In this document: positions 1 through 64,000 of the stretch, in pieces
Position numbering within the stretch: the first letter of the stretch is position 1
Layout of the letters: each line of letters begins with the position of its first letter
Assembly: GCA_047495785.1 (NCBI GenBank)
Contig: JBLDXI010000011.1
Coordinates: forward strand, 868,001 to 932,000
Source: Lepidodermella squamata
Taxonomy: Eukaryota; Animalia; Gastrotricha
Length of the DNA: 64,000 nucleotides
Reading direction: 5' to 3'
The notes under the pieces: generated by a model
Told to the model about the DNA's origin: nothing
What the model saw: the letters and a program-made list of their open reading frames with translations, nothing else
The model's database searches: none
Made by a program: the position numbers and the translations under genes

Positions 1-701
1 AGACATCGGTAAATTCCCACCCGCTGTAATAATAAAACAAGCCACAACTTCTCATGCAGGGCTCATTCCAACTCTGCACTGGTACATCCACTGGTGGCTC
101 TGGTATCAGTGGAGTAGCCCTCAAGGTGTGCATTTCAACCGCTGTTGCTTGCACAAGCGCCTTCGGTAGCGGCATTACTGTATGTTTCTAAATAAATGCC
201 AATTCAATTGTCTTATTCAACTTGATGTAGCAACAAACCACAACCCCAAATGCCTACGACACGTTCTCTGCATGCTGCAATGCTGCTTCCAGCAATACAG
301 CAGCGAACCTGAAATACGAATACATCCCGGCTCTAGGAACCGGAAATCCAGCGTTAATATGCTACGTCATGACGTCTGACACGCTGCCATACAAAATCGC
401 CACTCCAGCGTCGCCGGCTAACACGAAAAAAGGTTACTGCACTCGCTTCCCATACACATCTTCCGGCACGGACGCACTTGCCTCGAGCGCTGATTTGGTT
501 TGTTAACGCGAAATTGTAACGTGCTTGTATAAATGGGACTTTTTTCAGAAACTCGCTTCCTCCCCGTTCGCTTACGCCAGTTTTACCTTGTGTTGCACCA
601 GCGTGTTTGGTGGCACCCCGGCAGGTACCAACGCATGGGGCCCGGCTGTTTCTGCCTATGGTCTTAGCTTTGAATCATGTGCCACAACATCACCGACATA
701 A
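1..701 (+). CDS. Secreted Cys/Thr-rich protein, copy 0 (5' end outside window): exons <1-8, 60-179, 231-497, 549-701
   Basis: Identical to copy A at offset -2514. Confidence 0.85.
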
Positions 702-1431
702 AAATGGCGACAGCTCAAACACCCTTGTTTTGCTGGCTTTGAACAACCTGCAAGAAGAACTGTTAATTTTGTTCATAATTCCTTGGCAAAAAAAAAACAG
801 TAAGTCTGAGCCAACAAAATGAGAGTTTATTGCTTGATCGTTGCAATGGTTTTCTACATCTGATTACTGTTTCCATTCACGTTGATGGCATTCAAGAGTT
901 GAATAAAAATTATAATCGGAAAATATATGATTCTTTGTACACAAAGATATTCTGCCGGTGCCTAAATTTGTAATTATCCGGCTTTGACTAAGGTACCGTT
1001 TGGCCCCAACTCGCTGGCTACGCCACTACCAACTCGCGCAGTAGTTCAAACATTAACATTCGGTAAAAATAAGATTCCCTTTTGGGATTCCTAGAATTTT
1101 CGATTCTATCTTTCTTGTCATAGAACGCGTGCATAACTCTTATTTACATCTCCAATTCACTTGGAACACGTGCCATAATTTGTGCGCATGAATTCCCATT
1201 GACATTTCTGATTCCTGATATTCATCAACACATAGCAAAAGGAAACCTGTATACAACCCAGGTTAGTCTTTACTATATCTGTCAATTCACAGATTTCAAA
1301 CCCTATTCGGCAACATCAATAATGACAAAAATGGCGAGATGTAGTTACCGCTCGGTAACAAATACGTTAAAGTGTTAGCTTCTGCTTCTCAGGAATGTCT
1401 TAGCTGGACGGTAAAAAGTTGAACTGATGAG

Positions 1432-1788
1432 TTGTCAAATGTTATTACTCGATCTGAAATCCAACAGCATGCTGATGATATTACCACTTATTTTGCAAGC
1501 CAGATCATCAATGAGCTTAAATCTGTCGTACAACGTGAAATGAATAGGGTTTGTCATTGGCTTCAATGCAACTCGCTAGCTGTGAACGGGAAAAACATCG
1601 CAATTTATACCGCTCAACACATCGCTAAACCCACCGCGTTTAATTTCTCGATTACAATCAACGGCACTGTTGTTCCGTCCACCGAAATCATGTCGACTCT
1701 CGGCTTCACCATCGACAATAAACTTACGCTCAAACAACCTATCAAAGGCGCGGAAAGGCCTGTTCGCGCTAAACAAGCAGTAAAATAG
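1432..1788 (+). pseudogene. Decayed non-LTR retrotransposon RT fragment (also at 3946-4299 and 9878-10231)
   Basis: QHADD (YADD-like), WLQCNSLAVN and LGFTIDNKLT motifs typical of the LINE RT C-terminal part; truncated. Confidence 0.8.
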
Positions 1789-2336
1789 CTATTTTGATGG
1801 CTAGCGGCCTGATCTTCAGCCATGTCAGTTACTGACTCAATGACCCGACTTTAGGACAGGCAACACGGACAACGTTGCATCGGCTCCGATCAACTCAAGA
1901 TCGCTCCGAGACTATGAAGTTTGAACTGTGCTGCAGTTATGTGTTTTCTTTCAATTTTCAACTACGTCGGGGTGCCCTCTCTTGGTTGTTGTAGCTCCTA
2001 AACAAATGAAAAAAATATCAGATAGTCCCTTATGCCATGACGGCTACGTAATATGGACTTTTCTTTTCAAGGATTTTGAACAAGAGAAGTAACGAACGTC
2101 CAAAAGACGTTTTCCATTCAGTTGAATGCAACGTCTTCAAAGTAATGTTAGAGTTAAGTGGGTTAGACTCTACTTGACAAGGTGGTCAAGTATGTCCGAT
2201 CATAGGAGAAGCCTTGCTCGATTGGTGAAACCTTATCGGACAGCGTATAGATTCGAGGTCTGCGGCGACTGGAGAATTCAAAAAAAGGCCGGCATTCGAG
2301 ATTTATCTTATTAGTTCCCATTTTTTTTATCTCAAC

Positions 2337-3215
2337 ATGGCCGTTCTCTTTGCGTTGCTTGCCGCCGCCGCCCTGTTTACCAGTTGTTTAGGCTGTCCAG
2401 CATCAACAACTACAACGCCTTGTCCGACTACTGCATCCGGATCAACAACATGCTCTTCTGGTAGCACTTGTGTTTCGTCAAGCAATGTTTGCAGTGACAC
2501 CACAAAAACATGCCAGACATCGGTAAATTCCCACCCGCTGTAATAATAAAACAAGCCACAACTTCTCATGCAGGGCTCATTCCAACTCTGCACTGGTACA
2601 TCCACTGGTGGCTCTGGTATCAGTGGAGTAGCCCTCAAGGTGTGCATTTCAACCGCTGTTGCTTGCACAAGCGCCTTCGGTAGCGGCATTACTGTATGTT
2701 TCTAAATAAATGCCAATTCAATTGTCTTATTCAACTTGATGTAGCAACAAACCACAACCCCAAATGCCTACGACACGTTCTCTGCATGCTGCAATGCTGC
2801 TTCCAGCAATACAGCAGCGAACCTGAAATACGAATACATCCCGGCTCTAGGAACCGGAAATCCAGCGTTAATATGCTACGTCATGACGTCTGACACGCTG
2901 CCATACAAAATCGCCACTCCAGCGTCGCCGGCTAACACGAAAAAAGGTTACTGCACTCGCTTCCCATACACATCTTCCGGCACGGACGCACTTGCCTCGA
3001 GCGCTGATTTGGTTTGTTAACGCGAAATTGTAACGTGCTTGTATAAATGGGACTTTTTTCAGAAACTCGCTTCCTCCCCGTTCGCTTACGCCAGTTTTAC
3101 CTTGTGTTGCACCAGCGTGTTTGGTGGCACCCCGGCAGGTACCAACGCATGGGGCCCGGCTGTTTCTGCCTATGGTCTTAGCTTTGAATCATGTGCCACA
3201 ACATCACCGACATAA
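2337..3215 (+). CDS. Secreted Cys/Thr/Ser-rich protein, 241 aa, copy A: exons 2337-2522, 2574-2693, 2745-3011, 3063-3215
   Basis: Hydrophobic signal peptide MAVLFALLAAAALFTSCLG. Three GT..AG introns give one open frame ending ...SFESCATTSPT*. Paralog differences are mostly synonymous in this frame. 16 Cys after the signal peptide. Confidence 0.9.
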
Positions 3216-4852
3216 AAATGGCGACAGCTCAAACACCCTTGTTTTGCTGGCTTTGAACAACCTGCAAGAAGAACTGTTAATTTTGTTCATAATTCCTTGG
3301 CAAAAAAAAAACAGTAAGTCTGAGCCAACAAAATGAGAGTTTATTGCTTGATCGTTGCAATGGTTTTCTACATCTGATTACTGTTTCCATTCACGTTGAT
3401 GGCATTCAAGAGTTGAATAAAAATTATAATCGGAAAATATATGATTCTTTGTACACAAAGATATTCTGCCGGTGCCTAAATTTGTAATTATCCGGCTTTG
3501 ACTAAGGTACCGTTTGGCCCCAACTCGCTGGCTACGCCACTACCAACTCGCGCAGTAGTTCAAACATTAACATTCGGTAAAAATAAGATTCCCTTTTGGG
3601 ATTCCTAGAATTTTCGATTCTATCTTTCTTGTCATAGAACGCGTGCATAACTCTTATTTACATCTCCAATTCACTTGGAACACGTGCCATAATTTGTGCG
3701 CATGAATTCCCATTGACATTTCTGATTCCTGATATTCATCAACACATAGCAAAAGGAAACCTGTATACAACCCAGGTTAGTCTTTACTATATCTGTCAAT
3801 TCACAGATTTCAAACCCTATTCGGCAACATCAATAATGACAAAAATGGCGAGATGTAGTTACCGCTCGGTAACAAATACGTTAAAGTGTTAGCTTCTGCT
3901 TCTCAGGAATGTCTTAGCTGGACGGTAAAAAGTTGAACTGATGAGTTGTCAAATGTTATTACTCGATCTGAAATCCAACAGCATGCTGATGATATTACCA
4001 CTTATTTTGCAAGCCAGATCATCAATGAGCTTAAATCTGTCGTACAACGTGAAATGAATAGGGTTTGTCATTGGCTTCAATGCAACTCGCTAGCTGTGAA
4101 CGGGAAAAACATCGCAATTTATACCGCTCAACACATCGCTAAACCCACCGCGTTTAATTTCTCGATTACAATCAACGGCACTGTTGTTCCGTCCACCGAA
4201 ATCATGTCGACTCTCGGCTTCACCATCGACAATAAACTTACGCTCAAACAACCTATCAAAGGCGCGGAAAGGCCCCTGTTCGCGCTAAACAAGCAGTAAA
4301 ATAGCTATTTTGATGGCTAGCGGCCTGATCTTCAGCCATGTCAGTTACTGACTCAATGACCCGACTTTAGGACAGGCAACACGGACAACGTTGCATCGGC
4401 TCCGATCAACTCAAGATCGCTCCGAGACTATGAAGTTTGAACTGTGCTGCAGTTATGTGTTTTCTTTCAATTTTCAACTACGTCGGGGTGCCCTCTCTTG
4501 GTTGTTGTAGCTCCTAAACAAATGAAAAAAATATCAGATAGTCCCTTATGCCATGACGGCTACGTAATATGGACTTTTCTTTTCAAGGATTTTGAACAAG
4601 AGAAGTAACGAACGTCCAAAAGACGTTTTCCATTCAGTTGAATGCAACGTCTTCAAAGTAATGTTAGAGTTAAGTGGGTTAGACTCTACTTGACAAGGTG
4701 GTCAAGTATGTCCGATCATAGGAGAAGCCTTGCTCGATTGGTGAAACCTTATCGGACAGCGTATAGATTCGAGGTCTGCGGCGACTGGAGAATTCAAAAA
4801 AAGGCCGGCATTCGAGATTTATCTTATTAGTTCCCATTTTTTTTATCTCAAC

Positions 4853-5731
4853 ATGGCCGTTCTCTTTGCGTTGCTTGCCGCCGCCGCCCTGTTTACCAGT
4901 TGTTTAGGCTGTCCAGCATCAACAACTACAACGCCTTGTCCGACTACTGCATCCGGATCAACAACATGCTCTTCTGGTAGCACTTGTGTTTCGTCAAGCA
5001 ATGTTTGCAGTGACACCACAAAAACATGCCAGACATCGGTAAATTCCCACCCGCTGTAATAATAAAACAAGCCACAACTTCTCATGCAGGGCTCATTCCA
5101 ACTCTGCACTGGTACATCCACTGGTGGCTCTGGTATCAGTGGAGTAGCCCTCAAGGTGTGCATTTCAACCGCTGTTGCTTGCACAAGCGCCTTCGGTAGC
5201 GGCATTACTGTATGTTTCTAAATAAATGCCAATTCAATTGTCTTATTCAACTTGATGTAGCAACAAACCACAACCCCAAATGCCTACGACACGTTCTCTG
5301 CATGCTGCAATGCTGCTTCCAGCAATACAGCAGCGAACCTGAAATACGAATACATCCCGGCTCTAGGAACCGGAAATCCAGCGTTAATATGCTACGTCAT
5401 GACGTCTGACACGCTGCCATACAAAATCGCCACTCCAGCGTCGCCGGCTAACACGAAAAAAGGTTACTGCACTCGCTTCCCATACACATCTTCCGGCACG
5501 GACGCACTTGCCTCGAGCGCTGATTTGGTTTGTTAACGCGAAATTGTAACGTGCTTGTATAAATGGGACTTTTTTCAGAAACTCGCTTCCTCCCCGTTCG
5601 CTTACGCCAGTTTTACCTTGTGTTGCACCAGCGTGTTTGGTGGCACCCCGGCAGGTACCAACGCATGGGGCCCGGCTGTTTCTGCCTATGGTCTTAGCTT
5701 TGAATCATGTGCCACAACATCACCGACATAA
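4853..5731 (+). CDS. Secreted Cys/Thr-rich protein, copy B (4 exons)
   Basis: Identical to copy A at offset +2516. Confidence 0.9.
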
Positions 5732-6440
5732 AAATGGCGACAGCTCAAACACCCTTGTTTTGCTGGCTTTGAACAACCTGCAAGAAGAACTGTTAATTTT
5801 GTTCATAATTCCTTGGCAAAAAAAACAGTAAGTCTGAGCCAACAAAATGAGAGTTTATTGCTTGATCGTTGCAATGGTTTTCTACATCTGATTACTGTTT
5901 CCATTCACGTTGATGGCATTCAAGAGTTGAATAAAAATTATAATCGGAAAATATATGATTCTTTGTACACAAAGATATTCTGCCGGTGCCTAAATTTGTA
6001 ATTATCCGGCTTTGACTAAGGTACCGTTTGGCCCCAACTCGCTGGCTACGCCACTACCAACTCCATTGTAGTCCGGCTTTGCAGGGTCAAAGTCCATTTT
6101 ATTCATCACGTGTGTTTTTATCGTTTATATAATGTGCCACTGGTGGTGCGGTCGTGAGGTGGCGAGGTGGTATTTTTTTGTACTCTTGCCTCACTGTTGT
6201 CAAATGATTTACGCCATTTATGCACAATAATAATCGCGCCTTGCCGTATGTGTACCATAAAAGTCCGCCCCACATTCATACTGACCTGAGCTATCGCAAA
6301 TGATAATGGGCTTTTATAATCAAAACAACGCAAGTCGCGTCTTATAATTACCCCTGATGTGACACAAAAAGCAGTTGCGACGACAGGAATACGATATATA
6401 TGATATAAAATGGGTAAACTGTGTGTTTTCGTTTTGTAAA

Positions 6441-8411
6441 ATGCCCGCTGCTTACAGTTTTGAGGTGAGCGTTGACTTGGACTCGATAAAGCACCGTTTG
6501 GAGCGGATGCCAGCTTCGATTACTGATGTGCAGATTCGTACTCGTAGAGCGCGAGCTGAATTGGCGCAGACTCTTGCTTTGAAGACGCTACCTTCTACAT
6601 GGCCATTTTCGCAGATAATGAATGGGGCCATTATAAAATCGGCCAAATTAACCATCGAGTATGATGACATTGGGGTTGTGGAAATCGAAGTACCCAGCGA
6701 AAAGCCAGCTAAATCTAGGGAAAGCGCAAACAATCGTGCTAAAAGGTTATAGAAATTGTCAAGTTATCGAATTTTATTAAATATTTTTTACTCTAGTCTC
6801 GTGATTCTGGGATTGCGTTACGGAATTAACGCCAGCAAGTTGCTAGCAATGCGTCGTTCCATTGGTTTCGAGTCAGTGTCAAAAGATTTATTCTATAAAG
6901 TTAGGAACGAGCTGGCTGTTTTGCACCCTATAAGCACGATAAGCGACGGAAAGGCGGCTTTCCGATCGGTATTTTCGCTTGCCAGTACTTGGGCCCGTAA
7001 AGGTGAGTTGAAACCGTCGGTCACTAACGACATTCGACTCCAGGTATAAATAAATTAAAATTCGAGGTAGAATTGAAACTTTATGAGTAACTGTTTAAGG
7101 TGGATGGGATGGCGAGCCGGACGAATTACGCTGACCCCCTTGTCACCGCCTATGTCTGTGTGGCGAGCAGGAAAAGGAAAGCCGGGATCGATAATGAAGA
7201 CCAATTGGCTGTCTATAATGATAACGAGTCAGCGGGTAATTTTCGAGAATATTTACAACCCCCTGTCGACGAGCTTGTAAAACTGGTCGAGCAAGGCATA
7301 ACAGTCGACGGAAAAAGCTACAGTTTCAGACTGCTGACCTGCTGTGATTACCCGGCGCTGGTAAAAATATTTGGCTGTGGTCATCAGTCGAGTGAAAATC
7401 GTTGTGTTATTTGCGAGATGAGCGTCCGAAACCCAACTTTGCCAGCTAAAAGACGCAAGTTCGATGAATATTCGGCCGAAATGGCTGGGAAGCTGGGGTG
7501 GTCGGAAGATTTCGGGCCTATGATTCGGCAAAGCGAGGACAAATTGCTGATAATACCGGACTTCTTCCATCTTCAAGTCAATATTGCGAAACCACTGATT
7601 ACCCAGGTTAGCATAGCAAGCGGAAAACTCTTCGAAAAGACATTTCATCCGAAAAATAACTTTAGGTTCTCGGAAAGTTGAGAGCGTTCAGTCAACGCGA
7701 AGCAATCAAAAAAGTCATCGAATTCTTGAAGATTGGGTCGAAATACAAATCATCAGCGGCTTCTTCAAGACGGATCAAGCGAACTCCGAAAAACTCGAAG
7801 CTGTCTATTGACGTCCGCCGAACTTTGAAGGGGAAAGTCAAAGTCAGCATTAAAAATTCGAATCACTACGGCGTTGTTCAGGTAGAATTGTGGTAGAGTG
7901 AAAATAAAACTTAATTTTGGATTTAAAATTTCAGGCATTTAAGCGATTTACTGAACATATGAGCCAAAATTCGTTGACTGATGCGTTTTTCTTGCCAAAA
8001 AATTGGCAGAGAAAGAAAGTTTTCCGAAAAGTGAAGTCATCTGCCCGAATCAAAGAAAACGACTTTCTTACTTCTTTAGCCGGTCTTCGGAAGCTTTGCA
8101 TCGCATCATGTGCCGCGTTTGACGATATCAAGGAAAATCGGAAAAAAGGAAAGGGCAAGTTCTTTATGCCGCGTTATGCATCGCTCTGGAAGACGCATGT
8201 TGGTCCTGTCACGTCATACGCACATCTCCTTTCGAGCCACACATACGAGCTGTTGAAACGAAATATTAATCTGGCCGCTTTGTCCGCTGAAAGCATCGAA
8301 CTACTCATCAAAGAGCTGCGCGCAACAGTTAGCAGTCAAACTTCTAATTTCTGGCCGTTGTCTTCTCAGCTCATGAGAATTCAGAACATGAAAGACAATC
8401 TGAAAATTTGA
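6441..8411 (+). CDS. RAG1/Transib-like DDE transposase, ~583 aa: exons 6441-6745, 6797-7043, 7100-7606, 7666-7881, 7935-8411
   Basis: Spliced frame is open. Motifs VDGM, CDY..L....G.......CxxC, PDFFH and TSYAHLLSSH..E...R.....A...ESIE...K..R resemble the RAG1/Transib catalytic and Zn-binding motifs. Confidence 0.85.
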
Positions 8412-8545
8412 TACTTCAATTTTGTCAGCTTTACTTCTCATTTCAAGTTTTAATTTTTAAAAGTAAAATTCGAAAATGTAGAAAGAATGTTTTTTATTCA
8501 GCCTCTACTCTTGAACTCATCATCATCAGATAGCACGGCAAAATT

Positions 8546-9276
8546 TCATCTTTTCGTGTACACATACTCATCTCGAGCTCGATCGAAATGCAATTCATAT
8601 TTATCTTGTGCGGACCAGACGAAAGAAAAAAGCCCGGCTCGGCAGAGCTCATCGAGTTTCGAAATTTGCCGGCAGATTGCGTTTTGGCTTCTGCCAAGTT
8701 CAGCATCAAGGTTTTTATCGGACAGAGTAATCCGCATCCAGAATTTTAATAAGCTTTTGGGAGCAGTCGCCAATTTACCGCGTTTCGTGTAGAAGGCGAA
8801 CACATGTCGCAATCGATTCCGGTCGCTAAAGGTCCACTCAACGCGTGAATTCGCGGCGTGAACTATATAAATTCGGACTATTTAGGACTCTCAGTGTCAA
8901 GCATTTCCAGATACTAACCTTTGTCAAACCGCTTTGACACCGCCCTGATGTAGTTCCAAGAGCCATAACTTGCCGTAGAAACCGAAGAGTCGAGCGTTGT
9001 ATCGCTGATTTCGATGGGCTCGATTTGCTCGGCTTGATGCGCGCCTGCTTGTTCCTGCTGTCCAAATTCCTCATGAAGAAACGATTCATCGCCTTCATTT
9101 TCCGATAAACCGGTTTCAGACTGCTGATTATTTTTCGATTTGGCGAACATTGATCGAATATCGGCCTGTTTTTCAAAGCGATTGTGCTGTTGTTGCTGAT
9201 GATGAGCAGCTCTGCGCTCACTCCTGCGCTGCCTTTTTCGCCGATTGCGTGATCGCGATTTCGCAGTTTCACTCAT
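8546..9276 (-). CDS. Convergent accessory gene of the RAG1-like element, ~224 aa: exons 9276-8919, 8862-8546
   Basis: A 56-nt GT..AG intron joins two ORF-track frames. Arg-rich NLS-like N-terminus, acidic/Gln linker, probable helical C-domain; no family recognised. Confidence 0.7.
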
Positions 9277-10784
9277 TTTATTCAGATGAATTTCGCAAAT
9301 AGCTCGAAAAACGAATGGCTTTACGACTGATAAAAATAACAAGTGAACGACTGCACGACCTCACCACTGCACCACCAGCGCGCATATAGCTAAACATAAG
9401 ACTACTACACACATGATATATAGCAATAATAATTGCACATGAATCATCTAGGTCACTCTGCAAAACCCGGACTTGTATGTCGCGCAGTAGTTCAAACATT
9501 AACATTCGGTAAAAATAAGATTCCCTTTTGGGATTCCTAGAATTTTCGATTCTATCTTTCTTGTCATAGAACGCGTGCATAACTCTTATTTACATCTCCA
9601 ATTCACTTGGAACACGTGCCATAATTTGTGCGCATGAATTCCCATTGACATTTCTGATTCCTGATATTCATCAACACATAGCAAAAGGAAACCTGTATAC
9701 AACCCAGGTTAGTCTTTACTATATCTGTCAATTCACAGATTTCAAACCCTATTCGGCAACATCAATAATGACAAAAATGGCGAGATGTAGTTACCGCTCG
9801 GTAACAAATACGTTAAAGTGTTAGCTTCTGCTTCTCAGGAATGTCTTAGCTGGACGGTAAAAAGTTGAACTGATGAGTTGTCAAATGTTATTACTCGATC
9901 TGAAATCCAACAGCATGCTGATGATATTACCACTTATTTTGCAAGCCAGATCATCAATGAGCTTAAATCTGTCGTACAACGTGAAATGAATAGGGTTTGT
10001 CATTGGCTTCAATGCAACTCGCTAGCTGTGAACGGGAAAAACATCGCAATTTATACCGCTCAACACATCGCTAAACCCACCGCGTTTAATTTCTCGATTA
10101 CAATCAACGGCACTGTTGTTCCGTCCACCGAAATCATGTCGACTCTCGGCTTCACCATCGACAATAAACTTACGCTCAAACAACCTATCAAAGGCGCGGA
10201 AAGGCCCCTGTTCGCGCTAAACAAGCAGTAAAATAGCTATTTTGATGGCTAGCGGCCTGATCTTCAGCCATGTCAGTTACTGACTCAATGACCCGACTTT
10301 AGGACAGGCAACACGGACAACGTTGCATCGGCTCCGATCAACTCAAGATCGCTCCGAGACTATGAAGTTTGAACTGTGCTGCAGTTATGTGTTTTCTTTC
10401 AATTTTCAACTACGTCGGGGTGCCCTCTCTTGGTTGTTGTAGCTCCTAAACAAATGAAAAAAATATCAGATAGTCCCTTATGCCATGACGGCTACGTAAT
10501 ATGGACTTTTCTTTTCAAGGATTTTGAACAAGAGAAGTAACGAACGTCCAAAAGACGTTTTCCATTCAGTTGAATGCAACGTCTTCAAAGTAATGTTAGA
10601 GTTAAGTGGGTTAGACTCTACTTGACAAGGTGGTCAAGTATGTCCGATCATAGGAGAAGCCTTGCTCGATTGGTGAAACCTTATCGGACAGCGTATAGAT
10701 TCGAGGTCTGCGGCGACTGGAGAATTCAAAAAAAGGCCGGCATTCGAGATTTATCTTATTAGTTCCCATTTTTTTTATCTCAAC

Positions 10785-11663
10785 ATGGCCGTTCTCTTTG
10801 CGTTGCTTGCCGCCGCCGCCCTGTTTACCAGTTGTTTAGGCTGTCCAGCATCAACAACTACAACGCCTTGTCCGACTACTGCATCCGGATCAACAACATG
10901 CTCTTCTGGTAGCACTTGTGTTTCGTCAAGCAATGTTTGCAGTGACACCACAAAAACATGCCAGACATCGGTAAATTCCCACCCGCTGTAATAATAAAAC
11001 AAGCCACAACTTCTCATGCAGGGCTCATTCCAACTCTGCACTGGTACATCCACTGGTGGCTCTGGTATCAGTGGAGTAGCCCTCAAGGTGTGCATTTCAA
11101 CCGCTGTTGCTTGCACAAGCGCCTTCGGTAGCGGCATTACTGTATGTTTCTAAATAAATGCCAATTCAATTGTCTTATTCAACTTGATGTAGCAACAAAC
11201 CACAACCCCAAATGCCTACGACACGTTCTCTGCATGCTGCAATGCTGCTTCCAGCAATACAGCAGCGAACCTTAAATACGAATACATCCCGGCTCTAGGA
11301 ACCGGAAATCCAGCGTTAATATGCTACGTCATGACGTCTGACACGCTGCCATACAAAATCGCCACTCCAGCGTCGCCGGCTAACACGAAAAAAGGTTACT
11401 GCACTCGCTTCCCATACACATCTTCCGGCACGGACGCACTTGCCTCGAGCGCTGATTTGGTTTGTTAACGCGAAATTGTAACGTGCTTGTATAAATGGGA
11501 CTTTTTTCAGAAACTCGCTTCCTCCCCGTTCGCTTACGCCAGTTTTACCTTGTGTTGCACCAGCGTGTTTGGTGGCACCCCGGCAGGTACCAACGCATGG
11601 GGCCCGGCTGTTTCTGCCTATGGTCTTAGCTTTGAATCATGTGCCACAACATCACCGACATAA
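10785..11663 (+). CDS. Secreted Cys/Thr-rich protein, copy C (4 exons)
   Basis: Copy A at offset +8448. A CTG>CTT change (~11273) is synonymous in the spliced model but puts a stop in the overlapping 65-aa ORF. Confidence 0.9.
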
Positions 11664-11942
11664 AAATGGCGACAGCTCAAACACCCTTGTTTTGCTGGCT
11701 TTGAACAACCTGCAAGAAGAACTGTTAATTTTGTTCATAATTCCTTGGCAAAAAAAACAGTAAGTCTGAGCCAACAAAATGAGAGTTTATTGCTTGATCG
11801 TTGCAATGGTTTTCTACATCTGATTACTGTTTCCATTCACGTTGATGGCATTCAAGAGTTGAATAAAAATTATAATCGGAAAATATATGATTCTTTGTAC
11901 ACAAAGATATTCTGCCGGTGCCTAAATTTGTAATTATCCCCT

Positions 11943-12135
11943 TTAATTTTCCCCTTTTTCGCGTACATTGACTTGTCCATCGACTTGGGTCTTCAACAGC
12001 CGCGGGACATTTTCTAAATTTTTTTCGTAATCTTGCATGTCTAATTTAATAACTGCCGTTGAAGCATAAAATGCAACAAATGCAACAAATGCAATGAAAG
12101 CAACTAAAGCAGTTTCCATTACGACCTGGTAATCT
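11943..12135 (-). CDS. Possible terminal exon encoding a transmembrane helix
   Basis: Acceptor-like TTTCAAACAG then ...TALVAFIAFVAFVAFYASTAVI...; upstream exons not identified. Confidence 0.25.
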
Positions 12136-12654
12136 GTTTGAAATAAATTCCGCGTTTTGAAATAAATGGGTAATGTTGCTTTCGCCAATTTGTGTAGCAT
12201 CCGGGGCGCTATCGGCTAACCGTTATATACGCGAATTTCACATACCCGCAAGAATACGTCCAATGGCTAGTACAAACAGTTTTAACTGAATTGGATCAGA
12301 AAATTTGCTATTAAATCGCAGTTAAATGTTTATATTTTTTCCAGATATTAGGTTGACATTGTTGCGCGTTTGATCTTATTGCATGAATATTCAGGGCAAC
12401 TCGTTGTCCTCAAAACTTTAGTAATGTACAGCTTGCAGGTGAAAATCCCGAAGCTAATGCTTTCGTTCCGAAGAATGTTCTTTATCTTGATTAAATAATA
12501 CAAATTTTGGCGGAGCAATAATTGATATTTTTCCAGCAATGAACAACAATAGCTGTACTATCATTCAGTGCTGCGTTTTTTTTGCCTCGTGCACGACTCG
12601 TGAACAGGCGCAATTAAAATGCTATATTTAGGCTCATATTATTTGACGGACACA

Positions 12655-13083
12655 CTGTAGTTACCGAAATATAAGCCTCCCCTCGATTAGAAGCCTGTCT
12701 CGTTTAGAAGCCTAGGTAAATTGGAATTCTTCGATGCATAGTCCTATCTGGAATAGTAGCCTAGGCTATTACGGCATGTGGGCTCTCCCGAGCTTAAAGG
12801 TTATAACAACGAAAAATGCCTGAAGATGTTGGATAATCTGCGACTTTTGCGACGATGATTTTTGTTGTGGCGCTCCTTATTTTCAGCTATTAGGCGACCT
12901 GGGTAATAGCTAGTAACGAAGAATTTGATGAGTTTTGAGACTGAAACACGCTAAATTACGCCACGTCTTCGTTGCATAAGCCTATCTCAAAAAGAAGCCT
13001 AGTCTTGAATAGTAGCCTACTTTTCCCCATTTTTCGAGTTATCATTTTTGCATAAGCCCGGGTTAGTATTTCGGTAACTACGG
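12655..13083. mobile_element. Tc1/mariner-pogo-type MITE
   Basis: TIR C(T/C)GTAGTTACCGAAATA ... TATTTCGGTAACTACGG followed by TA; internal AGAAGCCT subrepeats. Confidence 0.7.
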
Positions 13084-14699
13084 TAGTCCCTTATGCCATG
13101 ACGGCTACGTAATATGTACTTTTCGTTTCAAGGATTTTGAACAAGAGAAGTAACGACCGTCCAAAAGACGTTTTCCATTCAGTTGGATTGAATGCTGCTG
13201 CTAGAGTCAGTGTCCTCCTCTGAAGTGAAAATGTCCACTGTGCTAGCAAATTTTGTTTTGAATTTATTTAGGAGGGCATTAAACATCGATGACATTTCAA
13301 AAACCGACTGCTCTAGAAACTAACAAAGTTCCGTTGAAAAAGCAAGACAAGCGAGCAATCTTCGAAAGCAAAGTCGAATGTGTAAGCTTTGAACGTACAT
13401 GATGACCATTTAGAAGCTCTGAGCTCCATTCTTTCCTGTCTTGGGAGCCGTCTAGGGCGAGATGCGCCTATTGGGGATGAAAATAGCATTAATGAGCCTA
13501 GCTAGAGAATATATGAATGAGTTTAGAGCTTCGAAATGGTTATTATTGGAACCTACCAACCTGCTTTGGAGTCTGTTCGACCTTCGCGTACGAGTCGACT
13601 TACAGCGGAGTCAGTGGACTTGGTGCCCTGGAAAGACCCGCGAAAACTACGTTTCTTGAAAATTTCAAAAATTCTACACGCTTATGTCATTCAAATAATT
13701 CCGGCTATCGAAGGCATATCGAAGTGTGTGCAATCTCAATGGTGGCTGAGAAACAAATTCATCTCTTGATAATGATTTCATAGTACCCGTGAAAACAACC
13801 CATGTTTTTAGGGGACCAGGGGACTACGACGACGAGATATATGATACTGGAATATGGTGATAGTGAATATGGATGGGTAGTGGGCAGTAAACTGGATAGT
13901 GACGAGTGATAATCTCGCCGATGTGGTCCCCTAAACCCGCAAGTGAAAGGCCGGCATACCGCGGAGGCTATAAAACTGTTCATTTGGTAATTCGGTCATT
14001 GCAACTGCTTTGAAAAGGTTAGGCAGTGTGTTTTCGAATGGACAAACAATTTGAACAGTATGGTGGAACAGTATAGGCTGTTCCAGGTGAGGCTGGTCAT
14101 CATATCTTAAAATCCGAAAAGAGAGCTAGCAAAAAATTAAGGCCTTGAATGGATAAACCAAATTCGCGAGCTCGTTCGAAGCAGTCATTGCGGCCTAAAA
14201 ATTAACCGTAATAAACTAATATTGTGATTTATCTGCCTAAGATTAGATGAGGAACTCTTTGGCATATGGAACTTGGAATAGAAGAAATATAGATATTCAA
14301 AAATCTCAAAAACTTGAAATCAGATACTATTTTACAAAGAAAGAATCGAAGTTCATCAAAGGATCCAGCTTTGTGAGCTAATTTGTGAGCTTACTTCTGG
14401 CATAAGCAAAATCCCGAATTCATATCAAATAGCAATATTTATAAAGGATAACTGCTATTGATGGGGTTGAGGGTGTAAAAATTATATCCCTAACCCAGTG
14501 TTTGTTTTTAAGGAAAAGTTCAGTGTTTACCCAAAACATAGTTCGGTGTTTACCCCTTTTCGCCTTATAATTACAGGAATTTTTCGGTATAAAATTGCGG
14601 GAAATGTATATCGAAAACAGCATTGCCGAAAACGTCAGACATCATCACAAGGCTCATGAGTCAAATATACACATGGTTGATGGTCGAACCAGGGTCCCC

Positions 14700-14900
14700 A
14701 GGCTTTGTGTACTGAGTAGCCATATCTTGATTGCCGGTGAATGGCGTCCTACACCGGTTGCGGTTCTGGGCATTGACGTGCCTTTTCGCCGCGCTGCAGT
14801 TTGGCGGACAAGTCAACGACGACGACCGGCTGTCTGTTGGGAACGAGAAGCTGCCGAAGGTTGCAACGGCGAAGAACCTGGGTGTCACGTTTGACGCGAT
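14700..14900 (+). pseudogene. LINE RT fragment
   Basis: VGNEKLPKVATAKNLGVTFD motif; followed by a hAT-like end (TTTGAGAACCCCTG). Confidence 0.55.
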
Positions 14901-17119
14901 CGGCCTTGGTCGCGTGCCCCAAATGGGGCACCGTCGCGAAAAAGTTTGAGAACCCCTGGAATAAATAGCATAATCCCGTCCCCAAACGTAGCGCTCTTAT
15001 ATTGAAAATTTATACATACCTATAATGCATCATGCACCATGAAATCAATTATGGAATGAATTTCCGCTATATTTCGAATTATTAGGGTCAATTTCCGATT
15101 TCACTTCGAATTCGATGGCCAATTCGACGATGAAGACAAAATTGTTAACAAATTATGAAAAAATCCACTAGTTTTTTCTAGAATCAAGTAATATTTTCGA
15201 ACATTTGTGATATTTAGTTAAAAAAAATCGAAAATCGAATTCCTTAAATCCCAAAAAACCTCATTTTTCATCAATAAATAGGGATTAGTTAATTCACCGA
15301 TGGTTCTATTTTTGAATGCTGGGGGTGTATCCAAGGTTTTTTTTTTAGTAATTTCAGGTTATTCCCATGGAAAATTCTCCAAATTTTTCGCTCGCTTCGC
15401 TCGTGTTCTGGCATCTTTCTTCCCCACGTTAAATGGCCGAAAGAGAATTATAAGGAGAATTACAAGTCCATGCTATTTGCAGTATTTTTTAATACGACTG
15501 AATGAAAATCACGGCAGAGAAAAGCGTCAGCTAAGCTCACTAATGCCCATGAATAACTTTATATCCCAAATGGAGCTCAAAAATTCGGGGGAATTATAAA
15601 TGGCAAAATTTTGAAATTGTGAAAGCAAGAAAAGACGATGAATGACATAAGAAAATGCAAAGGAACATAAACAAGCATATTGATATATGCGAGCGAGCGC
15701 AATTTTTTTGGAAGGAAACCCCAATCCCCCCCTCGGCAAAAATCCTACTTTCTACGCTGTTTGTAACACAACTTGCCTTGAACAAAGTCGTTTGCTCCGA
15801 AAAAGACAAAGGAAAAATGTCATCACATTTTACAGGATAATAAATAGGAACTAGCTTTGCTGTACAGTTTTCTTTAAGAGCGATTAGAGCTATTATGATT
15901 ATGGCTATTTGAGAGCTAAGACCCTATTGCAAATAGCGATCGTTATTAGATCTTAATATAGCTTAATAGCTTAACGACAGCGCTAGCCTATAACGTGTAG
16001 TGTTATCAGGTAGACCGTGCTATTGGGTACTATCGCCCATCGTGCTGCTATCCTCAACGTCTTATTCGAACAGTTTATATTTTATATCAGTGCTTCGCAA
16101 ACTTAAAAAACCGGAAAGCCTTAGCCCCGGCCCCAATTTTGGCTGAAAATAGTGCAGATTTTCGGGTTATGATCGTGCGAAAATAGGCATCCGGCCGCAT
16201 TCCAGCAATCTTTGAGAAACCGGTCGCCATGAACTGCCCAGCCGGCCGCACGCGATCGGAAACAAATCCCAGTTTGCGGAGCACTGATTTAAATGAAAAA
16301 TGCGGCCCAAGTTGAATAAATGAAATTGGGCGGTGGTTCAACCAACGAGGGCGAGTTCTGTTTACTTCTAGGGCGCGCCTCTTCAAAACGAGGGCGCGCT
16401 ATTATTAAATGAGGGCTGAGATTAAACGATGGCGAACTTTTACCTTTTGGGGCGGCAGATTTTATTTTACCGCATTTCTTACATGAGACGTAGTTAGGAC
16501 ACCGGGGCTTGGACCCTGCAATGTAATCAAAATGTTGGCGATGAATACGGATGAATACATTAAAAGCTGGGTTATTTACTATAAAAAGTGACCTTTGACC
16601 CTCATTATCTGCCAACACTTTTTTCTCGTAAAAAAGCCAGCTGCGGTGTCCTAGCTACGTCTCATGATTTCTTAAGATAGTCAGCAAGCGCGTAGCTCTA
16701 CGTCTGGCAAATTTTAAGTCAGTAAAGCGAGCTGAATGCAATAGCCGCGTCCTTTTTTCTAAATCTATCTCAGTTTTCGCGATGTGGTATACCCAAAATC
16801 GGTAAAGAGAGCCTTAAATTGCGCCTCCCCATATCAAGCGGCCCTGATAAATTGTTGCTCAAGTTGAAGTCCGCGGACGAGAGAACCGTACCTTTTTTGG
16901 CTGAAATGCAATGCTGTAAGCTGTTTCACGGTAAAATGGTAGTGGCATCATACAGGGTGTTCATTTTAAAACCGAACATCCGCCTCGCGCGTTGGAAAAA
17001 TCGCATGATACCGCAAAATTTTATGCACAAAATTAAATATCCTTTTGAAAATATTTTTATTTTATTATAACCCGATTTTATTTTATTATTTTATTATTTT
17101 ATTAACGTTTTTATTATTA

Positions 17120-18600
17120 AACCCGAAGCAGCGGGCGGCCCGCCCCCATTCGTAATAAAACCTGCGGGCGGCCCGCCGCCACGCAGCGCCAGTCCCGCTC
17201 CTCTCACAGCGCCAGTTCCGCCGCCTCGCAGCACCAGTCCCGCTCCCGCACAGCGCCAGTCCCGCTTGTCCTCATTGCGCGCACAATAGCGTGTTTTAAG
17301 GTGCCCGGCCGCCGGCCGAACAAACGAAGCGTCATATTAACCTGATATCGACTTTATAACTGTATTATTGAATTGAATTGTTATAATTAGAATAATTGAA
17401 AAATTCAGATTTCATTTTGTCGATTTGCTGTTTTCTTGTTATTTTCCTAAATTTATGACGTAGTAATTAGGCCTGCGTGCGCGCGAATAAGACCGGCCAG
17501 TCACAAATTTATCTCTTTATTTCTCTTTCTCGCGCGCGCCCTAATTTCACCATTGCTTTACGATGATATCTAATGACCGCGCGTACTCGCAGTAATAAAA
17601 ACAAACAAAAGTGTGACCTGAGCGCAACTTGTGGTATTAGACTCTAAGGCGCGCGCGCATATTTTACAATTTTATAATATTTCAGCCGCGCGGGCTGATT
17701 TCATAGAGCTACTTCAATATTATTTGGCGGTATTGATAGCAAAATTAAATTCAGAAAAATATCTTTCGGCTGAATACCCATAGCCCATAGGTGAACGGCC
17801 GGCGAGCAAAATCAGTGAGAAGTACGAGGGTACTAAACATCGCGAGCTTATTATGAGTCTCACACAAAACCGACTTGAAACTTTGAGTGCGCGTGAAAAA
17901 TTTTCCCTATCATTTATACGCGCGAGAACCCCATATTCAATCAATAGAGAATTAAATGAATTTTATTTTAGTATAAAAACCGCCAAATTATTCGAATGTA
18001 ACCCTTTAATATCAATGCGCGCGGTAAATAATGCCATAAAATTATAAATCGGCGCGCGCGAAAGCCTCACTATTATTTTCATAGGCGGTCTCGAATTCTG
18101 TCTGTCAAAAATTGTATAACGGAATTTGCTATCTATTGTTAATTAACGTCTATTCGATTCAATTTTAATTAAATAATAGTAATTTTTATTGAATTTTCCA
18201 CGTGCATTTAAAAATATAAAAAGTGACTTCAAAATTACGCTGAAATAATGGCTGAAGCAATAAAATGTACCTATTCCGCGCGCGCGCGCCTATATTATGA
18301 AAGGGTCATAAATAACACCGCGGTATTTATTACTATTTACCCTTCCTTATTTAGGACACTGTGCTAAAATACTGTGCTGGTTAAAATAAAATGAAAAAAT
18401 GAGATGCAAATAAAACAAATCAATTTACAGCCGATCTGTTTAGTTGTATCAAATTCAAGCGCGCGCGTAGGTGAGAGGCGGTGGAACTGGCGCTGCGAAG
18501 GAGGCGGACCGCACACTGCGAGGCGGTGGAACTGGCGCTGAGAGGTGGCGGACTACCTATGGCGCGCGTTACGAAGGGCGGCGGGCCGCATGCAGAGACA
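17120..18600. repeat. Degenerate fold-back region with GC-rich CAGCGCCAGT(C/T)CCGC subrepeats
   Basis: 17170-17270 is the inverted match of 18470-18550; 17720-17750 is the inverted match of 17950-17990; frequent GCGCGCG. Confidence 0.6.
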
Positions 18601-19417
18601 AGTGGGGCTGACGTGACTTGCCTTCTAGCGCTGTCTATTGCTACAGTTTGCCTATACCTGTAGCCGCCTGTCATCGCCTGCCACGGCCTGCCATAGCCTG
18701 CCGAAATCAGGTCAATTTCGGCACGGTCCCTAAGCCTAAACAAGCATTTTTTGTGACGTTTTTCGCAGTTCTTGGGCGTATAACCACGAAAACTTCCATC
18801 TGAGTGCGGTTATTCCTTGCGGAAACAGTGTTTCTAAGTATAGTTATATATTCTCTACAAGATTACCACAGTCGCTCTTGTTGGATGATGGTTATTTTTA
18901 GCATACCTGCCCTAACAGCCAGTCGGTCTTTCAGAGCATAGATCTCATTATCACCATCTTCAAGGAGGTCCATGCCTTCAAATCACCCGTCAAAAACGCT
19001 GTCTCTCATTGTTTTCTTGTAAAGCAGAGTTAATACTTCTTAGTTACCGTGACTTTTTGGGGGGTCACCGCGGTTTTTCACTTGCTGCTGCTATGGATAC
19101 ATTCCGTCTAGAAAATGGAGTTTTTCGGGATATTCGGAACATTTATGATATTTGCAAACAATTCAGCGGTCAAATGGGCGGTCAAATGAGTGAATCTACT
19201 AGAAGACGTAAATAAGTTGACACTAAAACAAGAAAATGCCGGTGTTGCCATACTAACTCTTGAGCAGGAGTGACTCCCTTCTGCCATACCTGCTGAGTTA
19301 GATCTCATCCTCTGGTCAGATGAGCACTCTTCAAGAAGGCCCATGTTATGTAATCTGCTTAATTAGCATTGTTAATCATTGTTTTCTTGTAGAATAGAGT
19401 GTAAATTTCTTAGTTAA

Positions 19418-22400
19418 CACTTTAACTGCCCAAATAAGGGTCAAAAAACGACATTTAGATCCAAATATTGGATCCAGATTTTAGACCCAGATTCTGGCTC
19501 TGAGAATTGGATCTAAATATCAGACCCAGATTCTGGATCCAGATTTTGGATCCAAGAATTAGATCCACTTTTTGGAGCTGTTGTTATTTTCACTGTATTT
19601 TAACGCATTTTCAATGCGGCTCTATATCCTTGTAGGAAAATGAGGATTACCAACAAGCCCCGAGTGACACTTTGACACCAGGCCGTCGACAGGAGAGGAA
19701 GAAACTAGTTTATTTGCTCTCTATATAGCCAGAGATAGCCCGAATTATCACACTTTTTAGCTCAACATTTATTTAATCTATAAGCTGTAATACAAATCAC
19801 GGTAAAAGTGTACTGAAGACACTTTAAGTGACAAGGGTCTTGCTTTTAAGGGTGGACTATATGAAAATATGCGTAAATTAGTCAGAAGAGATGCTTGTTT
19901 CAATATGAGCGTATCTGTGACATAACGTTTAGCCGTTTGTAACCCGATATAATAGTCTTATTAATCAATTGTGATGGATTAGAAGCTCAGGGGTTATCAG
20001 TATCCCACCTCACACGAAAGGTTCACTCGACAGCTTGAACAATGAACCATGGTAAGTAGGTCAGTAGGGCGAGAACAGAAAAACAGAGCATACCTATGCC
20101 AATTATTATGGACGCCTAATTTTATTCAATATGACATGGAGTATTCTTTCCGACAAATGCCTAATTTCTTCCGAAAATCAGGAGGGCTGGAATCGCCCCG
20201 TATTAGACTGATAAAGAATCGAGCTTAGCCAAATACCTCAATTCAAACAGAAGTGAAATTAGTTCGTATCCCCAGGTATACATATACCGTCTACCGAAAC
20301 CGATCGAACCCAGACGAAAAAGCACCAAAGATTGCTGAAGCACGCGGATGGGTAGATTGTCCAACATCTTAGCATTTTATTTCTTCAAAAGTGGATAAAT
20401 CGTCGAAAAAACGATGCTTGGCCAGCTCGAATCGAATCCGCGGGAAATTCAGAATTTTCTTTCTTTTCAAACTGAGATGCTGGAAAATCTACTCAATCGC
20501 GGGCTTCAACAATTTTTTTGTCCACCCAATAGTGTGGATTCAGCGGTTGCACTAAGGATAGCAATCGCAGACTTGATTTTTTGGAAAAAAAGTATTTTCA
20601 GCTTGAAATGAAATGATGATTTTTGACATTCTGGTTTATATGCTCGTTCCAATAGGAATAGAAGAGGCCCACTTTTCGATGATTTTAGACTTTGGACTTT
20701 TTAACTTCACATAAAACATGCAGTGTTGGCAGTATAATAATAGAATTATATAATACCTATCCACTATACCTCTATAGACTATATTCACTATTCAGGTGAA
20801 TCGTTTCCCAGTACTGAATTTCAGATGAAATTATTCGTGTAAAATAAGATACTTTGACTTGAAGTTAACACAAGGATCTTGCAGAGGAGCGATCCAAGTG
20901 GCATCACGATTCTCTACGTGGGAGAAGAGGGTTGTTGGTTTTTTGGTTCGTGATAGCCAAGTTATTCATCGCTGAGGGTCTGACCTCTGCGATTGCGAAA
21001 GTCCTACAATGGGCTTCTAAGCCGCGGTTTAATTCTACTAGGACTAAGAGAATAATTAAGTTTTACTAATTTGATTAGCATTACAGCGGAATTCTCATGA
21101 CTGAGAAGGCGTCTCTGGTCCATTTCGAATGGGCTCAAATGAAAAATGGAAATCACGTCAATTATACCGTGACACTCAAGTCGTGGGGCAATCATTCGAT
21201 TTACAGCAATTTACTAAATATTTTGTGTACAATTGAATTGAATTTCGGCTCGAATTTGACGAACGAATTCTCCCAGTGAGACGAGTCGGGTGATATAAAA
21301 ACCTCTTTTGAAGTTTTCGCCAAATATAATATTCAAGGATTCGTAGTAGAAGTGAGTTATGGCTAATGGCTATAATTTGAAATAATTGATCACCTTTAAT
21401 CCTAAAATTTGAAGTTTTGACAAATGAATTACGCTCATTGACAGTAATTTCCGAGCCATAATTTGCAAATTATAATTCGAGCGAATTATTTAGTAAATAG
21501 CTGTGATGATACATTTCATTAGTTTGCTCAAAAAGTGCTGCTATCTGCTATAATGGGATATTAAAGCTCCAGGGATACTAAAATGTTGGCAGGATCCCCC
21601 AAAAAAACCGAGTCGTTTTAAACATAAAGTGTCCTACTAGTGAAAAAACCGGTAGATTCAAACAGTTCTCGATGCTCGTTAAAGTATAACGCATGCGCGA
21701 GCGCATACTTACTGCCCACGGTTAAACAGGGGATATCGTTAGCGTCGTTGAGTAACTCGGATATAGGCTTGTTTACGTCAGTTTTAAAGTAAAATGTTGC
21801 CAGTAAAAAGTCATTTCTTGCCTCTTCATTCACGTAAAAAAACACCGCTTTTTACTTGTCATCAAAATGACGTAAACAAGCCTGAGTCTGAGTTATTCAA
21901 CGACGCTATCGATATCCATCAAAAATCCATCATTAGTACTAAATATCCATCAAAAGTAAGTATTTGTACCTATCTTTCTTTACTGCTACATCCAAGATAA
22001 TTTAGCAACCGGTCGAAACTTTCAGGCACATCAAAAGTTATCAATAACTTACGTCTCGTACCATACGGAGTATGATCAGACGATGAGGCAAGAAAATCCG
22101 TAAAAATAGAGAAAAAATTGCCAGGGGACACCTGAGACACCGTTCGATAGCCCGATGGATTATCTGATGAATTGCTTCTGCTTTCTATTTTTTGAAAAAT
22201 TTCTAGCTCTATTGTGCAATAGAATTTGAATGATTATGACAGAACTAAGACTTATGTTTCGTTCGCCACGTGAACGCATAATTAATTTGAGAACTTCATA
22301 TAGCTAAGCAATTAAACTCAGTGCCATCACTTGTTGATGAATTTGGGCTTGAATACCAATCGAAAAAAGGTGAAATAGAGCAAGATCCAGAAACCAGAGC

Positions 22401-22546
22401 CAGTTCTCAGAGCCAGCTTCTGGATCCAGAATCGGGATCTGATATTTAGATCTAATTCTTAGAGCTGGAATCTGGATCCAAAATCTGGATCTAATATTTG
22501 GATCTAAATCCTGGAGCTCGGACCCCTTATTTGGGCAGTTAAAGTG
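19418..22546. mobile_element. Non-autonomous piggyBac-type element, TTAA TSD
   Basis: TTAA-CACTTTAACTGCCCAAATAAGGG ... CCCTTATTTGGGCAGTTAAAGTG-TTAA, with ~140-bp inverted subterminal GGATCCAGA arrays. The rejoined flanks match the ~370-bp unit at 19007-19375. Confidence 0.88.
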
Positions 22547-24398
22547 TTAACATGTCTTTTTTGGGGGTCACCGTGGTTTTTCACGTTTTATGGCTTAAGA
22601 CGCATTTACATGTTAAAATGGAGTTTTTCGGGTTTATTGGAACTTTATTGATGTTTGGTAGTAATTCAACGGTCAGATTTGGGTAAAATTGGCTGATTTT
22701 GTTTAGAGACCATGTCAGTATGACAATTGAGCAGGAAAAGCTGGTGTTGCCGCCGTAATTCGAGCGCAGGATCGACTTTCGTCTGCCATACCCACTCTCG
22801 TTCGACGTCATCATTAGGCCAGATCAGCATCCTTAAAGATGGTCCTTAAAATAATCTGGCAAGATCAAAGGCATTTGAGATCAGCTTTGATTGGTCGGGA
22901 GGAGTTAACTACGGCAACACTGTGGACAACGTTGTATCACAACATCAAGATGAGAGATTATCAAAGGTAAAGAAGGAAGGAAATGTGTCTTCCGCATCAG
23001 CAACATCCATGTCATTGACATGTTTTCGCCCGGCTTTCCGTCTATTTACATGATACCACTGCCCTTTTCATCGTGAAACAGCTAGTTTCATTGCATTTCG
23101 TCCATAAAAGGGTACGTTTCTCTAATCCGCAGACTCAAACTTGAGCAAAAATTTATCAAGGCCGCTTGATATATCATTAGCATCCTCAATGACAGCAGAA
23201 AACCACGTTGCACCGCCGTCGTCTTGATCCCAGCGGTGGATTTCAACGGCAAGGAACCGCAATTTAAGGCTCTTTTTACCGATTTTGGGTATATTACATC
23301 GCGAAAACTGAGATAGCTTAGGAAAAAAGGGCGCGGCTATTGCATTCAGCTCGCTTTACTGACTTGAAATTTGTCAGGCATGGAGCTGCGCGCTTGCTGA
23401 CTATCTTAAGAACTGGGTTAGAAAACCCTGATTTCAGGCGTTTTAACGGCTAAAATTTGAAAACCAACGCGGCGAAGTGGTAACGCGCGCTAAAATTCAA
23501 GGGCATTTTGCAATTGAAAATAAAATTAAAAATAATTATTGAAAGTGTTTAAAAATTATTTTAGTAGATTATTTTCTCAAATTAACCGGCAGATTTATTT
23601 TCGCGACTACGGCAGGAGATGTTCGGTTTTAAAATGAACACCCTGTATATTTAAATGGACGGAAAGACGGCTGAAAAAATGTCGATTTTGTATCTATAGA
23701 TGTTGTAGATCCGATTGCTCCTTCCTCATTATCAATAACCTCACACATCCTGGTGTTGGTATACTACGTCATCCGCAACGATAACTTAGTCCTTTCTTCC
23801 TGGCTGATCAAAGCTGATCTCAAAGGCTTTGCCGCGGTTATATTCAGCATTTTCTATCAGAGCTATCAATATAAAAAAGCAGCAAGGCAAAAGGTGATCA
23901 GAGATTTGATTGGTAATTGAGCCACTAAACTTGTGTTTTTTATATTTGCCGTTCGTAACGTCGTCATGTTAAACTTCCTCGCTAAGGATAGTGGTTCATA
24001 TGCCTTTTACTAAGCATAACCCTGGCCATCTTGCTTAGGATGTCCTTAGCAAGTAACACTGTAAAAAACAACTCATTTTGTAGCATGCTAGGTAGCAAGT
24101 TTCAATGCTCTTGGCGATACTTGCTATTTAATGAGTTTATTCGTGCTAAAGAAATTGGAGGTCATTAAAGAGCAAGTTGCCTTGTAGCAAGTATGTAGAA
24201 AGTCGGTTGCTACCCTGCTCATTTTGTAGCGACCATTCCAACCTCGCCCGAACCACGCCTACAATAATTAAAACGCGCCCAAAATGCCAGTAATCACATT
24301 TTATTGTCCATTTATCGCAATTGCGACGAGAATATAAAACAAAATCAGGCTTCAGAGCAGCCTAGCAAAGCTCAAATGTCGCGATTTTTCAGTTATAT

Positions 24399-27203
24399 TT
24401 ACATTGCTTGAGGGTTGTGAGGCAAACAGTCAACAATGAGGTGCATGTGATCGTTGGAGTGAGGAATAATTGGAAATGATCTTTTTACATGTAATTCCTT
24501 CCATGAAACTATAGAAATTTTTTTCATGTCACCGGTTACATGATAAGAGAAGTAGCGGCGGAAGAAGCGCTCGATGGTCAGTTCAACAACAACGAAAAAA
24601 ACGTCATCATCAATAGAGTAAATGCACTCAATTTGGTGAAAAGTAGGTCGATTGGGACTATTAAACCAGCCGACACTCGGCTTCGAAGTAGTAATAGCCG
24701 AGCCGATTACAAAAAAAGCTCCTTTATAGCGAATCGAATTACGCACGACAGCTCTTTCAGGTAGACTCAAAGCAGAAACGTCAAGGTAGCTCAAATATTC
24801 GGTTAGATTTTTCTCTTTTCCTCCATCAATCAATTTCAGCGAATCAGTCGAATTCAAGAATCTTTTCGATTGATATTTTGCACAGTTAAAAATTTGAGAA
24901 ACAGGATTATGGTAATTTTTTGGTTCAATTTTACAGAGACCTCGCTCGAAGCCAAGAGACGAGTAGAATCGCGCAGGTCCGTATTCACGCATTTGCTGCG
25001 GATAATGAACAAGGTTGTGAAGCTTTGTTACAACAAACGACTCGCCATAAGTTTCAACGGACAGTTGCAAGAATCGAAAGATCAAGTTTTCAAGGATAGG
25101 TACATCATCAAGAAACACAAAAGGCGAATAAATGAAAGATAAAATCTTGTTTAAAATCTGAAGCACATGGTATTCCTTCGAATCAAAAAACATTGGTTTC
25201 TGTTTCAGACAAGTAAAATCTAGAATAAATCCTAGCCGGGTCATTAGAATTCGCATTTGCGTCGCCGTCTGATGACAGTGAATTTCGCCGGACGTCACCG
25301 TGAAATTTGGTGCCGGAATCGCCTCATGTTTGGCTGTGTCGTCGAAGTCGAATTGCTCGATTGCGCTGTTCATCGCGTCATCCGTCAGCCCGAAGCTGGT
25401 CTTGGCCTTGGTAAGGGCTCCGTTCAAAACGTAGACGCAGACACCCTCCAGTAGGTCATGGGCTGGCTCACTGACTACGCACGCTGGGAATCGCGGGCCC
25501 AGGTGCGGTGACTCGGCCAAGATAGAGAGTACGCCGCTCAACCCAGTTTCGGTCATCCTGATTAGAGGAAAATAAAAAAATTTAAGGAGGACGATTTTTC
25601 AACAATTTTCAACAATTTTTTCACATAATAAATGGAAAAAATTTAATTAAATTAAATAAAATGAAACAATAAGGAAAAATTGATATAAGCTAATTTTTAC
25701 TTTCAATCAGCAAATAATTCTAATTTTTTTTTAATTTTGGAATAATTGACAATTTTTCTTTCAATTTGGAGGAAATTTATCTATATTCTAAAATAGAGCT
25801 GTGTCGGTTTCAATTCTAGATTCCCGGTCCGGTTCTGTTCAACGATTCTGGAGGACCGGACCGAGTTAGCCGGGAGAACCGGCGGTTGACCATAATAACT
25901 GAAGTGTGCGAAAATTTGATGAAAATACTTACAACGCCCTCATCTCCGTAACATTCGGCGCATCTGAAATCCTTCGCGATTGAACAACCATAGTTTCCGC
26001 GTTTCGTAGTTTCAGGTTCGTAGCTTCGAAAACGAGGCCGAATTGCCCGCGCGGTGTTTCACATTTCGAACACGTGAGATGAGCCCGAAAACTTTCGAGC
26101 ATGCCGATGATTTGATGCTGAGCCAAGTTATCGCCGAGAAAACTCACGACGATAATTCTAACTTCTTTGCCTTGAACGATGATGGTGGTTTCGAGATCTT
26201 TCTCAACCGCCTTGATGACTGAATTCAGGGCTGAGTAACAACAGGACTTGTATGACACGATTAGCTAATTCGGAAAAAAATTACCTGCTGTTTTTCTCGT
26301 TTCCTTAGGTAGCTCGCAGCTCTTCGAAGCGGCGAGTAGAAAATGGAATTCAGGGCTGAAAAATAGGGAAATTAGAAAAAAATTAAAAAAAATCGAAGGG
26401 TAGTCTCACATTTGTTCGAACATTCTGGCGATCATCTTCCATTCGAAAACGGCCAATTTTTGCTTCTTCACGTAAGTTCCAAGAGCGGAAACCGATACGA
26501 ACTCGTCAAAGAAGAGAAAAAGTGGGACAATAAAATCCTCATTAATATCGATGATAATTTCTCGAACTGCCGAGCCATCAAGAGGTGATGTTAAAAAGCC
26601 GTCGGATTCTTGTTGCAATAAACTCGTTTTGCTGAAAATTTGCAGTAAATCCGGTTTCGAGTTTAGAAAGTGGCTGATTTGTTTAGAAATCGGTAGGTAC
26701 TGGAAGGTTTCGACGGCCTCAGGTTGACAAGGCGCCAAGAATGATAGAAATTTTCCGCGGTTGTGAGTCGAGAGCATATTTTTGAAAATGTTATCGAATG
26801 GAAGAGACCAAAATCCACCGATGTAGTGTTCCAGCAATTTTCGAACGCATTGGGCGAGGAAATCGACAACAAAACAAACAAGAGTTTCAGTCGCCATGAA
26901 ATCGAATTTCAACTTGAAAATAAACTCGAGAAGCGATGAATTCAAATTCTCAGTCAAAATATCTTCAATATCGAGCTTATGACGGACAGGCTCATCTTCC
27001 ATTTGCGTGGCATCATCAATCCCATCAACAACAGGCGCATGCGTTAAGATCGGCTGTTGGTCACATTTTCCGACTGGCGCACTTTCGTTCGAACGAGGCA
27101 AGCAAACGTGTTGGTTGAACATGTGTTGAGAGGTGAATGTAGCCTTGCAGTCACATATCCATTCAGCTTTTTTAACTCTTGTAAACGAAAATGAAGAAGC
27201 CAT
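24399..27203 (-). CDS. EnSpm-type transposase, ~773 aa: exons 27203-26410, 26355-26285, 26230-25933, 25557-24399
   Basis: Open spliced frame. N-terminal CxC..H..C finger; LFFDEF..ALG..KQKL, GDNLAQH..G..ESF....CSKC, HDLLEG and KLHNLVHY......GP......FE motifs. Confidence 0.88.
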
Positions 27204-27502
27204 TCTAAACAAGAGAGTCATGTTCTCATCAATTTATCATTTCATTTCTTCGAAATCGAGTTCACAATATTTTAAAACACAATAGCAATACGATACCGAT
27301 AACAAAACTGAGGTATCGATGGAAACAATTACGTTGACTATTAACACAATTCCGTAACAACTCGAGGAATCCGAGAAATTTCGAACAGATTCATGATTCA
27401 ACTAAGTTGAGGCATAGTATAATCATCATTTGAAACGAAATGAGCGGTTTATCAACACGAAGCAGGAAAAAAACGAAGCAGGAAAAAAATCAGACAGTTC
27501 GA

Positions 27503-29243
27503 TTATTTATTGGCCGCGAGCCTTTGACCGAGGGTCTTTACACGCTTGGTGCTGGTAGACTCCGTCGAATCGTCGTTCGCCGGTCGGCGATTTGAAGGGG
27601 CGAGAGGGGTTGAGGCAGACGTCGTAGCGGGCGTTGTAGCAACCGCTGTTTTCCGGGTATTCCGAGTTGCGGCTGGCGTAGTGGCCGTTGTAGGAGCACT
27701 CGGAGCCGCGGCCGGTGTTGACGCGGCAGTCGGTGCTGGCGTCGCAGGTGCGGTCGTGTGGGCGGGAGTGGCCGGCGCCGCTGTCGAATTCGTCGACGCA
27801 GCCGGGGTAGGCGGCAATTGGCCAGCTAGATCAACCGAAGAGCCGTCATTCTGAAAAAAACATCAAATTATGAAATAGTCAGAAAATATTCAATTTATAA
27901 TATATATATAGGATAACAATTATTGCATTTTTTGTGGAAACTTTTGAATTAAATCGGATTTGACATTTTTCCGAAATTCACAAAGAAATTCAATAAAACT
28001 TTCAGTCAAATAAGTTTTCTAATAATTTTGCAGAATTTATCATCAAAATTGAAAATTTATTGAAATTTAAAAAAATTCTGCTAAAAAAATAAATCAACTA
28101 CTCACCGGGAGCGAGTTGCTGTCGGAGTCGCCATCGTCGCTGGAGGGCGGCTGATTTTCGCCGTTCAGGGCGTCGGCATCCGGAAGCTGCTGCCCGGCGG
28201 CCTTCTTCGCCTGCGCCTTGGCCTTGGCCTTCTTGTTGTTCAGGCATTTAGATACCCTCTCCTTGAACAGTGTCTGAAACAGAAGAAAAATTATCACAAA
28301 TTAGGATTAAAAAATTGCGAACAAACCTGCTGGTTCTCCCCAGGAAACAGATGACCGGTCACCGCCGGGTTGGCCTCGTGGGTTATGCGCCATTCTCGTT
28401 CCACAAAGGCCAAGATGACCCCGTAGTCGCCTTTGCCGAACGGACGAACCGGATTTTGGTTGAGGGCAGTAATCGCCGAGAAGCGAACCAGGGTTTGAAA
28501 AGTTGTAATCAAAGCACCCGCGTCCCACTCGGAACCAAGCCGGCCGTCAAATTGGCGGAGAGTGAAGCGGGTAAATTCAAACTTGATCTGCGCCTATTAA
28601 AATAAAATCACAGGAAAAATCAGTAATTAGCTATCAACGGAGTGAAGCAACACGCGAAAATTAAATAAGAAATGTTCTTACCTTTTGAGGGGAAACGGCT
28701 ACAACAACCGTTACAGCAGCAGCAGCAGCGACGGAAGCGGCTCGATTTTTAGGGAACGCCACAACGACTTCGCAAGCCTTTCGCAGGCCGAGCGAATTCG
28801 GAAACATTTCCCGAATGTCATCTTCCGTTAATGCAAGCATAACAGCCTCGTACAACTGTTCCCCTATAATAGAAAATATTCGATAAAAATAATTCAATAA
28901 AAATTCAGATCAAAATCAGAAAAATTATCGCAATATTTCAATAAATATAAAAATAATTCAATTAAAATTCAGATCAAAATCAGAAAATTATCGCAATATT
29001 TCAATAAAAATAAAAATAATACAATTTGAATTTAGAGCAAAATCAGAAAAATGGGAAGCCGATTTTCCAAGTATTATAATATAAATTTGATTGAATGAAA
29101 AAATTTCGAAAAATCATAATTTTCACTACAATAATAAAATAAGGGAGCGAACCTGCAAATTTAGCCGACAGGCCATCGACGTGATCTTGGTTTGTAATGC
29201 CGGCTTCAGTAACGAGCTTGATTGCCTCCGTCAAATAATCCAT
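27503..29243 (-). CDS. EnSpm accessory protein, ~351 aa: exons 29243-29153, 28863-28682, 28593-28327, 28273-28106, 27850-27503
   Basis: Open spliced frame. SAM-like LTEDDIREMFPNSLGLRK at the N-terminus, basic helix, Ala/Thr/Pro-rich tail. Confidence 0.75.
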
Positions 29244-32189
29244 CTTAACAAGAATTCTAAGGAAAAAATGTTTGAAAAATTGTGTAAAAAAAGTTGAGCG
29301 AGAACGGGGGCGAAGAAGTGGATTGGGCCAGGTAATTTTTTCGCGATTTATGGTACCGAGGAGTACGAGCCGTGGGAAAATTCGAAAAAATGGCTAATTT
29401 GGCTAGAATAGCCGGGGTTGACTAGGCCTGGATTGGGCCTACAAAATTAGGCGGAAAGGTATAAAACTGGAATAGAATGAAAACAGCACTGACTTGAACG
29501 AAAAATTTAGAGGCGGTTTTATACCGGTTGGGTAGCGGTTGTAAAACATGGCGGCGACGAGCGGGAGATGTTATAGGCGCTAAAAACTTTGCGTGACGTG
29601 CAACGCAGTCAACCACGCAAAGGGAGGCGATGGTGCGTGCCTAGATCCAGGGTGAGACCCGAGGCGGTGACAACGTCGCGCTGCAGCTGTCAGGTGTTGA
29701 CGCGGCAAGTTTTGAACGACGGCGTCAACTACGGTTTCAAAGGCTGCGATCACGCAAGGGCGAATAATAAACAACAACTAGTGTAGCGACAAGCCACAAT
29801 GCCGCAAAAAATGGGCCGAGTATGCGCAATGAGCCCATAAATCAGCCTAGCTCAGAAATAACCTGATGATGAACAAAATTAACGCGAAAAAAGTCTTGCG
29901 TTTAAGACGAAAGGCGCAAACAACAAAAAAGCCCGCTTTATGCGGGTCCCCAAAATTAACTGAATTGAAAAGTAAGGATGAATCAAAAATTTCAGCCGAT
30001 TATTCAAATTCTAACCTAGAACACCCGTTACTTGGAGCCTTATGGTAAACAAATCAAGCAGAAAAGTTGAAATTAACCAAATTCGCTGCGAGAGATACCA
30101 AGCCGTTTTTCCGTGTTCGCCGTGAAATGCCGTTAAATGCCGTTTTAAACGGCCGTAAAACTCATAAAAAGCGCAATTCAGGCAATATACATTATCAGCG
30201 CAATGAAAATCTCACGATTTTCGCCGGCGTTGCAGTCTGTAGCATCCGACCTACTTTTTTATTGCCGCATAAGTGAAAAATCTAGTAACGCGTTTCTCGT
30301 AGTAAAAAAATCTATGAACGCAGCCATCATTAAACGATCTCACAAAAAACGGGTGTTTCGATGCCAGCCGCGCCGGTCGCCGGCATGACGATACCTGCCC
30401 GGTAAAATATAACTCAGCCACGCTAATCAGCCAACGACTGTAATAAAATAACCCTAATATCGTGAAAACCTGACGCTGCTTTTCAAAGATGGTAATTTAT
30501 CTATGAAAAAGCGACGGCAATGGCTGAAGGCTGAATGGTGATAATTAACCTAGAAACGAAGCGCGGGTGAAGCGCCAGGCGGTTATTGACTGAACTGAGG
30601 CGCCTTCGGTTTGAACGTCAACTTGTGAAACGACAGAAAATTCATGTGCAAACGACGAGCAAAAAGCGACAAGTGCGCGCAGCGCTCAAATTGTCGTCCG
30701 CGCGCACACACTCACGAGTGACCTATTACGCATTATTAAGTTAACAATAAAAATTACTTCATCATGAGCGACGTGAGTTATCTAATGAGGTACACGCTCA
30801 ATGGTACGCGCAATTTATTAGCACCTTTGCGCGCTATTCGGGTATCGCGTGAATTGAAAAGTGAGGTGACGAAGCAAGCAGGTTTTTACAGTGAAAGCAT
30901 TGCAAAGGAGCGTCTCCATAGCGTCTCACTTACTTATTTAGCATCCCTAGCACCCTTGACAAGGAAAATCAACATGGCACGACCATTTGCTCAATTCAAA
31001 TCAAGTTCAGTGTCTAACAAAGCGTTATATAAGCTGATTTTGGCTACGTCTACTTTTTTACTTTCATTGTGCTGGGAGTGGTACAAGCCATTTTCCCTTT
31101 AGAAGCGCGTACGATTTTGTTTTCGAATTGTGTTCACCGACATTATAAAAATGGAATCCGAGTTTTGCAACATAACCTTTTATCACTACACTTGTTAATT
31201 ATTCTCAATTTTGCTGCTCTTTTCAAATGTGAATAACAATGAATCCAAATTCTTCAAAAAAAACTACATTAATGACGAAAAAATCAAATTATTTGAATTA
31301 ATTTCCATAATATTTGTTTTGCAAATTTAAAATTCATTCATAGCCGCATTAAGAACCTGTCCACGTTGAAGTTTTTCATCGGAAAAACGGCAAATTATCA
31401 GATATTTCGCAAGAGGAAGCCTTTATTCTTAGCGATATTCCTATAAAAGCAGTAGCATCACGGCGTATTCGTGTTTGATGTGCGCATATTATAATGTACG
31501 CATACCGTTTGCGCGCCATATAAAGCGTAAAACGCCAGCTGCATAGTATATAACATTTACGGGTTGCGCTAACCGCGCCTTATACAACGCAGGAATGTAA
31601 ACATATGTGCGCGGAACGTATGGCGCAGCGCGCGCACGTTTACTATGGATCCCATGGCAACCATTTGCCGCAGGTTATTCATAGTGCGCGAGTTCTGAAA
31701 CACCCTGTACACATAAATTCAAAAAATAGCTTAAGCATTGCTGAGCTTGCAAGAATTTTCAACTAAAGCGGCCAAAATGTGCTTCTTAGCTCGCAGAAGT
31801 AAATGATTGATAGACATTCACACTCGGTGTTGTAAGACAGATCTGCAGTCAGCTCAGTAACGTCACTTCAGCAGTGTCTTTGAGTAGGCAAAACATGACA
31901 CGTGCCACCCGCGCGCGATGGGCACCGTCAGCGGATGTACAAGCAGTCGTATGGTAACCTTCTGCCACCTACCAGGCGCTTAGCATCATATCCCAGATCC
32001 CATCTCACGCAGCTTACGTGATATGTCAATGTATCGTTGCTTAAATGGCCTTAATTCGCATATTGGGTAGCATCTGAACACTAACGGTATGCTGTGTTCG
32101 AGTGACGAAGTGACATTGCAGTCCTAGACGTCAGCACTGACACGCCCGGCGATACAGTTTTCGTGCAATTGGCAATTGGGATGTGTAAT

Positions 32190-33110
32190 TTTATTTATTT
32201 ATTTATTTATTTAGAAGCTATGACACCCAAGAGAGGGCAGCTTGACAATGTTTGAAGGAAAAAGCAACAGATAATTTCAGGACAGGTTCAGATTTAGGAC
32301 CGGAAAAGTGAGCACAGTGAGACGAAACAAAGGTTTGGACCATTCATCGTTTTAATATGTAGCAGTGATCAGTCAACAATTTGGATCAGTAGTACATAGT
32401 GTGTAATAATAATAAAGATAATATTAAAACAAAATCTCAACAACTTCATAAAAGGCAGTAGCAGCTCATAATAGCTTCACAACAGTAAAAAAATAGAGTG
32501 CAATCAATTTATTAAAGTGCTAAACTAGAGGCATTTTTGTTGTAGAAAAAAGCGTGAGCAATTGAACGGCATATGTCAGCTGACTCGGCCTGCCGTGCCT
32601 CAATAGGCAGTTGATTCCACAGTTCGGGACCTCTGTAACTCAGACTAAGCATTTCTCGTTTTGAGTCGCATTTCGGCTTGAACATAGGTTCGGAATTTCG
32701 AACCTCGTATCGGGGAGGCGGGTTCAGACAAAAAAGCGCTTGCATTGCAGCCGGTGCTTGCTTGTTAAGGCACTTCCATATGAAGGTGGCCAGGTGGATG
32801 GCGTGTTTTTGTTCCACGTCAACCCAGCCAAGGCGATGTCGCAGTGGTTGAGCATCAGCGAGCGGATGAGCGCCACAAATAACTCGAACTGCTCGGTCTT
32901 GCGTCGATTGAAGCCTGGCCAGTGTGGTCGGGGCAGCTTGGCCCAAGTTCAGGTCACCGTAATTCAAGTGACTAAATATCAAACCATTGGCCATTAAGAT
33001 AGCAGTCCTACGACTTACGAACTTCGAGGCCAGCTTGAGAGCAAACAAACCTCTTCTTGCTTTGCTTTTGGCACCATTTATGTGCTTCTTGAAAGACAGT
33101 AAACCTGCAA
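32190..33110 (-). mobile_element. 5'-truncated LINE 3' end (L2/CR1/Jockey group) with (TAAA)n tail
   Basis: SHLNYGD...RLQSTQDRAVRVI...LGW...YRGPELWNQLP is typical of a LINE ORF2 C-terminus; TTTA repeats at 32190-32212. Confidence 0.85.
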
Positions 33111-34067
33111 AGCAAACGACTGGTCCACCAGACTTCAACCCTGTGGAAGTACACGAGGGATCCTGAATCCTGAGACCATCGAGACACTCTTGGGTAATCA
33201 GGCGAATTAACACAGCACTCGAGTCACCAGGAACTACACAGTTACCAGGGAGTACGTCATGGCCACATGCAAGCTTTCCACAAGCCGAAGCGCTTCAAAG
33301 CTTCCCACTGCGTCGCGCTTCGTAGCTCGCCGGGGTAAGGCATCGAAAGCATCTTAAAATTTGGGATGATAGGGATTGGTGGCTGTGGAAAATCTGTGAT
33401 TCTGATCAATTCTGATGAATTGTAGCTATTTCGCTTCGCTCATGATGTTGCTGCCGTCGCCACGTTTTTGCCGCTGTTGCTGCTACTGCTGGCGTTGAGA
33501 GTGCGTTGTACGCATGACGAGATAGTTGGTGACACCCATAGTGACACCCATACACCATTTTAAGACAGCATTTCGAGTTGGTTTTTATGAGTAATGTCTG
33601 TCATGAAATAGGAGTGCGCATTGTATAGCTCATGCCGGACCGCACGTTACGTTGCGTGTTCAAAAGAATCGTTACCCTTACAGAGTGCGCACACGTGCGG
33701 AATTACTGCGCACACAGAGAACAGCTACACATCCTCCTTCGTCATATGTAGGAGTGCGCGAACGGCGTGCCGAGTTACTGCGCACGCTTGATAGTTACTG
33801 CGCACGCTTGACGTACGTACGTACTGACGGACGGACGGACGGAACGCGCCCCACGACAACGGGGAGTTCCCCGTCATTACAAGAGGGTCAAGTATGCCCG
33901 CTCATAGCTCATAGGAGAAGCCTTGCTCGATCGGTGAAACCTTAGCGGACAGTCTGTACATTTTAGGTCTGCGGCGACTGATGAATTGAACAAAAGGCCG
34001 CCACTTGAGATTGATTTTATTAGTGCATAGCATTTCGCCATTAAAGATCATTTCAAATTATCTCAAC

Positions 34068-34946
34068 ATGGCCATTCTCTTTGTGTTGTTTGCCGCCGCC
34101 ACCCTGTTTACTAGTTGTTTAGGCTGTCCAGCATCAACAACTACAACGCCTTGTCCGACTACTGCATCCGGAACGACAACATGCACATCTGGCAGCACTT
34201 GTGTTTCATCAAGCAATGTTTGCAGTGACACCACGAAAACATGCCAAACATCGGTAAACTCCCACCCGCTGTAAAAATAAAACAAGCCACATTTTCTCAT
34301 GCAGGGCTCATTCCAACTCTGCACTGGTACATCCACTGGTGGCTCTGGTATCAGTGGAGTAGCCCTCAAGGTGTGCATTTCAACCGGTGTTGCTTGCACA
34401 AGCGCCTTCGGTAGCGGCATTACTGTATGTTTCTAAATAAATGCCAATTCCATTGTCTTATTCAACTTGTTGTAGCAACAAACCACAACCCCAAATGCCT
34501 ACGACACGTTCTCTGCATGCTGCAATGCTGCTTCCAGCAATACAGCAACGAACCTGAACTATGAATACATCCCGGCTTTAGGAACAGGAAATCCAACGTT
34601 AATATGCTACGTCATGACGTCTGACACGCTGCCATACAAAATCGCCACTCCTGCGTCGCCGGCTAACACGAAAAAAGGTTACTGCACTCGCTTCCCATAC
34701 ACATCTTCCGGCACGGACGCACTTGCCTCGAGCGCTGATTTGGTTTGTTAACGCGAAATTGTAACGTGCTTGTATAAATGGGACTTTTTTCAGAAACTCG
34801 CTTCCTCCCCGTTCGCTTACGCCAGTTTTACTTTATGTTGCACCAGCGTGTTTGGTGGCACCCCGGCAGGTACCAACGCATGGGGCCCGGCTGTTTCTGC
34901 CTATGGTCTTAGCTTTGACTCGTGTGCCACGACTTCCCCGACGTAA
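34068..34946 (+). CDS. Secreted Cys/Thr-rich protein, diverged paralog D (4 exons, 241 aa)
   Basis: Colinear with copy A (offset 31731), same exon and intron sizes; splice sites, Cys residues and stop conserved. Confidence 0.9.
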
Positions 34947-36869
34947 AAATGGCGACAGCTCAAACACCCTTGTTATGCTGGCGTTGTACAACGTGTAAGA
35001 AGAACTCTTAAGTTTAATCATAATTCCTTGATAAAAAAAGTAAGTTCGAGCCAACAGAATGAGAGTTTAATGCTTGATCGTTGTAATAGTTTTCTGATTA
35101 CATCTGACTACTGCTTCCATTCAGTATTGATGGCATTCATAAGTTGAATAAATATCATAATAGGAAAATATATGATTCTTCGTTCACAAATATAGGGTAG
35201 GGTTAACTAGATATACCTAAAAAAGTCGTCTTTTTCAAACCCTTGTCATTCCATAAGCATGAGTTTCATATTTTGGCCATAAACAGTCCGAACCCATTTC
35301 AGTAAGCGCACAAAATATCATGTGCCAATTCCTGACCGTAGGCGAGGCCACGTTGCTCAAAATTTAAAAAGGCAACAATTTAAAACCTCTCAAGGGTGCC
35401 CCAACTGTGCATGAAAGATTCACTGCGGAACCCAAATCGCATACTCACTCAATTTGTATTCTATAGGAATCAGTCTTTATCAGATATAGAACGGAAATAT
35501 AGTTCATATTCAAATCTATATTTGAAATATAAAAAATATAGATTTGGGTTTCAAGGTCGAAAACACAGACACAGTGTTATATTCATGTGATGAATTGAAA
35601 GTGTTGAATAGCGACGGCGTTTCATCTAGAGATCGGGAGAAAACAAAGGCTTCCACAGTGGCCAATTTCTTGAGCTCTTTTTGACCCTGTGTGTCGAAGC
35701 ATCATTTTGTTCATTTTGAATTATCGACGCAGAAATTGTTCCGACCAGTGCAGAAAGGAGGATCTTTGCCGAGAGGGGATTGAGTTTTCGTTCGCGGGCA
35801 TGTTTCTTCATATTTACATGCTTATTTGCAGCTGAGGCGGAAGTGCGGGATCCAAGCACCCATGTAGCACTTCTGAATATGAGAAACGGCACAGGAAAAC
35901 CAACACTTTCTTTTTGCTCGAATCAATCTAAAACACCACATCTGGTGCGCATTCATTGTTGCGAAACGCCCATTTTTACATGTTTACCTTTTTACGCCCA
36001 TTGTGCCGGATGCAGGTTTGTTTTTACCAACAACAAACAAAACAAGATCACCGAAGAATCACCAATTAAAATTTTATTGCAATCAAACATCAAACGAGTA
36101 AGAGTCAAACTGTCATGAAGAGTCAACGTTTCCCGAGATGCTTGATTTATTCATTGAAAATAACCAGAATACTGAAAATGATACATCTACGCCTTATTAT
36201 AGGCCACAGCTATGACTAATGAGGGAAACGCAATAGAAGCCAAGTTATGAATGAGCTGATAGTACAATGGCCAAATGCCAAACAAACATGAACAACAATA
36301 TCAAAACAATAACTAATCGTTACACAAACACGAGACTAGTGAGCAAACTTCAATCTTGTTTATTTCGATAAATCAGTGACTTTTATACGAGTATGTGGCG
36401 GGAATCGAATATACTAGAAAAAGGGTATAGAAGTTTCCAGAACGTTCCCAGCCAATCATAACACTGTACAGTTATAGCGAGTTAGATACCTCCCCCTTTT
36501 AGGAAAAGCTACTGGGGCGAGGCCAAAGGCACGAGAGTACAAGCGAAATTTCAGAGTATACAAAATACAAGTATACACAATTTTCATGTTTTGTTGTCAG
36601 TAGATGTCTAAATCGAATCTCTCTTACGCTGAATCACGCGCTGAACAAGAATATGTGGTTAGTTTTTCGATTGCAATCGACTTGAGAGATTGGCGAGGCT
36701 GGAACCGCCAGAACCGCAGTATGCAAAGCATGAGTTGATTGCGCCACTAAACAATATGACGACAATATGATGTTTTTGCTCGAAATATGTTCAAAATACA
36801 TGTTTTTGACGCATTTTTTGCAAAATAAAATTGTTTTATGTCATTCTCATGAATGTAAAAAATAGCTTT

Positions 36870-37100
36870 TCGGGCGGCCTTGCCGAACGTACGGAAAGGT
36901 CTCGCCGTACGTGCAGGTGCCGAATGCCTCGATAATTGTGCCGAAAGTGCGGAATTTATGTGCCGAAAGGGCGGAACAGGTTTGCCGAACGTCGTGCGGA
37001 ATCGTTGCGGAATCGGTGCAGAACAGGTGTCAGAAGTGCCCAATAAATGTGCCGAAAATTGGTGCAGAATGGTGCCGAATTTGGTGCCGGAAAATCCGAA
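36870..37100 (+). repeat. Degenerate (T)GCCGAA/GCGGAA tandem subrepeats (mirror at ~47150-47405)
   Basis: GCCGAA-like cores recur at roughly 11-22-bp spacing. Confidence 0.6.
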
Positions 37101-37473
37101 TCATACATCAAACGATGAAATACAAACTTGTTGAATCTGGGTTCTCCGAAAAATGTAGATCGGCCATGTGGAATTTTTCATAAATATATCACACCTTATT
37201 GCAGGTTGCAAGACATTCCGCATCAAAAAGGTGAACATTGATGCGTTGAAGGCTACACTTCATTTCAGACCGACACCAAGCATCGACCATACGCGTTACA
37301 GATCAACCTTGCAGACTATTTATTTATTTATTTATTTATTTAAAACTGCAGTTTCGCGTTGCGCGTGTAAACAGTGATTTGTTTTTATATACAGTTTTCA
37401 AATATTTACAGGCGTCTCACCGTCGACACACAAGTTTTTACAATTTCAGGCAACAAGTTTTGTGAAATTTAAT

Positions 37474-37698
37474 GGGAAAATCTTACACCGGTACCAAATT
37501 TCATTTAATTCAATACCTAACCATTTTATTCGTTTTTTAACTGGTTAGGGTTAGGGTTAGGGTTAGGTTAGGGTTAGGTTAGGGTTGAAGACTGGGTCTT
37601 CAAATTGGGAATTTGGAACTGTTTGGAATAATTTGGTACGGAATTCAATGATGTTTGGTACTGAATTCAATAATTTGGTAATGATTTCACTATATCCC
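37474..37698. mobile_element. MULE-type MITE carrying TTAGGG/TTAGG repeats, 9-bp TSD AAATTTAAT
   Basis: AAATTTAAT-GGGA...TCCC-AAATTTAAT; degenerate TIR sharing TACCAAATT; telomere-like tract at 37543-37585. Confidence 0.75.
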
Positions 37699-39748
37699 AA
37701 ATTTAATTTTTAAAAACAGTAATTGAACGAGAGTTAATTATGCATTCTGGTACCTTATTCCATACTTTGTTAATTCTGTTGCCAATACAAAATCTTCGGG
37801 GATCGGAGCGACATTTAGAAGGAACTATGCAGTGTTTCGCCTTTCTAGTGTTAGTAGAATTTTCGAACAAAGATGAAAAAGAGACATCAACAAAATTGTG
37901 GTAAGCTTTGAAACAAAACAACAAATCACGTAAAATTCTACGATGTTCTAATCGTAGTGTACCAGAGTGTTTGCACGCATCATCGTAGCTCAAGGTTGGA
38001 AACACAGCTTTAAGAAATCTTTCTTGTATTTTTTCCAAATTGTCGATCGTTGTGAGAAAATAGGGGCTATACACAGTGGAACAGTAGTCCAGAATCGGTA
38101 AAACATAAGTTTTAAAAGCCATTATCTTTAATCGATTGCATCTGAAACTCTTCAAAATAGCAGAGCATAAACTTGAGCACCGGTTCATAAGTGTAGCACA
38201 ATGTTGCGTGAAGCTTAGATCCTTATCAACAACAACGCCTAGGTCTTTAGTAGACTGTACAACGCGAATAGGTATCTTATTTATAGTATAGTCTGTCGAG
38301 ATTTCATCGCTTGCTCCGATTCTCATTACACAACATTTTTCACAATTTATATCGAGACCATTTTCATTAAAACAAGAAATGACGTTGCAAAACACATTTA
38401 TCTTCATTTTTCACAATCGGTCTGAACACTTTGTTGTCATCAGCGAAAAAAAATAAGGGAGACTCGACTTTTGTGTCGATATCGATAGCTATAAGAAATA
38501 TAATAAAAAGAAGCGGTCCAAGAACTGAGCCCTGAGGCACACCTGAGTTCACATTTCTCCAACCTGACATACTGTTACCTATTTTAGTTCGGAACTTGCA
38601 GTCTAAGAGGTACGACTTTAGCCACGCGAGTAAGTTTCCGCATATGTTGAAGCTCTTAAGAGCACTTATTAGCTTGAAAATAGGAACAGAGTCGAAGGCT
38701 TTCGCCAAATCAAGGTAAATTATGTCTACGGGTATATTATTGTCTCGGTAGAACGTGAATTTATTGAGACAGATTAAGAGCAATAGTTCAACATTTCGCT
38801 TTTCCAGGAAGCCGAACTGGTTAGGCGGTATCACATTATTTCTTTTCAGATACTCAGTAAGAATATTTTTTATAATTTTTTCTTGCAATTTGCAGATCGT
38901 TCGTGGCGCGGAAGAACCAGCACTTTAGGCAAAAAAACTCGTGTACACAAGAGTACAGTATATTTATTCTGTACAAACTGGTACAGTTTTGATGGCCGTA
39001 AATGTCAGTACAGCTCATTCGACTGTAGATTGAGTACAGTTGACCAGGCTGTATATTAGATGTACAGCGTTTCATTCCTGTATCATGGCGTACAGCTCAT
39101 TGAGCTGTACGCCCAAGTACAGTCGAATGCAACGTACATGCTGAGTACAGGAGTGACAGCCGTAATGACTGTGTACGGTTCGTCTAAACCGTACACGAGA
39201 GTACAGGAGATTCATTTTTATAACGTAGTCGATGGAAGTTACGGCCCGCAAACCCACTCACAATTAGATTGACGATTTTGGTGAAAGAGTGAGAATCGGA
39301 CGAATGTGCAGGTAATTAATTATTCGACGCGACGATTGCGACGCGACGATAGACGCGACGATAGACGCGACTTCCATGTTTCGTTGCTCACATAAGAAAC
39401 TTGACAAATGATTTCAACCTCTACTCCACCTTCTCAGACAAATGAAAATTGGGCGTTGAGCAATAACGATTATAAGTAAGTTGTTTCCTTTTCAAACTCC
39501 TGTGAATAAAAAGTAGGACCGAAGTCACTTGTCACGTCTAATATACGATAAATAAGTCATCGTTTTTGATGGTAATAAAGCGCATTTTTAGCAGAAAGAG
39601 CAACTCGTGTCAAAATAAGGAATATAATCACACTTCATATTTCCTTCATGGTGACGATATATCCTATTTTTTCTTCACAGCCCGTTGCCGATATTACCAT
39701 TGCAAACGATTGTTCACATTTTTCGTGATTTTAGGTAAATTTTCTGAA

Positions 39749-40782
39749 ATGACTGACTCAATAGTAAAAGTGACTATCGGCGAGTCAAAGTGGGCACGTT
39801 GCGTTAGAATGAATAGTTCCGCGGAGAACCCTTTAGTATTTTTAAAAACGAAAATCTACCCCGTCTTCCGCAACATCTTTAAAGCTGACGACTATGGCCT
39901 TTTTTGGCATGATGGTGATCATTTCGTCATCATTGATGACGATGATGACCTCCTGCTAGCGTTTCACTTGAATCCAGAGCGCCTTCATATATCAGTCTTT
40001 TTTGGACGCTATCTCGAGGACCTAATGACGCTACAGCCATCTTTGTCGCAAAAGGTCGAGGACTTGACGAGAATGATTTCAGGTATTTGTGAATATTTTT
40101 ATCGAATATATCCTAGGTGGAAGTTCCTCTGATTTTCAAATTTTATGCTCAAAAGGAGAAAGTTTTCAGGACAGATCTTCCTAGTTTAGGTTAAATGTAA
40201 GCTGAATTGCTGGAAAAATCGCAAATTTATCCCAGTTTTTCGCAGCGCTAGGGTTCAGATTGTTTATGCATATTTCTTTAATTAAATGTCTCTAATTTTG
40301 CATAAGAATTACAAACCGAACCTAAGCCGTCGCCGGCCCAGACGCCTTTCAATGCGCCACCTCTGAGTTTAGGTGCGTCACAGTCTCACCTACCCATTGT
40401 CACCGGTACCAGTGGCTCCAGAGCGGCACCGCAGACAGTTGTTGATCGGACTGGGTCACTTTACGACAAAGTCAAGGAAGTCCCGCTCCTAAAGGCGGTT
40501 GCTAGGACAATGGATGAGCGCCGGGACCTTGGGGAGCCAGGCTACGTCAGGTCAACAACTGAGCACTTCCACCAAATACTCAAGGAGATGGGTACTTGCT
40601 TCGAAGAGTCCTTTGGGGGACGTACCGTCACTAATGTGATGAGCAAAATGAACCAATACAGGGTAAGGCAGTCCTAGTCTTGCTGAAGGCGTGGTTGCGA
40701 GTTTTTGTGAGGTTTTAAAATGGAATGAGGTGGAAATTACTTTAAATCTTCTTTTATATAACCAATTTCTTAGAGGTTTTAA
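39749..40782 (+). CDS. Sola gene A, ~230 aa, PB1-like + Myb/SANT-like: exons 39749-40082, 40307-40662, then 40774-40782 (or unspliced stop at 40677)
   Basis: LFWHDGDHFVIIDDDDDLLLA resembles the acidic OPCA motif of PB1 domains. Exon 2 (absent from the ORF track) ends ...FEESFGGRTVTNVMSKMNQYR. Confidence 0.7.
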
Positions 40783-40791
40783 AATATCGAG

Positions 40792-41163
40792 ATGGCCGCC
40801 ATGGAACTTGATGAAACTACTGCTGAGTCTGAGTTGCGCCTAACGCGAAGCGAATGGCTTGAGTTGGAAAAATCTAAGAAAAAAACATCTAGAAGCTTGA
40901 GAGTCAAAGGCCAACGACGAGTTATGGGTAAATTTGTTGGGAAAAAACCTCATCGAATCGGTTTTCGCCGAAAGTGCCGCTTGTGCGATAAAACATTTTT
41001 CGATTCATCCGGTTTGAAAAAACATTTACAATTGTATTGCAAAAAAACAGGCAGCTTAGCTCTTACTGAGAAGGAAATTGAAGAATTGATTTATTGGTCA
41101 AAAAAAAATTATTTTGTCAAACAAAATGAGGCACCCAAGAGGCGATCTAGTATGAAAAATTAG
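40792..41163 (+). CDS. Basic zinc-finger ORF, probably the first exon of the Sola transposase
   Basis: CRLCDKTFFDSSGLKKHLQLYC. It joins the transposase frame through intron 41150-41216 only if the A9 run at 41100-41108 is one base shorter. Confidence 0.6.
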   Translation: MAAMELDETTAESELRLTRSEWLELEKSKKKTSRSLRVKGQRRVMGKFVGKKPHRIGFRRKCRLCDKTFFDSSGLKKHLQLYCKKTGSLALTEKEIEELIYWSKKNYFVKQNEAPKRRSSMKN

Positions 41164-41216
41164 CCGATGAGAACTAAAAATGATGCATATTGAACTTGAT
41201 TATTGTTTATCTTTAG

Positions 41217-43452
41217 GACTTTATTTTGTCTACCTTAATAATGTCGAGCAATTCTCATTCTGATGTTAGCGCGACTTGCTCGTCGTGCTTGGGCTCTGCT
41301 GTTGGCAATGTATTGAGCAGAATGCTGGACAACCTCTCAGTTGTTTCCGCAACGTCAACGCCTTCTCAAATGTCGAATATTTCAGAAATTTCGAATGCTG
41401 ACTATTTGCCTTCATTCATTTGGCCGAAAACTGAAGAAAGTGACGCGACCCTAGACTCTTCCTCCGATATAGCTAGAAACTTGAAACCCGGTGAGCCAGA
41501 TCGAAACGTCCTGTTTCCACCGCTTCGGCCATTTTTATTTTATCATTGCAAGTGCCCAAATCGTTGTAAAGACTATTTTCCTCAGCAAAATGTCCGCCGG
41601 CTATATGACGCTTTTCAAAACAGCAATTTAGATGACCGGCGCAGCTTCATAATTCGCCAAGTAATACCTCGACGTGGTCCTTCGAAACACCACACTTTTC
41701 AATTCGATGGCGCGTTTTCGAACAAGGCTTCGGCCGGCAACATTCGCGTGTGTTCGAAGTTTTTCCACAGCGCCCTTGGCCTTTCCCCGCGCAACTTCGT
41801 CGAGTGGACTTTAAAGAATAAAATTGGCGATCTAGGTTTCGCCAAGCCGGATGAACGAGGTTGTCAGCCCAATCCTAACGCAATCTCAAACGAACAGTTT
41901 GATCACTGCTGCAGGTAATTCCTTCCGGTCGATTTATGAAAACATTTATTTGCAAATTATTACAGATTCATTGATAGCTATGAGCGTGCACCCGGTCATT
42001 ATGTCCGAAAAAATTCCAGAAAAGTTTATATCCAAGGAGACATAACGCAGCGAGAAATGTTCGATGCATATTTGAGGCACTTTTCAACTCTCTCAGCGGG
42101 CCTATACCCACTTGGCTTCTCTTCCTTCAAACGGGTTTTACGCGAAGCCTACCCCGAACTGTCTTTGAAATTAACCAAGAAAGACAAGTGTTGCAAATGC
42201 AGAAAATTTAGATTGCGGCTACGCGAAAACAGAGTTGACGAGAGGCGCAAATCTATCTTCCAGGTGCATTTATACATGAAGAACGCTGCTAGGCGAGCTT
42301 GCAAGGCCGATACGAAAATGGCCCAAGAGAAATCGGAGGTTGTCGTGATACAGCTAGACTATGAAAAAGCATTGTTAAGCCCGGCTATTTCCGATGCAAA
42401 CTATCACTACAGGAAAATGAAAACTTGGAATTGCGGTATTTTTGCGATGTTTATATATATTTTAAATATATATTATATCTGTTGCAGTGATTTATGAAAT
42501 GGTGTCTAAGAATGCGTTTTGCTTCATGTCCGATGACATTGACCTTGAACACCCTGACGGTAGCTCCGCTGGATCTGCGTTATATGCCTATATAACCAAG
42601 TATTTACCGGTTCACCATCCGAACTGCCGTACGCTGATCATATATAGTGACAACGGCACAGGGAACCACAGCAGCTACTTCGCAAACGCCGTCATGTTCG
42701 CATTGGAAAACACAACATCACAGCTCCAATCGGTCCATCACAAATTTTTCCAAGCTAATCATACAATGATGGTCGTTGACCATTGTCATTCGTAATTTAT
42801 GAATAAAAAATTGGCCGTTTTTCAACTTTTCAATTTTGTCAGATTGATTGAGCGAAGAGGCAGCCGGCATTCCATCAATTTCCCTACAGACTGGCGAGAA
42901 GTCGCCCGAATTTGTCGCCCTGAACAACCATTTTTCATTCACGATTTGTCTTGGGATGAGCTCCTGGATTTCCACGGCGAGCCAAGCTTCACATCAAAGC
43001 TTCGGAAGCCAAAAAACTGGAGAATGAGCAACAACCTCAACTGTGACCTTTTCGGGATTGGAACCAAGCCTAGCACAAAAAGCGATTATTTACCATGGTC
43101 GGAAGGCGTTTGGTTCAGATATCGAAAGGGGACGAAAGCTGTCTTTGTTCGAGACGGCTACGAAGCGAAATGGCCTTGGAAGATGTACAGTCTATCGAAA
43201 AATTCGCTCAAAAAAGTACCAGTAGGAATTCCCCCGAAACTGAGAAAGTCCCCTCTTCCACTCCCTTACCCTTTGATGGCTGACATGCTTGAGATGCTGA
43301 AGAACGAAATTATACCGAGGTCATATACCGAGAAGATTCTTGATCTTCCTTATCAGCCGTGGAATGGCAAACAATCCGACAAGCGTGCAATATTTGAGAG
43401 CTTCAATGTTAGAAAAAATTCAGTGCCTTATGATTCAGATTTTGATGATTGA
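41217..43452 (+). CDS. Sola1-type DDD transposase core: exons 41217-41914, 41966-42435, 42488-42791, 42843-43452
   Basis: VCSKFF..ALG, GHYVR, DKCCKC, LDYEK.L.SP....YH.RK...WN, YSDN, KFF..NHT...VD motifs; introns of 51, 52 and 51 nt keep the frame. Confidence 0.87.
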
Positions 43453-43949
43453 ATAAAAGATACCTAATTTCTATATTTGTATGATATAACATGAGTAGGA
43501 ATCTATATTTGAGTGAAGCACGAAATATAGATCGAGTAAAGCGAATGAAACGAGTGAAATCGAGGCGGAGCGAGCCGGTAGGCGAGCGGAGACGAGATTT
43601 CACGAGGTGAATTAGTCGAACCTAATCACTAATCAGTCAATCAAATTACGTAATAGATAAAACAGCCGAATAACCACTATACTTTGCGTTCACTTGCTGA
43701 CGAAATATCGCGAAAAATGGGAATTTAAATTTGAGTAAACATTTGGATCGAAAATAATTGGTGGCATCCGCTAAGCTATAAGTCTAAGGTCTTCGCATCT
43801 GCAACTGCAGGGATCTGAAGCTGAACTGAAGGGATCTGAAGCTGAAAACTGCTATCCCGATCAAGATAAATAAACTTTACCAAAGAATACGGCACAGACC
43901 ATATACCGTACTTGAAGTGCGACATCGTCTTCTGTATTTCGCATGTACA

Positions 43950-44085
43950 CTATCTTCTCTCCTGTACTTGAAGTACAGTATCTCTCCTGTACTTGAAGTA
44001 CAGTATCTCTCCTGTACTTGAAGTACAGTATCTCTCCTGTACTTGAAGTACAGTATCTCTCCTGTACTATAAGTACAGTATTTGA
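43950..44085 (+). repeat. 25-bp tandem repeat TCTCTCCTGTACTTGAAGTACAGTA (~5 copies), Sola subterminal region
   Basis: Seen directly; each unit contains the inverted repeat CTGTACTT-G-AAGTACAG. Confidence 0.9.
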
Positions 44086-46699
44086 GCCGTATGCATGAGT
44101 ACTGCCCGATCACTACAGTACTAAGCAGTACGGTCAGGCGTGCCGTACTGGGGTGTACAGCTAATTTCAGCTGTACAGCGAGTACAGCGCGCCGACTGTA
44201 CTTTATTTTACAGTCGGTTTGAGCAGTACTGCTGTTTTACAGAGCCATGGACTGTACATTTCGGTACTGCTGAACAAAAAAAATAAGCAAAGTGCTGGTT
44301 CTTCCGCGACACGAACGAGATGTTACTGGTAAGACTGATAGGCCGGTAATTTTTAGCTTCCAGCCGAGATCCGCTTTTCTTGTAGATAGGAATAACATCT
44401 GCCACCTTCCAAACGTCAGGTAGCTGACCTGAGAGCATAGAAGAGTTGAAGATGATAGAAAGAGGTACAGAGAGAGAAGTAGCGAGATTTTTAAGTAAAA
44501 ATTGAGGCAGATTGTCAGAGCCACCGCCCAATTTTGGCTTCAAGTTGGAGAGATACAGAGATACAGTATATTCGTCGAACTGAATGTGTTGTAGGCAGTC
44601 ATTTGTAATCTTGTTATTATAACTGGCCCCCTCCGTAGATAAAGGCCTAAAATTCGCAGAGAAAGTGTCGGCAAAAAGCTCAGCCTTGTCTAAATCGCTA
44701 ACGACAATTTTTTCTTTCGATTTCATCGCTGAGGGCACAGACGATTTGTTTTCTTTCAAGAAATTTGATACGAATTCAAAGATTTTTTTCGCTGAACCAT
44801 TTTCCAGAAGATCGTTTTCCCTTTGATACTGAAATTTTAGCATTTCTTTTTTGAAAGAACTTTCCGCCGCTTTGAACTTGTTTCGCGCATCGGCATCATT
44901 TAGCTTGTTTTTCAGATATTTGCGATACGCTCGCTTCCTTTTATTTTCTAACGAGCTCGCTTTATTTTTGGATTTGCGGCGCCTTCTGGAATTCAGTTTT
45001 AAATTCCTGCGCGGAGAAAATTGAATAATTCCTCTATACATGATATCCAAAAACGCTGAGTAATTTTCGTCTACGCTAGTAGATTTCAGAATTTCCTGCC
45101 AGTCATACATTTGAAGATATTCTGAAAAAGCAAAGAAGTTAGTGTTTCTGATATCAAAAACGCCATTGATGTCGTTTGAGACGGAGGGCGGTTTGTTTAC
45201 AATGTTTAGATTTATAATCATTGTATCGTGATCGGTTTTAGGTAAGGGTGTGAGTACGGTGATATTTTCTACAATGTCGCGAGATTTAGTTATGACCAGA
45301 TCAAGAATGTTTTTCCCAGCGCGAGTAGGTTTTTCTACATTTTGAACAAGATTAGTGTGAGTATTTACAACACCGAGAAGATAGTCAAAGAGGTGTTTAG
45401 TTGCCAAGTCTGAAGCGTACATCGAGCGATAGCAATAGGTTAGTTCTCGGCGCCTCACCTCAGAGGTCGTTGGAGACCACTTTCAGGAATTTTTTGGGGG
45501 GTGTTTTATTCCCGATACCCCCAACCCCCCACCCTGACCGCGCCCTGATTTCAACCAAAAAACGTGCGAAGCGAGGAAATATTTAATATTTTTTACTAAA
45601 AACCGCTCTGAAACCTGTTAAAATTGACTAAACAGAAGGCGAAAGTTAAGTTTCAAGCTGAAAGTGTTAAAAAAGCATGTTCTATAGCACTGAAAACGTT
45701 GATAATAAGTTTTTACATGTTTTTGCCTTCCGACCCATGCGACCCGCAGTCTTCCTAGCGACCCATCAGAAAATCCTCTGCGACCCTATTTTGGGTCGCG
45801 AACCCCCTCATGAGAACCGCTTTAACTCAATCTCAATGTAGATCCATGTCATTGCACAACATCACCAGTGATATAGTACGGATGCTAAGGAACATACTTT
45901 GATCTCAAGTTAGATTTCACTCAGATAACAAGCAGTGTACGCCGAGAAAGGGTCTATGTATCTATGAATGGAGGTAACTTTACTTACCTTAATCTCAACT
46001 TAGATGTATGTCATTGCACAACATTAACATTAAGATGCACAATACTCATACTCATATTCATTTTTATTGCAAATTATTTTTCGTCAGTTAGAAAATAGTC
46101 AAGTTTAGTTTAGCAGAAAGTTGTTTCTTGGCGCCTCACCGCAGAAGTCACGCAGTTTTCCAATGAAGCCGAATTAATTTTTAGATATTCACTGAAAGCC
46201 CTGTGAGAGTTGTTAACCACGCAAGACAGCAGACGGTTCCACGCAGCACGCACGCGCCTGGAACAGCTGAATTTATACTAATTAGCGATAGGATCTTAAG
46301 CCCTCACATCCTCTTTGCATTGAGATGGAGATTAGAGATGTCTTAATCCTGTTCAATCTTGACTCCCTGATATTATAGATGTTACGATCGACTCATGTCA
46401 ACTTTATCTTCCCCGGAAAGACACTATACTGAGATGCATATAATCTTTAGAATGTTAGAATCATCTGTAGCAAAAGATCTATATTGTGATTTAGATACCC
46501 AATACCCACCTATCGTTCAAATGCATGTGAAATGGAAAATTGGGAACGTGAGTAATATTCATCAGTCGCCTCACAATCGCTTCAATGACAAGGCCTTGAA
46601 AAAAGCCCGTTTGCTTCGAAAAAGAAATGAAAAATGTCATCAAATTATTTTAGGAATAATCAAAAATAACAATGAACTCAAATTCTCATTCTCAAATTA

Positions 46700-47040
46700 A
46701 ACCTTCAACATGGCATTCATCACAGTAAACATGTCATGTTGTTTGAAACATGGTATTGTCTTGCTGCCATTTTTAACTTTTCGCGCGCTACCATTATAAG
46801 TTGCAATGTTTTGCTCTTTTTTCGCTTCACATTTAAACAGTTCTGTATCATAAAATTTCAAATGGCGAGTCTGAAATTACATGTGTCATGTCAGGCACTG
46901 TTTCATCAGTGTAAGGCTGACTGATGCGGCAAATAGTCTGCAAGGTTGATCTGTAACGCGTATGGTCGATGCTTGGTGTCGGTCTGAAATGAAGTGTAGC
47001 CTTCAACGCATCAATGTTCACCTTTTTGATGCGGAATGTC
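46700..47040 (+). repeat. Dispersed repeat, related copy at ~63170-63520
   Basis: Shared blocks CAACATG.CATT, TAAACATGTCATGTT and AAGGCTGAC.GATG.GGC in the same order. Confidence 0.6.
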
Positions 47041-49327
47041 TTGCAACCTGCAATAAGGTGTGATATATTTATGAAAAATTCCACATGGCCGATCTACATT
47101 TTTCGGAGAACCCAGATTCAACAAGTTTGTATTTCATCGTTTGATGTATGATTCGGATTTTCCGGCACCAAATTCGGCACCATTCTGCACCAATTTTCGG
47201 CACATTTATTGGGCACTTCTGACACCTGTTCTGCACCGATTCCGCAACGATTCCGCACGACGTTCGGCAAACCTGTTCCGCCCTTTCGGCACATAAATTC
47301 CGCACTTTCGGCACAATTATCGAGGCATTCGGCACCTGCACGTACGGCGAGACCTTTCCGTACGTTCGGCAAGGCCTTTCCGCACGTTCGGCAAGGCCGC
47401 CCGAAAAGCTATTTTTTACATTCATGAGAATGACATAAAACAATTTTATTTTGCAAAAAATGCGTCAAAAACATGTATTTTGAACATATTTCGAGCAAAA
47501 ACATCATATTGTCGTCATATTGTTTAGTGGCGCAATCAACTCATGCTTTGCATACTGCGGTTCTGGCGGTTCCAGCCTCGCCAATCTCTCAAGTCGATTG
47601 CAATCGAAAAACTAACCACATATTCTTGTTCAGCGCGTGATTCAGCGTAAGAGAGATTCGATTTAGACATCTACTGACAACAAAACATGAAAATTGTGTA
47701 TACTTGTATTTTGTATACTCTGAAATTTCGCTTGTACTCTCGTGCCTTTGGCCTCGCCCCAGTAGCTTTTCCTAAAAGGGGGAGGTATCTAACTCGCTAT
47801 AACTGTACAGTGTTATGATTGGCTGGGAACGTTCTGGAAACTTCTATACCCTTTTTCTAGTATATTCGATTCCCGCCACATACTCGTATAAAAGTCACTG
47901 ATTTATCGAAATAAACAAGATTGAAGTTTGCTCACTAGTCTCGTGTTTGTGTAACGATTAGTTATTGTTTTGATATTGTTGTTCATGTTTGTTTGGCATT
48001 TGGCCATTGTACTATCAGCTCATTCATAACTTGGCTTCTATTGCGTTTCCCTCATTAGTCATAGCTGTGGCCTATAATAAGGCGTAGATGTATCATTTTC
48101 AGTATTCTGGTTATTTTCAATGAATAAATCAAGCATCTCGGGAAACGTTGACTCTTCATGACAGTTTGACTCTTACTCGTTTGATGTTTGATTGCAATAA
48201 AATTTTAATTGGTGATTCTTCGGTGATCTTGTTTTGTTTGTTGTTGGTAAAAACAAACCTGCATCCGGCACAATGGGCGTAAAAAGGTAAACATGTAAAA
48301 ATGGGCGTTTCGCAACAATGAATGCGCACCAGATGTGGTGTTTTAGATTGATTCGAGCAAAAAGAAAGTGTTGGTTTTCCTGTGCCGTTTCTCATATTCA
48401 GAAGTGCTACATGGGTGCTTGGATCCCGCACTTCCGCCTCAGCTGCAAATAAGCATGTAAATATGAAGAAACATGCCCGCGAACGAAAACTCAATCCCCT
48501 CTCGGCAAAGATCCTCCTTTCTGCACTGGTCGGAACAATTTCTGCGTCGATAATTCAAAATGAACAAAATGATGCTTCGACACACAGGGTCAAAAAGAGC
48601 TCAAGAAATTGGCCACTGTGGAAGCCTTTGTTTTCTCCCGATCTCTAGATGAAACGCCGTCGCTATTCAACACTTTCAATTCATCACATGAATATAACAC
48701 TGTGTCTGTGTTTTCGACCTTGAAACCCAAATCTATATTTTTTATATTTCAAATATAGATTTGAATATGAACTATATTTCCGTTCTATATCTGATAAAGA
48801 CTGATTCCTATAGAATACAAATTGAGTGAGTATGCGATTTGGGTTCCGCAGTGAATCTTTCATGCACAGTTGGGGCACCCTTGAGAGGTTTTAAATTGTT
48901 GCCTTTTTAAATTTTGAGCAACGTGGCCTCGCCTACGGTCAGGAATTGGCACATGATATTTTGTGCGCTTACTGAAATGGGTTCGGACTGTTTATGGCCA
49001 AAATATGAAACTCATGCTTATGGAATGACAAGGGTTTGAAAAAGACGACTTTTTTAGGTATATCTAGTTAACCCTACCCTATATTTGTGAACGAAGAATC
49101 ATATATTTTCCTATTATGATATTTATTCAACTTATGAATGCCATCAATACTGAATGGAAGCAGTAGTCAGATGTAATCAGAAAACTATTACAACGATCAA
49201 GCATTAAACTCTCATTCTGTTGGCTCGAACTTACTTTTTTTATCAAGGAATTATGATTAAACTTAAGAGTTCTTCTTACACGTTGTACAACGCCAGCATA
49301 ACAAGGGTGTTTGAGCTGTCGCCATTT

Positions 49328-50206
49328 TTACGTCGGGGAAGTCGTGGCACACGAGTCAAAGCTAAGACCATAGGCAGAAACAGCCGGGCCCCATGCGTTG
49401 GTACCTGCCGGGGTGCCACCAAACACGCTGGTGCAACATAAAGTAAAACTGGCGTAAGCGAACGGGGAGGAAGCGAGTTTCTGAAAAAAGTCCCATTTAT
49501 ACAAGCACGTTACAATTTCGCGTTAACAAACCAAATCAGCGCTCGAGGCAAGTGCGTCCGTGCCGGAAGATGTGTATGGGAAGCGAGTGCAGTAACCTTT
49601 TTTCGTGTTAGCCGGCGACGCAGGAGTGGCGATTTTGTATGGCAGCGTGTCAGACGTCATGACGTAGCATATTAACGTTGGATTTCCTGTTCCTAAAGCC
49701 GGGATGTATTCATAGTTCAGGTTCGTTGCTGTATTGCTGGAAGCAGCATTGCAGCATGCAGAGAACGTGTCGTAGGCATTTGGGGTTGTGGTTTGTTGCT
49801 ACAACAAGTTGAATAAGACAATGGAATTGGCATTTATTTAGAAACATACAGTAATGCCGCTACCGAAGGCGCTTGTGCAAGCAACACCGGTTGAAATGCA
49901 CACCTTGAGGGCTACTCCACTGATACCAGAGCCACCAGTGGATGTACCAGTGCAGAGTTGGAATGAGCCCTGCATGAGAAAATGTGGCTTGTTTTATTTT
50001 TACAGCGGGTGGGAGTTTACCGATGTTTGGCATGTTTTCGTGGTGTCACTGCAAACATTGCTTGATGAAACACAAGTGCTGCCAGATGTGCATGTTGTCG
50101 TTCCGGATGCAGTAGTCGGACAAGGCGTTGTAGTTGTTGATGCTGGACAGCCTAAACAACTAGTAAACAGGGTGGCGGCGGCAAACAACACAAAGAGAAT
50201 GGCCAT
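49328..50206 (-). CDS. Secreted Cys/Thr-rich protein, paralog E (mirror of D)
   Basis: Reverse complement of 34068-34946. Confidence 0.9.
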
Positions 50207-51162
50207 GTTGAGATAATTTGAAATGATCTTTAATGGCGAAATGCTATGCACTAATAAAATCAATCTCAAGTGGCGGCCTTTTGTTCAATTCATCAGTCGC
50301 CGCAGACCTAAAATGTACAGACTGTCCGCTAAGGTTTCACCGATCGAGCAAGGCTTCTCCTATGAGCTATGAGCGGGCATACTTGACCCTCTTGTAATGA
50401 CGGGGAACTCCCCGTTGTCGTGGGGCGCGTTCCGTCCGTCCGTCCGTCAGTACGTACGTACGTCAAGCGTGCGCAGTAACTATCAAGCGTGCGCAGTAAC
50501 TCGGCACGCCGTTCGCGCACTCCTACATATGACGAAGGAGGATGTGTAGCTGTTCTCTCTGTGCGCAGTAATTCCGCACGTGTGCGCACTCTGTAAGGTA
50601 ACGATTCTTTTGAACACGCAACGTAACGTGCGGTCCGGCATGAGCTATACAATGCGCACTCCTATTTCATGACAGACATTACTCATAAAAACCAACTCGA
50701 AATGCTGTCTTAAAATGGTGTATGGGTGTCACTATGGGTGTCACCAACTATCTCGTCATGCGTACAACGCACTCTCAACGCCAGCAGTAGCAGCAACAGC
50801 GGCAAAAACGTGGCGACGGCAGCAACATCATGAGCGAAGCGAAATAGCTACAATTCATCAGAATTGATCAGAATCACAGATTTTCCACAGCCACCAATCC
50901 CTATCATCCCAAATTTTAAGATGCTTTCGATGCCTTACCCCGGCGAGCTACGAAGCGCGACGCAGTGGGAAGCTTTGAAGCGCTTCGGCTTGTGGAAAGC
51001 TTGCATGTGGCCATGACGTACTCCCTGGTAACTGTGTAGTTCCTGGTGACTCGAGTGCTGTGTTAATTCGCCTGATTACCCAAGAGTGTCTCGATGGTCT
51101 CAGGATTCAGGATCCCTCGTGTACTTCCACAGGGTTGAAGTCTGGTGGACCAGTCGTTTGCT

Positions 51163-52083
51163 TTGCAGGTTTACTGTCTTTCAAGAAGCACATAAATGGT
51201 GCCAAAAGCAAAGCAAGAAGAGGTTTGTTTGCTCTCAAGCTGGCCTCGAAGTTCGTAAGTCGTAGGACTGCTATCTTAATGGCCAATGGTTTGATATTTA
51301 GTCACTTGAATTACGGTGACCTGAACTTGGGCCAAGCTGCCCCGACCACACTGGCCAGGCTTCAATCGACGCAAGACCGAGCAGTTCGAGTTATTTGTGG
51401 CGCTCATCCGCTCGCTGATGCTCAACCACTGCGACATCGCCTTGGCTGGGTTGACGTGGAACAAAAACACGCCATCCACCTGGCCACCTTCATATGGAAG
51501 TGCCTTAACAAGCAAGCACCGGCTGCAATGCAAGCGCTTTTTTGTCTGAACCCGCCTCCCCGATACGAGGTTCGAAATTCCGAACCTATGTTCAAGCCGA
51601 AATGCGACTCAAAACGAGAAATGCTTAGTCTGAGTTACAGAGGTCCCGAACTGTGGAATCAACTGCCTATTGAGGCACGGCAGGCCGAGTCAGCTGACAT
51701 ATGCCGTTCAATTGCTCACGCTTTTTTCTACAACAAAAATGCCTCTAGTTTAGCACTTTAATAAATTGATTGCACTCTATTTTTTTACTGTTGTGAAGCT
51801 ATTATGAGCTGCTACTGCCTTTTATGAAGTTGTTGAGATTTTGTTTTAATATTATCTTTATTATTATTACACACTATGTACTACTGATCCAAATTGTTGA
51901 CTGATCACTGCTACATATTAAAACGATGAATGGTCCAAACCTTTGTTTCGTCTCACTGTGCTCACTTTTCCGGTCCTAAATCTGAACCTGTCCTGAAATT
52001 ATCTGTTGCTTTTTCCTTCAAACATTGTCAAGCTGCCCTCTCTTGGGTGTCATAGCTTCTAAATAAATAAATAAATAAATAAA
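51163..52083 (+). mobile_element. Duplicated copy of the same LINE 3' end
   Basis: Mirror of 32190-33110. Confidence 0.85.
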
Positions 52084-55000
52084 ATTACACATCCCAATTG
52101 CCAATTGCACGAAAACTGTATCGCCGGGCGTGTCAGTGCTGACGTCTAGGACTGCAATGTCACTTCGTCACTCGAACACAGCATACCGTTAGTGTTCAGA
52201 TGCTACCCAATATGCGAATTAAGGCCATTTAAGCAACGATACATTGACATATCACGTAAGCTGCGTGAGATGGGATCTGGGATATGATGCTAAGCGCCTG
52301 GTAGGTGGCAGAAGGTTACCATACGACTGCTTGTACATCCGCTGACGGTGCCCATCGCGCGCGGGTGGCACGTGTCATGTTTTGCCTACTCAAAGACACT
52401 GCTGAAGTGACGTTACTGAGCTGACTGCAGATCTGTCTTACAACACCGAGTGTGAATGTCTATCAATCATTTACTTCTGCGAGCTAAGAAGCACATTTTG
52501 GCCGCTTTAGTTGAAAATTCTTGCAAGCTCAGCAATGCTTAAGCTATTTTTTGAATTTATGTGTACAGGGTGTTTCAGAACTCGCGCACTATGAATAACC
52601 TGCGGCAAATGGTTGCCATGGGATCCATAGTAAACGTGCGCGCGCTGCGCCATACGTTCCGCGCACATATGTTTACATTCCTGCGTTGTATAAGGCGCGG
52701 TTAGCGCAACCCGTAAATGTTATATACTATGCAGCTGGCGTTTTACGCTTTATATGGCGCGCAAACGGTATGCGTACATTATAATATGCGCACATCAAAC
52801 ACGAATACGCCGTGATGCTACTGCTTTTATAGGAATATCGCTAAGAATAAAGGCTTCCTCTTGCGAAATATCTGATAATTTGCCGTTTTTCCGATGAAAA
52901 ACTTCAACGTGGACAGGTTCTTAATGCGGCTATGAATGAATTTTAAATTTGCAAAACAAATATTATGGAAATTAATTCAAATAATTTGATTTTTTCGTCA
53001 TTAATGTAGTTTTTTTTGAAGAATTTGGATTCATTGTTATTCACATTTGAAAAGAGCAGCAAAATTGAGAATAATTAACAAGTGTAGTGATAAAAGGTTA
53101 TGTTGCAAAACTCGGATTCCATTTTTATAATGTCGGTGAACACAATTCGAAAACAAAATCGTACGCGCTTCTAAAGGGAAAATGGCTTGTACCACTCCCA
53201 GCACAATGAAAGTAAAAAAGTAGACGTAGCCAAAATCAGCTTATATAACGCTTTGTTAGACACTGAACTTGATTTGAATTGAGCAAATGGTCGTGCCATG
53301 TTGATTTTCCTTGTCAAGGGTGCTAGGGATGCTAAATAAGTAAGTGAGACGCTATGGAGACGCTCCTTTGCAATGCTTTCACTGTAAAAACCTGCTTGCT
53401 TCGTCACCTCACTTTTCAATTCACGCGATACCCGAATAGCGCGCAAAGGTGCTAATAAATTGCGCGTACCATTGAGCGTGTACCTCATTAGATAACTCAC
53501 GTCGCTCATGATGAAGTAATTTTTATTGTTAACTTAATAATGCGTAATAGGTCACTCGTGAGTGTGTGCGCGCGGACGACAATTTGAGCGCTGCGCGCAC
53601 TTGTCGCTTTTTGCTCGTCGTTTGCACATGAATTTTCTGTCGTTTCACAAGTTGACGTTCAAACCGAAGGCGCCTCAGTTCAGTCAATAACCGCCTGGCG
53701 CTTCACCCGCGCTTCGTTTCTAGGTTAATTATCACCATTCAGCCTTCAGCCATTGCCGTCGCTTTTTCATAGATAAATTACCATCTTTGAAAAGCAGCGT
53801 CAGGTTTTCACGATATTAGGGTTATTTTATTACAGTCGTTGGCTGATTAGCGTGGCTGAGTTATATTTTACCGGGCAGGTATCGTCATGCCGGCGACCGG
53901 CGCGGCTGGCATCGAAACACCCGTTTTTTGTGAGATCGTTTAATGATGGCTGCGTTCATAGATTTTTTTACTACGAGAAACGCGTTACTAGATTTTTCAC
54001 TTATGCGGCAATAAAAAAGTAGGTCGGATGCTACAGACTGCAACGCCGGCGAAAATCGTGAAAATCGTGAATAATTTTTTAACAAATAAAATCAACGGGA
54101 TCCAAAAAAAGTTGCTAGTAGCGAGGGATTGCTCTTATCGGGGTTGCTTATATCGAGGGAGCACTGTATACAGCCCTATTTTTCCTACAAAAAATACAGC
54201 CAGAAAAAGTGTGCAAAGTGTAGAAATGGGGCTGCTTGTGCGCACAAAAAGTGCCGGGGCGAAAATAAGAAGAAAAAAATGGCTCGACCCCACGAGGAGT
54301 CGAACCCTCCACACCGATTTCGCCCGATAAATAAAGTCACATTTGCGAATGGCGTATAATTTCTGCATTGTGCACAGATTCAAAAATCAAGTGCTGGAAA
54401 AATACACTTTATGCTGTATAAAATATAGCGAATTTTCGAACGCGTGGAAATTATTGCATTTTTTGTAGAAAGTGCCATTTTCGAACGACAATACACTAAA
54501 TAAAGTATATACTGTTCGAAGTGTTGCGAATAAAAAAAACCCCTCTGCTTCGAAAGCAGTATCCTTCATTGTCTCAACTTACCGTATTTCGCGAATTATT
54601 GGCAGAACCGAAGTTAAGGGCAGACGGTTATGGCCATTTTAACCCTCTTTGACCGGCATATAGATATCTCCCCGGGAAATTAATTCTGACTTGACATTCT
54701 TACTAACTTTGATGCGCAGATCATGAATCCGAAATCCGTTTTCAAAAATACATCACCAAGTTACGTAATGACACACCGGTGTTACAATAGGCGGATGACC
54801 GCCTGATACCTGGGGGACGGGATGATGTTATTTATTCCCTATTTTAAATCGTGATACTATCAGAAACTCTTCACGAACTCTTCACAACATCAGTTTTTGC
54901 CAGCAACGCATTTCGAGGCTGATGGCCAACAAGTCAATGCAAGTAATGACGTTGAGACTTGGACCTTGGACCTGGACCTTTGATAATTGGGTCTGAAGGC

Positions 55001-55329
55001 CTGAAATGAGTGGCGATTCAAAATATTAAGATCTAAGGAGCTGGGTAATGATGATTAACTCTGCCACTTGCCAGGAAAAATGAAAGAACCCTGAGAAATT
55101 CGGTCCAGCCAGGAAAAAATCAGTAATTACCGAAAAATATTGGTCAAAGGTTCCGACTTCTAGGTCCTATTATGTGTTTTAATCGATTTTTAACTGATTT
55201 GAAGTAAGAAAATGAATGTTCAATACGTTGAAAGCCTATTTGACACTTTGCGATGCCTACAATTGAGCACCACGACCGCTGAAGCAATAAATAATCGATT
55301 AATTACTCGGACCGATTTGAGCCTATTTG

Positions 55330-56260
55330 GATGTTTATACAGGGAAATTTTCGGATACAGGGATACAGGGAAGGCGAATTGCGCAATAAAGTAGGAGGAG
55401 TAGGAGGAGGAGCGATATTTTTTTGGACCATTTACTGAATGAATGACCGAGGTATCCCCAGCTAAAAAGTTCTACTTCGCACACTGCGGTGAGCGCTTTG
55501 TCGAATTTTGCGCAACCAACGAACTGGTGATCGGTGGCTCTTTGTTCCCCACAAGGAGAGTCGTCACTGAATCTGCTGACGGGGGTTCTGTACTGGAAGA
55601 AGAATAGGAGGAAGCCTTGGATCTCCGCCAAAACTTGGGCGTTAATGTTAATCGAGGATAGAGCGCGTCTGCAGGTAGACTGTCTCAAGTCATCCCCAAA
55701 AGGCAGCCGACCTAGAAATCTCCACTGATGTACCATCCGTTAGCGAGATTAAGGCGGCTATCCTGGCCATGAAGAACTGGAAAGCTTCCGGATGCGACGC
55801 ATTTACATAGCGAGCACCAAGCGATTGGCTGACGCTGACCGGACTGATCGTGAATATCCCAAAAAGAGGGATCTCGCCAACTGCGACAACTGGCGAGGCA
55901 TCACCCTCCTTTCAATTCCCAGAAAGGTGTTTTGTCGGGTAATCTTGTGCCGCATAAGGGACCAGATTGATAAGCTGTTGCGAGAAGAACAGGCTGGTTT
56001 TCGCTCGCTTCGTGGGTTCATCGATCAAATCTTTGCCCTGCGTCGAGTAGTGTCTCCTGTGGAACACTCCAGCGCTTATTAATTTTGTCGACTTCAAGAC
56101 AGCGTTCACCGCGATGCCTTGTGGAAGATCCTCCGCCACTACGGCGTTCCGGATAAAATTGTCCGACTCATCGTCATGTTCTACACCGGCTTTCAGAGCC
56201 GTGTGTTGATGGAGGCTGGACTTGAGAGTGAGAGCTTAGCGGAAAACTCTGGTGTCACAT
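55330..56260 (+). pseudogene. Decayed RTE-clade LINE fragment
   Basis: PKKRDLANCDNWRGITLLS, LLREEQAGFR and WKILRHYGVPDKIV motifs; frameshifts and deletions. Confidence 0.88.
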
Positions 56261-56301
56261 TTGACGTAGATAGGACGCCGCACTCAGAGCACGCCGACAG
56301 A

Positions 56302-57204
56302 GCCGTAAGGTATTCCGGGATAGCCCCAATGTATGGTATACATCGTGTATAGCGCGCACTTGTATACAACCGTATGCTATACAGCGTGTATACGATACAT
56401 GTATACTATACAACCATGGAGTGCGCACTAGGTGCTTGTATACCATACATGTATACTATACAAGTTGCAACTTCTTGAGCGCGCTTCTAAGCAATCTACA
56501 CGCACTCTTCACAAGAAACAGCTTTTTAAAGCTCCTGAAGTTAACTGTTTTCGAGCCAATCAAATAATTACTCCTCTAGACATGTCCCTCATTCCACAGT
56601 CTGGCCACAATTCAGTTTGGCTGTAAAATTCATACCTAATTTTCCGGAAGTTGAATGCTGAACGCTTGTTCATAGAGCCTAGAGCAACTACCGATTTAGC
56701 TAAATTCTAATGTTAAGCAGCGGGTCATACTTCTACCAACTTGGTCTGCATTTCAGGCAGTGTGCGACTTTCAGGGGGGGATGGGGGGATCATCCCCCCC
56801 AGCTCGGCCGGGCCAGACATCAAAATGAAAATTTTTCCACTGTTTTGTTAATTTTGGAAGGTTCTGGGGCGCGTTTTAGTGGAAAATCTCCAAAATGTTC
56901 TCGCTTCGCTCGATTATTAGCCGAAATGACACGTCATTTTGGCAAAAACAGCAAAAAAAATTTTTCCATCCCCGGGAGCTCGCGGATCGAAGATCGCACC
57001 CTGATTTTAGATTTGAAAACGGCCGTGTTTTTGGTGTACTTGTATGGTATACAAGTGCGCGCACGCATCCGCAGCTTGTATAGTAAACATGTATAGTATA
57101 CACTATACACGCTGTATAGCATACGGTTGTATAGTATACAAGTGCGCGCTATACGCGATGTATACTATACATTGGGGCTATCCCGGAATACCTTACGGCC
57201 CGGC
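56302..57204. mobile_element. MITE with long (~150-bp) TIRs, probable 8-bp TSD CCGACAGA
   Basis: GCCGTAAGGTATTCCGGGATAGCCCCAATGTAT and its reverse complement at 57167-57199; CCGACAGA at 56294-56301 and 57205-57212. Confidence 0.75.
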
Positions 57205-58452
57205 CCGACAGACAAGAAAACCTGTTCACTTTTTTCCTCATTAATATTCAGAATATTTTGTAGCTTATAAAAAATAATATGACGGGGCTCAATTCGAATT
57301 TGATTACTTATTAAAATCTTAAAAATTTAAAATTAATTAGTTCAAGTTTCAAAGATCGCAAACAGTAGTGATTTGGCGCGGTTTCCGAGACGCTACAAAG
57401 AGACCTCTTTAAAGCCTCTTTAAAGATGAAATGGCAGCATCTGCTCAAAATTACACAGAAATTCGGTCGTTCTATAATGGGGCAAAAAATTGTTTACTTT
57501 CTCCTATCAGGTTGATTTTGGTGTCAAAATGTACCTCTCGTCAAGTGGAGTGTAAAAAGCATTACAGCCAATCCCGAGGCAGTCACTCCCTTTCTTAATT
57601 TGCGTCCCGAAGAAAAAAATTCTTGGACCCAGACCTACACAATATAGCATGGGAAAGATGTGTTTTTTAAGTTTTTCATGGATATAGAAATAGTCGATTT
57701 GTGATAGAGTTCAGGGATTAAATAGTCGATTAGTAAAGTCGACAAGCGCTATCGATGGTGCTATCGATTTGACCGTAGCTATTACGTAACCCGTAGATCT
57801 GATTTTCTATGGACCCATGATTCTTTTTGACCGATGTTGAAATTTTCAATATTAGAAAATAAATTTAACATATAAATTTAAATATTTTAGAAATACAGTG
57901 AGTTTCAGAATTATGTGCCCAGTACTTCCTTGTTTGTGTAGTTTTTTCTTATGTTGTGAGTATTCACCACATTCACAAAGCTGTTGCTATCATTATTACC
58001 AGCTCACCAATACGCATATACGCACAACGTGGAGAATTAAGCGATTTTTTCGATAATATCGCGAGGACTGACTCTCTTAACCAGCAAATGCATTCATATC
58101 AGAGCTGGAAGCCATAATCCGAATCATTAATTAATATTAGGTTTCAATTTAGATTAATAGCCATCTTCTAAAATTAATTTAAAACCGCTTAAATTGGGAG
58201 CAAGCACTCCCATAGCGGATTAAGTTGATTTTATGGAATAAAAAGAAATCACCTATGGTTCTTACATCTCCTTATTCATCTCGAAATTGCAAGAACATTT
58301 TAATTTCATGATGAAATATCGCATTAAAAATTTGAAACACTGAACTTTGCCCCTTATTAGTCTGACTACAGTTTTTCGTGTCCGAAAACCTCGTAGTGCG
58401 GCGTCCTATCTACGTCACATAAGGTTTTTCTGTTGAAAAGACATATTACGAA

Positions 58453-58520
58453 TATTTCGGTACTTTTTCGGTAGTACTACCGAAAAACTACCGAAATACT
58501 ACCGCACGACTACCGCAAAA
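58453..58520. repeat. 46-bp near-perfect palindrome plus ACTACCG repeats
   Basis: Perfect 24-bp core TTTTTCGGTAGT|ACTACCGAAAAA at 58464-58487. Confidence 0.9.
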
Positions 58521-58820
58521 GAAGAAAATGAAGATCAGAGTAAGAATACATGTTTCCTGCGGCGATGTGTCTATTTTATCGATGAAATATATTTATTGTC
58601 TCATTTACGCTAAGTTATTTACTAAATCGTTGAAAAATAAAATTAGTTTCAAGAATTTAGCGGTAACAGTTTTGCGCCTCGTGGAGGGCTAAACGGGTAA
58701 ATGTAAGGGGCGTGATGTTGTCATGTGTAGCTGTTTCACAGGAGCGGCGTCGTGGTTTGATAGCTATCTTCTAACCTATTTGACGTTGCAATGTCCTGTT
58801 TTAAGATTTTTCTGTTCTAG

Positions 58821-59727
58821 ATGACAGCGGCTAAAGTATTTTGTGTCATTATTTCGGAGGAGAGTCCGCTGAGATTGGCGGAGATTGTCAAAGGCAACAG
58901 TTTGGCAGTTGTGCGGGAAGCTCTCCGGGTCATTTTGCTACCTAAGGTTGAGTCCGTAGAGCTCTACTACGAGGTCTCGTTTTGTTTCGCGCGTCCTTTT
59001 ACAGTTGTTGCAGTTTTCATCATTTCAGCTAGACGATCGGACCGATGTGCTCATAGGTACTGATGATTGCGTCAACCGCATGGTTGATATGCATCTTCTT
59101 TACAAACCAGAAGAGCCTGCCTGCATGTATCTCTGCCCAGCGAGAGCCAGAGTAGAGGAAAGTGCTATTCTGCGTCCCGCTCAGACATCATCGACTTCCA
59201 CTTCTGGGGCCGGCTCCACGTTGAACTTTAACATGGGGCCTTTAAAGACTCCGAAGCCGCAATCTTCGCAACCTATTGTCAGAAAGCGGTTATTTGAGAA
59301 GCACAAAGTTCGCTTCGAAGAAAGTGAGGATGACGATGATGACGAAGATCCGCCGAGATACAGGTAAGAGAGTTGCGGCCTCTTCGTTTAATGATTTGCT
59401 TCATGCGTCATCTCCAGGTATCCTAGCAAATGGGCTACGCCTTGCAAGTAATACTTTTTGATGCTTCGAGTTCTTTTATCAATAATTGTATCTCGTATCA
59501 GACGACTGACTAGAAAGCGAACGAAGTCGTCTATTTTGCGACAGGGTGAGTACACGACAGTGGAAGAAGACGCTTGTCAGGCGATTGCTGATTACTTGAA
59601 CAAGAAGGGAAAAGTGCTGACAGAGGCAACTTTCTTCGAGGCAATGGCAGCTTTAAAAATGCATTTTGAGGATATCTTTGGTAGCCGAAAGGTAGCCAAC
59701 ATATTGAAAAAGATGGGAGAGCTATAG
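58821..59727 (+). CDS. Recombinase-element gene A, ~247 aa, PB1-like + Myb/SANT-like: exons 58821-58973, 59029-59363, 59418-59447, 59502-59727
   Basis: Introns of 55, 54 and 54 nt give an open frame. LYYELDDRTDVLIGTDD is OPCA-like; GEYTTVEE....IADY...FEDIFGSRKVANILKKM is Myb/SANT-like. Confidence 0.72.
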
Positions 59728-59783
59728 TTGACTGACACCTGTTGAAGAACGAGATGACACCTGTTGCATTTCTTATTTTTAGA

Positions 59784-62168
59784 ATGTCTGTTGTTAAACT
59801 GAAATATGGTTCGCACTTGAAACTTGCAGAGATTACCGAGGAAGATTCATTTGAATCCCTCCGGTCTCAAGCCACGCAGTTATTTGGCATTGAGGAACAA
59901 AGCGTCAGATATTCTTGGGGTATATTTGATATTTGAACTCGAAGTTTGAGAAGTGATCAAACCATCCGTTTTTCCATTAGTCTGTGATCCTGATCCCATT
60001 GTTTTGGACGAATTGCAGCTCAAGCTGGCGATGAAAACCGGGAGCCTGCTCACAATTGAATTACTAGCTAAGAATAGTGACGTTACGAAACCTCGAAAGA
60101 AAGCCAACCACAAAAGTAAATCTCAACTTCGAATCAATGGGCGCTTCACGAAACAAAAAGTTAACTCGAAATCACGACACCCTGGTATAGGGCGGCCTTG
60201 TCCGAAGTGCGAAAAACCCCTTCGTGACAAAACGTCGCTTGAACGTCACCTGTTGTCCATATCTGCCTGTGTAGCTGGTCCGACAGAACCAACAAATCTG
60301 GCGTCATTGTTAGCTGAATCGAAGCGGTGAGTTTTCATACTGAAATTGTGTTGCGAGTAATTGATTAGATGACATCTAGGATTGCGCTATTGTCAAAACA
60401 TGAGAAGAAAAATGTGACGCGAATAGAAGAGGAGATTTTGCCGTCTTCCGTCGGCTTGCCTTCCTCGGTTAATGTGACCGTCAATAACTTCCAGAGCAGT
60501 TCACTTACAACCGATGATGTCGAAGACAAGCCTAAATCTGGTCGTGAAATTGAGCAATATTTGCACGAGTTTGGAAGATCTTTTGAAAACCCTATTTTCG
60601 GATCAAGTAACCGAGCTCGATCAACTATTAAAAAGATTATTGATGGCGCAAAACAAGTGGTCAAGCAGTGTGGCTACAAATTCATCGATGATCTTTATTC
60701 TCGTGAAGGATTCGAAGCTCTTCAGCGACCGTTCAAACGAGACATCATGTTTGGCACGAAGAAAGCTTTATGCCAAGCCTATCGAGAATTTGTGGAATTT
60801 CTGGAATTCTATGATGACATTAACGTTGACGAGCGTCGGAGAGTTCTGCTCCTATCGTTTTTGAAGAAGGCCTACGACTCCTTCAATCGAGGTGTTGCAA
60901 TCGATAACGCTGACCGCCGTGTTCGCATATCTGAAGCTATAAGGAACAAGGAGCTACCAACTTTCTCCGAAGTCTGCCTCGTTCTCGATGGCTTACGCTC
61001 TGTGGTAAATCAACGTGCGCTTTCAGTTCTTTCAACTGTGTATTATTGATTGCAGGCTGATGAATTGCGTGGGAAATCTAATATTGATGTTGACGACTTC
61101 AAAGTCTTCATCGGTTTCGTTGCTTTTAGCCTAGTCAAGCGTTGTGCTATTCGCCCTGGCGCAATGACCCTAATGACCATTTCCGAGTTTAAAAAGCCTG
61201 TGCTTGAGGGCAAAGGGGCTGTATTGGTCCATGTGAAGGGCCAGAAGGCTTCTACCTACAATGACGGGTTCGTTAACTATTCGGAGGAAGTTTACGACAT
61301 TTGCACCGAATATCTGGACAATTGGCGAATTCCGTCTTCGCTGCAGCACTTCTTCGTTTGGCCATCGACAAAAAAAGCAGTAACGTCGCAAGATCTGGGC
61401 AGAATTTGTAAAACGTTCTTCCACTATCATGTCAAAAAGGAATTTTGTTTTACCGACTATCGTCAGTATATACAGACCGTTTTTTCTCAGACTTGTTCGG
61501 ATGAGTCTGAGAAAAAATGGTTCAACCGAATTATGCAGCATAGGTAAGTAAGCTGTTAGCCCTATATTGATTAGTTTTATGCTTTTCATTTAAACAGTGA
61601 TGATGTCGGGCGCCAATATTATGAAATGGCTATGGCCCCCCAATTCCATGCGAAGATGGGCCGAAAAATCGAATCAGAGATGCTGATTCGAGAAAAAAAC
61701 TGGCTCGCAACAGGCGGTTACCTTAGTGAAACAGAAGGAGAGAGCGATGCGGAAGCCCTTACTCACCAGGCTGATACAGGTGTGGCTATACAGTCAAGGT
61801 TGTGTAAATCGTCGTGTAAGCAGCACTTGCCAAGGAAAGAAAAAGCCAGAAGCAACATTATCGACCTAGAAAGTTCTGCAGACTCCACCAGCGAGTATGC
61901 TGCTCCCAAGAGGAGGCGAGGAAGACCCCCTATGCGAAGGACTAGTGCTTCGAGTGCTGAAATTTCCTCCGAGAACAGTAAGGCAGAAGCCTCAGAGAAG
62001 AAGCGAGTAGTGCGAGTTGGTCGATCGACTTCGTCGCGCAGTTCGAGTGCATCTTCCGTCTCGACGAGCAGCACTGGCAGAAAACGAGGGAGGCCAAGAA
62101 AGTCATCCTTTAGCTCTAGAAGCTCGTCATTAAACTCTTCCGAAAAAGAACATGGTTCGAACAATTGA
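59784..62168 (+). CDS. Tyrosine recombinase, ~721 aa (PB1/ubiquitin-like, Zn finger, recombinase, AT-hooks): exons 59784-59919, 59981-60326, 60380-61004, 61056-61543, 61598-62168
   Basis: Candidate catalytic residues IRPGA (R), GQKAS (K), TDYR (R) and MQHSDDVGRQYY (H, Y; formed across the last intron). CPKC..RH...C finger; RRGRP and KRGRPRK AT-hooks. Confidence 0.87.
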
Positions 62169-62347
62169 AATAAACCAAAATCTGGGGTAAATTGCGATGT
62201 TAGGTAGACACGTGTTGTTGATTTGAAAATTACTTAAAGTTTATGAAGTTGATTGTTTTAATGACGCTTTAAAATGAATAATTTGATGAAATATCAATAA
62301 ATACTTGAAATCTACTTGGAGTATGAGGAGTAATTTTTGCGTTCGAA

Positions 62348-62403
62348 AACTACCGAAAAACTACCGAAAAACTACCGCATAAACTACCGAAAAACTACCG
62401 CAG
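62348..62403 (+). repeat. Five direct ACTACCG(A/C) repeats, 12-13-bp period
   Basis: Same motif and orientation as 58476-58516. Confidence 0.9.
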
Positions 62404-64000
62404 GAATCGGCACTGTGAGAGATTTTTTGAATTTTTTCCTTTGGAAAGCGTGATCTCTACAAATAAGCTGATCCACTGAAAAAATACGCTGAACATGGCG
62501 CATCTCATGGAGGCGAAATAACAAAATTAGCTAGTAGTAGGAATCGATGATCGGTAATCGATAATCAGTGATTTCTTCGGGAATGAATGAGTATAAAGTG
62601 ATTTTGACTCGAGATTTGAGTTCTACCGGTGTTATTCGGTCTTGGTGGATTTTTTAGAAGCACAGGTCTCGTGCAAAAAAATCGCAAAAAAGCAACACAC
62701 CCGCCTGCTCACATATGAGTATACGGCGATATCCTTCAAATTTGGTACTACTCATATGCGAGTATATGGCTATATTCTGCAAATTCAAGAATACTCACCT
62801 ATGAGTATATAGCCGTTAAAGTGGTAAGGGTAATTTCATGCTTGTGCAAAAATGGCATTCCCGTTTCCTGTCTCTGAGCAACTTCAATCCATCAGCGCTC
62901 AAGAAAAACGTGCAATGAACGATTGATCATCATCTTCGACTTCTTTACCTTGGTCTCTGCCATGTCTCTGGCATTGACAAGCTCTCTTCGCAACAAAGGA
63001 AAAAGATTGAGAAGCCACGCTGTCGTAATTTTTTTTATTTACTTTCTATGGTCAATGCGCCGAAGTAAAATGTGTACCTTTTCTGTTGTTTTATTAATAC
63101 AACGCTCTTTTATTAGGAGAAGAAGTGGCATTGAAAAATTGTTATAATTAAAAATAATAATTATGATTCCTTGTCATAAAAATCCCGTCAACATGACATT
63201 TTTCTCACCTAAACATGTCATGTTAATTGTTGATTGTAAAGTTGTATTGTCTTTAAGCTTAGCTGTTGTGTAAACTGCAATGTTTCGCTCCATTTTAGCT
63301 TCAACTATTAACTCAGTTCTGTCTGACACTGTTTTGAGTGCGGTGAGTCCGAAACCTTTCTTTTTCTTTCATGTCAGTTACAGTTGCAAAGTTGCAAGGC
63401 TGACCGATGAGGCGGACTGATTGTGTAGATCTTCGACTACTGCAACGTCTGGTAAGAGCTTGATGCCCGTCTTCAGAGCAGTGCCCTTCAAAGATGTCTC
63501 CACTTTGGCTTTAGCCAAAGTTTGACATGACATTGTCTTGTGTTTCATTATTTCGTAGCTCGTTTTGCAAATAGACCAATTAATTGATACAGTCAGCCCC
63601 CGCTATAACGCAACTTGTTATAACTATAAGTTTTGTTGGCGCGCAACATTTTCGGCTATTTGAGATTTTTGAATCTCAAATTAGGCAGCCTTTTTCAGTT
63701 GATCGCTGCTCACTTTTTGCAGTATACAGATTATTACTTTAATCAAGTGATTTCTTCGCGACCCAAAAAGCAAAAAATCGCGATGAGCTCGGAACACATA
63801 AAAATACTAGCGTGTCAGATCTACTGTATTTATTGCACATTTTCCGGCTCGCCGGTGTTTCCTCCGCGCGCGCGCTCCCCGAACTGAAATTTTTGGGTAA
63901 AATGTTTGAAGTCAAGCCGTGTAAATTCAAATAATTGCGGGTTTTCGGAACTAAACGGATGTAAGTGGTCGAAATTTCGTTGATGTAAGTAAATGTAAGG

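What the first reader, a model, noticed from the sequence alone, without database searches (positions are those of the whole stretch)
6064..9479. RAG1/Transib-like transposon with a ProtoRAG-style convergent second gene but a 2-bp TSD and CAT ends
The spliced transposase has RAG1-type motifs with matching spacing, compared from memory: VDGM vs CDGM; D..L....G.......CxxC; DFFH vs DALH; TSYAHLLSSHTYELLKRNINLAALSAESIE vs [30 protein letters not shown]. Established: Transib and ProtoRAG have CAC termini and 5-bp TSDs, and ProtoRAG carries RAG2L tail-to-tail with RAG1L. Here the empty sites in sister repeat units fix the TSD at 2 bp (TC), the ends are CAT..ATG, the TIRs are imperfect (CATTGTAGTCCGG-CTTTGCAG vs CATACAAGTCCGGGTTTTGCAG), and the convergent partner shows no kelch or PHD features. 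Both frames are intact and the insertion post-dates a near-identical tandem duplication, so it is probably recent. Possibly an uncharacterised lineage of the Transib/RAG/CMC clan.
Basis: partly seen in the sequence, partly recalled or inferred. Interest (0 to 1): 0.8.

Follow-up and report, generated by a model that had tools for sequence, protein, structure and literature searches.

The report
Two-gene RAG1-fold CMC-type DNA transposon
This is a real, young and apparently intact 3.4-kb cut-and-paste transposon whose enzyme has the RAG1/Transib fold, but by sequence, ends and 2-bp duplication it belongs with the CACTA-Mirage-Chapaev relatives, as a rare undescribed family with its own conserved helper gene rather than a RAG ancestor.

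Summary
A 3416-bp element (6064-9479) interrupts one unit of a 100%-identical 2.5-kb tandem repeat. Two empty sister units prove a 2-bp TSD (TC). The ends are CAT..ATG with imperfect ~21-nt TIRs. Two intact convergent genes encode a 583-aa transposase (5 exons) and a 224-aa partner (2 exons).

A family homologue folds like RAG1 (Z 11.4), BbRAGL (8.8) and HzTransib (7.7). Its model matches plant CACTA, Chapaev-type and RAG1 clusters equally well (TM 0.60-0.71), so the fold marks the whole CACTA-Mirage-Chapaev-Transib (CMCT) clade. Detectable sequence similarity goes only to CMC proteins:
- Pfam Transposase_21, E 2e-4, below the curated cut-off.
- hhalign to a Mirage/EnSpm-like group, 96.6%, E 5e-10.
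- No RAG1 or Transib hit, even at E 10.

CMCT lineages with 2-bp TSDs are already described (Mirage, ESTA, CNEST).

New here:
- The convergent partner is conserved in four members that are ~40% identical. It has no kelch or PHD domain, and its fold is unresolved.
- TIRs and subterminal motifs are conserved between members.
- Other copies are mostly flanked by TA.
- The partner's intron is spliced out in one contig of a run guessed to be RNA.
- The family is very rare: about 10 fragments among 1.8 billion proteins.

This scan had already reported sister copies on other DNA of this genome, with the same verdict.

The parts
6062..6063 (.). Left copy of the 2-bp target-site duplication (TC)
   Evidence: Empty sites in sister repeat units carry a single TC. 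An X1 contig joins 6061 to 9480.
6064..6084 (+). Left terminal inverted repeat, CATTGTAGTCCGGCTTTGCAG
   Evidence: The same consensus (CATTRTA..YCGGYTTTGC) is found at both ends of the diverged relative L006 and at the left ends of L007 and L008. An X1 contig starts exactly at 6064.
6107..6112 (.). CACGTG box about 40 nt inside the left end
   Evidence: Also present, twice, at the matching place in L006 and L007. Its function is unknown: a host bHLH site or an element-protein site.
6140..6171 (+). Left subterminal GGTGG-rich repeat, inverted partner of 9347-9378
   Evidence: 32 nt, 78% complementary. A similar CCACC-rich run lies at the right end of L010.
6441..6745 (+). Transposase exon 1 (aa 1-102, N-terminal domain)
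   Evidence: Gene model. Conserved in L001, L002 and L006.
6797..7043 (+). Transposase exon 2 (aa 102-184). On the homologue model this region aligns to RAG1 from residue 467, the dimerisation/DNA-binding and pre-RNase H region by RAG1 domain names recalled from memory.
   Evidence: VIA-align places the homologue on RAG1 residues 467 onward.
7100..7606 (+). Transposase exon 3 (aa 185-353). RNase H core with D186 (7103-7105), D267 (7346-7348), C286/C289 (7403-7414) and D338FFH341.
   Evidence: Pfam Transposase_21 at E 2e-4. Fold match to RAG1/Transib obtained through the homologue.
7666..7881 (+). Transposase exon 4 (aa 354-425), a weakly conserved insertion region
7935..8411 (+). Transposase exon 5 (aa 426-583 plus stop). 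H522x4H527 (from 8223) and E544/E547 (8289-8300).
   Evidence: Conserved in L001, L006 and L010.
8919..9276 (-). Partner gene exon 1 (aa 1-119). Basic NLS-like stretch followed by an acidic, Gln-rich region.
8546..8862 (-). Partner gene exon 2 (aa 120-224 plus stop), the conserved about 100-aa domain
   Evidence: Convergent homologues in L001, L006 and L010. Intron 8863-8918 is spliced out in an X2 contig.
9347..9378 (-). Right subterminal CCACC-rich repeat
9458..9479 (-). Right terminal inverted repeat (reverse complement CATACAAGTCCGGGTTTTGCAG)
   Evidence: Other copies carry the perfect form ..GGACTACAATG.
9480..9481 (.). Right copy of the TSD (TC)

Best explanation
This is an autonomous, recently inserted cut-and-paste DNA transposon of the CMCT clade (CACTA/EnSpm, Mirage, Chapaev, Transib). 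It belongs to a rare, apparently undescribed family that sits on the CMC side by sequence.

Shown:
- A 583-aa DDE transposase with residues D186, D267 and E547 (or E544).
- A C286xxC289 plus H522x4H527 motif in the positions of RAG1's zinc ligands. Zinc binding itself was not tested.
- The RAG1-type pre-RNase H, RNase H and ZnC2 architecture, confirmed on a homologue.
- A precisely defined 2-bp TSD.
- A partner gene in the same convergent position in four diverged members.

Inferred:
- The transposase recognises the conserved CATTRTA..CGGYTTTGC ends and cuts the target with a 2-nt stagger. TA looks preferred; this copy used TC.
- The 224-aa partner has a basic N-terminus, an acidic middle and a conserved ~100-aa C-terminal domain. 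It would act as an obligatory helper that binds subterminal repeats (GGTGG/CCACC runs, CACGTG box) and/or recruits or imports the transposase.
- That role is functionally analogous to En/Spm TnpA or the Harbinger Myb-like protein, not to RAG2.
For: Insertion, TSD and TIRs.

Gene models. The partner intron is spliced out in an X2 contig.

Family conservation over the full length, about 40% identity, with all motifs kept.

Fold, from the AF2 model of homologue P0011:26-289 (pLDDT 68.9):
- The top 48 Foldseek PDB hits are all HzTransib, RAG1 or BbRAGL.
- VIA-align gives Z 11.4 to RAG1, against 5.6 for the first unrelated chain.

CMC affinity:
- Pfam Transposase_21 is the only consistent family, E 2e-4.
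- An exhaustive phmmer search reaches the CMC-like protein P0007 at E 2e-4 and no RAG1 or Transib.
- The P0007 group hits Transposase_21 and DUF1258, which is Mirage according to PMC3985635.
- hhalign of the family profile against that group gives 96.6% probability, E 5.2e-10, over 170 columns.

Partner gene convergent in the window, L001, L006 and L010.

Multi-copy and young: an X1 contig differs at 11 of 2660 positions and starts at the TIR, and other flanks are seen.

Flanks next to the termini are TA in 5 of 10 cases.

The literature describes the CMCT clade as sharing CA..TG termini, 2-5-bp TSDs and the C(2)C and H(3-4)H motifs (PMC12730594).
Against: - No Pfam CMC model reaches its curated cut-off (20.9 bits against 28.6).
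- No phylogeny with Repbase references could be made, so the position within the CMCT clade is not resolved.
- For the C-terminal exon, language-model features put RAG1_ZnH2 as the nearest named cluster (0.92, weak).
- The folded protein was a 40%-identical homologue piece, not this copy's spliced protein.
- Transposase mRNA was not seen. X2 covers only the partner gene and the ends.
- The partner's fold and DNA binding are unproven: AF2 pLDDT 52.7, no Foldseek or Pfam hit.
- One relative, L006, is flanked by ATG on both sides. This could be a 3-bp TSD in that lineage, or chance.
Confidence: 0.78

Rival explanations
1. The family is a true member or sister of the Transib/RAG1 lineage, and its partner is a functional analogue of RAG2. 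That would make it an independent ProtoRAG-like two-component system.
For: - RAG1 is the best solved-structure match, Z 11.4.
- The spacings D267 to CxxC (+19 and +22), H(4)H, and H527 to E547 (+20) equal those of mouse RAG1 D708/C727/C730/H937/H942/E962. The RAG1 residue numbers are from established knowledge, recalled from memory.
- The C-terminal exon's nearest named atlas cluster is RAG1_ZnH2.
- The two genes are arranged tail to tail.
Against: - No sequence or profile hit to RAG1, BbRAGL or Transib, even at E 10, and none in 1.8 billion proteins. CMC proteins are hit.
- The same D to CxxC spacing occurs in the CMC group.
- The fold matches CACTA and Chapaev clusters equally well. No CMC structure exists in the PDB, so RAG1 ranking first there is expected.
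- The TSD is 2 bp, not 5, and the ends are CAT, not CAC.
- The partner is 224 aa with no kelch or PHD domain.
Confidence: 0.08
2. It is simply a member of an already described 2-bp-TSD CMCT lineage (Mirage, ESTA or the CNEST clade), so it is not a new family.
For: - Mirage makes 2-bp TSDs (recalled from memory; not checked in a paper here).
- ESTA and CNEST make TA TSDs. ESTA was linked to RAG1 by HHpred (PMC12730594). The CNEST clade includes unclassified animal transposases (bioRxiv 10.1101/2025.05.19.654958).
- TA flanks dominate here.
- There are weak DUF1280 (Chapaev) hits and a structural hit to a DUF1280 cluster at TM 0.70.
Against: - The exhaustive phmmer search found only about 7 relatives, all unannotated metagenome fragments, and no annotated Mirage, Chapaev or CNEST-type protein at E below 1e-3 apart from the P0007 fragment.
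- All Pfam CMC hits are below the curated cut-offs.
- CNEST ends begin with CACGG and that element is 7.2 kb.
- Repbase sequences could not be compared here.
Confidence: 0.2
3. The second gene is not a transposition helper. It could be a passenger, a regulator such as a repressor, or a captured host gene.
For: - No recognisable domain and no homologues outside the family.
- In X2 the partner is covered but the transposase is not. This would suit an independently expressed regulator.
Against: - It keeps the same position and orientation, with 28-48% identity, in four members whose transposases are only about 40% identical. That argues for long co-inheritance under selection with the element.
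Confidence: 0.15

Closest known systems
CMC supergroup (CACTA/EnSpm, Mirage, Chapaev; Yuan and Wessler 2011, as cited in PMC12730594)
   Same: - Profile-level sequence homology: hhalign 96.6% to a Transposase_21/DUF1258-type group.
- D(Y/S)PA motif at the second Asp, followed by C(2)C at +19 and +22, a D..H..N motif, H(4)H, then E.
- CA..TG termini and a short TSD. The 2-bp length equals Mirage (Mirage TSD recalled from memory).
- An extra element-encoded protein and subterminal repeats recall En/Spm TnpA (from established knowledge, not checked here).
   Different: - Below the curated Pfam cut-offs for Transposase_21, DUF1258 and DUF1280.
- Ends are CATTRTA, not CACTA or CACNG.
- The transposase is small, 583 aa.
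- The partner is a separate convergent gene with no known domain.
- TA is favoured as target.
ESTA and CNEST (CMCT/CMC lineages with TA TSDs; PMC12730594; bioRxiv 10.1101/2025.05.19.654958)
   Same: - 2-bp TSD with TA preference.
- RAG1-like by remote-homology tools but EnSpm-like by sequence.
- The CNEST clade contains animal sequences.
   Different: - ESTA is described from rust fungi, some families with TET/JBP genes.
- CNEST is 7.2 kb, with 33-bp TIRs that start with CACGG, and encodes a ~4.4-kb transposase gene.
- No sequence-level hit to such proteins was found.
Transib / RAG1 / ProtoRAG
   Same: - Pre-RNase H, RNase H and ZnC2 fold: Z 11.4 to RAG1, 8.8 to BbRAGL, 7.1-7.7 to HzTransib.
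- Identical spacing of the acidic residues and of the Cys/His residues that occupy the positions of RAG1's zinc ligands.
- Tail-to-tail second gene, as in ProtoRAG.
   Different: - No sequence-detectable similarity.
- 2-bp TSD, not 5 bp.
- CAT ends, not CAC.
- No kelch or PHD partner.
- The fold is equally close to CACTA and Chapaev clusters.
PIF/Harbinger two-gene transposons (functional analogy only)
   Same: - A transposase plus a separate small, putatively DNA-binding helper gene within one element (recalled from memory).
   Different: - An unrelated transposase family, with 3-bp TSDs (both recalled from memory).
- A Myb-like fold for this partner is only a lead (atlas score 0.87) and could not be confirmed.

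Membership tests
Transib/RAG1 (including ProtoRAG) | RNase H-fold DDE core with the ZnC2/ZnH2 architecture | tested here: met
   The model of homologue P0011 matches RAG1 at Z 11.4 over 243 aa, BbRAGL at 8.8 and HzTransib at 7.7. Motifs are at D186, D267, C286/C289, H522/H527 and E547. This feature is shared with CMC, so it does not discriminate.
Transib/RAG1 (including ProtoRAG) | Sequence or profile similarity to RAG1 or Transib transposases | tested here: not met
   No Pfam RAG1 hit at E up to 1. No RAG1, RAGL or Transib chain at E up to 10 with single sequences or three family profiles. None in the exhaustive phmmer search.
Transib/RAG1 (including ProtoRAG) | 5-bp TSD | tested here: not met
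   A 2-bp TSD is fixed by two empty sites.
Transib/RAG1 (including ProtoRAG) | CAC-initiated, heptamer-like termini | tested here: not met
   All termini checked begin with CAT: both ends in the window and L006, and the left ends of L007 and L008.
ProtoRAG | RAG2-like kelch (with or without PHD) partner gene | tested here: not met
   The partner is 224 aa with no Pfam hit. Only the convergent orientation is shared.
CMC (CACTA/EnSpm-Mirage-Chapaev) | Homology to CMC transposases | tested here: met
   hhalign gives 96.6%, E 5.2e-10, over 170 columns against a group that hits Transposase_21 and DUF1258. phmmer reaches P0007 at E 2.1e-4.
CMC (CACTA/EnSpm-Mirage-Chapaev) | Passing a curated Pfam model (Transposase_21, DUF1258 for Mirage, DUF1280 for Chapaev) | tested here: not met
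   Best score is Transposase_21 at 20.9 bits against a cut-off of 28.6. DUF1280 reaches 14 bits against 25. There is no DUF1258 hit.
CMC / CMCT clade | [quoted passage not shown] | tested here: met
   C286xxC289 and H522x4H527 lie between D267 and E547 and are conserved in the family. The definition is taken from PMC12730594.
CMC / CMCT clade | CA..TG termini and 2-5-bp TSDs | tested here: met
   CAT..ATG ends and a 2-bp TSD.
Mirage / ESTA / CNEST (described 2-bp-TSD lineages) | Nesting within the lineage in a transposase phylogeny | not testable with these tools
   No Repbase, ESTA or CNEST sequences could be obtained. The absence of close hits argues against close membership.

The most novel reading that the evidence does not exclude
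The family is a new superfamily-level branch of the CMCT clade, lying between CMC and Transib/RAG1. It would have evolved, independently of RAG2, an obligatory second subunit encoded tail to tail. That would give a natural comparison for how a RAG1-fold transposase comes to depend on a partner protein.
Probability: 0.15. Interest if true: 0.7.

Novelty: new variant of a known kind. Interest (0 to 1): 0.4.

Why it matters
RAG1-fold transposases are of interest because V(D)J recombination came from one of them. This element shows that RAG1-type motif spacing, a RAG1-like fold and even a convergent helper gene also occur on the CMC side of the clade. None of these, alone, marks a RAG ancestor.

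The family itself is a rare, apparently active, compact two-gene system of 3.4 kb with well-defined ends. That makes it a practical subject for testing how a partner protein serves a RAG1-fold transposase. It would also extend the catalogue of CMCT lineages with TA or 2-bp targets.

Tried and rejected
- Direct sequence and profile searches of the PDB for RAG1 or Transib found only chance hits.
- A Rfam scan of the window found nothing.
- Pfam scans of large ORFs elsewhere in the window and in the tandem-repeat unit found nothing, so the host remains unidentified.
- The partner protein could not be characterised. Pfam at E up to 10 gave nothing, a profile search of 5.8 billion proteins found only its own family, the AF2 model was poor (pLDDT 52.7), and Foldseek gave no match. 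The Myb/SANT reading therefore stays a lead.
- The JGI metagenome scan for more copies failed once for lack of a conserved stretch and then found no relatives.
- TIR pattern searches in L001 and L002 found no ends.
- No RNA run holding the transposase was found.
Exons and homologue pieces were used instead.
- A phylogeny with RAG1, Transib, Chapaev, Mirage and EnSpm references was not possible, because no reference sequences were obtainable.
- A Tc1/mariner reading for the TA flanks was rejected, because the fold and motifs are CMCT-type.


Full report
**1. Observation**

The window begins with a tandem repeat of about 2514 bp. Units start at 1, 2515, 5031 and 10963 and are 100% identical over the compared 300-nt blocks. 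The third unit is 3418 bp longer than the others.

The two intact units read CCAAC-TC-GCGCAG at 1034-1035 and 3548-3549. The interrupted unit reads CCAAC-TC, then CATTG...GTATG, then TC-GCGCAG. The insert is therefore 6064-9479 (3416 bp), and the target-site duplication is exactly 2 bp (TC).

A contig from public run X1 also joins 6061 to 9480, skipping 3418 bp.

The two ends are an imperfect inverted repeat of about 21 nt that starts with CAT. No second copy lies in the window.

**2. Genes**

On the plus strand, one combination of GT..AG introns of 51-59 nt gives an open 583-aa frame. The exons are 6441-6745, 6797-7043, 7100-7606, 7666-7881 and 7935-8411.

On the minus strand, a convergent gene has exons 9276-8919 and 8862-8546 and encodes 224 aa. 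A contig of run X2 lacks exactly 8863-8918. X2 is labelled RNA only as a guess, the shorter side of the joint is 27 nt, and the depth is 3.8. It is nevertheless the only transcript-type evidence obtained. X2 does not cover the transposase ORF, and no RNA run holding the transposase was found.

**3. A rare family with a conserved architecture**

An exhaustive phmmer search with exon 3 against 1.84 billion representative proteins returned only seven hits. Profile searches added a few more. All are unannotated ORF fragments on short metagenome or Logan contigs.

Four diverged members carry a convergent homologue of the second gene downstream of the transposase. Their transposases are about 37-43% identical to this one. 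The members are the window, L001, L006 and L010. Intron positions differ between members, so these are separate lineages in intron-bearing hosts.

L006 holds a whole element of 3248 bp. Its ends, CATTATAACTCGGTTTTGC, align with the ends in the window. L007 carries the same left end at a different insertion site, and L008 begins at it.

Subterminal features are also shared:
- A CACGTG box lies 30-45 nt inside the left end of the window element and of L006.
- GGTGG/CCACC runs lie at 6140-6171 and 9347-9378 in the window and at the right end of L010.

**4. What the transposase is**

The motifs sit at D186 (QVDGM), D267 (CCDYPA), C286xxC289, D338FFH341, H522x4H527 and E544/E547. They are conserved across the family.

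The spacings are D267 to Cys +19 and +22, H(4)H, and the last His to Glu +20. These equal those of mouse RAG1 (D708, C727, C730, H937, H942, E962). The RAG1 residue numbers come from established knowledge recalled from memory.

I could not submit the spliced protein, because it has no contiguous reference. I folded the homologue piece P0011:26-289 instead. It is 40% identical to this protein and corresponds to exons 2-3. The model has mean pLDDT 68.9, and the core is well modelled.
- Foldseek against the PDB gave HzTransib, RAG1 and BbRAGL as all of the top 48 hits. The best E-value was 1.8e-4.
- VIA-align gave RAG1 Z 11.4 over 243 aa, BbRAGL 8.8 and HzTransib 7.1-7.7. The first unrelated chain scored 5.6.

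The RAG1/Transib fold is real.

**5. Why this does not make it a RAG1/Transib element**

First, the PDB holds no CMC transposase, so RAG1 ranking first there is expected. Against ESM Atlas models, the same model matches all of these equally well:
- plant CACTA clusters (Transposase_21), TM 0.63-0.68;
- a DUF1280 cluster, TM 0.70;
- RAG1 clusters, TM 0.60-0.71.

Language-model neighbours of exon 3 are likewise a mixture of Transposase_21, RAG1, DUF1280 and Plavaka clusters.

Second, the sequence signal goes only to the CMC side:
- Pfam Transposase_21 is the only recurrent family, at E 2e-4 and below its cut-off.
- phmmer reaches P0007 at E 2e-4.
- P0007 and its relatives hit Transposase_21 and DUF1258. 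Majorek et al. equate DUF1258 with Mirage and DUF1280 with Chapaev (PMC3985635).
- They share the same DxPA...CxxC spacing.
- hhalign of the family profile against that group gives 96.6% probability and E 5.2e-10.

In contrast, three family profiles and two single exons found no RAG1, RAGL or Transib chain in the PDB, even at E 10.

Third, the defining Transib/RAG features tested here fail. The TSD is 2 bp, not 5. The termini are CAT, not CAC. The partner is 224 aa with no kelch or PHD domain.

[quoted passage not shown] Its members share CA..TG termini, 2-5-bp TSDs and the C(2)C and H(3-4)H motifs. ESTA has TA TSDs and was linked to RAG1 by HHpred (PMC12730594). CNEST is a further CMC lineage with TA TSDs (bioRxiv 10.1101/2025.05.19.654958).

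One piece of evidence points the other way. The C-terminal exon's nearest named atlas cluster is RAG1_ZnH2, at 0.92 with low recognition. This is weak.

**6. Target choice and activity**

Loose ends of contigs in runs X1 and X2 show other copies with other flanks. I combined these with L006, L007 and this copy, taking the two bases next to each terminus:
- TA in 5 of 10 flanks: X2 left, L007 left, and three right ends.
- TC on both sides in this copy, which is proven by the empty sites.
- AC once.
- TG and AT in L006.

L006 can also be read as ATG on both sides. That would be a 3-bp repeat, or chance, or a chimeric contig.

I infer a 2-bp TSD with a preference for TA that is not absolute.

An X1 contig of 2660 bp differs from this copy at only 11 positions and starts exactly at the TIR. 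Elements that share only the outer 30-40 nt also exist. Together with the insertion into a still-identical tandem repeat, this indicates a young, multi-copy and probably active family.

**7. The partner**

The partner's N-terminus is strongly basic and looks like a nuclear localisation signal. An acidic, Gln-rich stretch follows. The last ~100 aa form the conserved part, with residues such as W..D..L...F, KFW, LGRS..AI..Q and AGLF.F.

Its nearest language-model neighbour is a Rap1 Myb cluster at 0.87, which the tool rates as a lead only. Pfam found nothing. The profile search found only family members. The AF2 model was poor, with pLDDT 52.7, and Foldseek gave no match.

I propose, by inference, that the partner is a DNA-binding or recruiting helper, analogous to En/Spm TnpA or the Harbinger Myb-like protein. 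Its conserved position in four lineages argues that it belongs to the transposition machinery. A regulator or passenger role is not excluded.

**8. Verdict**

This is a new family, possibly a new lineage, of a known kind: the CMCT clade, on the CMC side by sequence. It is not a special RAG1 relative.

This scan already reported sister copies on other pieces of this genome (s1-365904, s1-421954) and a related three-gene element (s1-379575). Their conclusions were the same, and I reached mine from my own tests.

New points added here:
- the hhalign link to CMC;
- the equal structural match to CACTA, Chapaev-type and RAG1 clusters;
- TIR and subterminal conservation across diverged members;
- the bias of flanks toward TA;
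- the spliced partner contig;
- a fourth member with the convergent partner.

Noticed in passing
window 9474-9479 versus 6064-6069: This copy's right terminus has TGT where other copies in runs X1 and X2 have ACA. Those copies end in ..GGACTACAATG, a perfect TIR. Positions 4-6 of this right end are therefore the reverse complement of the canonical form, which looks like a 3-nt inversion rather than three separate substitutions. Both end types occur in X1.
   Followed up: partly
window 1-5030, 5031-6063 plus 9480-10962, and 10963 to about 13200: The host context is a tandem array of at least four units of about 2.5 kb, 100% identical over the compared blocks. A more diverged partial unit lies around 11750-13188 (82-96% identity). 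ORFs in the unit have no Pfam hit. What the repeat is remains unknown.
   Followed up: partly
window 6107-6112; L006 about 298-303 and 312-317: A CACGTG (E-box-like) motif is conserved 30-55 nt inside the left end in two members whose transposases are only about 40% identical. It could be a host bHLH/USF-type promoter element or a binding site for an element protein.
   Followed up: no
L006 261-263 and 3512-3514: The diverged relative is flanked by ATG on both sides. This could be a 3-bp TSD in that lineage, chance (1 in 64), or a chimeric metagenome contig. L007 has the same element end next to TA.
   Followed up: partly
window 24399-25556, 44208-45458 and other ORFs of 180-416 aa: Ten long ORFs elsewhere in the window have no Pfam family at E 1e-3 or better. 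Rfam finds no RNA family in the whole window.
   Followed up: no
run X1 contigs at window 6095-6096 and 9439: Some contigs share only the outer 30-40 nt of each end and then diverge. This suggests non-autonomous or divergent sister elements that use the same termini.
   Followed up: no

What the first reader, a model, noticed from the sequence alone, without database searches (positions are those of the whole stretch)
39749..62168. Two transposons with unrelated catalytic cores share one PB1 + Myb-like + zinc-finger front end
Seen in sequence: the Sola1 element (39749-43452) and the tyrosine-recombinase element (58821-62168) both begin with a ~230-250-aa gene A made of an N-terminal OPCA/PB1-like domain, a low-complexity linker and a C-terminal domain that aligns by eye. 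Sola: GSLYDKVKE...F...L..M...FEESFGGRTVTNVMSKM. Recombinase element: GEYTTVEE...F......L...FEDIFGSRKVANILKKM. Both then have an alignable basic zinc-finger module ahead of the catalytic domain. Sola: QRRVMGKFVGKK..H....RKCRLCDK...D...LKKHL...C...L...SKK. Recombinase element: QLRINGRFTKQK...H....RPCPKCEK...D...LERHL....C...L...SKR. Established: DDD transposases and tyrosine recombinases are unrelated folds, and PB1 domains form acidic/basic head-to-tail oligomers. Inference: a portable oligomerisation and DNA-binding chassis has been combined with different catalytic engines, i.e. module exchange between DNA-transposon classes. I do not know of a description of this architecture, but could not search for one.
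Basis: partly seen in the sequence, partly recalled or inferred. Interest (0 to 1): 0.88.

Follow-up and report, generated by a model that had tools for sequence, protein, structure and literature searches.

The report
Two unrelated transposons share accessory modules
Two jumping genes that cut DNA with unrelated enzymes carry the same kind of helper gene and a related zinc-finger leader on the enzyme, so part of their DNA-handling front end has a common origin, although only two short stretches are demonstrably related.

Summary
Partly confirmed. Both elements are real and look intact.

**Element S** spans 38898-44317. It has 31-bp inverted ends, a 4-bp AGAT target duplication and D..D..D motifs read by eye. 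"Sola1" itself could not be tested.

**Element R** spans about 58449-62416. It is a Crypton-like tyrosine-recombinase element flanked by 11-bp-phased ACTACCG arrays.

**Shared layout.** Each encodes a spliced helper gene A (234 and 237 aa) just upstream of the enzyme gene, on the same strand. Each enzyme starts with a basic stretch plus a single C2HC finger.

**What is significantly similar:**
- the last ~32 aa of gene A (hhalign E 1e-6)
- a ~63-aa basic+finger module (E 5e-8)

HMMs built only from R-type relatives picked exactly these two S segments as the best non-self hits among 2,112 six-frame segments of the window.

**What is weaker:**
- The N-terminal "PB1" domains show no sequence similarity between the elements.
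- S's domain has language-model support for PB1. R's enzyme-side domain has a sub-threshold Pfam PB1 hit. R's gene A has only by-eye motifs.
- The tail folds as a confident small helical domain, but nothing marks it as Myb.

Relatives in other samples keep the layout. Whether this is exchange between transposons or independent capture is unresolved. Earlier unchecked scan notes report similar helper genes elsewhere in this genome.

I rate it a new variant of a known theme, with interest 0.6.

The parts
38894..38897 (.). Left copy of the 4-bp target-site duplication (AGAT) of element S
   Evidence: A contig joint 38893->44318 with 4 shared letters in run X1. AGAT directly flanks both inverted ends.
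38898..38928 (+). Left terminal inverted repeat of element S (CGTTCGTGGCGCGGAAGAACCAGCACTTT...)
   Evidence: Local alignment of the left end with the reverse complement of the right end.
38950..39210 (.). Left subterminal region of element S, rich in GTACAG/CTGTAC motifs (11 copies)
   Evidence: 27 of the window's 43 GTACAG matches lie in the two subterminal regions. 15.3 matches are expected for the whole window. The inverted-end alignment extends about 300 bp.
39749..40082 (+). Element S gene A, exon 1. PB1-like N-terminal domain (39749-40030) with FWHDGDHFVIIDDDDDLLLAF, then the start of the linker
   Evidence: ORF and GT-AG splice model. ESM-Atlas features match PB1 clusters at 0.93-0.94 with 188-198 of 256 shared features. 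Pfam gives no PB1 hit. The single-sequence AF2 model was unusable, pLDDT 50.6.
40307..40677 (+). Element S gene A, exon 2. Low-complexity linker and helical C-terminal tail. The segment homologous to element R is about 40567-40656
40663..40773 (+). Candidate 111-nt intron (AGG|GTAAGG ... TTTCTTAG|). Its removal leaves gene A and gene B in one frame, separated by a single TAA
   Evidence: Read from the sequence. No RNA data are available.
40792..41160 (+). Element S gene B, first exon. Basic stretch plus a single C-x2-C-x12-H-x4-C finger. The module homologous to element R is 40861-41106
   Evidence: Pfam zf-C2H2 E 9e-4, below threshold. hhalign against the R-type profile: 94.6%, E 6.8e-8. 47% identical in L003.
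41226..43452 (+). Element S enzyme exons; exact borders are not all fixed. D1 lies in VVVIQLDYEKAL (about 42360), D2 in LIIYSDNGTGNH (about 42640), D3 in MMVVDHCHS (about 42770), followed after a ~45-nt intron by LIERRG
   Evidence: Frames and motifs read. P0151/L003 is a 48-60% identical relative. Atlas features match DUF7869 clusters at 0.94-0.95. No Pfam hit.
43960..44260 (.). Right subterminal GTACAG-rich region of element S (16 copies, including 25-bp tandem units)
44287..44317 (-). Right terminal inverted repeat of element S
44318..44321 (.). Right copy of the AGAT target-site duplication
58449..58531 (.). Left array of element R. Two inverted then four direct ACTACCG units at 11-bp spacing, with a palindromic centre CGGTAGT|ACTACCG at 58475/58476
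58821..58973 (+). Element R gene A, exon 1 (first half of the PB1-like domain)
   Evidence: Splice model. The PB1 assignment is by eye only. No Pfam hit.
59029..59363 (+). Element R gene A, exon 2. Contains YYE|LDDRTDVLIGTDDCVNRM (OPCA-like), a low-complexity linker and an acidic run
   Evidence: 25% identity to L001 over 108 aa. R_A versus L001_A gives z 10.7.
59502..59727 (+). Element R gene A, exon 3. Helical tail; the segment homologous to element S is about 59632-59721
   Evidence: AF2 with a 5-sequence alignment: pLDDT 80.5, helices at 23-39, 45-54, 59-62 and 68-77. 38-52% identical in L001, L002 and L004.
59784..59919 (+). Element R gene B, exon 1. First half of a second PB1-like domain (MSVVKLKYG...)
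   Evidence: Pfam PB1 E 0.0018, 18.6 bits against a cut-off of 23.6. Conserved in L001, L002 and L004.
59981..60327 (+). Element R gene B, exon 2. Second half of the PB1-like domain, a basic stretch and a C-x2-C-x12-H-x6-C finger (module 60079-60327)
60369..61543 (+). Element R recombinase. N-terminal domain and catalytic domain, with AIRPGA (Arg I), a beta-hairpin Lys region and TDYRQY (Arg II)
   Evidence: 47-53% identical to P0021 and P0067. Atlas features match Phage_integrase, ResT-TelK and DUF3504 at 0.87-0.92. Motifs read.
61598..62168 (+). Last exon of the R recombinase. Splicing MQH|S gives HSDDVGRQYY (His III and the Tyr nucleophile at +9), then a Ser-rich tail with two AT-hook-like RGRP motifs
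   Evidence: Pfam AT_hook E 0.016.
62346..62416 (+). Right array of element R. Five direct ACTACCG units at 11-12-bp spacing
   Evidence: 10 of the window's 12 ACTACCG matches lie in the two arrays, against 3.2 expected.

Best explanation
Two autonomous-looking DNA transposons with unrelated enzymes carry an accessory front end of the same design and of partly common descent.

**The two elements**
- One is a TIR/TSD cut-and-paste element with a DDD-type core.
- The other is a Crypton-like tyrosine-recombinase element.

**The shared design**
1. A ~235-aa helper protein: an N-terminal PB1-like beta-grasp domain, a low-complexity or acidic linker, and a ~55-aa helical C-terminal domain.
2. A basic stretch plus one C2HC zinc finger at the start of the enzyme.

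**Shown**
- The C-terminal 32 aa of the helper and the ~63-aa basic+finger module are homologous between the two elements.
- Each family keeps these parts under selection in diverged relatives.
- Both elements carry arrays of a short motif next to their ends.

**Inferred mechanism**
- The helical tail and/or the finger read the subterminal motif arrays: GTACAG in S, and 11-bp-phased ACTACCG in R.
- The PB1 domains polymerise head to tail, so that many helper molecules coat the arrays.
- This assembly docks the enzyme. In R the dock is the enzyme's own PB1 domain. In S the link is unknown; occasional read-through of the single in-frame stop is one possibility.
- The two ends are thereby brought together whatever the chemistry of strand cleavage.

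The common parts reached both families either by exchange between elements or from a common third source.
For: **Homology of tail and finger:**

**Element S is a bounded insertion**
- It has a 31-bp TIR and a 4-bp TSD, and an empty-site contig exists.
- It sits inside an RVT_1 gene.

**Element R is a recombinase element with flanking arrays**
- Recombinase motifs and spacing: Arg II to His, 26 residues; His to Tyr, 9 residues.
- Integrase-like language-model neighbours.
- ACTACCG arrays at both ends.

**The layout is conserved elsewhere**
- The gene A -> gene B layout is kept at 38-60% identity in L001, L002 and L004.
- The S finger plus core is kept in L003.

**Domain assignments**
- PB1: Atlas features for S gene A and a Pfam PB1 hit at E 0.002 for R gene B.
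- Tail: a confident helical model, whose weak structural neighbours are mostly HTH DNA-binding domains.
Against: - The homologous stretches are short, and the finger part is only marginally above generic C2H2 similarity.
- The PB1-like domains share no detectable sequence between the elements, or between A and B.
- The PB1 fold was not confirmed by any structure model or by a PDB sequence search.
- The tail has no significant structural or Pfam match.
- The S enzyme has no PB1 domain of its own.
- No RNA data exist for the gene models.
- No DNA-binding or oligomerisation evidence of any kind exists.
- Outside this genome the helper gene is almost absent from public protein collections.
Confidence: 0.6

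Rival explanations
1. Independent capture. Each transposon family separately picked up related pieces from a host gene family or from a third transposon family. Unchecked scan notes name RAG1-like/CMC elements with PB1-Myb partner genes in this genome as one possible source. On this reading the similarity reflects a common source, not direct exchange between the Sola-like and Crypton-like lineages.
For: - S-R similarity is low (about 30% identity over 32 and 63 aa) and older than the divergence within the R family.
- The PB1-like domains are not alignable, as expected if they were acquired separately.
- Earlier unchecked scan notes list similar helper genes beside a third enzyme class.
Against: - No host-gene family with this tail was found among proteins of 102-324 aa or with the S PB1 domain.
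- The whole order of parts, the helper size (234 versus 237 aa) and the splice acceptor just before the enzyme's ATG are the same in both. One acquisition of the whole cassette explains this more simply.
- The second gene of the RAG1-like element in this window does not match the tail profile.
Confidence: 0.27
2. No specific kinship. The two alignments reflect a generic single C2H2 finger preceded by a nuclear-localisation-like basic stretch, plus a short amphipathic helix. The common layout is convergence or coincidence.
For: - With an S-only HMM, the R fingers (17-20 bits) do not exceed the best generic fingers (21.5 bits).
- With an R-only HMM, the margin of S over generic fingers is about 4 bits.
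- The tail alignment is only 32 columns.
Against: - Two independent profiles built without S sequences both pick the S element, at collinear positions, as the best non-self hit in the window, with a 3-6 order-of-magnitude gap to the next hit.
- The S alignment to the R finger profile spans HMM positions 4-81, including the Q-x-R-x-x-G-[KR]-F stretch and the post-finger helix. The generic fingers cover only the finger core.
- Shuffle p-values are 3e-5 and 5e-7.
Confidence: 0.1
3. Composite or nested artefact. The front end belongs to a separate unit, and the enzyme genes merely lie next to it.
For: None was found beyond the general repeat richness of the window.
Against: - The TIR/TSD of S enclose both genes, and the arrays of R enclose both genes.
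- The gene A-gene B adjacency, with spacers of 34-167 nt, recurs in three independent contigs from other samples.
Confidence: 0.03

Closest known systems
Sola superfamily (Sola1) DDD cut-and-paste transposons (Bao, Jurka & Kapitonov 2009; recalled, paper not held)
   Same: - Terminal inverted repeats and a 4-bp target-site duplication.
- Three acidic D motifs in the order expected of an RNase H-like transposase.
- No Pfam hit, as stated for Sola cores in PMC5751038.
   Different: - A separate upstream helper gene with a PB1-like domain and a helical tail.
- About 300-bp subterminal GTACAG arrays.
- Similarity to reference Sola1 transposases could not be tested. The nearest labelled neighbours by language-model features are DUF7869 clusters.
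Animal Crypton elements (CryptonA/CryptonI; Kojima & Jurka 2011, PMC3212892)
   Same: - A tyrosine recombinase is the only enzyme; there is no reverse transcriptase.
- The gene contains introns.
- Language-model neighbours include DUF3504, the Crypton-derived domain.
   Different: - Published animal Cryptons encode one protein, have no extra C-terminal domain, and no terminal repeats were found for them.
- This element has a second gene, a PB1-like domain and a zinc finger on the recombinase, an AT-hook tail, and phased 11-bp arrays at both ends.
- The His of the R-H-R-Y tetrad is Thr here.
PB1-MULEs and MUSTANG-B genes of plants (Joly-Lopez et al. 2016, PMC4948706)
   Same: A PB1 domain is associated with a DNA transposon, thought to have been acquired by the element and sporadically distributed.
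   Different: - Those are plant Mutator-like elements with the PB1 domain on or beside a MULE transposase.
- Here the host is an animal genome and two other enzyme classes are involved.
- The PB1-like domain sits on a separate helper protein with a helical tail.
PIF/Harbinger two-gene transposons (transposase plus Myb-like DNA-binding protein; established knowledge)
   Same: A separate, small DNA-binding helper protein is encoded beside the transposase. It is presumed to bind subterminal sites and recruit the enzyme.
   Different: - The helper here is not demonstrably Myb/SANT.
- It carries a PB1-like oligomerisation domain.
- It is paired with non-Harbinger enzymes.
Shared DNA-binding domains across transposase superfamilies (THAP, BED, WRKY-GCM1, CENP-B HTH; established knowledge)
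   Same: The same principle: DNA-binding modules are combined with different catalytic cores.
   Different: - Known cases are mostly single domains shared among DDE-type transposases.
- Here a multi-part cassette, comprising a helper gene plus an enzyme leader, is shared between a DDD-type and a tyrosine-recombinase element.

Membership tests
Sola1 (Sola superfamily) | Cut-and-paste element with terminal inverted repeats and a 4-bp target-site duplication (TSD length recalled from Bao et al. 2009, not read here) | tested here: met
   31-bp TIR and AGAT TSD; an empty-site contig joins 38893 to 44318.
Sola1 (Sola superfamily) | DDD catalytic triad in an RNase H-like fold | tested here: inconclusive
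   Three D motifs in the right order were read by eye. No structure model was possible because the core is split by introns. Pfam has no Sola model.
Sola1 (Sola superfamily) | Sequence similarity to reference Sola1 transposases (Repbase; profile E.10 of Majorek et al. 2014) | not testable with these tools
   No reference sequences or profiles are on hand. The only labelled neighbours are DUF7869 clusters, by language-model features.
Crypton (tyrosine-recombinase DNA transposon) | Encodes a tyrosine recombinase with the R-H-R-Y tetrad | tested here: inconclusive
   Arg I (AIRPGA), Arg II (TDYR), His III and Tyr (HSDDVGRQYY) are present at canonical spacing. The His before Arg II is Thr. No Pfam or PDB sequence hit. 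Atlas features are integrase-like at 0.87-0.92.
Crypton (tyrosine-recombinase DNA transposon) | No reverse transcriptase or other polymerase in the element (separates it from DIRS/Ngaro) | tested here: met
   Only gene A and gene B lie between the flanking arrays, and no RT hit was found.
Crypton (tyrosine-recombinase DNA transposon) | Single-protein element without terminal repeats (animal Cryptons as published) | tested here: not met
   Two genes, and phased ACTACCG arrays at both ends, in contrast to PMC3212892.
PB1 domain (PF00564) | Pfam PB1 match above the gathering score | tested here: not met
   The best hit is the first half-domain of R gene B: 18.6 bits against a cut-off of 23.6, E 0.0018. 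There is none for S gene A or R gene A. The domains of R are split by introns, so only halves could be scanned.
PB1 domain (PF00564) | Ubiquitin-like beta-grasp fold | tested here: inconclusive
   The single-sequence AF2 model of S gene A reached pLDDT 50.6 and is unusable. Atlas features place it among PB1 clusters at 0.93-0.94 with 188-198 shared features.
PB1 domain (PF00564) | Conserved Lys on strand 1 and/or an acidic OPCA motif | tested here: met
   Read directly from the sequences. IVKVTIG ... FWHDGDHFVIIDDDDDLLLAF (S gene A). AKVFCVI ... YYELDDRTDVLIGTDDCVNRM (R gene A). VVKLKYG ... CDPDPIVLDELQLKLA (R gene B). These are by-eye motif matches.
Myb/SANT-like DNA-binding domain | Pfam or structural match to Myb/SANT, with three helices and spaced aromatic residues | tested here: not met
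   The helical model is confident (pLDDT 80.5). No Pfam hit in any of five tails. Foldseek PDB E >= 1. The best VIA Z is 4.3, shared by TetR, Myb, TRF, GARP and homeodomain HTH domains. Atlas fold search gave nothing specific.
C2H2-type zinc finger | C-x2-C-x12-H-x3-6-H/C ligand pattern and a Pfam zf-C2H2 match | tested here: inconclusive
   The ligand pattern is present in S, R, P0011, P0021, P0067 and L003 as a C2HC variant. Pfam zf-C2H2 gives 18-20 bits, below the 25.2 cut-off.

The most novel reading that the evidence does not exclude
In this animal lineage a portable accessory cassette has moved as a unit between transposons that use chemically unrelated enzymes. These are DDD cut-and-paste elements, tyrosine-recombinase elements and, per unchecked scan notes, RAG1-fold elements.

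The cassette consists of a helper protein, with a PB1 polymerising domain and a small helical DNA-binding tail, plus a matching basic zinc-finger leader on the enzyme.

On this reading the cassette acts as an enzyme-independent scaffold. It coats phased subterminal motif arrays and pairs the element's ends.
Probability: 0.3. Interest if true: 0.8.

Novelty: new variant of a known kind. Interest (0 to 1): 0.6.

Why it matters
If the shared front end is one cassette, then recognising and pairing a transposon's ends can be separated from the chemistry of cutting, and can be swapped between enzyme classes. That would be a new kind of modularity for eukaryotic mobile DNA.

It would also:
- add a two-gene, array-flanked branch to the animal Cryptons, which are described as single-gene elements without terminal repeats;
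- extend PB1-carrying transposons from plant MULEs to animal elements;
- give a concrete, testable model for how phased subterminal repeats are read, namely a polymerising DNA-binding helper.

If only the finger and a 32-aa helix are shared, the result is a modest addition to the known shuffling of DNA-binding domains among transposases.

Tried and rejected
1. **Searches for relatives of the helper gene.**
   - The S PB1 domain found nothing among proteins of 103-329 aa.
   - A five-sequence gene A profile found only L001's own ORF.
   - So I could not tabulate which enzymes lie downstream of gene A outside this genome.
2. **The one exhaustive search, run with a mixed finger profile.**
   - It was swamped by multi-finger C2H2 proteins.
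   - Only three true hits emerged, all R-type.
3. **Exact look-ups** of the exon ORFs S_C4 and R_C1 found nothing.
4. **PB1 fold.**
   - The single-sequence AF2 model was too poor to search.
   - A MAFFT alignment of half-domain fragments was visibly misaligned, so I did not use it.
   - PDB sequence searches with S gene A and with an R gene B profile gave only noise.
5. **Tail fold.** Foldseek PDB, VIA wide and the Atlas fold search gave no significant or specific match.
6. **A third enzyme class in this window.** The second gene of the RAG1-like element at 6064-9479 (ORF 8546-8809, minus strand) does not match the tail profile; hhalign probability is 0.4%.
7. **RNA evidence for the splice models and the A/B junction.** No RNA runs hold these sequences.
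8. **Read-through idea.**
   - An in-frame single stop after a small intron is possible in the window's S and R elements and in L004.
   - L001 and L002 have no usable donor, so the feature is not conserved.
9. **Source papers.** The Sola description and the Yuan & Wessler catalytic-domain paper are not held.
10. **Steps skipped.** Spliced proteins have no reference, so I did not send them to the Pfam, structure or database tools. I joined exons only inside scripts.

The single read-laying run used 5,601 letters.

Full report
**What is in the window.** The region is eukaryotic, intron-bearing and rich in repeats. The finding covers two gene clusters, both on the + strand.

With canonical GT-AG introns:
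- The first cluster gives a 234-aa gene A (39749-40082 + 40307-40677). It is followed 114 nt later by a multi-exon enzyme gene (40792-43452).
- The second cluster gives a 237-aa gene A (58821-58973 + 59029-59363 + 59502-59727). It is followed 56 nt later by a multi-exon enzyme gene (59784-62168).

- I laid the contigs of the one public run that holds this DNA on 38800-44400. One contig joins 38893 directly to 44318, with 4 letters shared by both sides.
- The sequence shows AGAT on both sides of a 5,420-bp insert (38898-44317). Its ends are a 31-bp inverted repeat beginning CGTTCGTG(G/T)CGCGGAAGAACCAGCACTTT. An imperfect inverted alignment runs about 300 bp inward.
- Those subterminal regions hold 27 of the window's 43 GTACAG matches, against 15.3 expected for the whole window.
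- The insert interrupts a reverse-transcriptase gene: RVT_1, E 6.5e-20, abuts the left end.
- The enzyme has three acidic motifs in the order of an RNase H-like transposase: VVVIQLDYEKAL, LIIYSDNGTGNH, and MMVVDHCHS followed after a ~45-nt intron by LIERRG.
- Pfam finds nothing. That fits the published statement that Sola cores have no Pfam model (PMC5751038).
- Language-model neighbours are DUF7869 clusters (0.94-0.95).
- So TIRs, a 4-bp TSD and the DDD motifs read by eye all fit a cut-and-paste element. The specific label Sola1 could not be tested.

**Element R is a Crypton-like tyrosine-recombinase element.**
- The enzyme carries AIRPGA (Arg I) and TDYRQY (Arg II).
- After splicing MQH|S across a 54-nt intron it reads HSDDVGRQYY. 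Arg II to His is 26 residues and His to Tyr is 9, which is the canonical spacing. The His that normally precedes Arg II is Thr.
- Language-model neighbours are Phage_integrase, ResT/TelK and DUF3504 clusters (0.87-0.92). Pfam and PDB sequence searches are silent.
- There is no reverse transcriptase.
- The two genes are flanked by arrays of ACTACCG at 11-bp spacing. The left array, 58449-58531, has a palindromic centre. The right array is 62346-62416. Ten of the window's 12 matches lie there, against 3.2 expected.
- The C-terminus is Ser-rich with two AT-hook-like motifs.
- Published animal Cryptons encode one protein and showed no terminal repeats (PMC3212892). This is therefore a variant, not a standard member.

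1. *Pairwise comparison.*
   - Among 56 piece-by-piece BLASTP comparisons, only two pairs stand out: tail versus tail (E 7e-5) and finger versus finger (E 1e-5). They are collinear.
   - Smith-Waterman scores exceed all 2,000 shuffles: z 7.6 and 10.8, Gumbel p 3e-5 and 5e-7.

2. *Profiles from independent relatives.*
   - The exhaustive search returned three genuine relatives of the R finger: P0011, P0021 and P0067.
   - Their contigs L001, L002 and L004 also hold gene A.
   - An R-only tail profile matches the S tail with hhalign probability 90.7%, E 1.3e-6, over 32 columns.
   - An R-only finger profile matches the S finger with 94.6%, E 6.8e-8, over 63 columns. The match includes the Q-x-R-x-x-G-[KR]-F stretch before the finger and the helix after it.
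   - A two-sequence S profile (window + L003) gives 94.8%.

3. *An unbiased scan.*
   - I searched HMMs built without any S sequence against all 2,112 open six-frame segments of the window.
   - They pick the S tail (E 2.3e-4; next best 1.5) and the S finger exon (E 8.3e-7; next best 0.31).

*Control.*
- I compared against about 150 multi-finger proteins that were the best finger matches in 1.84 billion proteins.
- With the R-only HMM, S scores 26.3 bits over nearly the whole model. The best generic finger scores 22.0 bits over the finger core only.
- In the reverse direction, the R fingers (17-20 bits) do not beat the best generic finger (21.5 bits).

I conclude that the tail and the finger module are homologous between the elements. 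The kinship is old and short, and the finger alone would not carry the case.

**The PB1 claim.**
- The N-terminal domains of the two gene A proteins are not similar in sequence: z 0.6, hhalign probability 0.4%.
- The A-type and B-type domains are also not similar: probability 0.5%, with the best pairwise p at 0.01 to 0.04.
- Independent support is partial.
  - S gene A sits among PB1 clusters by language-model features: 0.93-0.94, with 188-198 of 256 features shared.
  - The first half of the R enzyme's N-terminal domain hits Pfam PB1 at E 0.0018, below threshold.
  - All domains show a strand-1 Lys and an acidic OPCA-like motif by eye.
- The only contiguous domain folded poorly without an alignment (pLDDT 50.6). 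No usable alignment could be built.
- PB1 is therefore likely for S gene A and R gene B. It is plausible but untested for R gene A.

**The Myb claim.**
- With five sequences, the tail folds confidently: pLDDT 80.5, about 90 over residues 21-78, with helices at 23-39, 45-54, 59-62 and 68-77.
- Foldseek finds nothing in the PDB (E >= 1).
- The exhaustive structural search peaks at Z 4.3. Its list is dominated by three-helix HTH DNA-binding domains: TetR N-domains, TEBP, TRF1, LUX, ARR1, GT-1, Zeste and KNL-2. By the tool's own guidance these values are not significant.
- The Atlas fold search and Pfam give nothing.
- The tail is a small helical, HTH-compatible domain. 'Myb-like' is not shown.

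**Is the front end part of each family?** Yes.
- L001 and L002 (one metagenome assembly) and L004 (a sequencing run) keep the full R-type order. That order is gene A, with the OPCA-like half-domain (seen only in L001), linker and tail. A 34-167-nt spacer follows, then a PB1 exon, an intron, the basic+finger module and the recombinase N-domain.
- Identity to the window copy is 38-61%.
- L003 keeps the S-type finger (47% identical), followed by the S enzyme (48-60%).
- L003 and L004 come from the same run, so both families also co-occur in that other sample.
- All five loci have a pyrimidine tract plus AG immediately before the enzyme's ATG.
- Removing a small intron would leave gene A and gene B in one frame with a single stop in the window's S and R elements and in L004. 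L001 and L002 lack a usable donor, so read-through is not a conserved feature (compare the scan note s1-430987).

**Mechanism.** Everything here is inferred except the anatomy. A helper protein with a DNA-binding tail and a head-to-tail polymerising domain, encoded next to an enzyme with a basic finger, on elements whose ends carry many copies of a short motif, suggests the following. The helper coats the subterminal arrays and recruits the enzyme. In R the enzyme's own PB1-like domain offers the dock. In S the link is unknown. I found no data on binding, assembly or expression, and no RNA run holds these sequences.

**Origin.** S-R similarity (about 30%) is lower than similarity within the R family. 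There is no sign of recent recombination. Direct exchange between elements and independent capture from a common third source both fit. I found no host family with this tail. The second gene of the RAG1-like element in this window does not match the tail profile. Unchecked first-stage scan notes report PB1 + Myb-like helper genes beside Sola-like, recombinase and RAG1-like elements elsewhere in this genome. These are leads from the same kind of reader, not independent evidence.

**Comparison with known systems.**
- PB1 domains on transposons are described for plant MULEs and the derived MUSTANG-B genes (PMC4948706).
- Helper DNA-binding genes are standard in PIF/Harbinger elements, and single DNA-binding domains are widely shared among DDE transposases (both established knowledge).
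- No paper in the library combined 'PB1 domain' with 'Crypton'. Of the 55 papers holding 'PB1 domain' and 'transposon', I saw 15 titles and read one, the plant MULE paper.
- The present case is a new variant: a multi-part cassette, partly homologous, on a DDD-type and on a tyrosine-recombinase element in an animal.

**Verdict.**
- Novelty: new variant of a known kind.
- Interest: 0.6.

Noticed in passing
window 37703-38888 (-) and 44322-45458 (-): Element S is inserted into the reverse-transcriptase gene of a non-LTR retrotransposon. RVT_1 (E 6.5e-20) abuts the left end, and a contig in run X1 shows the uninterrupted form.
   Followed up: partly
window 40682->43183: One low-depth contig in run X1 joins 40682 to 43183. 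This is an internally deleted copy of element S that keeps the whole of gene A and loses almost all of the enzyme gene.
   Followed up: no
window 43475-43661: A short stretch inside element S, downstream of the enzyme gene, has about 20-fold higher contig depth than its surroundings. It carries CGAG at roughly 10-bp phasing (43533-43603), so it is probably a high-copy short repeat or MITE-like piece. On the left side, GACGCGACGATA repeats lie at 39327-39372.
   Followed up: no
window 59770-59783, 40762-40773; L001 1405-1421; L002 1280-1299; L004 455-477: All five loci have a pyrimidine tract plus AG directly upstream of the enzyme's ATG. This suggests the enzyme is translated from a spliced, possibly alternatively spliced, message.
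   Followed up: partly
window 61410-61420 (TDYRQY): In the recombinase, the His of the canonical H-x-x-R box is Thr. The other catalytic positions and their spacing are canonical. No relative covering this region was available to check whether the change is conserved.
   Followed up: no
window 61900-62140: The recombinase ends in a Ser-rich tail with two RGRP AT-hook-like motifs. The flanking arrays have A-rich spacers (ACTACCGAAAAA), a possible match for minor-groove binding.
   Followed up: no
L003 and L004: The only S-type relative and one of the R-type relatives found in public data come from the same sequencing run (SRR21620664). Each is about 60% identical to the window copy at best. So the two families also co-occur in that other sample.
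   Followed up: no
L001 307-425: Upstream of the R-type gene A in L001 there is a palindromic pair of 26-nt repeats (ACTTCCTATTCGCATTTCCTCAAGGT, with an inverted TTGCCTTGAGGAAAT). This may be the counterpart of the palindromic left array of the window's element, with a different motif.
   Followed up: no
window 8546-9342 (-): The convergent second gene of the RAG1-like element at 6064-9479 has a W-rich, Myb/SANT-looking segment (EWTFSDRNRL...FWMRITL...GRSQNAICRQISKL). It shows no detectable similarity to the gene A tail profile.
   Followed up: partly

Follow-up and report, generated by a model that had tools for sequence, protein, structure and literature searches.

SL-resolved operons, in which same-strand genes lie close together and the downstream ATG follows an unpaired 3' splice site, have been described in Caenorhabditis, Oikopleura and Ciona (PMC1488885, PMC7986045), with spacers of about 100 nt in Caenorhabditis and 23-30 nt in Oikopleura (PMC1488885). 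Among DNA transposons, PIF/Harbinger elements are a known two-protein system and encode a transposase and a separate Myb/SANT-like helper (PMC13668399, PMC9710019). In retroviral gag-pol readthrough and calicivirus-type termination-reinitiation, an accessory ORF stands before the enzyme ORF (recoding: PMC5009743). Animal Cryptons have been described as lacking both terminal repeats and a second gene (PMC3212892), and DDE transposons of the Sola superfamily are cut-and-paste elements with terminal inverted repeats (PMC4455052).

The window analyzed here is the whole stretch of 64,000 nt from Lepidodermella squamata (Gastrotricha; JBLDXI010000011.1, positions 868,001-932,000), and coordinates are window-based. 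It contains two elements, a recombinase element and a Sola-like element, each with an upstream helper gene (A) and a downstream enzyme gene (B) (Table 1). For comparison, nine A-to-B junctions of the same helper and enzyme families were surveyed in the L. squamata genome. Homology searches were run on single exons, junction frames come from local computation, and gene A of the recombinase element is a homology-based prediction. The divergent Sola-like copies at C34:7514-8414, C42:1711788-1712700 and C4:2864475-2866767 were compared via match coordinates only.

Table 1. Features of the two mobile elements in the window
Feature	Position	Strand	Details
Sola-like cut-and-paste element	38898-44317	+	5,420 bp; ~28-bp terminal inverted repeats starting CGTTCGTG; 4-bp target duplication AGAT (38894-38897, 44318-44321)
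Gene A (helper), Sola-like element	39749-40677	+	Exon 1 39749-40082; exon 2 40307-40662 with use of the GTAAGG donor, otherwise 40307-40677 (TAG 40675-40677)
Junction region, Sola-like element	40663-40791	+	Donor-like AGG/GTAAGG at 40663; acceptor AGs ending 40773, 40775 and 40791; TAA 40780-40782
Gene B, Sola-like element	40792-43452	+	Several exons; transposase with N-terminal C2H2 finger
AATAAA overlapping gene B stop, Sola-like element	43452-43457	+	Poly(A) hexamer scan
Left end, recombinase element	58449-58531		Phased 11-bp CTACCG/CGGTAG array; families D1, I1-I4
Gene A (helper), recombinase element	58821-59727	+	Predicted coding blocks 58821-58973, 59029-59363, 59502-59724; stop TAG 59725-59727
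Intron of the first-pass annotation	59727-59782	+	56 nt, GTTGAC...TTTTAG; donor unsupported (0/6), junction not conserved
A-B spacer, recombinase element	59728-59783	+	56 nt; two copies of TGACACCTGTTG (59733-59744, 59755-59766), pyrimidine tract, TAG acceptor ending 59782
Gene B, recombinase element	59784-62168	+	PB1-like start, C2H2 finger, tyrosine-recombinase-like core
AATAAA directly after gene B stop, recombinase element	62169-62174	+	Poly(A) hexamer scan
Right end, recombinase element	62346-62416		Phased 11-bp CTACCG array; array and copy comparison

Sola elements make a 4-bp target duplication. The Sola-like element has such a duplication together with terminal inverted repeats, as in the Sola superfamily (PMC4455052); its label was taken over from the first-pass annotation and does not derive from transposase homology, and a Pfam search of its gene B transposase matched no model. 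Empty sites of the element could be found (e.g., C50:407099-407674) and overlap by 4 bp; across the junction, at least 7 copies show 100% identity. The recombinase element, whose homology to copy L049 begins at about 58442, resembles Cryptons in that it is a DNA element lacking long terminal repeats, in the predicted core-binding fold of a tyrosine recombinase, in its conserved R...HxxR motifs and in an intron-containing gene (introns of its gene B include 59920-59980 and 61005-61055). Unlike the single-gene animal Cryptons (PMC3212892), it includes a helper gene and is bounded on each side by a phased 11-bp array. With PIF/Harbinger both elements share the two-protein organization and a small helper with a predicted HTH/Myb-like domain at its end. 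They differ from it in their enzymes, where a Sola-like transposase and a putative tyrosine recombinase take the place of a Harbinger DDE transposase, in the PB1/ubiquitin-like head of the helper and in the arrangement of the two genes, which are tandem and abutting instead of forming independent units.

The one conserved feature of the A-B junctions is an acceptor in front of gene B. A full 3' splice site with pyrimidine tract and YAG lies 0-13 nt before the gene B ATG in 8/8 recombinase lineages; 6-7 of these are independent, with protein identity as low as about 30%. The criterion applied (a YAG and a minimum of 8 pyrimidines in 12, 0-13 nt upstream of an ATG) is matched by 7.8% of the ATGs in the window (170/2187). 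In the recombinase element the string reads tttttag/A ATG, with the AG at 59781-59782; in the Sola-like element, ttcttag is found 18 nt before the gene B ATG. Synonymous sites are saturated between the window copy and L049 (pS 0.72-0.93, pN 0.18-0.29; for gene A, pS 0.82-0.93 and pN 0.20-0.29), and despite this saturation the L049 spacer keeps both the acceptor and TGACACCTGTTG, an E-box-containing 12-mer whose TGAC resembles a branch site and lies 25-30 nt ahead of the AG. No donor that pairs consistently with the B acceptor could be found in the remaining recombinase lineages, and the sole GT in the L052 spacer is only 17 nt from the acceptor. Since the acceptor before the B ATG is conserved in relatives, RNA processing is favoured over special decoding. 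Gene A starts also follow acceptor-like sites, located 0, 14 and 12 nt upstream by the same criterion and, as judged by eye, 9-12 nt upstream in L049 and L050; in the recombinase element, ttctgttctag abuts the gene A ATG.

Spacers across the nine junctions range from 43 to 194 nt, with 43-61 nt in four lineages and 166-194 nt in three recombinase lineages. A scan for 12 poly(A) hexamers detected none in the spacer of the window recombinase element and, in that of the Sola-like element, weak variants but no canonical signal, and a canonical AATAAA is present right at the gene B stop in both elements. Elsewhere, AATAAA occurs in the A-B spacer of C19 and AATATAAA in that of C15. Judging by the short spacers, by the AATAAA after B and by the missing canonical signal in the window spacers, the two genes seem to form a single transcription unit.

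Taken together, the junctions may be read as intercistronic spacers of two-gene DNA transposons with helper A followed by enzyme B. A single transcript would start upstream of A, cover both genes and end at the AATAAA after B. Gene A would be translated as the first cistron, and the mRNA for B would be made by splicing at the complete 3' splice site 0-18 nt before its ATG, most likely by addition of a host spliced leader in trans, as for the downstream genes of animal operons. Co-transcription and acceptor use are what we infer from the sequence, and we give this reading a probability of about one half. Of the first-pass proposal of a bicistronic A-B mRNA, the single transcription unit survives in that it fits the layout of spacers and poly(A) signals, and decoding based on frame and stop lacks conservation. 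The additional suggestion of leader trans-splicing at 59783 and 40774 agrees with the conserved acceptor, the spliced leader being a presumed partner. A search of the genome with the Rfam SL1 model gave no match, as was also the case for the control genomes, and Rfam returned nothing over the 64-kb window; no publication on gastrotrich leader trans-splicing turned up in a literature search.

Several features would be shared with SL-resolved operons, namely same-strand genes 43-194 nt apart, a size that fits the described spacers (PMC1488885), an unpaired 3' splice site before the downstream ATG (with a nearby donor in the Sola-like element) and, in both window elements, one poly(A) signal after the last gene. 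In contrast to those operons, the unit is located on mobile elements and not among host housekeeping genes, the upstream gene mostly has no poly(A) signal of its own (in the window elements no canonical 3'-end signal of gene A lies in the spacer), and a leader at these sites is presumed. If the acceptor is indeed a leader trans-splice site, these mobile elements would come with a two-gene operon of their own and depend on host-specific RNA processing. Their spread would then be tied to trans-splicing hosts, and the ratio of unprocessed to trans-spliced RNA would be a simple handle on helper versus enzyme dose.

The same acceptors might be used in cis. Both window elements have donor-like sites upstream of the gene A acceptor (GTAAGG at -118, GTAAGT at -273 relative to the gene A starts), and these strong donors imply that a cis-spliced leader exon could serve both acceptors: a shared non-coding exon would be joined either to the A acceptor or, skipping A, to the B acceptor. 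By such alternative splicing, maize En/Spm (CACTA) makes TnpA and TnpD and retroviruses make subgenomic mRNAs, and here too, one promoter with a choice of 3' splice sites before each ORF could give several proteins. The position of both start codons just after acceptor-like sites would suit this arrangement, and donors similar to those in the window occur in C15 and C31. It is nevertheless unlikely: the 500 nt ahead of A lack a GTRAGD donor in L049 and L050, the mean donor count (1.3 per 500 nt) is near the chance expectation of about 0.7 and, unlike in En/Spm, the lineages do not share a conserved upstream donor. Decidedly less probable still is a promoter for B alone in the 3' part of A or in the spacer, with A and B transcribed as two independent, closely spaced units and the acceptor belonging to a short outron or 5'-UTR intron. 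Internal promoters are known from nematode operons, the E-box 12-mer TGACACCTGTTG is conserved in the spacers of the window copy and L049, and the spacers of 166-194 nt are roomier; the 12-mer is, however, limited to one subfamily, and gene A has no canonical poly(A) signal in either window element. Four lineages have spacers of 43-61 nt, which therefore leave no room for a separate promoter and leader. The first-pass annotation had rightly pointed to the little room for a promoter in both window junctions (spacers of 56 and 114 nt).

That annotation had also proposed another model, in which a cis-intron sets a single stop beside the B ATG and B is produced by readthrough or termination-reinitiation of a dicistronic mRNA. 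The letters permit this in the two window copies, and recomputation reproduced both joins: in the recombinase element, gene A closes with CTA TAG (59722-59727), and removal of 59727-59782 (56 nt) yields CTA TAA ATG (GEL-stop-MSVVK); removal of 40663-40773 (111 nt) from the Sola-like element yields AGG AGG TTT TAA...ATG in frame (YRRF-stop-NIE MAAME; ATG at 40792). Both segments are intron-sized (confirmed introns here measure 51-61 nt), and the Sola-like donor AGG/GTAAGG, just before the A stop, is good (4/6 consensus positions) and could pair in cis with the B acceptor. As 111 equals 37x3, however, A and B of the Sola-like element share one frame already in the unspliced sequence, with 7 stops between them. 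The recombinase-element donor GTTGAC, which had been called weak, agrees with 0/6 consensus positions and has nothing beyond the GT, the only one near the gene A stop; such weak donors are possible on sequence grounds, because an intron at a conserved position of the same gene has the very poor donor GTCTCG. Frame and single stop, expected to be conserved in other family copies, are kept in neither respect across lineages. Unspliced frame offsets over the nine junctions are 2,2,1,0,1,1,2,2,0, the in-frame cases carry 4-7 stops, and the divergent Sola-like lineage has offset 1 and a spacer about 90-100 nt longer. The join equivalent to that of the window creates a sense codon in L049, L056 and L057, and the L052 spacer cannot hold an intron. 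UGGGA, found 7 nt before the gene A stop of the recombinase element and a point in favour of the model, is missing from L049 and the Sola-like element.

The in-frame rebuilt TAA thus appears to be an accident of the two window copies, a pattern no more frequent than chance, and is unsuitable as a recoding signature in these families. The order of accessory and enzyme ORFs is as in gag-pol and calicivirus-type systems, and a low ratio of enzyme to accessory protein would make sense; unlike there, a conserved frame with one stop, or an adjacent stop/start pair, is missing. Stop readthrough would depend on the former, conserved in neither part over the nine junctions. Termination-reinitiation is unsupported, since it needs a conserved stop/start pair, overlapping or adjacent, and before splicing stop and start lie 43-194 nt apart, becoming neighbours only through the splice peculiar to the two window copies. 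It also needs an upstream 18S-complementary motif, and UGGGA was seen only in the window recombinase copy. The model as a whole is very improbable. The most doubtful alternative is an A-B fusion, in which the A stop is spliced out and some B protein carries the helper at its N-terminus. Stop-free in-frame joins are possible in the Sola-like element (40662 to 40792, if the AG at 40790-40791 acts as acceptor instead of that at 40773), in L049 (CT/GTAAAC...TTTTAG/G) and in L056 and L057 (GC/GTGACT...ATAG/A), but five lineages offer no such join, and a GT overlaps the stop in 2/8 lineages, as often as a final codon would end in G by chance. A conserved fusion or stop based on a GT overlapping the stop codon was rejected as a candidate on account of this chance rate. 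Database homologues point the same way: a search of 1.84 billion representatives gave four homologues of gene A, all of which stop 0-7 residues past the same C-terminal helix, and 0/5 homologues of B have the A domain; gene A is a real, separate cistron.

Spliced-leader trans-splicing of a co-transcribed unit remains the preferred reading, and it invites a more tentative extension. Two unrelated transposon classes may carry a portable front end, made of helper, trans-splice acceptor and zinc-finger enzyme start, which would exploit the host spliced leader to obtain two mRNAs from one promoter and may have been exchanged between tyrosine-recombinase and DDE elements. An HMM of the helper C-terminal domain, built from recombinase-family helpers only, matches the helper ORF of the Sola-like element (E 1.1e-5). 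The helper fold was modeled with four helices (pLDDT 80.6), and its tail forms a predicted three-helix bundle of HTH/Myb-like shape, for which weak fold matches span Z 3.5-4.5; the best ones, the TetR HTH (Z 4.5) and TRF1/TRF2 Myb, GT-1 and Zeste (Z 3.7-3.9), are all below the meaningful level. Foldseek found nothing with the helper model, Pfam, PDB sequence search and ESM Atlas left the helper without a name, and exon 1 of the helper from the Sola-like element had no match in a word-based protein search. No transcript-derived protein of either helper was found in the protein collections searched. A scan of JGI metagenomes with a gene B alignment detected no relative, and an exact look-up of a gene B exon had no match.

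For gene B of the recombinase element, sequence searches of Pfam (including recombinase families and DUF3504) and PDB gave no match. Its catalytic domain is poorly modeled (pLDDT 51). For the core-binding domain, the predicted structure resembles those of integrases and Xer recombinases at Z 7.4-9.6, among them Brujita integrase (Z 9.6), XerA (Z 8.5) and lambda Int (Z 8.0), and the motifs IRPGA and HxxR are conserved.

The first-pass annotation had proposed that, after splicing, the helper gene A and the enzyme gene B of both window transposons are separated by a single in-frame TAA, and its letters at the two junctions were found to be correct. The last codons of gene A in the recombinase element are CTA TAG (59722-59727), and a TAG at 59780-59782 closes a pyrimidine tract that is followed by a single A and the gene B ATG at 59784. 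Removal of 59727-59782 yields ...GEL, stop, MSVVK. The Sola-like element has a donor-like AGG/GTAAGG at the boundary 40662/40663, a ttcttag ending at 40773, a TAA at 40780-40782 and the gene B ATG at 40792; removal of 40663-40773 yields ...YRRF, stop, NIE, MAAME. Both deletions leave a single in-frame stop between A and B. Junction frames were computed in local scripts, protein searches and folds were run on single exons, and the genome holding the window (G000:C11:868001-932000) is a eukaryotic genome of 121 Mb.

Comparison of nine copies from about eight lineages at the A-to-B junction revealed that the frame offset is variable (see table) and that the two copies with offset 0 hold 4 and 7 stops between A and B. 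In a divergent Sola lineage, match coordinates rather than letters give an offset of 1, and 244 and 256 nt separate the aligned A and B blocks compared to 156 nt in the window copy. When all GTs that could pair with the acceptor were enumerated, the single-stop join was confined to the two window copies. It is literally true of both, but it is not a conserved feature. Translational recoding at this stop, one of the proposals of the first-pass annotation, fails by the criterion set there (homologues with random frame or with a sense codon at the stop position) and is less likely: the frame varies, and in L049, L056 and L057 the stop codon is overlapped by a GT whose use would join A and B in frame via a sense codon. 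Such a join could in turn produce an A-B fusion protein. This is also less likely, as 2 of 8 lineages have the overlapping GT, as many as chance predicts for last codons that end in G, and none of the five gene B relatives detected among 5.8 billion proteins carries the A domain. In L052, 17 nt separate the only spacer GT from the acceptor. In the recombinase element the donor GTTGAC agrees with 0 of 6 consensus positions, which is not decisive alone because the first intron of the same copy, conserved in position, has the donor GTCTCG. This gene A intron (58974-59028) is shared in position with L049 and L050, where the donor reads GTAAGT; either splicing of the helper gene is impaired in the window copy or weak donors can be used here.

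Features of the two window elements and of related copies from the same genome (L numbers)
Feature	Position	Spacer, stop to ATG (nt)	Unspliced frame offset	Remarks
Recombinase element (window)	about 58449 to 62416	56	2	bounded by phased 11-bp CTACCG arrays
Phased 11-bp arrays	window 58451-58531, 62346-62416; L052:5750-5860 (G000:C3:519250-519360)
L049		44	2
L050		61	1
L051		99	0	L053 identical
L052		43	1
L056		166	1
L057		191	2
L055		194	2
Sola-like element (window)	38898-44317	114	0	inverted ends starting CGTTCGTG; 4-bp duplication AGAT (38894-38897 / 44318-44321)

The real feature of these two-gene transposons is a putative 3' splice site located between the cistrons. Every recombinase-family copy has a YAG with at least 8 pyrimidines among the 12 preceding positions, located 0-13 nt upstream of the gene B ATG, and five gene B starts of this family read AG, one purine, ATG. 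A site of this kind within 15 nt is found at only 7.8% of all window ATGs. In the Sola-like element, the ttcttag lies 18 nt upstream of the gene B ATG and a second AG abuts it. Acceptor-like sites also precede gene A start codons. The same start context, a pyrimidine tract and CAG one base before the ATG, is seen at a 385-aa ATG-initiated ORF on the minus strand (window 24399-25556). The 12-mer TGACACCTGTTG is kept in the A-B spacers of the window recombinase copy (59733-59744 and 59755-59766) and L049 (L049:3734-3747), between which synonymous sites are saturated; the two occurrences in the window copy compare with 0.27 matches expected by chance. Its TGAC is positioned 25-30 nt upstream of the AG, as expected of a branch site, and the 12-mer, which contains an E-box, may serve as branch site, splicing signal or promoter element.

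The most likely reading of these sequences is that A and B would share one transcript, that A would be translated as its first cistron and that B would be freed from it when the conserved acceptor is spliced. No donor is conserved as a partner for this acceptor, which makes a spliced leader, joined in trans as in downstream genes of animal operons, the simplest candidate for that role. Leader trans-splicing was among the three options of the first-pass annotation, whose interpretation is therefore partly supported. In published operons the cistrons lie about 100 nt apart in Caenorhabditis and 23-30 nt apart in Oikopleura (PMC1488885); a literature search for leader trans-splicing in gastrotrichs found no paper. 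The chief alternative would be cis-splicing that starts from a leader exon carried by the element itself. Donor-like sites are indeed present upstream of A in both window elements, but they lack conservation and are about as frequent as expected by chance. It is less likely that B has a promoter of its own, since spacers of 43-61 nt are too short to hold one. A canonical AATAAA immediately follows the gene B stop in both window elements (62169, 43452); of 12 poly(A) hexamers searched, none occurs in the recombinase A-B spacer and weak variants only in the Sola-like one. The arrangement is operon-like and probably leader-resolved, a known kind of organization with an unusual carrier, the transposon.

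Gene A is a genuine gene that the two elements have in common. A C-terminal-domain HMM trained on recombinase-family copies alone matches the Sola-like gene A (E 1.1e-5), the sole window match outside the training set. The domain is also found at the head of a more distant, third recombinase family (L055, L056, L057). Between the window copy and L049 (67% identical), pS is 0.72-0.93 (saturated) and pN 0.18-0.29, which holds for A and B. A profile search of 1.84 billion representatives identified only four true gene A relatives, all unnamed metagenome ORFs, each stopping 0-7 residues past the same last helix. Two further proteins (P0002, P0005) were taken as spurious, being long repetitive proteins that score via many short repeated stretches. 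The C-terminal domain is modeled with confidence as a small helical bundle (pLDDT 80.6), with HTH and Myb-like DNA-binding domains as best, non-significant fold matches (Z 3.5-4.5). L028 (G000:C26:423336-424619), an internally deleted Sola-like copy, lacks the A-B junction: of helper exon 2 only residues 1-89 remain, and the last transposase exon follows about 400 nt downstream of them.

Pfam does not recognize gene B of the recombinase element, and a JGI metagenome scan found no relatives. Its assignment as a tyrosine recombinase is reasonable but not proven: IRPGA and HxxR motifs are invariant, and in the model of the long single exon of L051, poor overall (pLDDT 51), a helical domain resembles tyrosine-recombinase core-binding domains (Brujita integrase, Z 9.6; XerA, 8.5; lambda Int, 8.0; XerD, 7.4). 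The phased 11-bp-period arrays (TACGG / CTACCG) at the element ends, present in two recombinase lineages, look like evenly spaced protein-binding sites.

The label 'Sola' comes from the first-pass annotation and is putative; the inverted ends and the 4-bp duplication agree with it. The element is inserted in another repeat, and at the insertion point uninterrupted copies of that repeat show an overlap of exactly 4 bp; several such copies represent empty sites (e.g. G000:C50:407099-407674), and reverse-transcriptase ORFs flank the insertion (38367-38888 and 44208-45458). At least seven genomic copies show 100% identity over the A-B junction, which marks the family as very young. The zinc-finger start of gene B is common to the Sola-like (40936-41028) and recombinase (60160-60252) elements (tblastx E 0.012), and the shared 'front end' may therefore extend past the helper into the junction and the beginning of the enzyme gene. 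The first exon of the Sola-like gene B also matches the recombinase copy L052 (G000:C3:517658-517882) with a genome-wide E of 4.4e-4.
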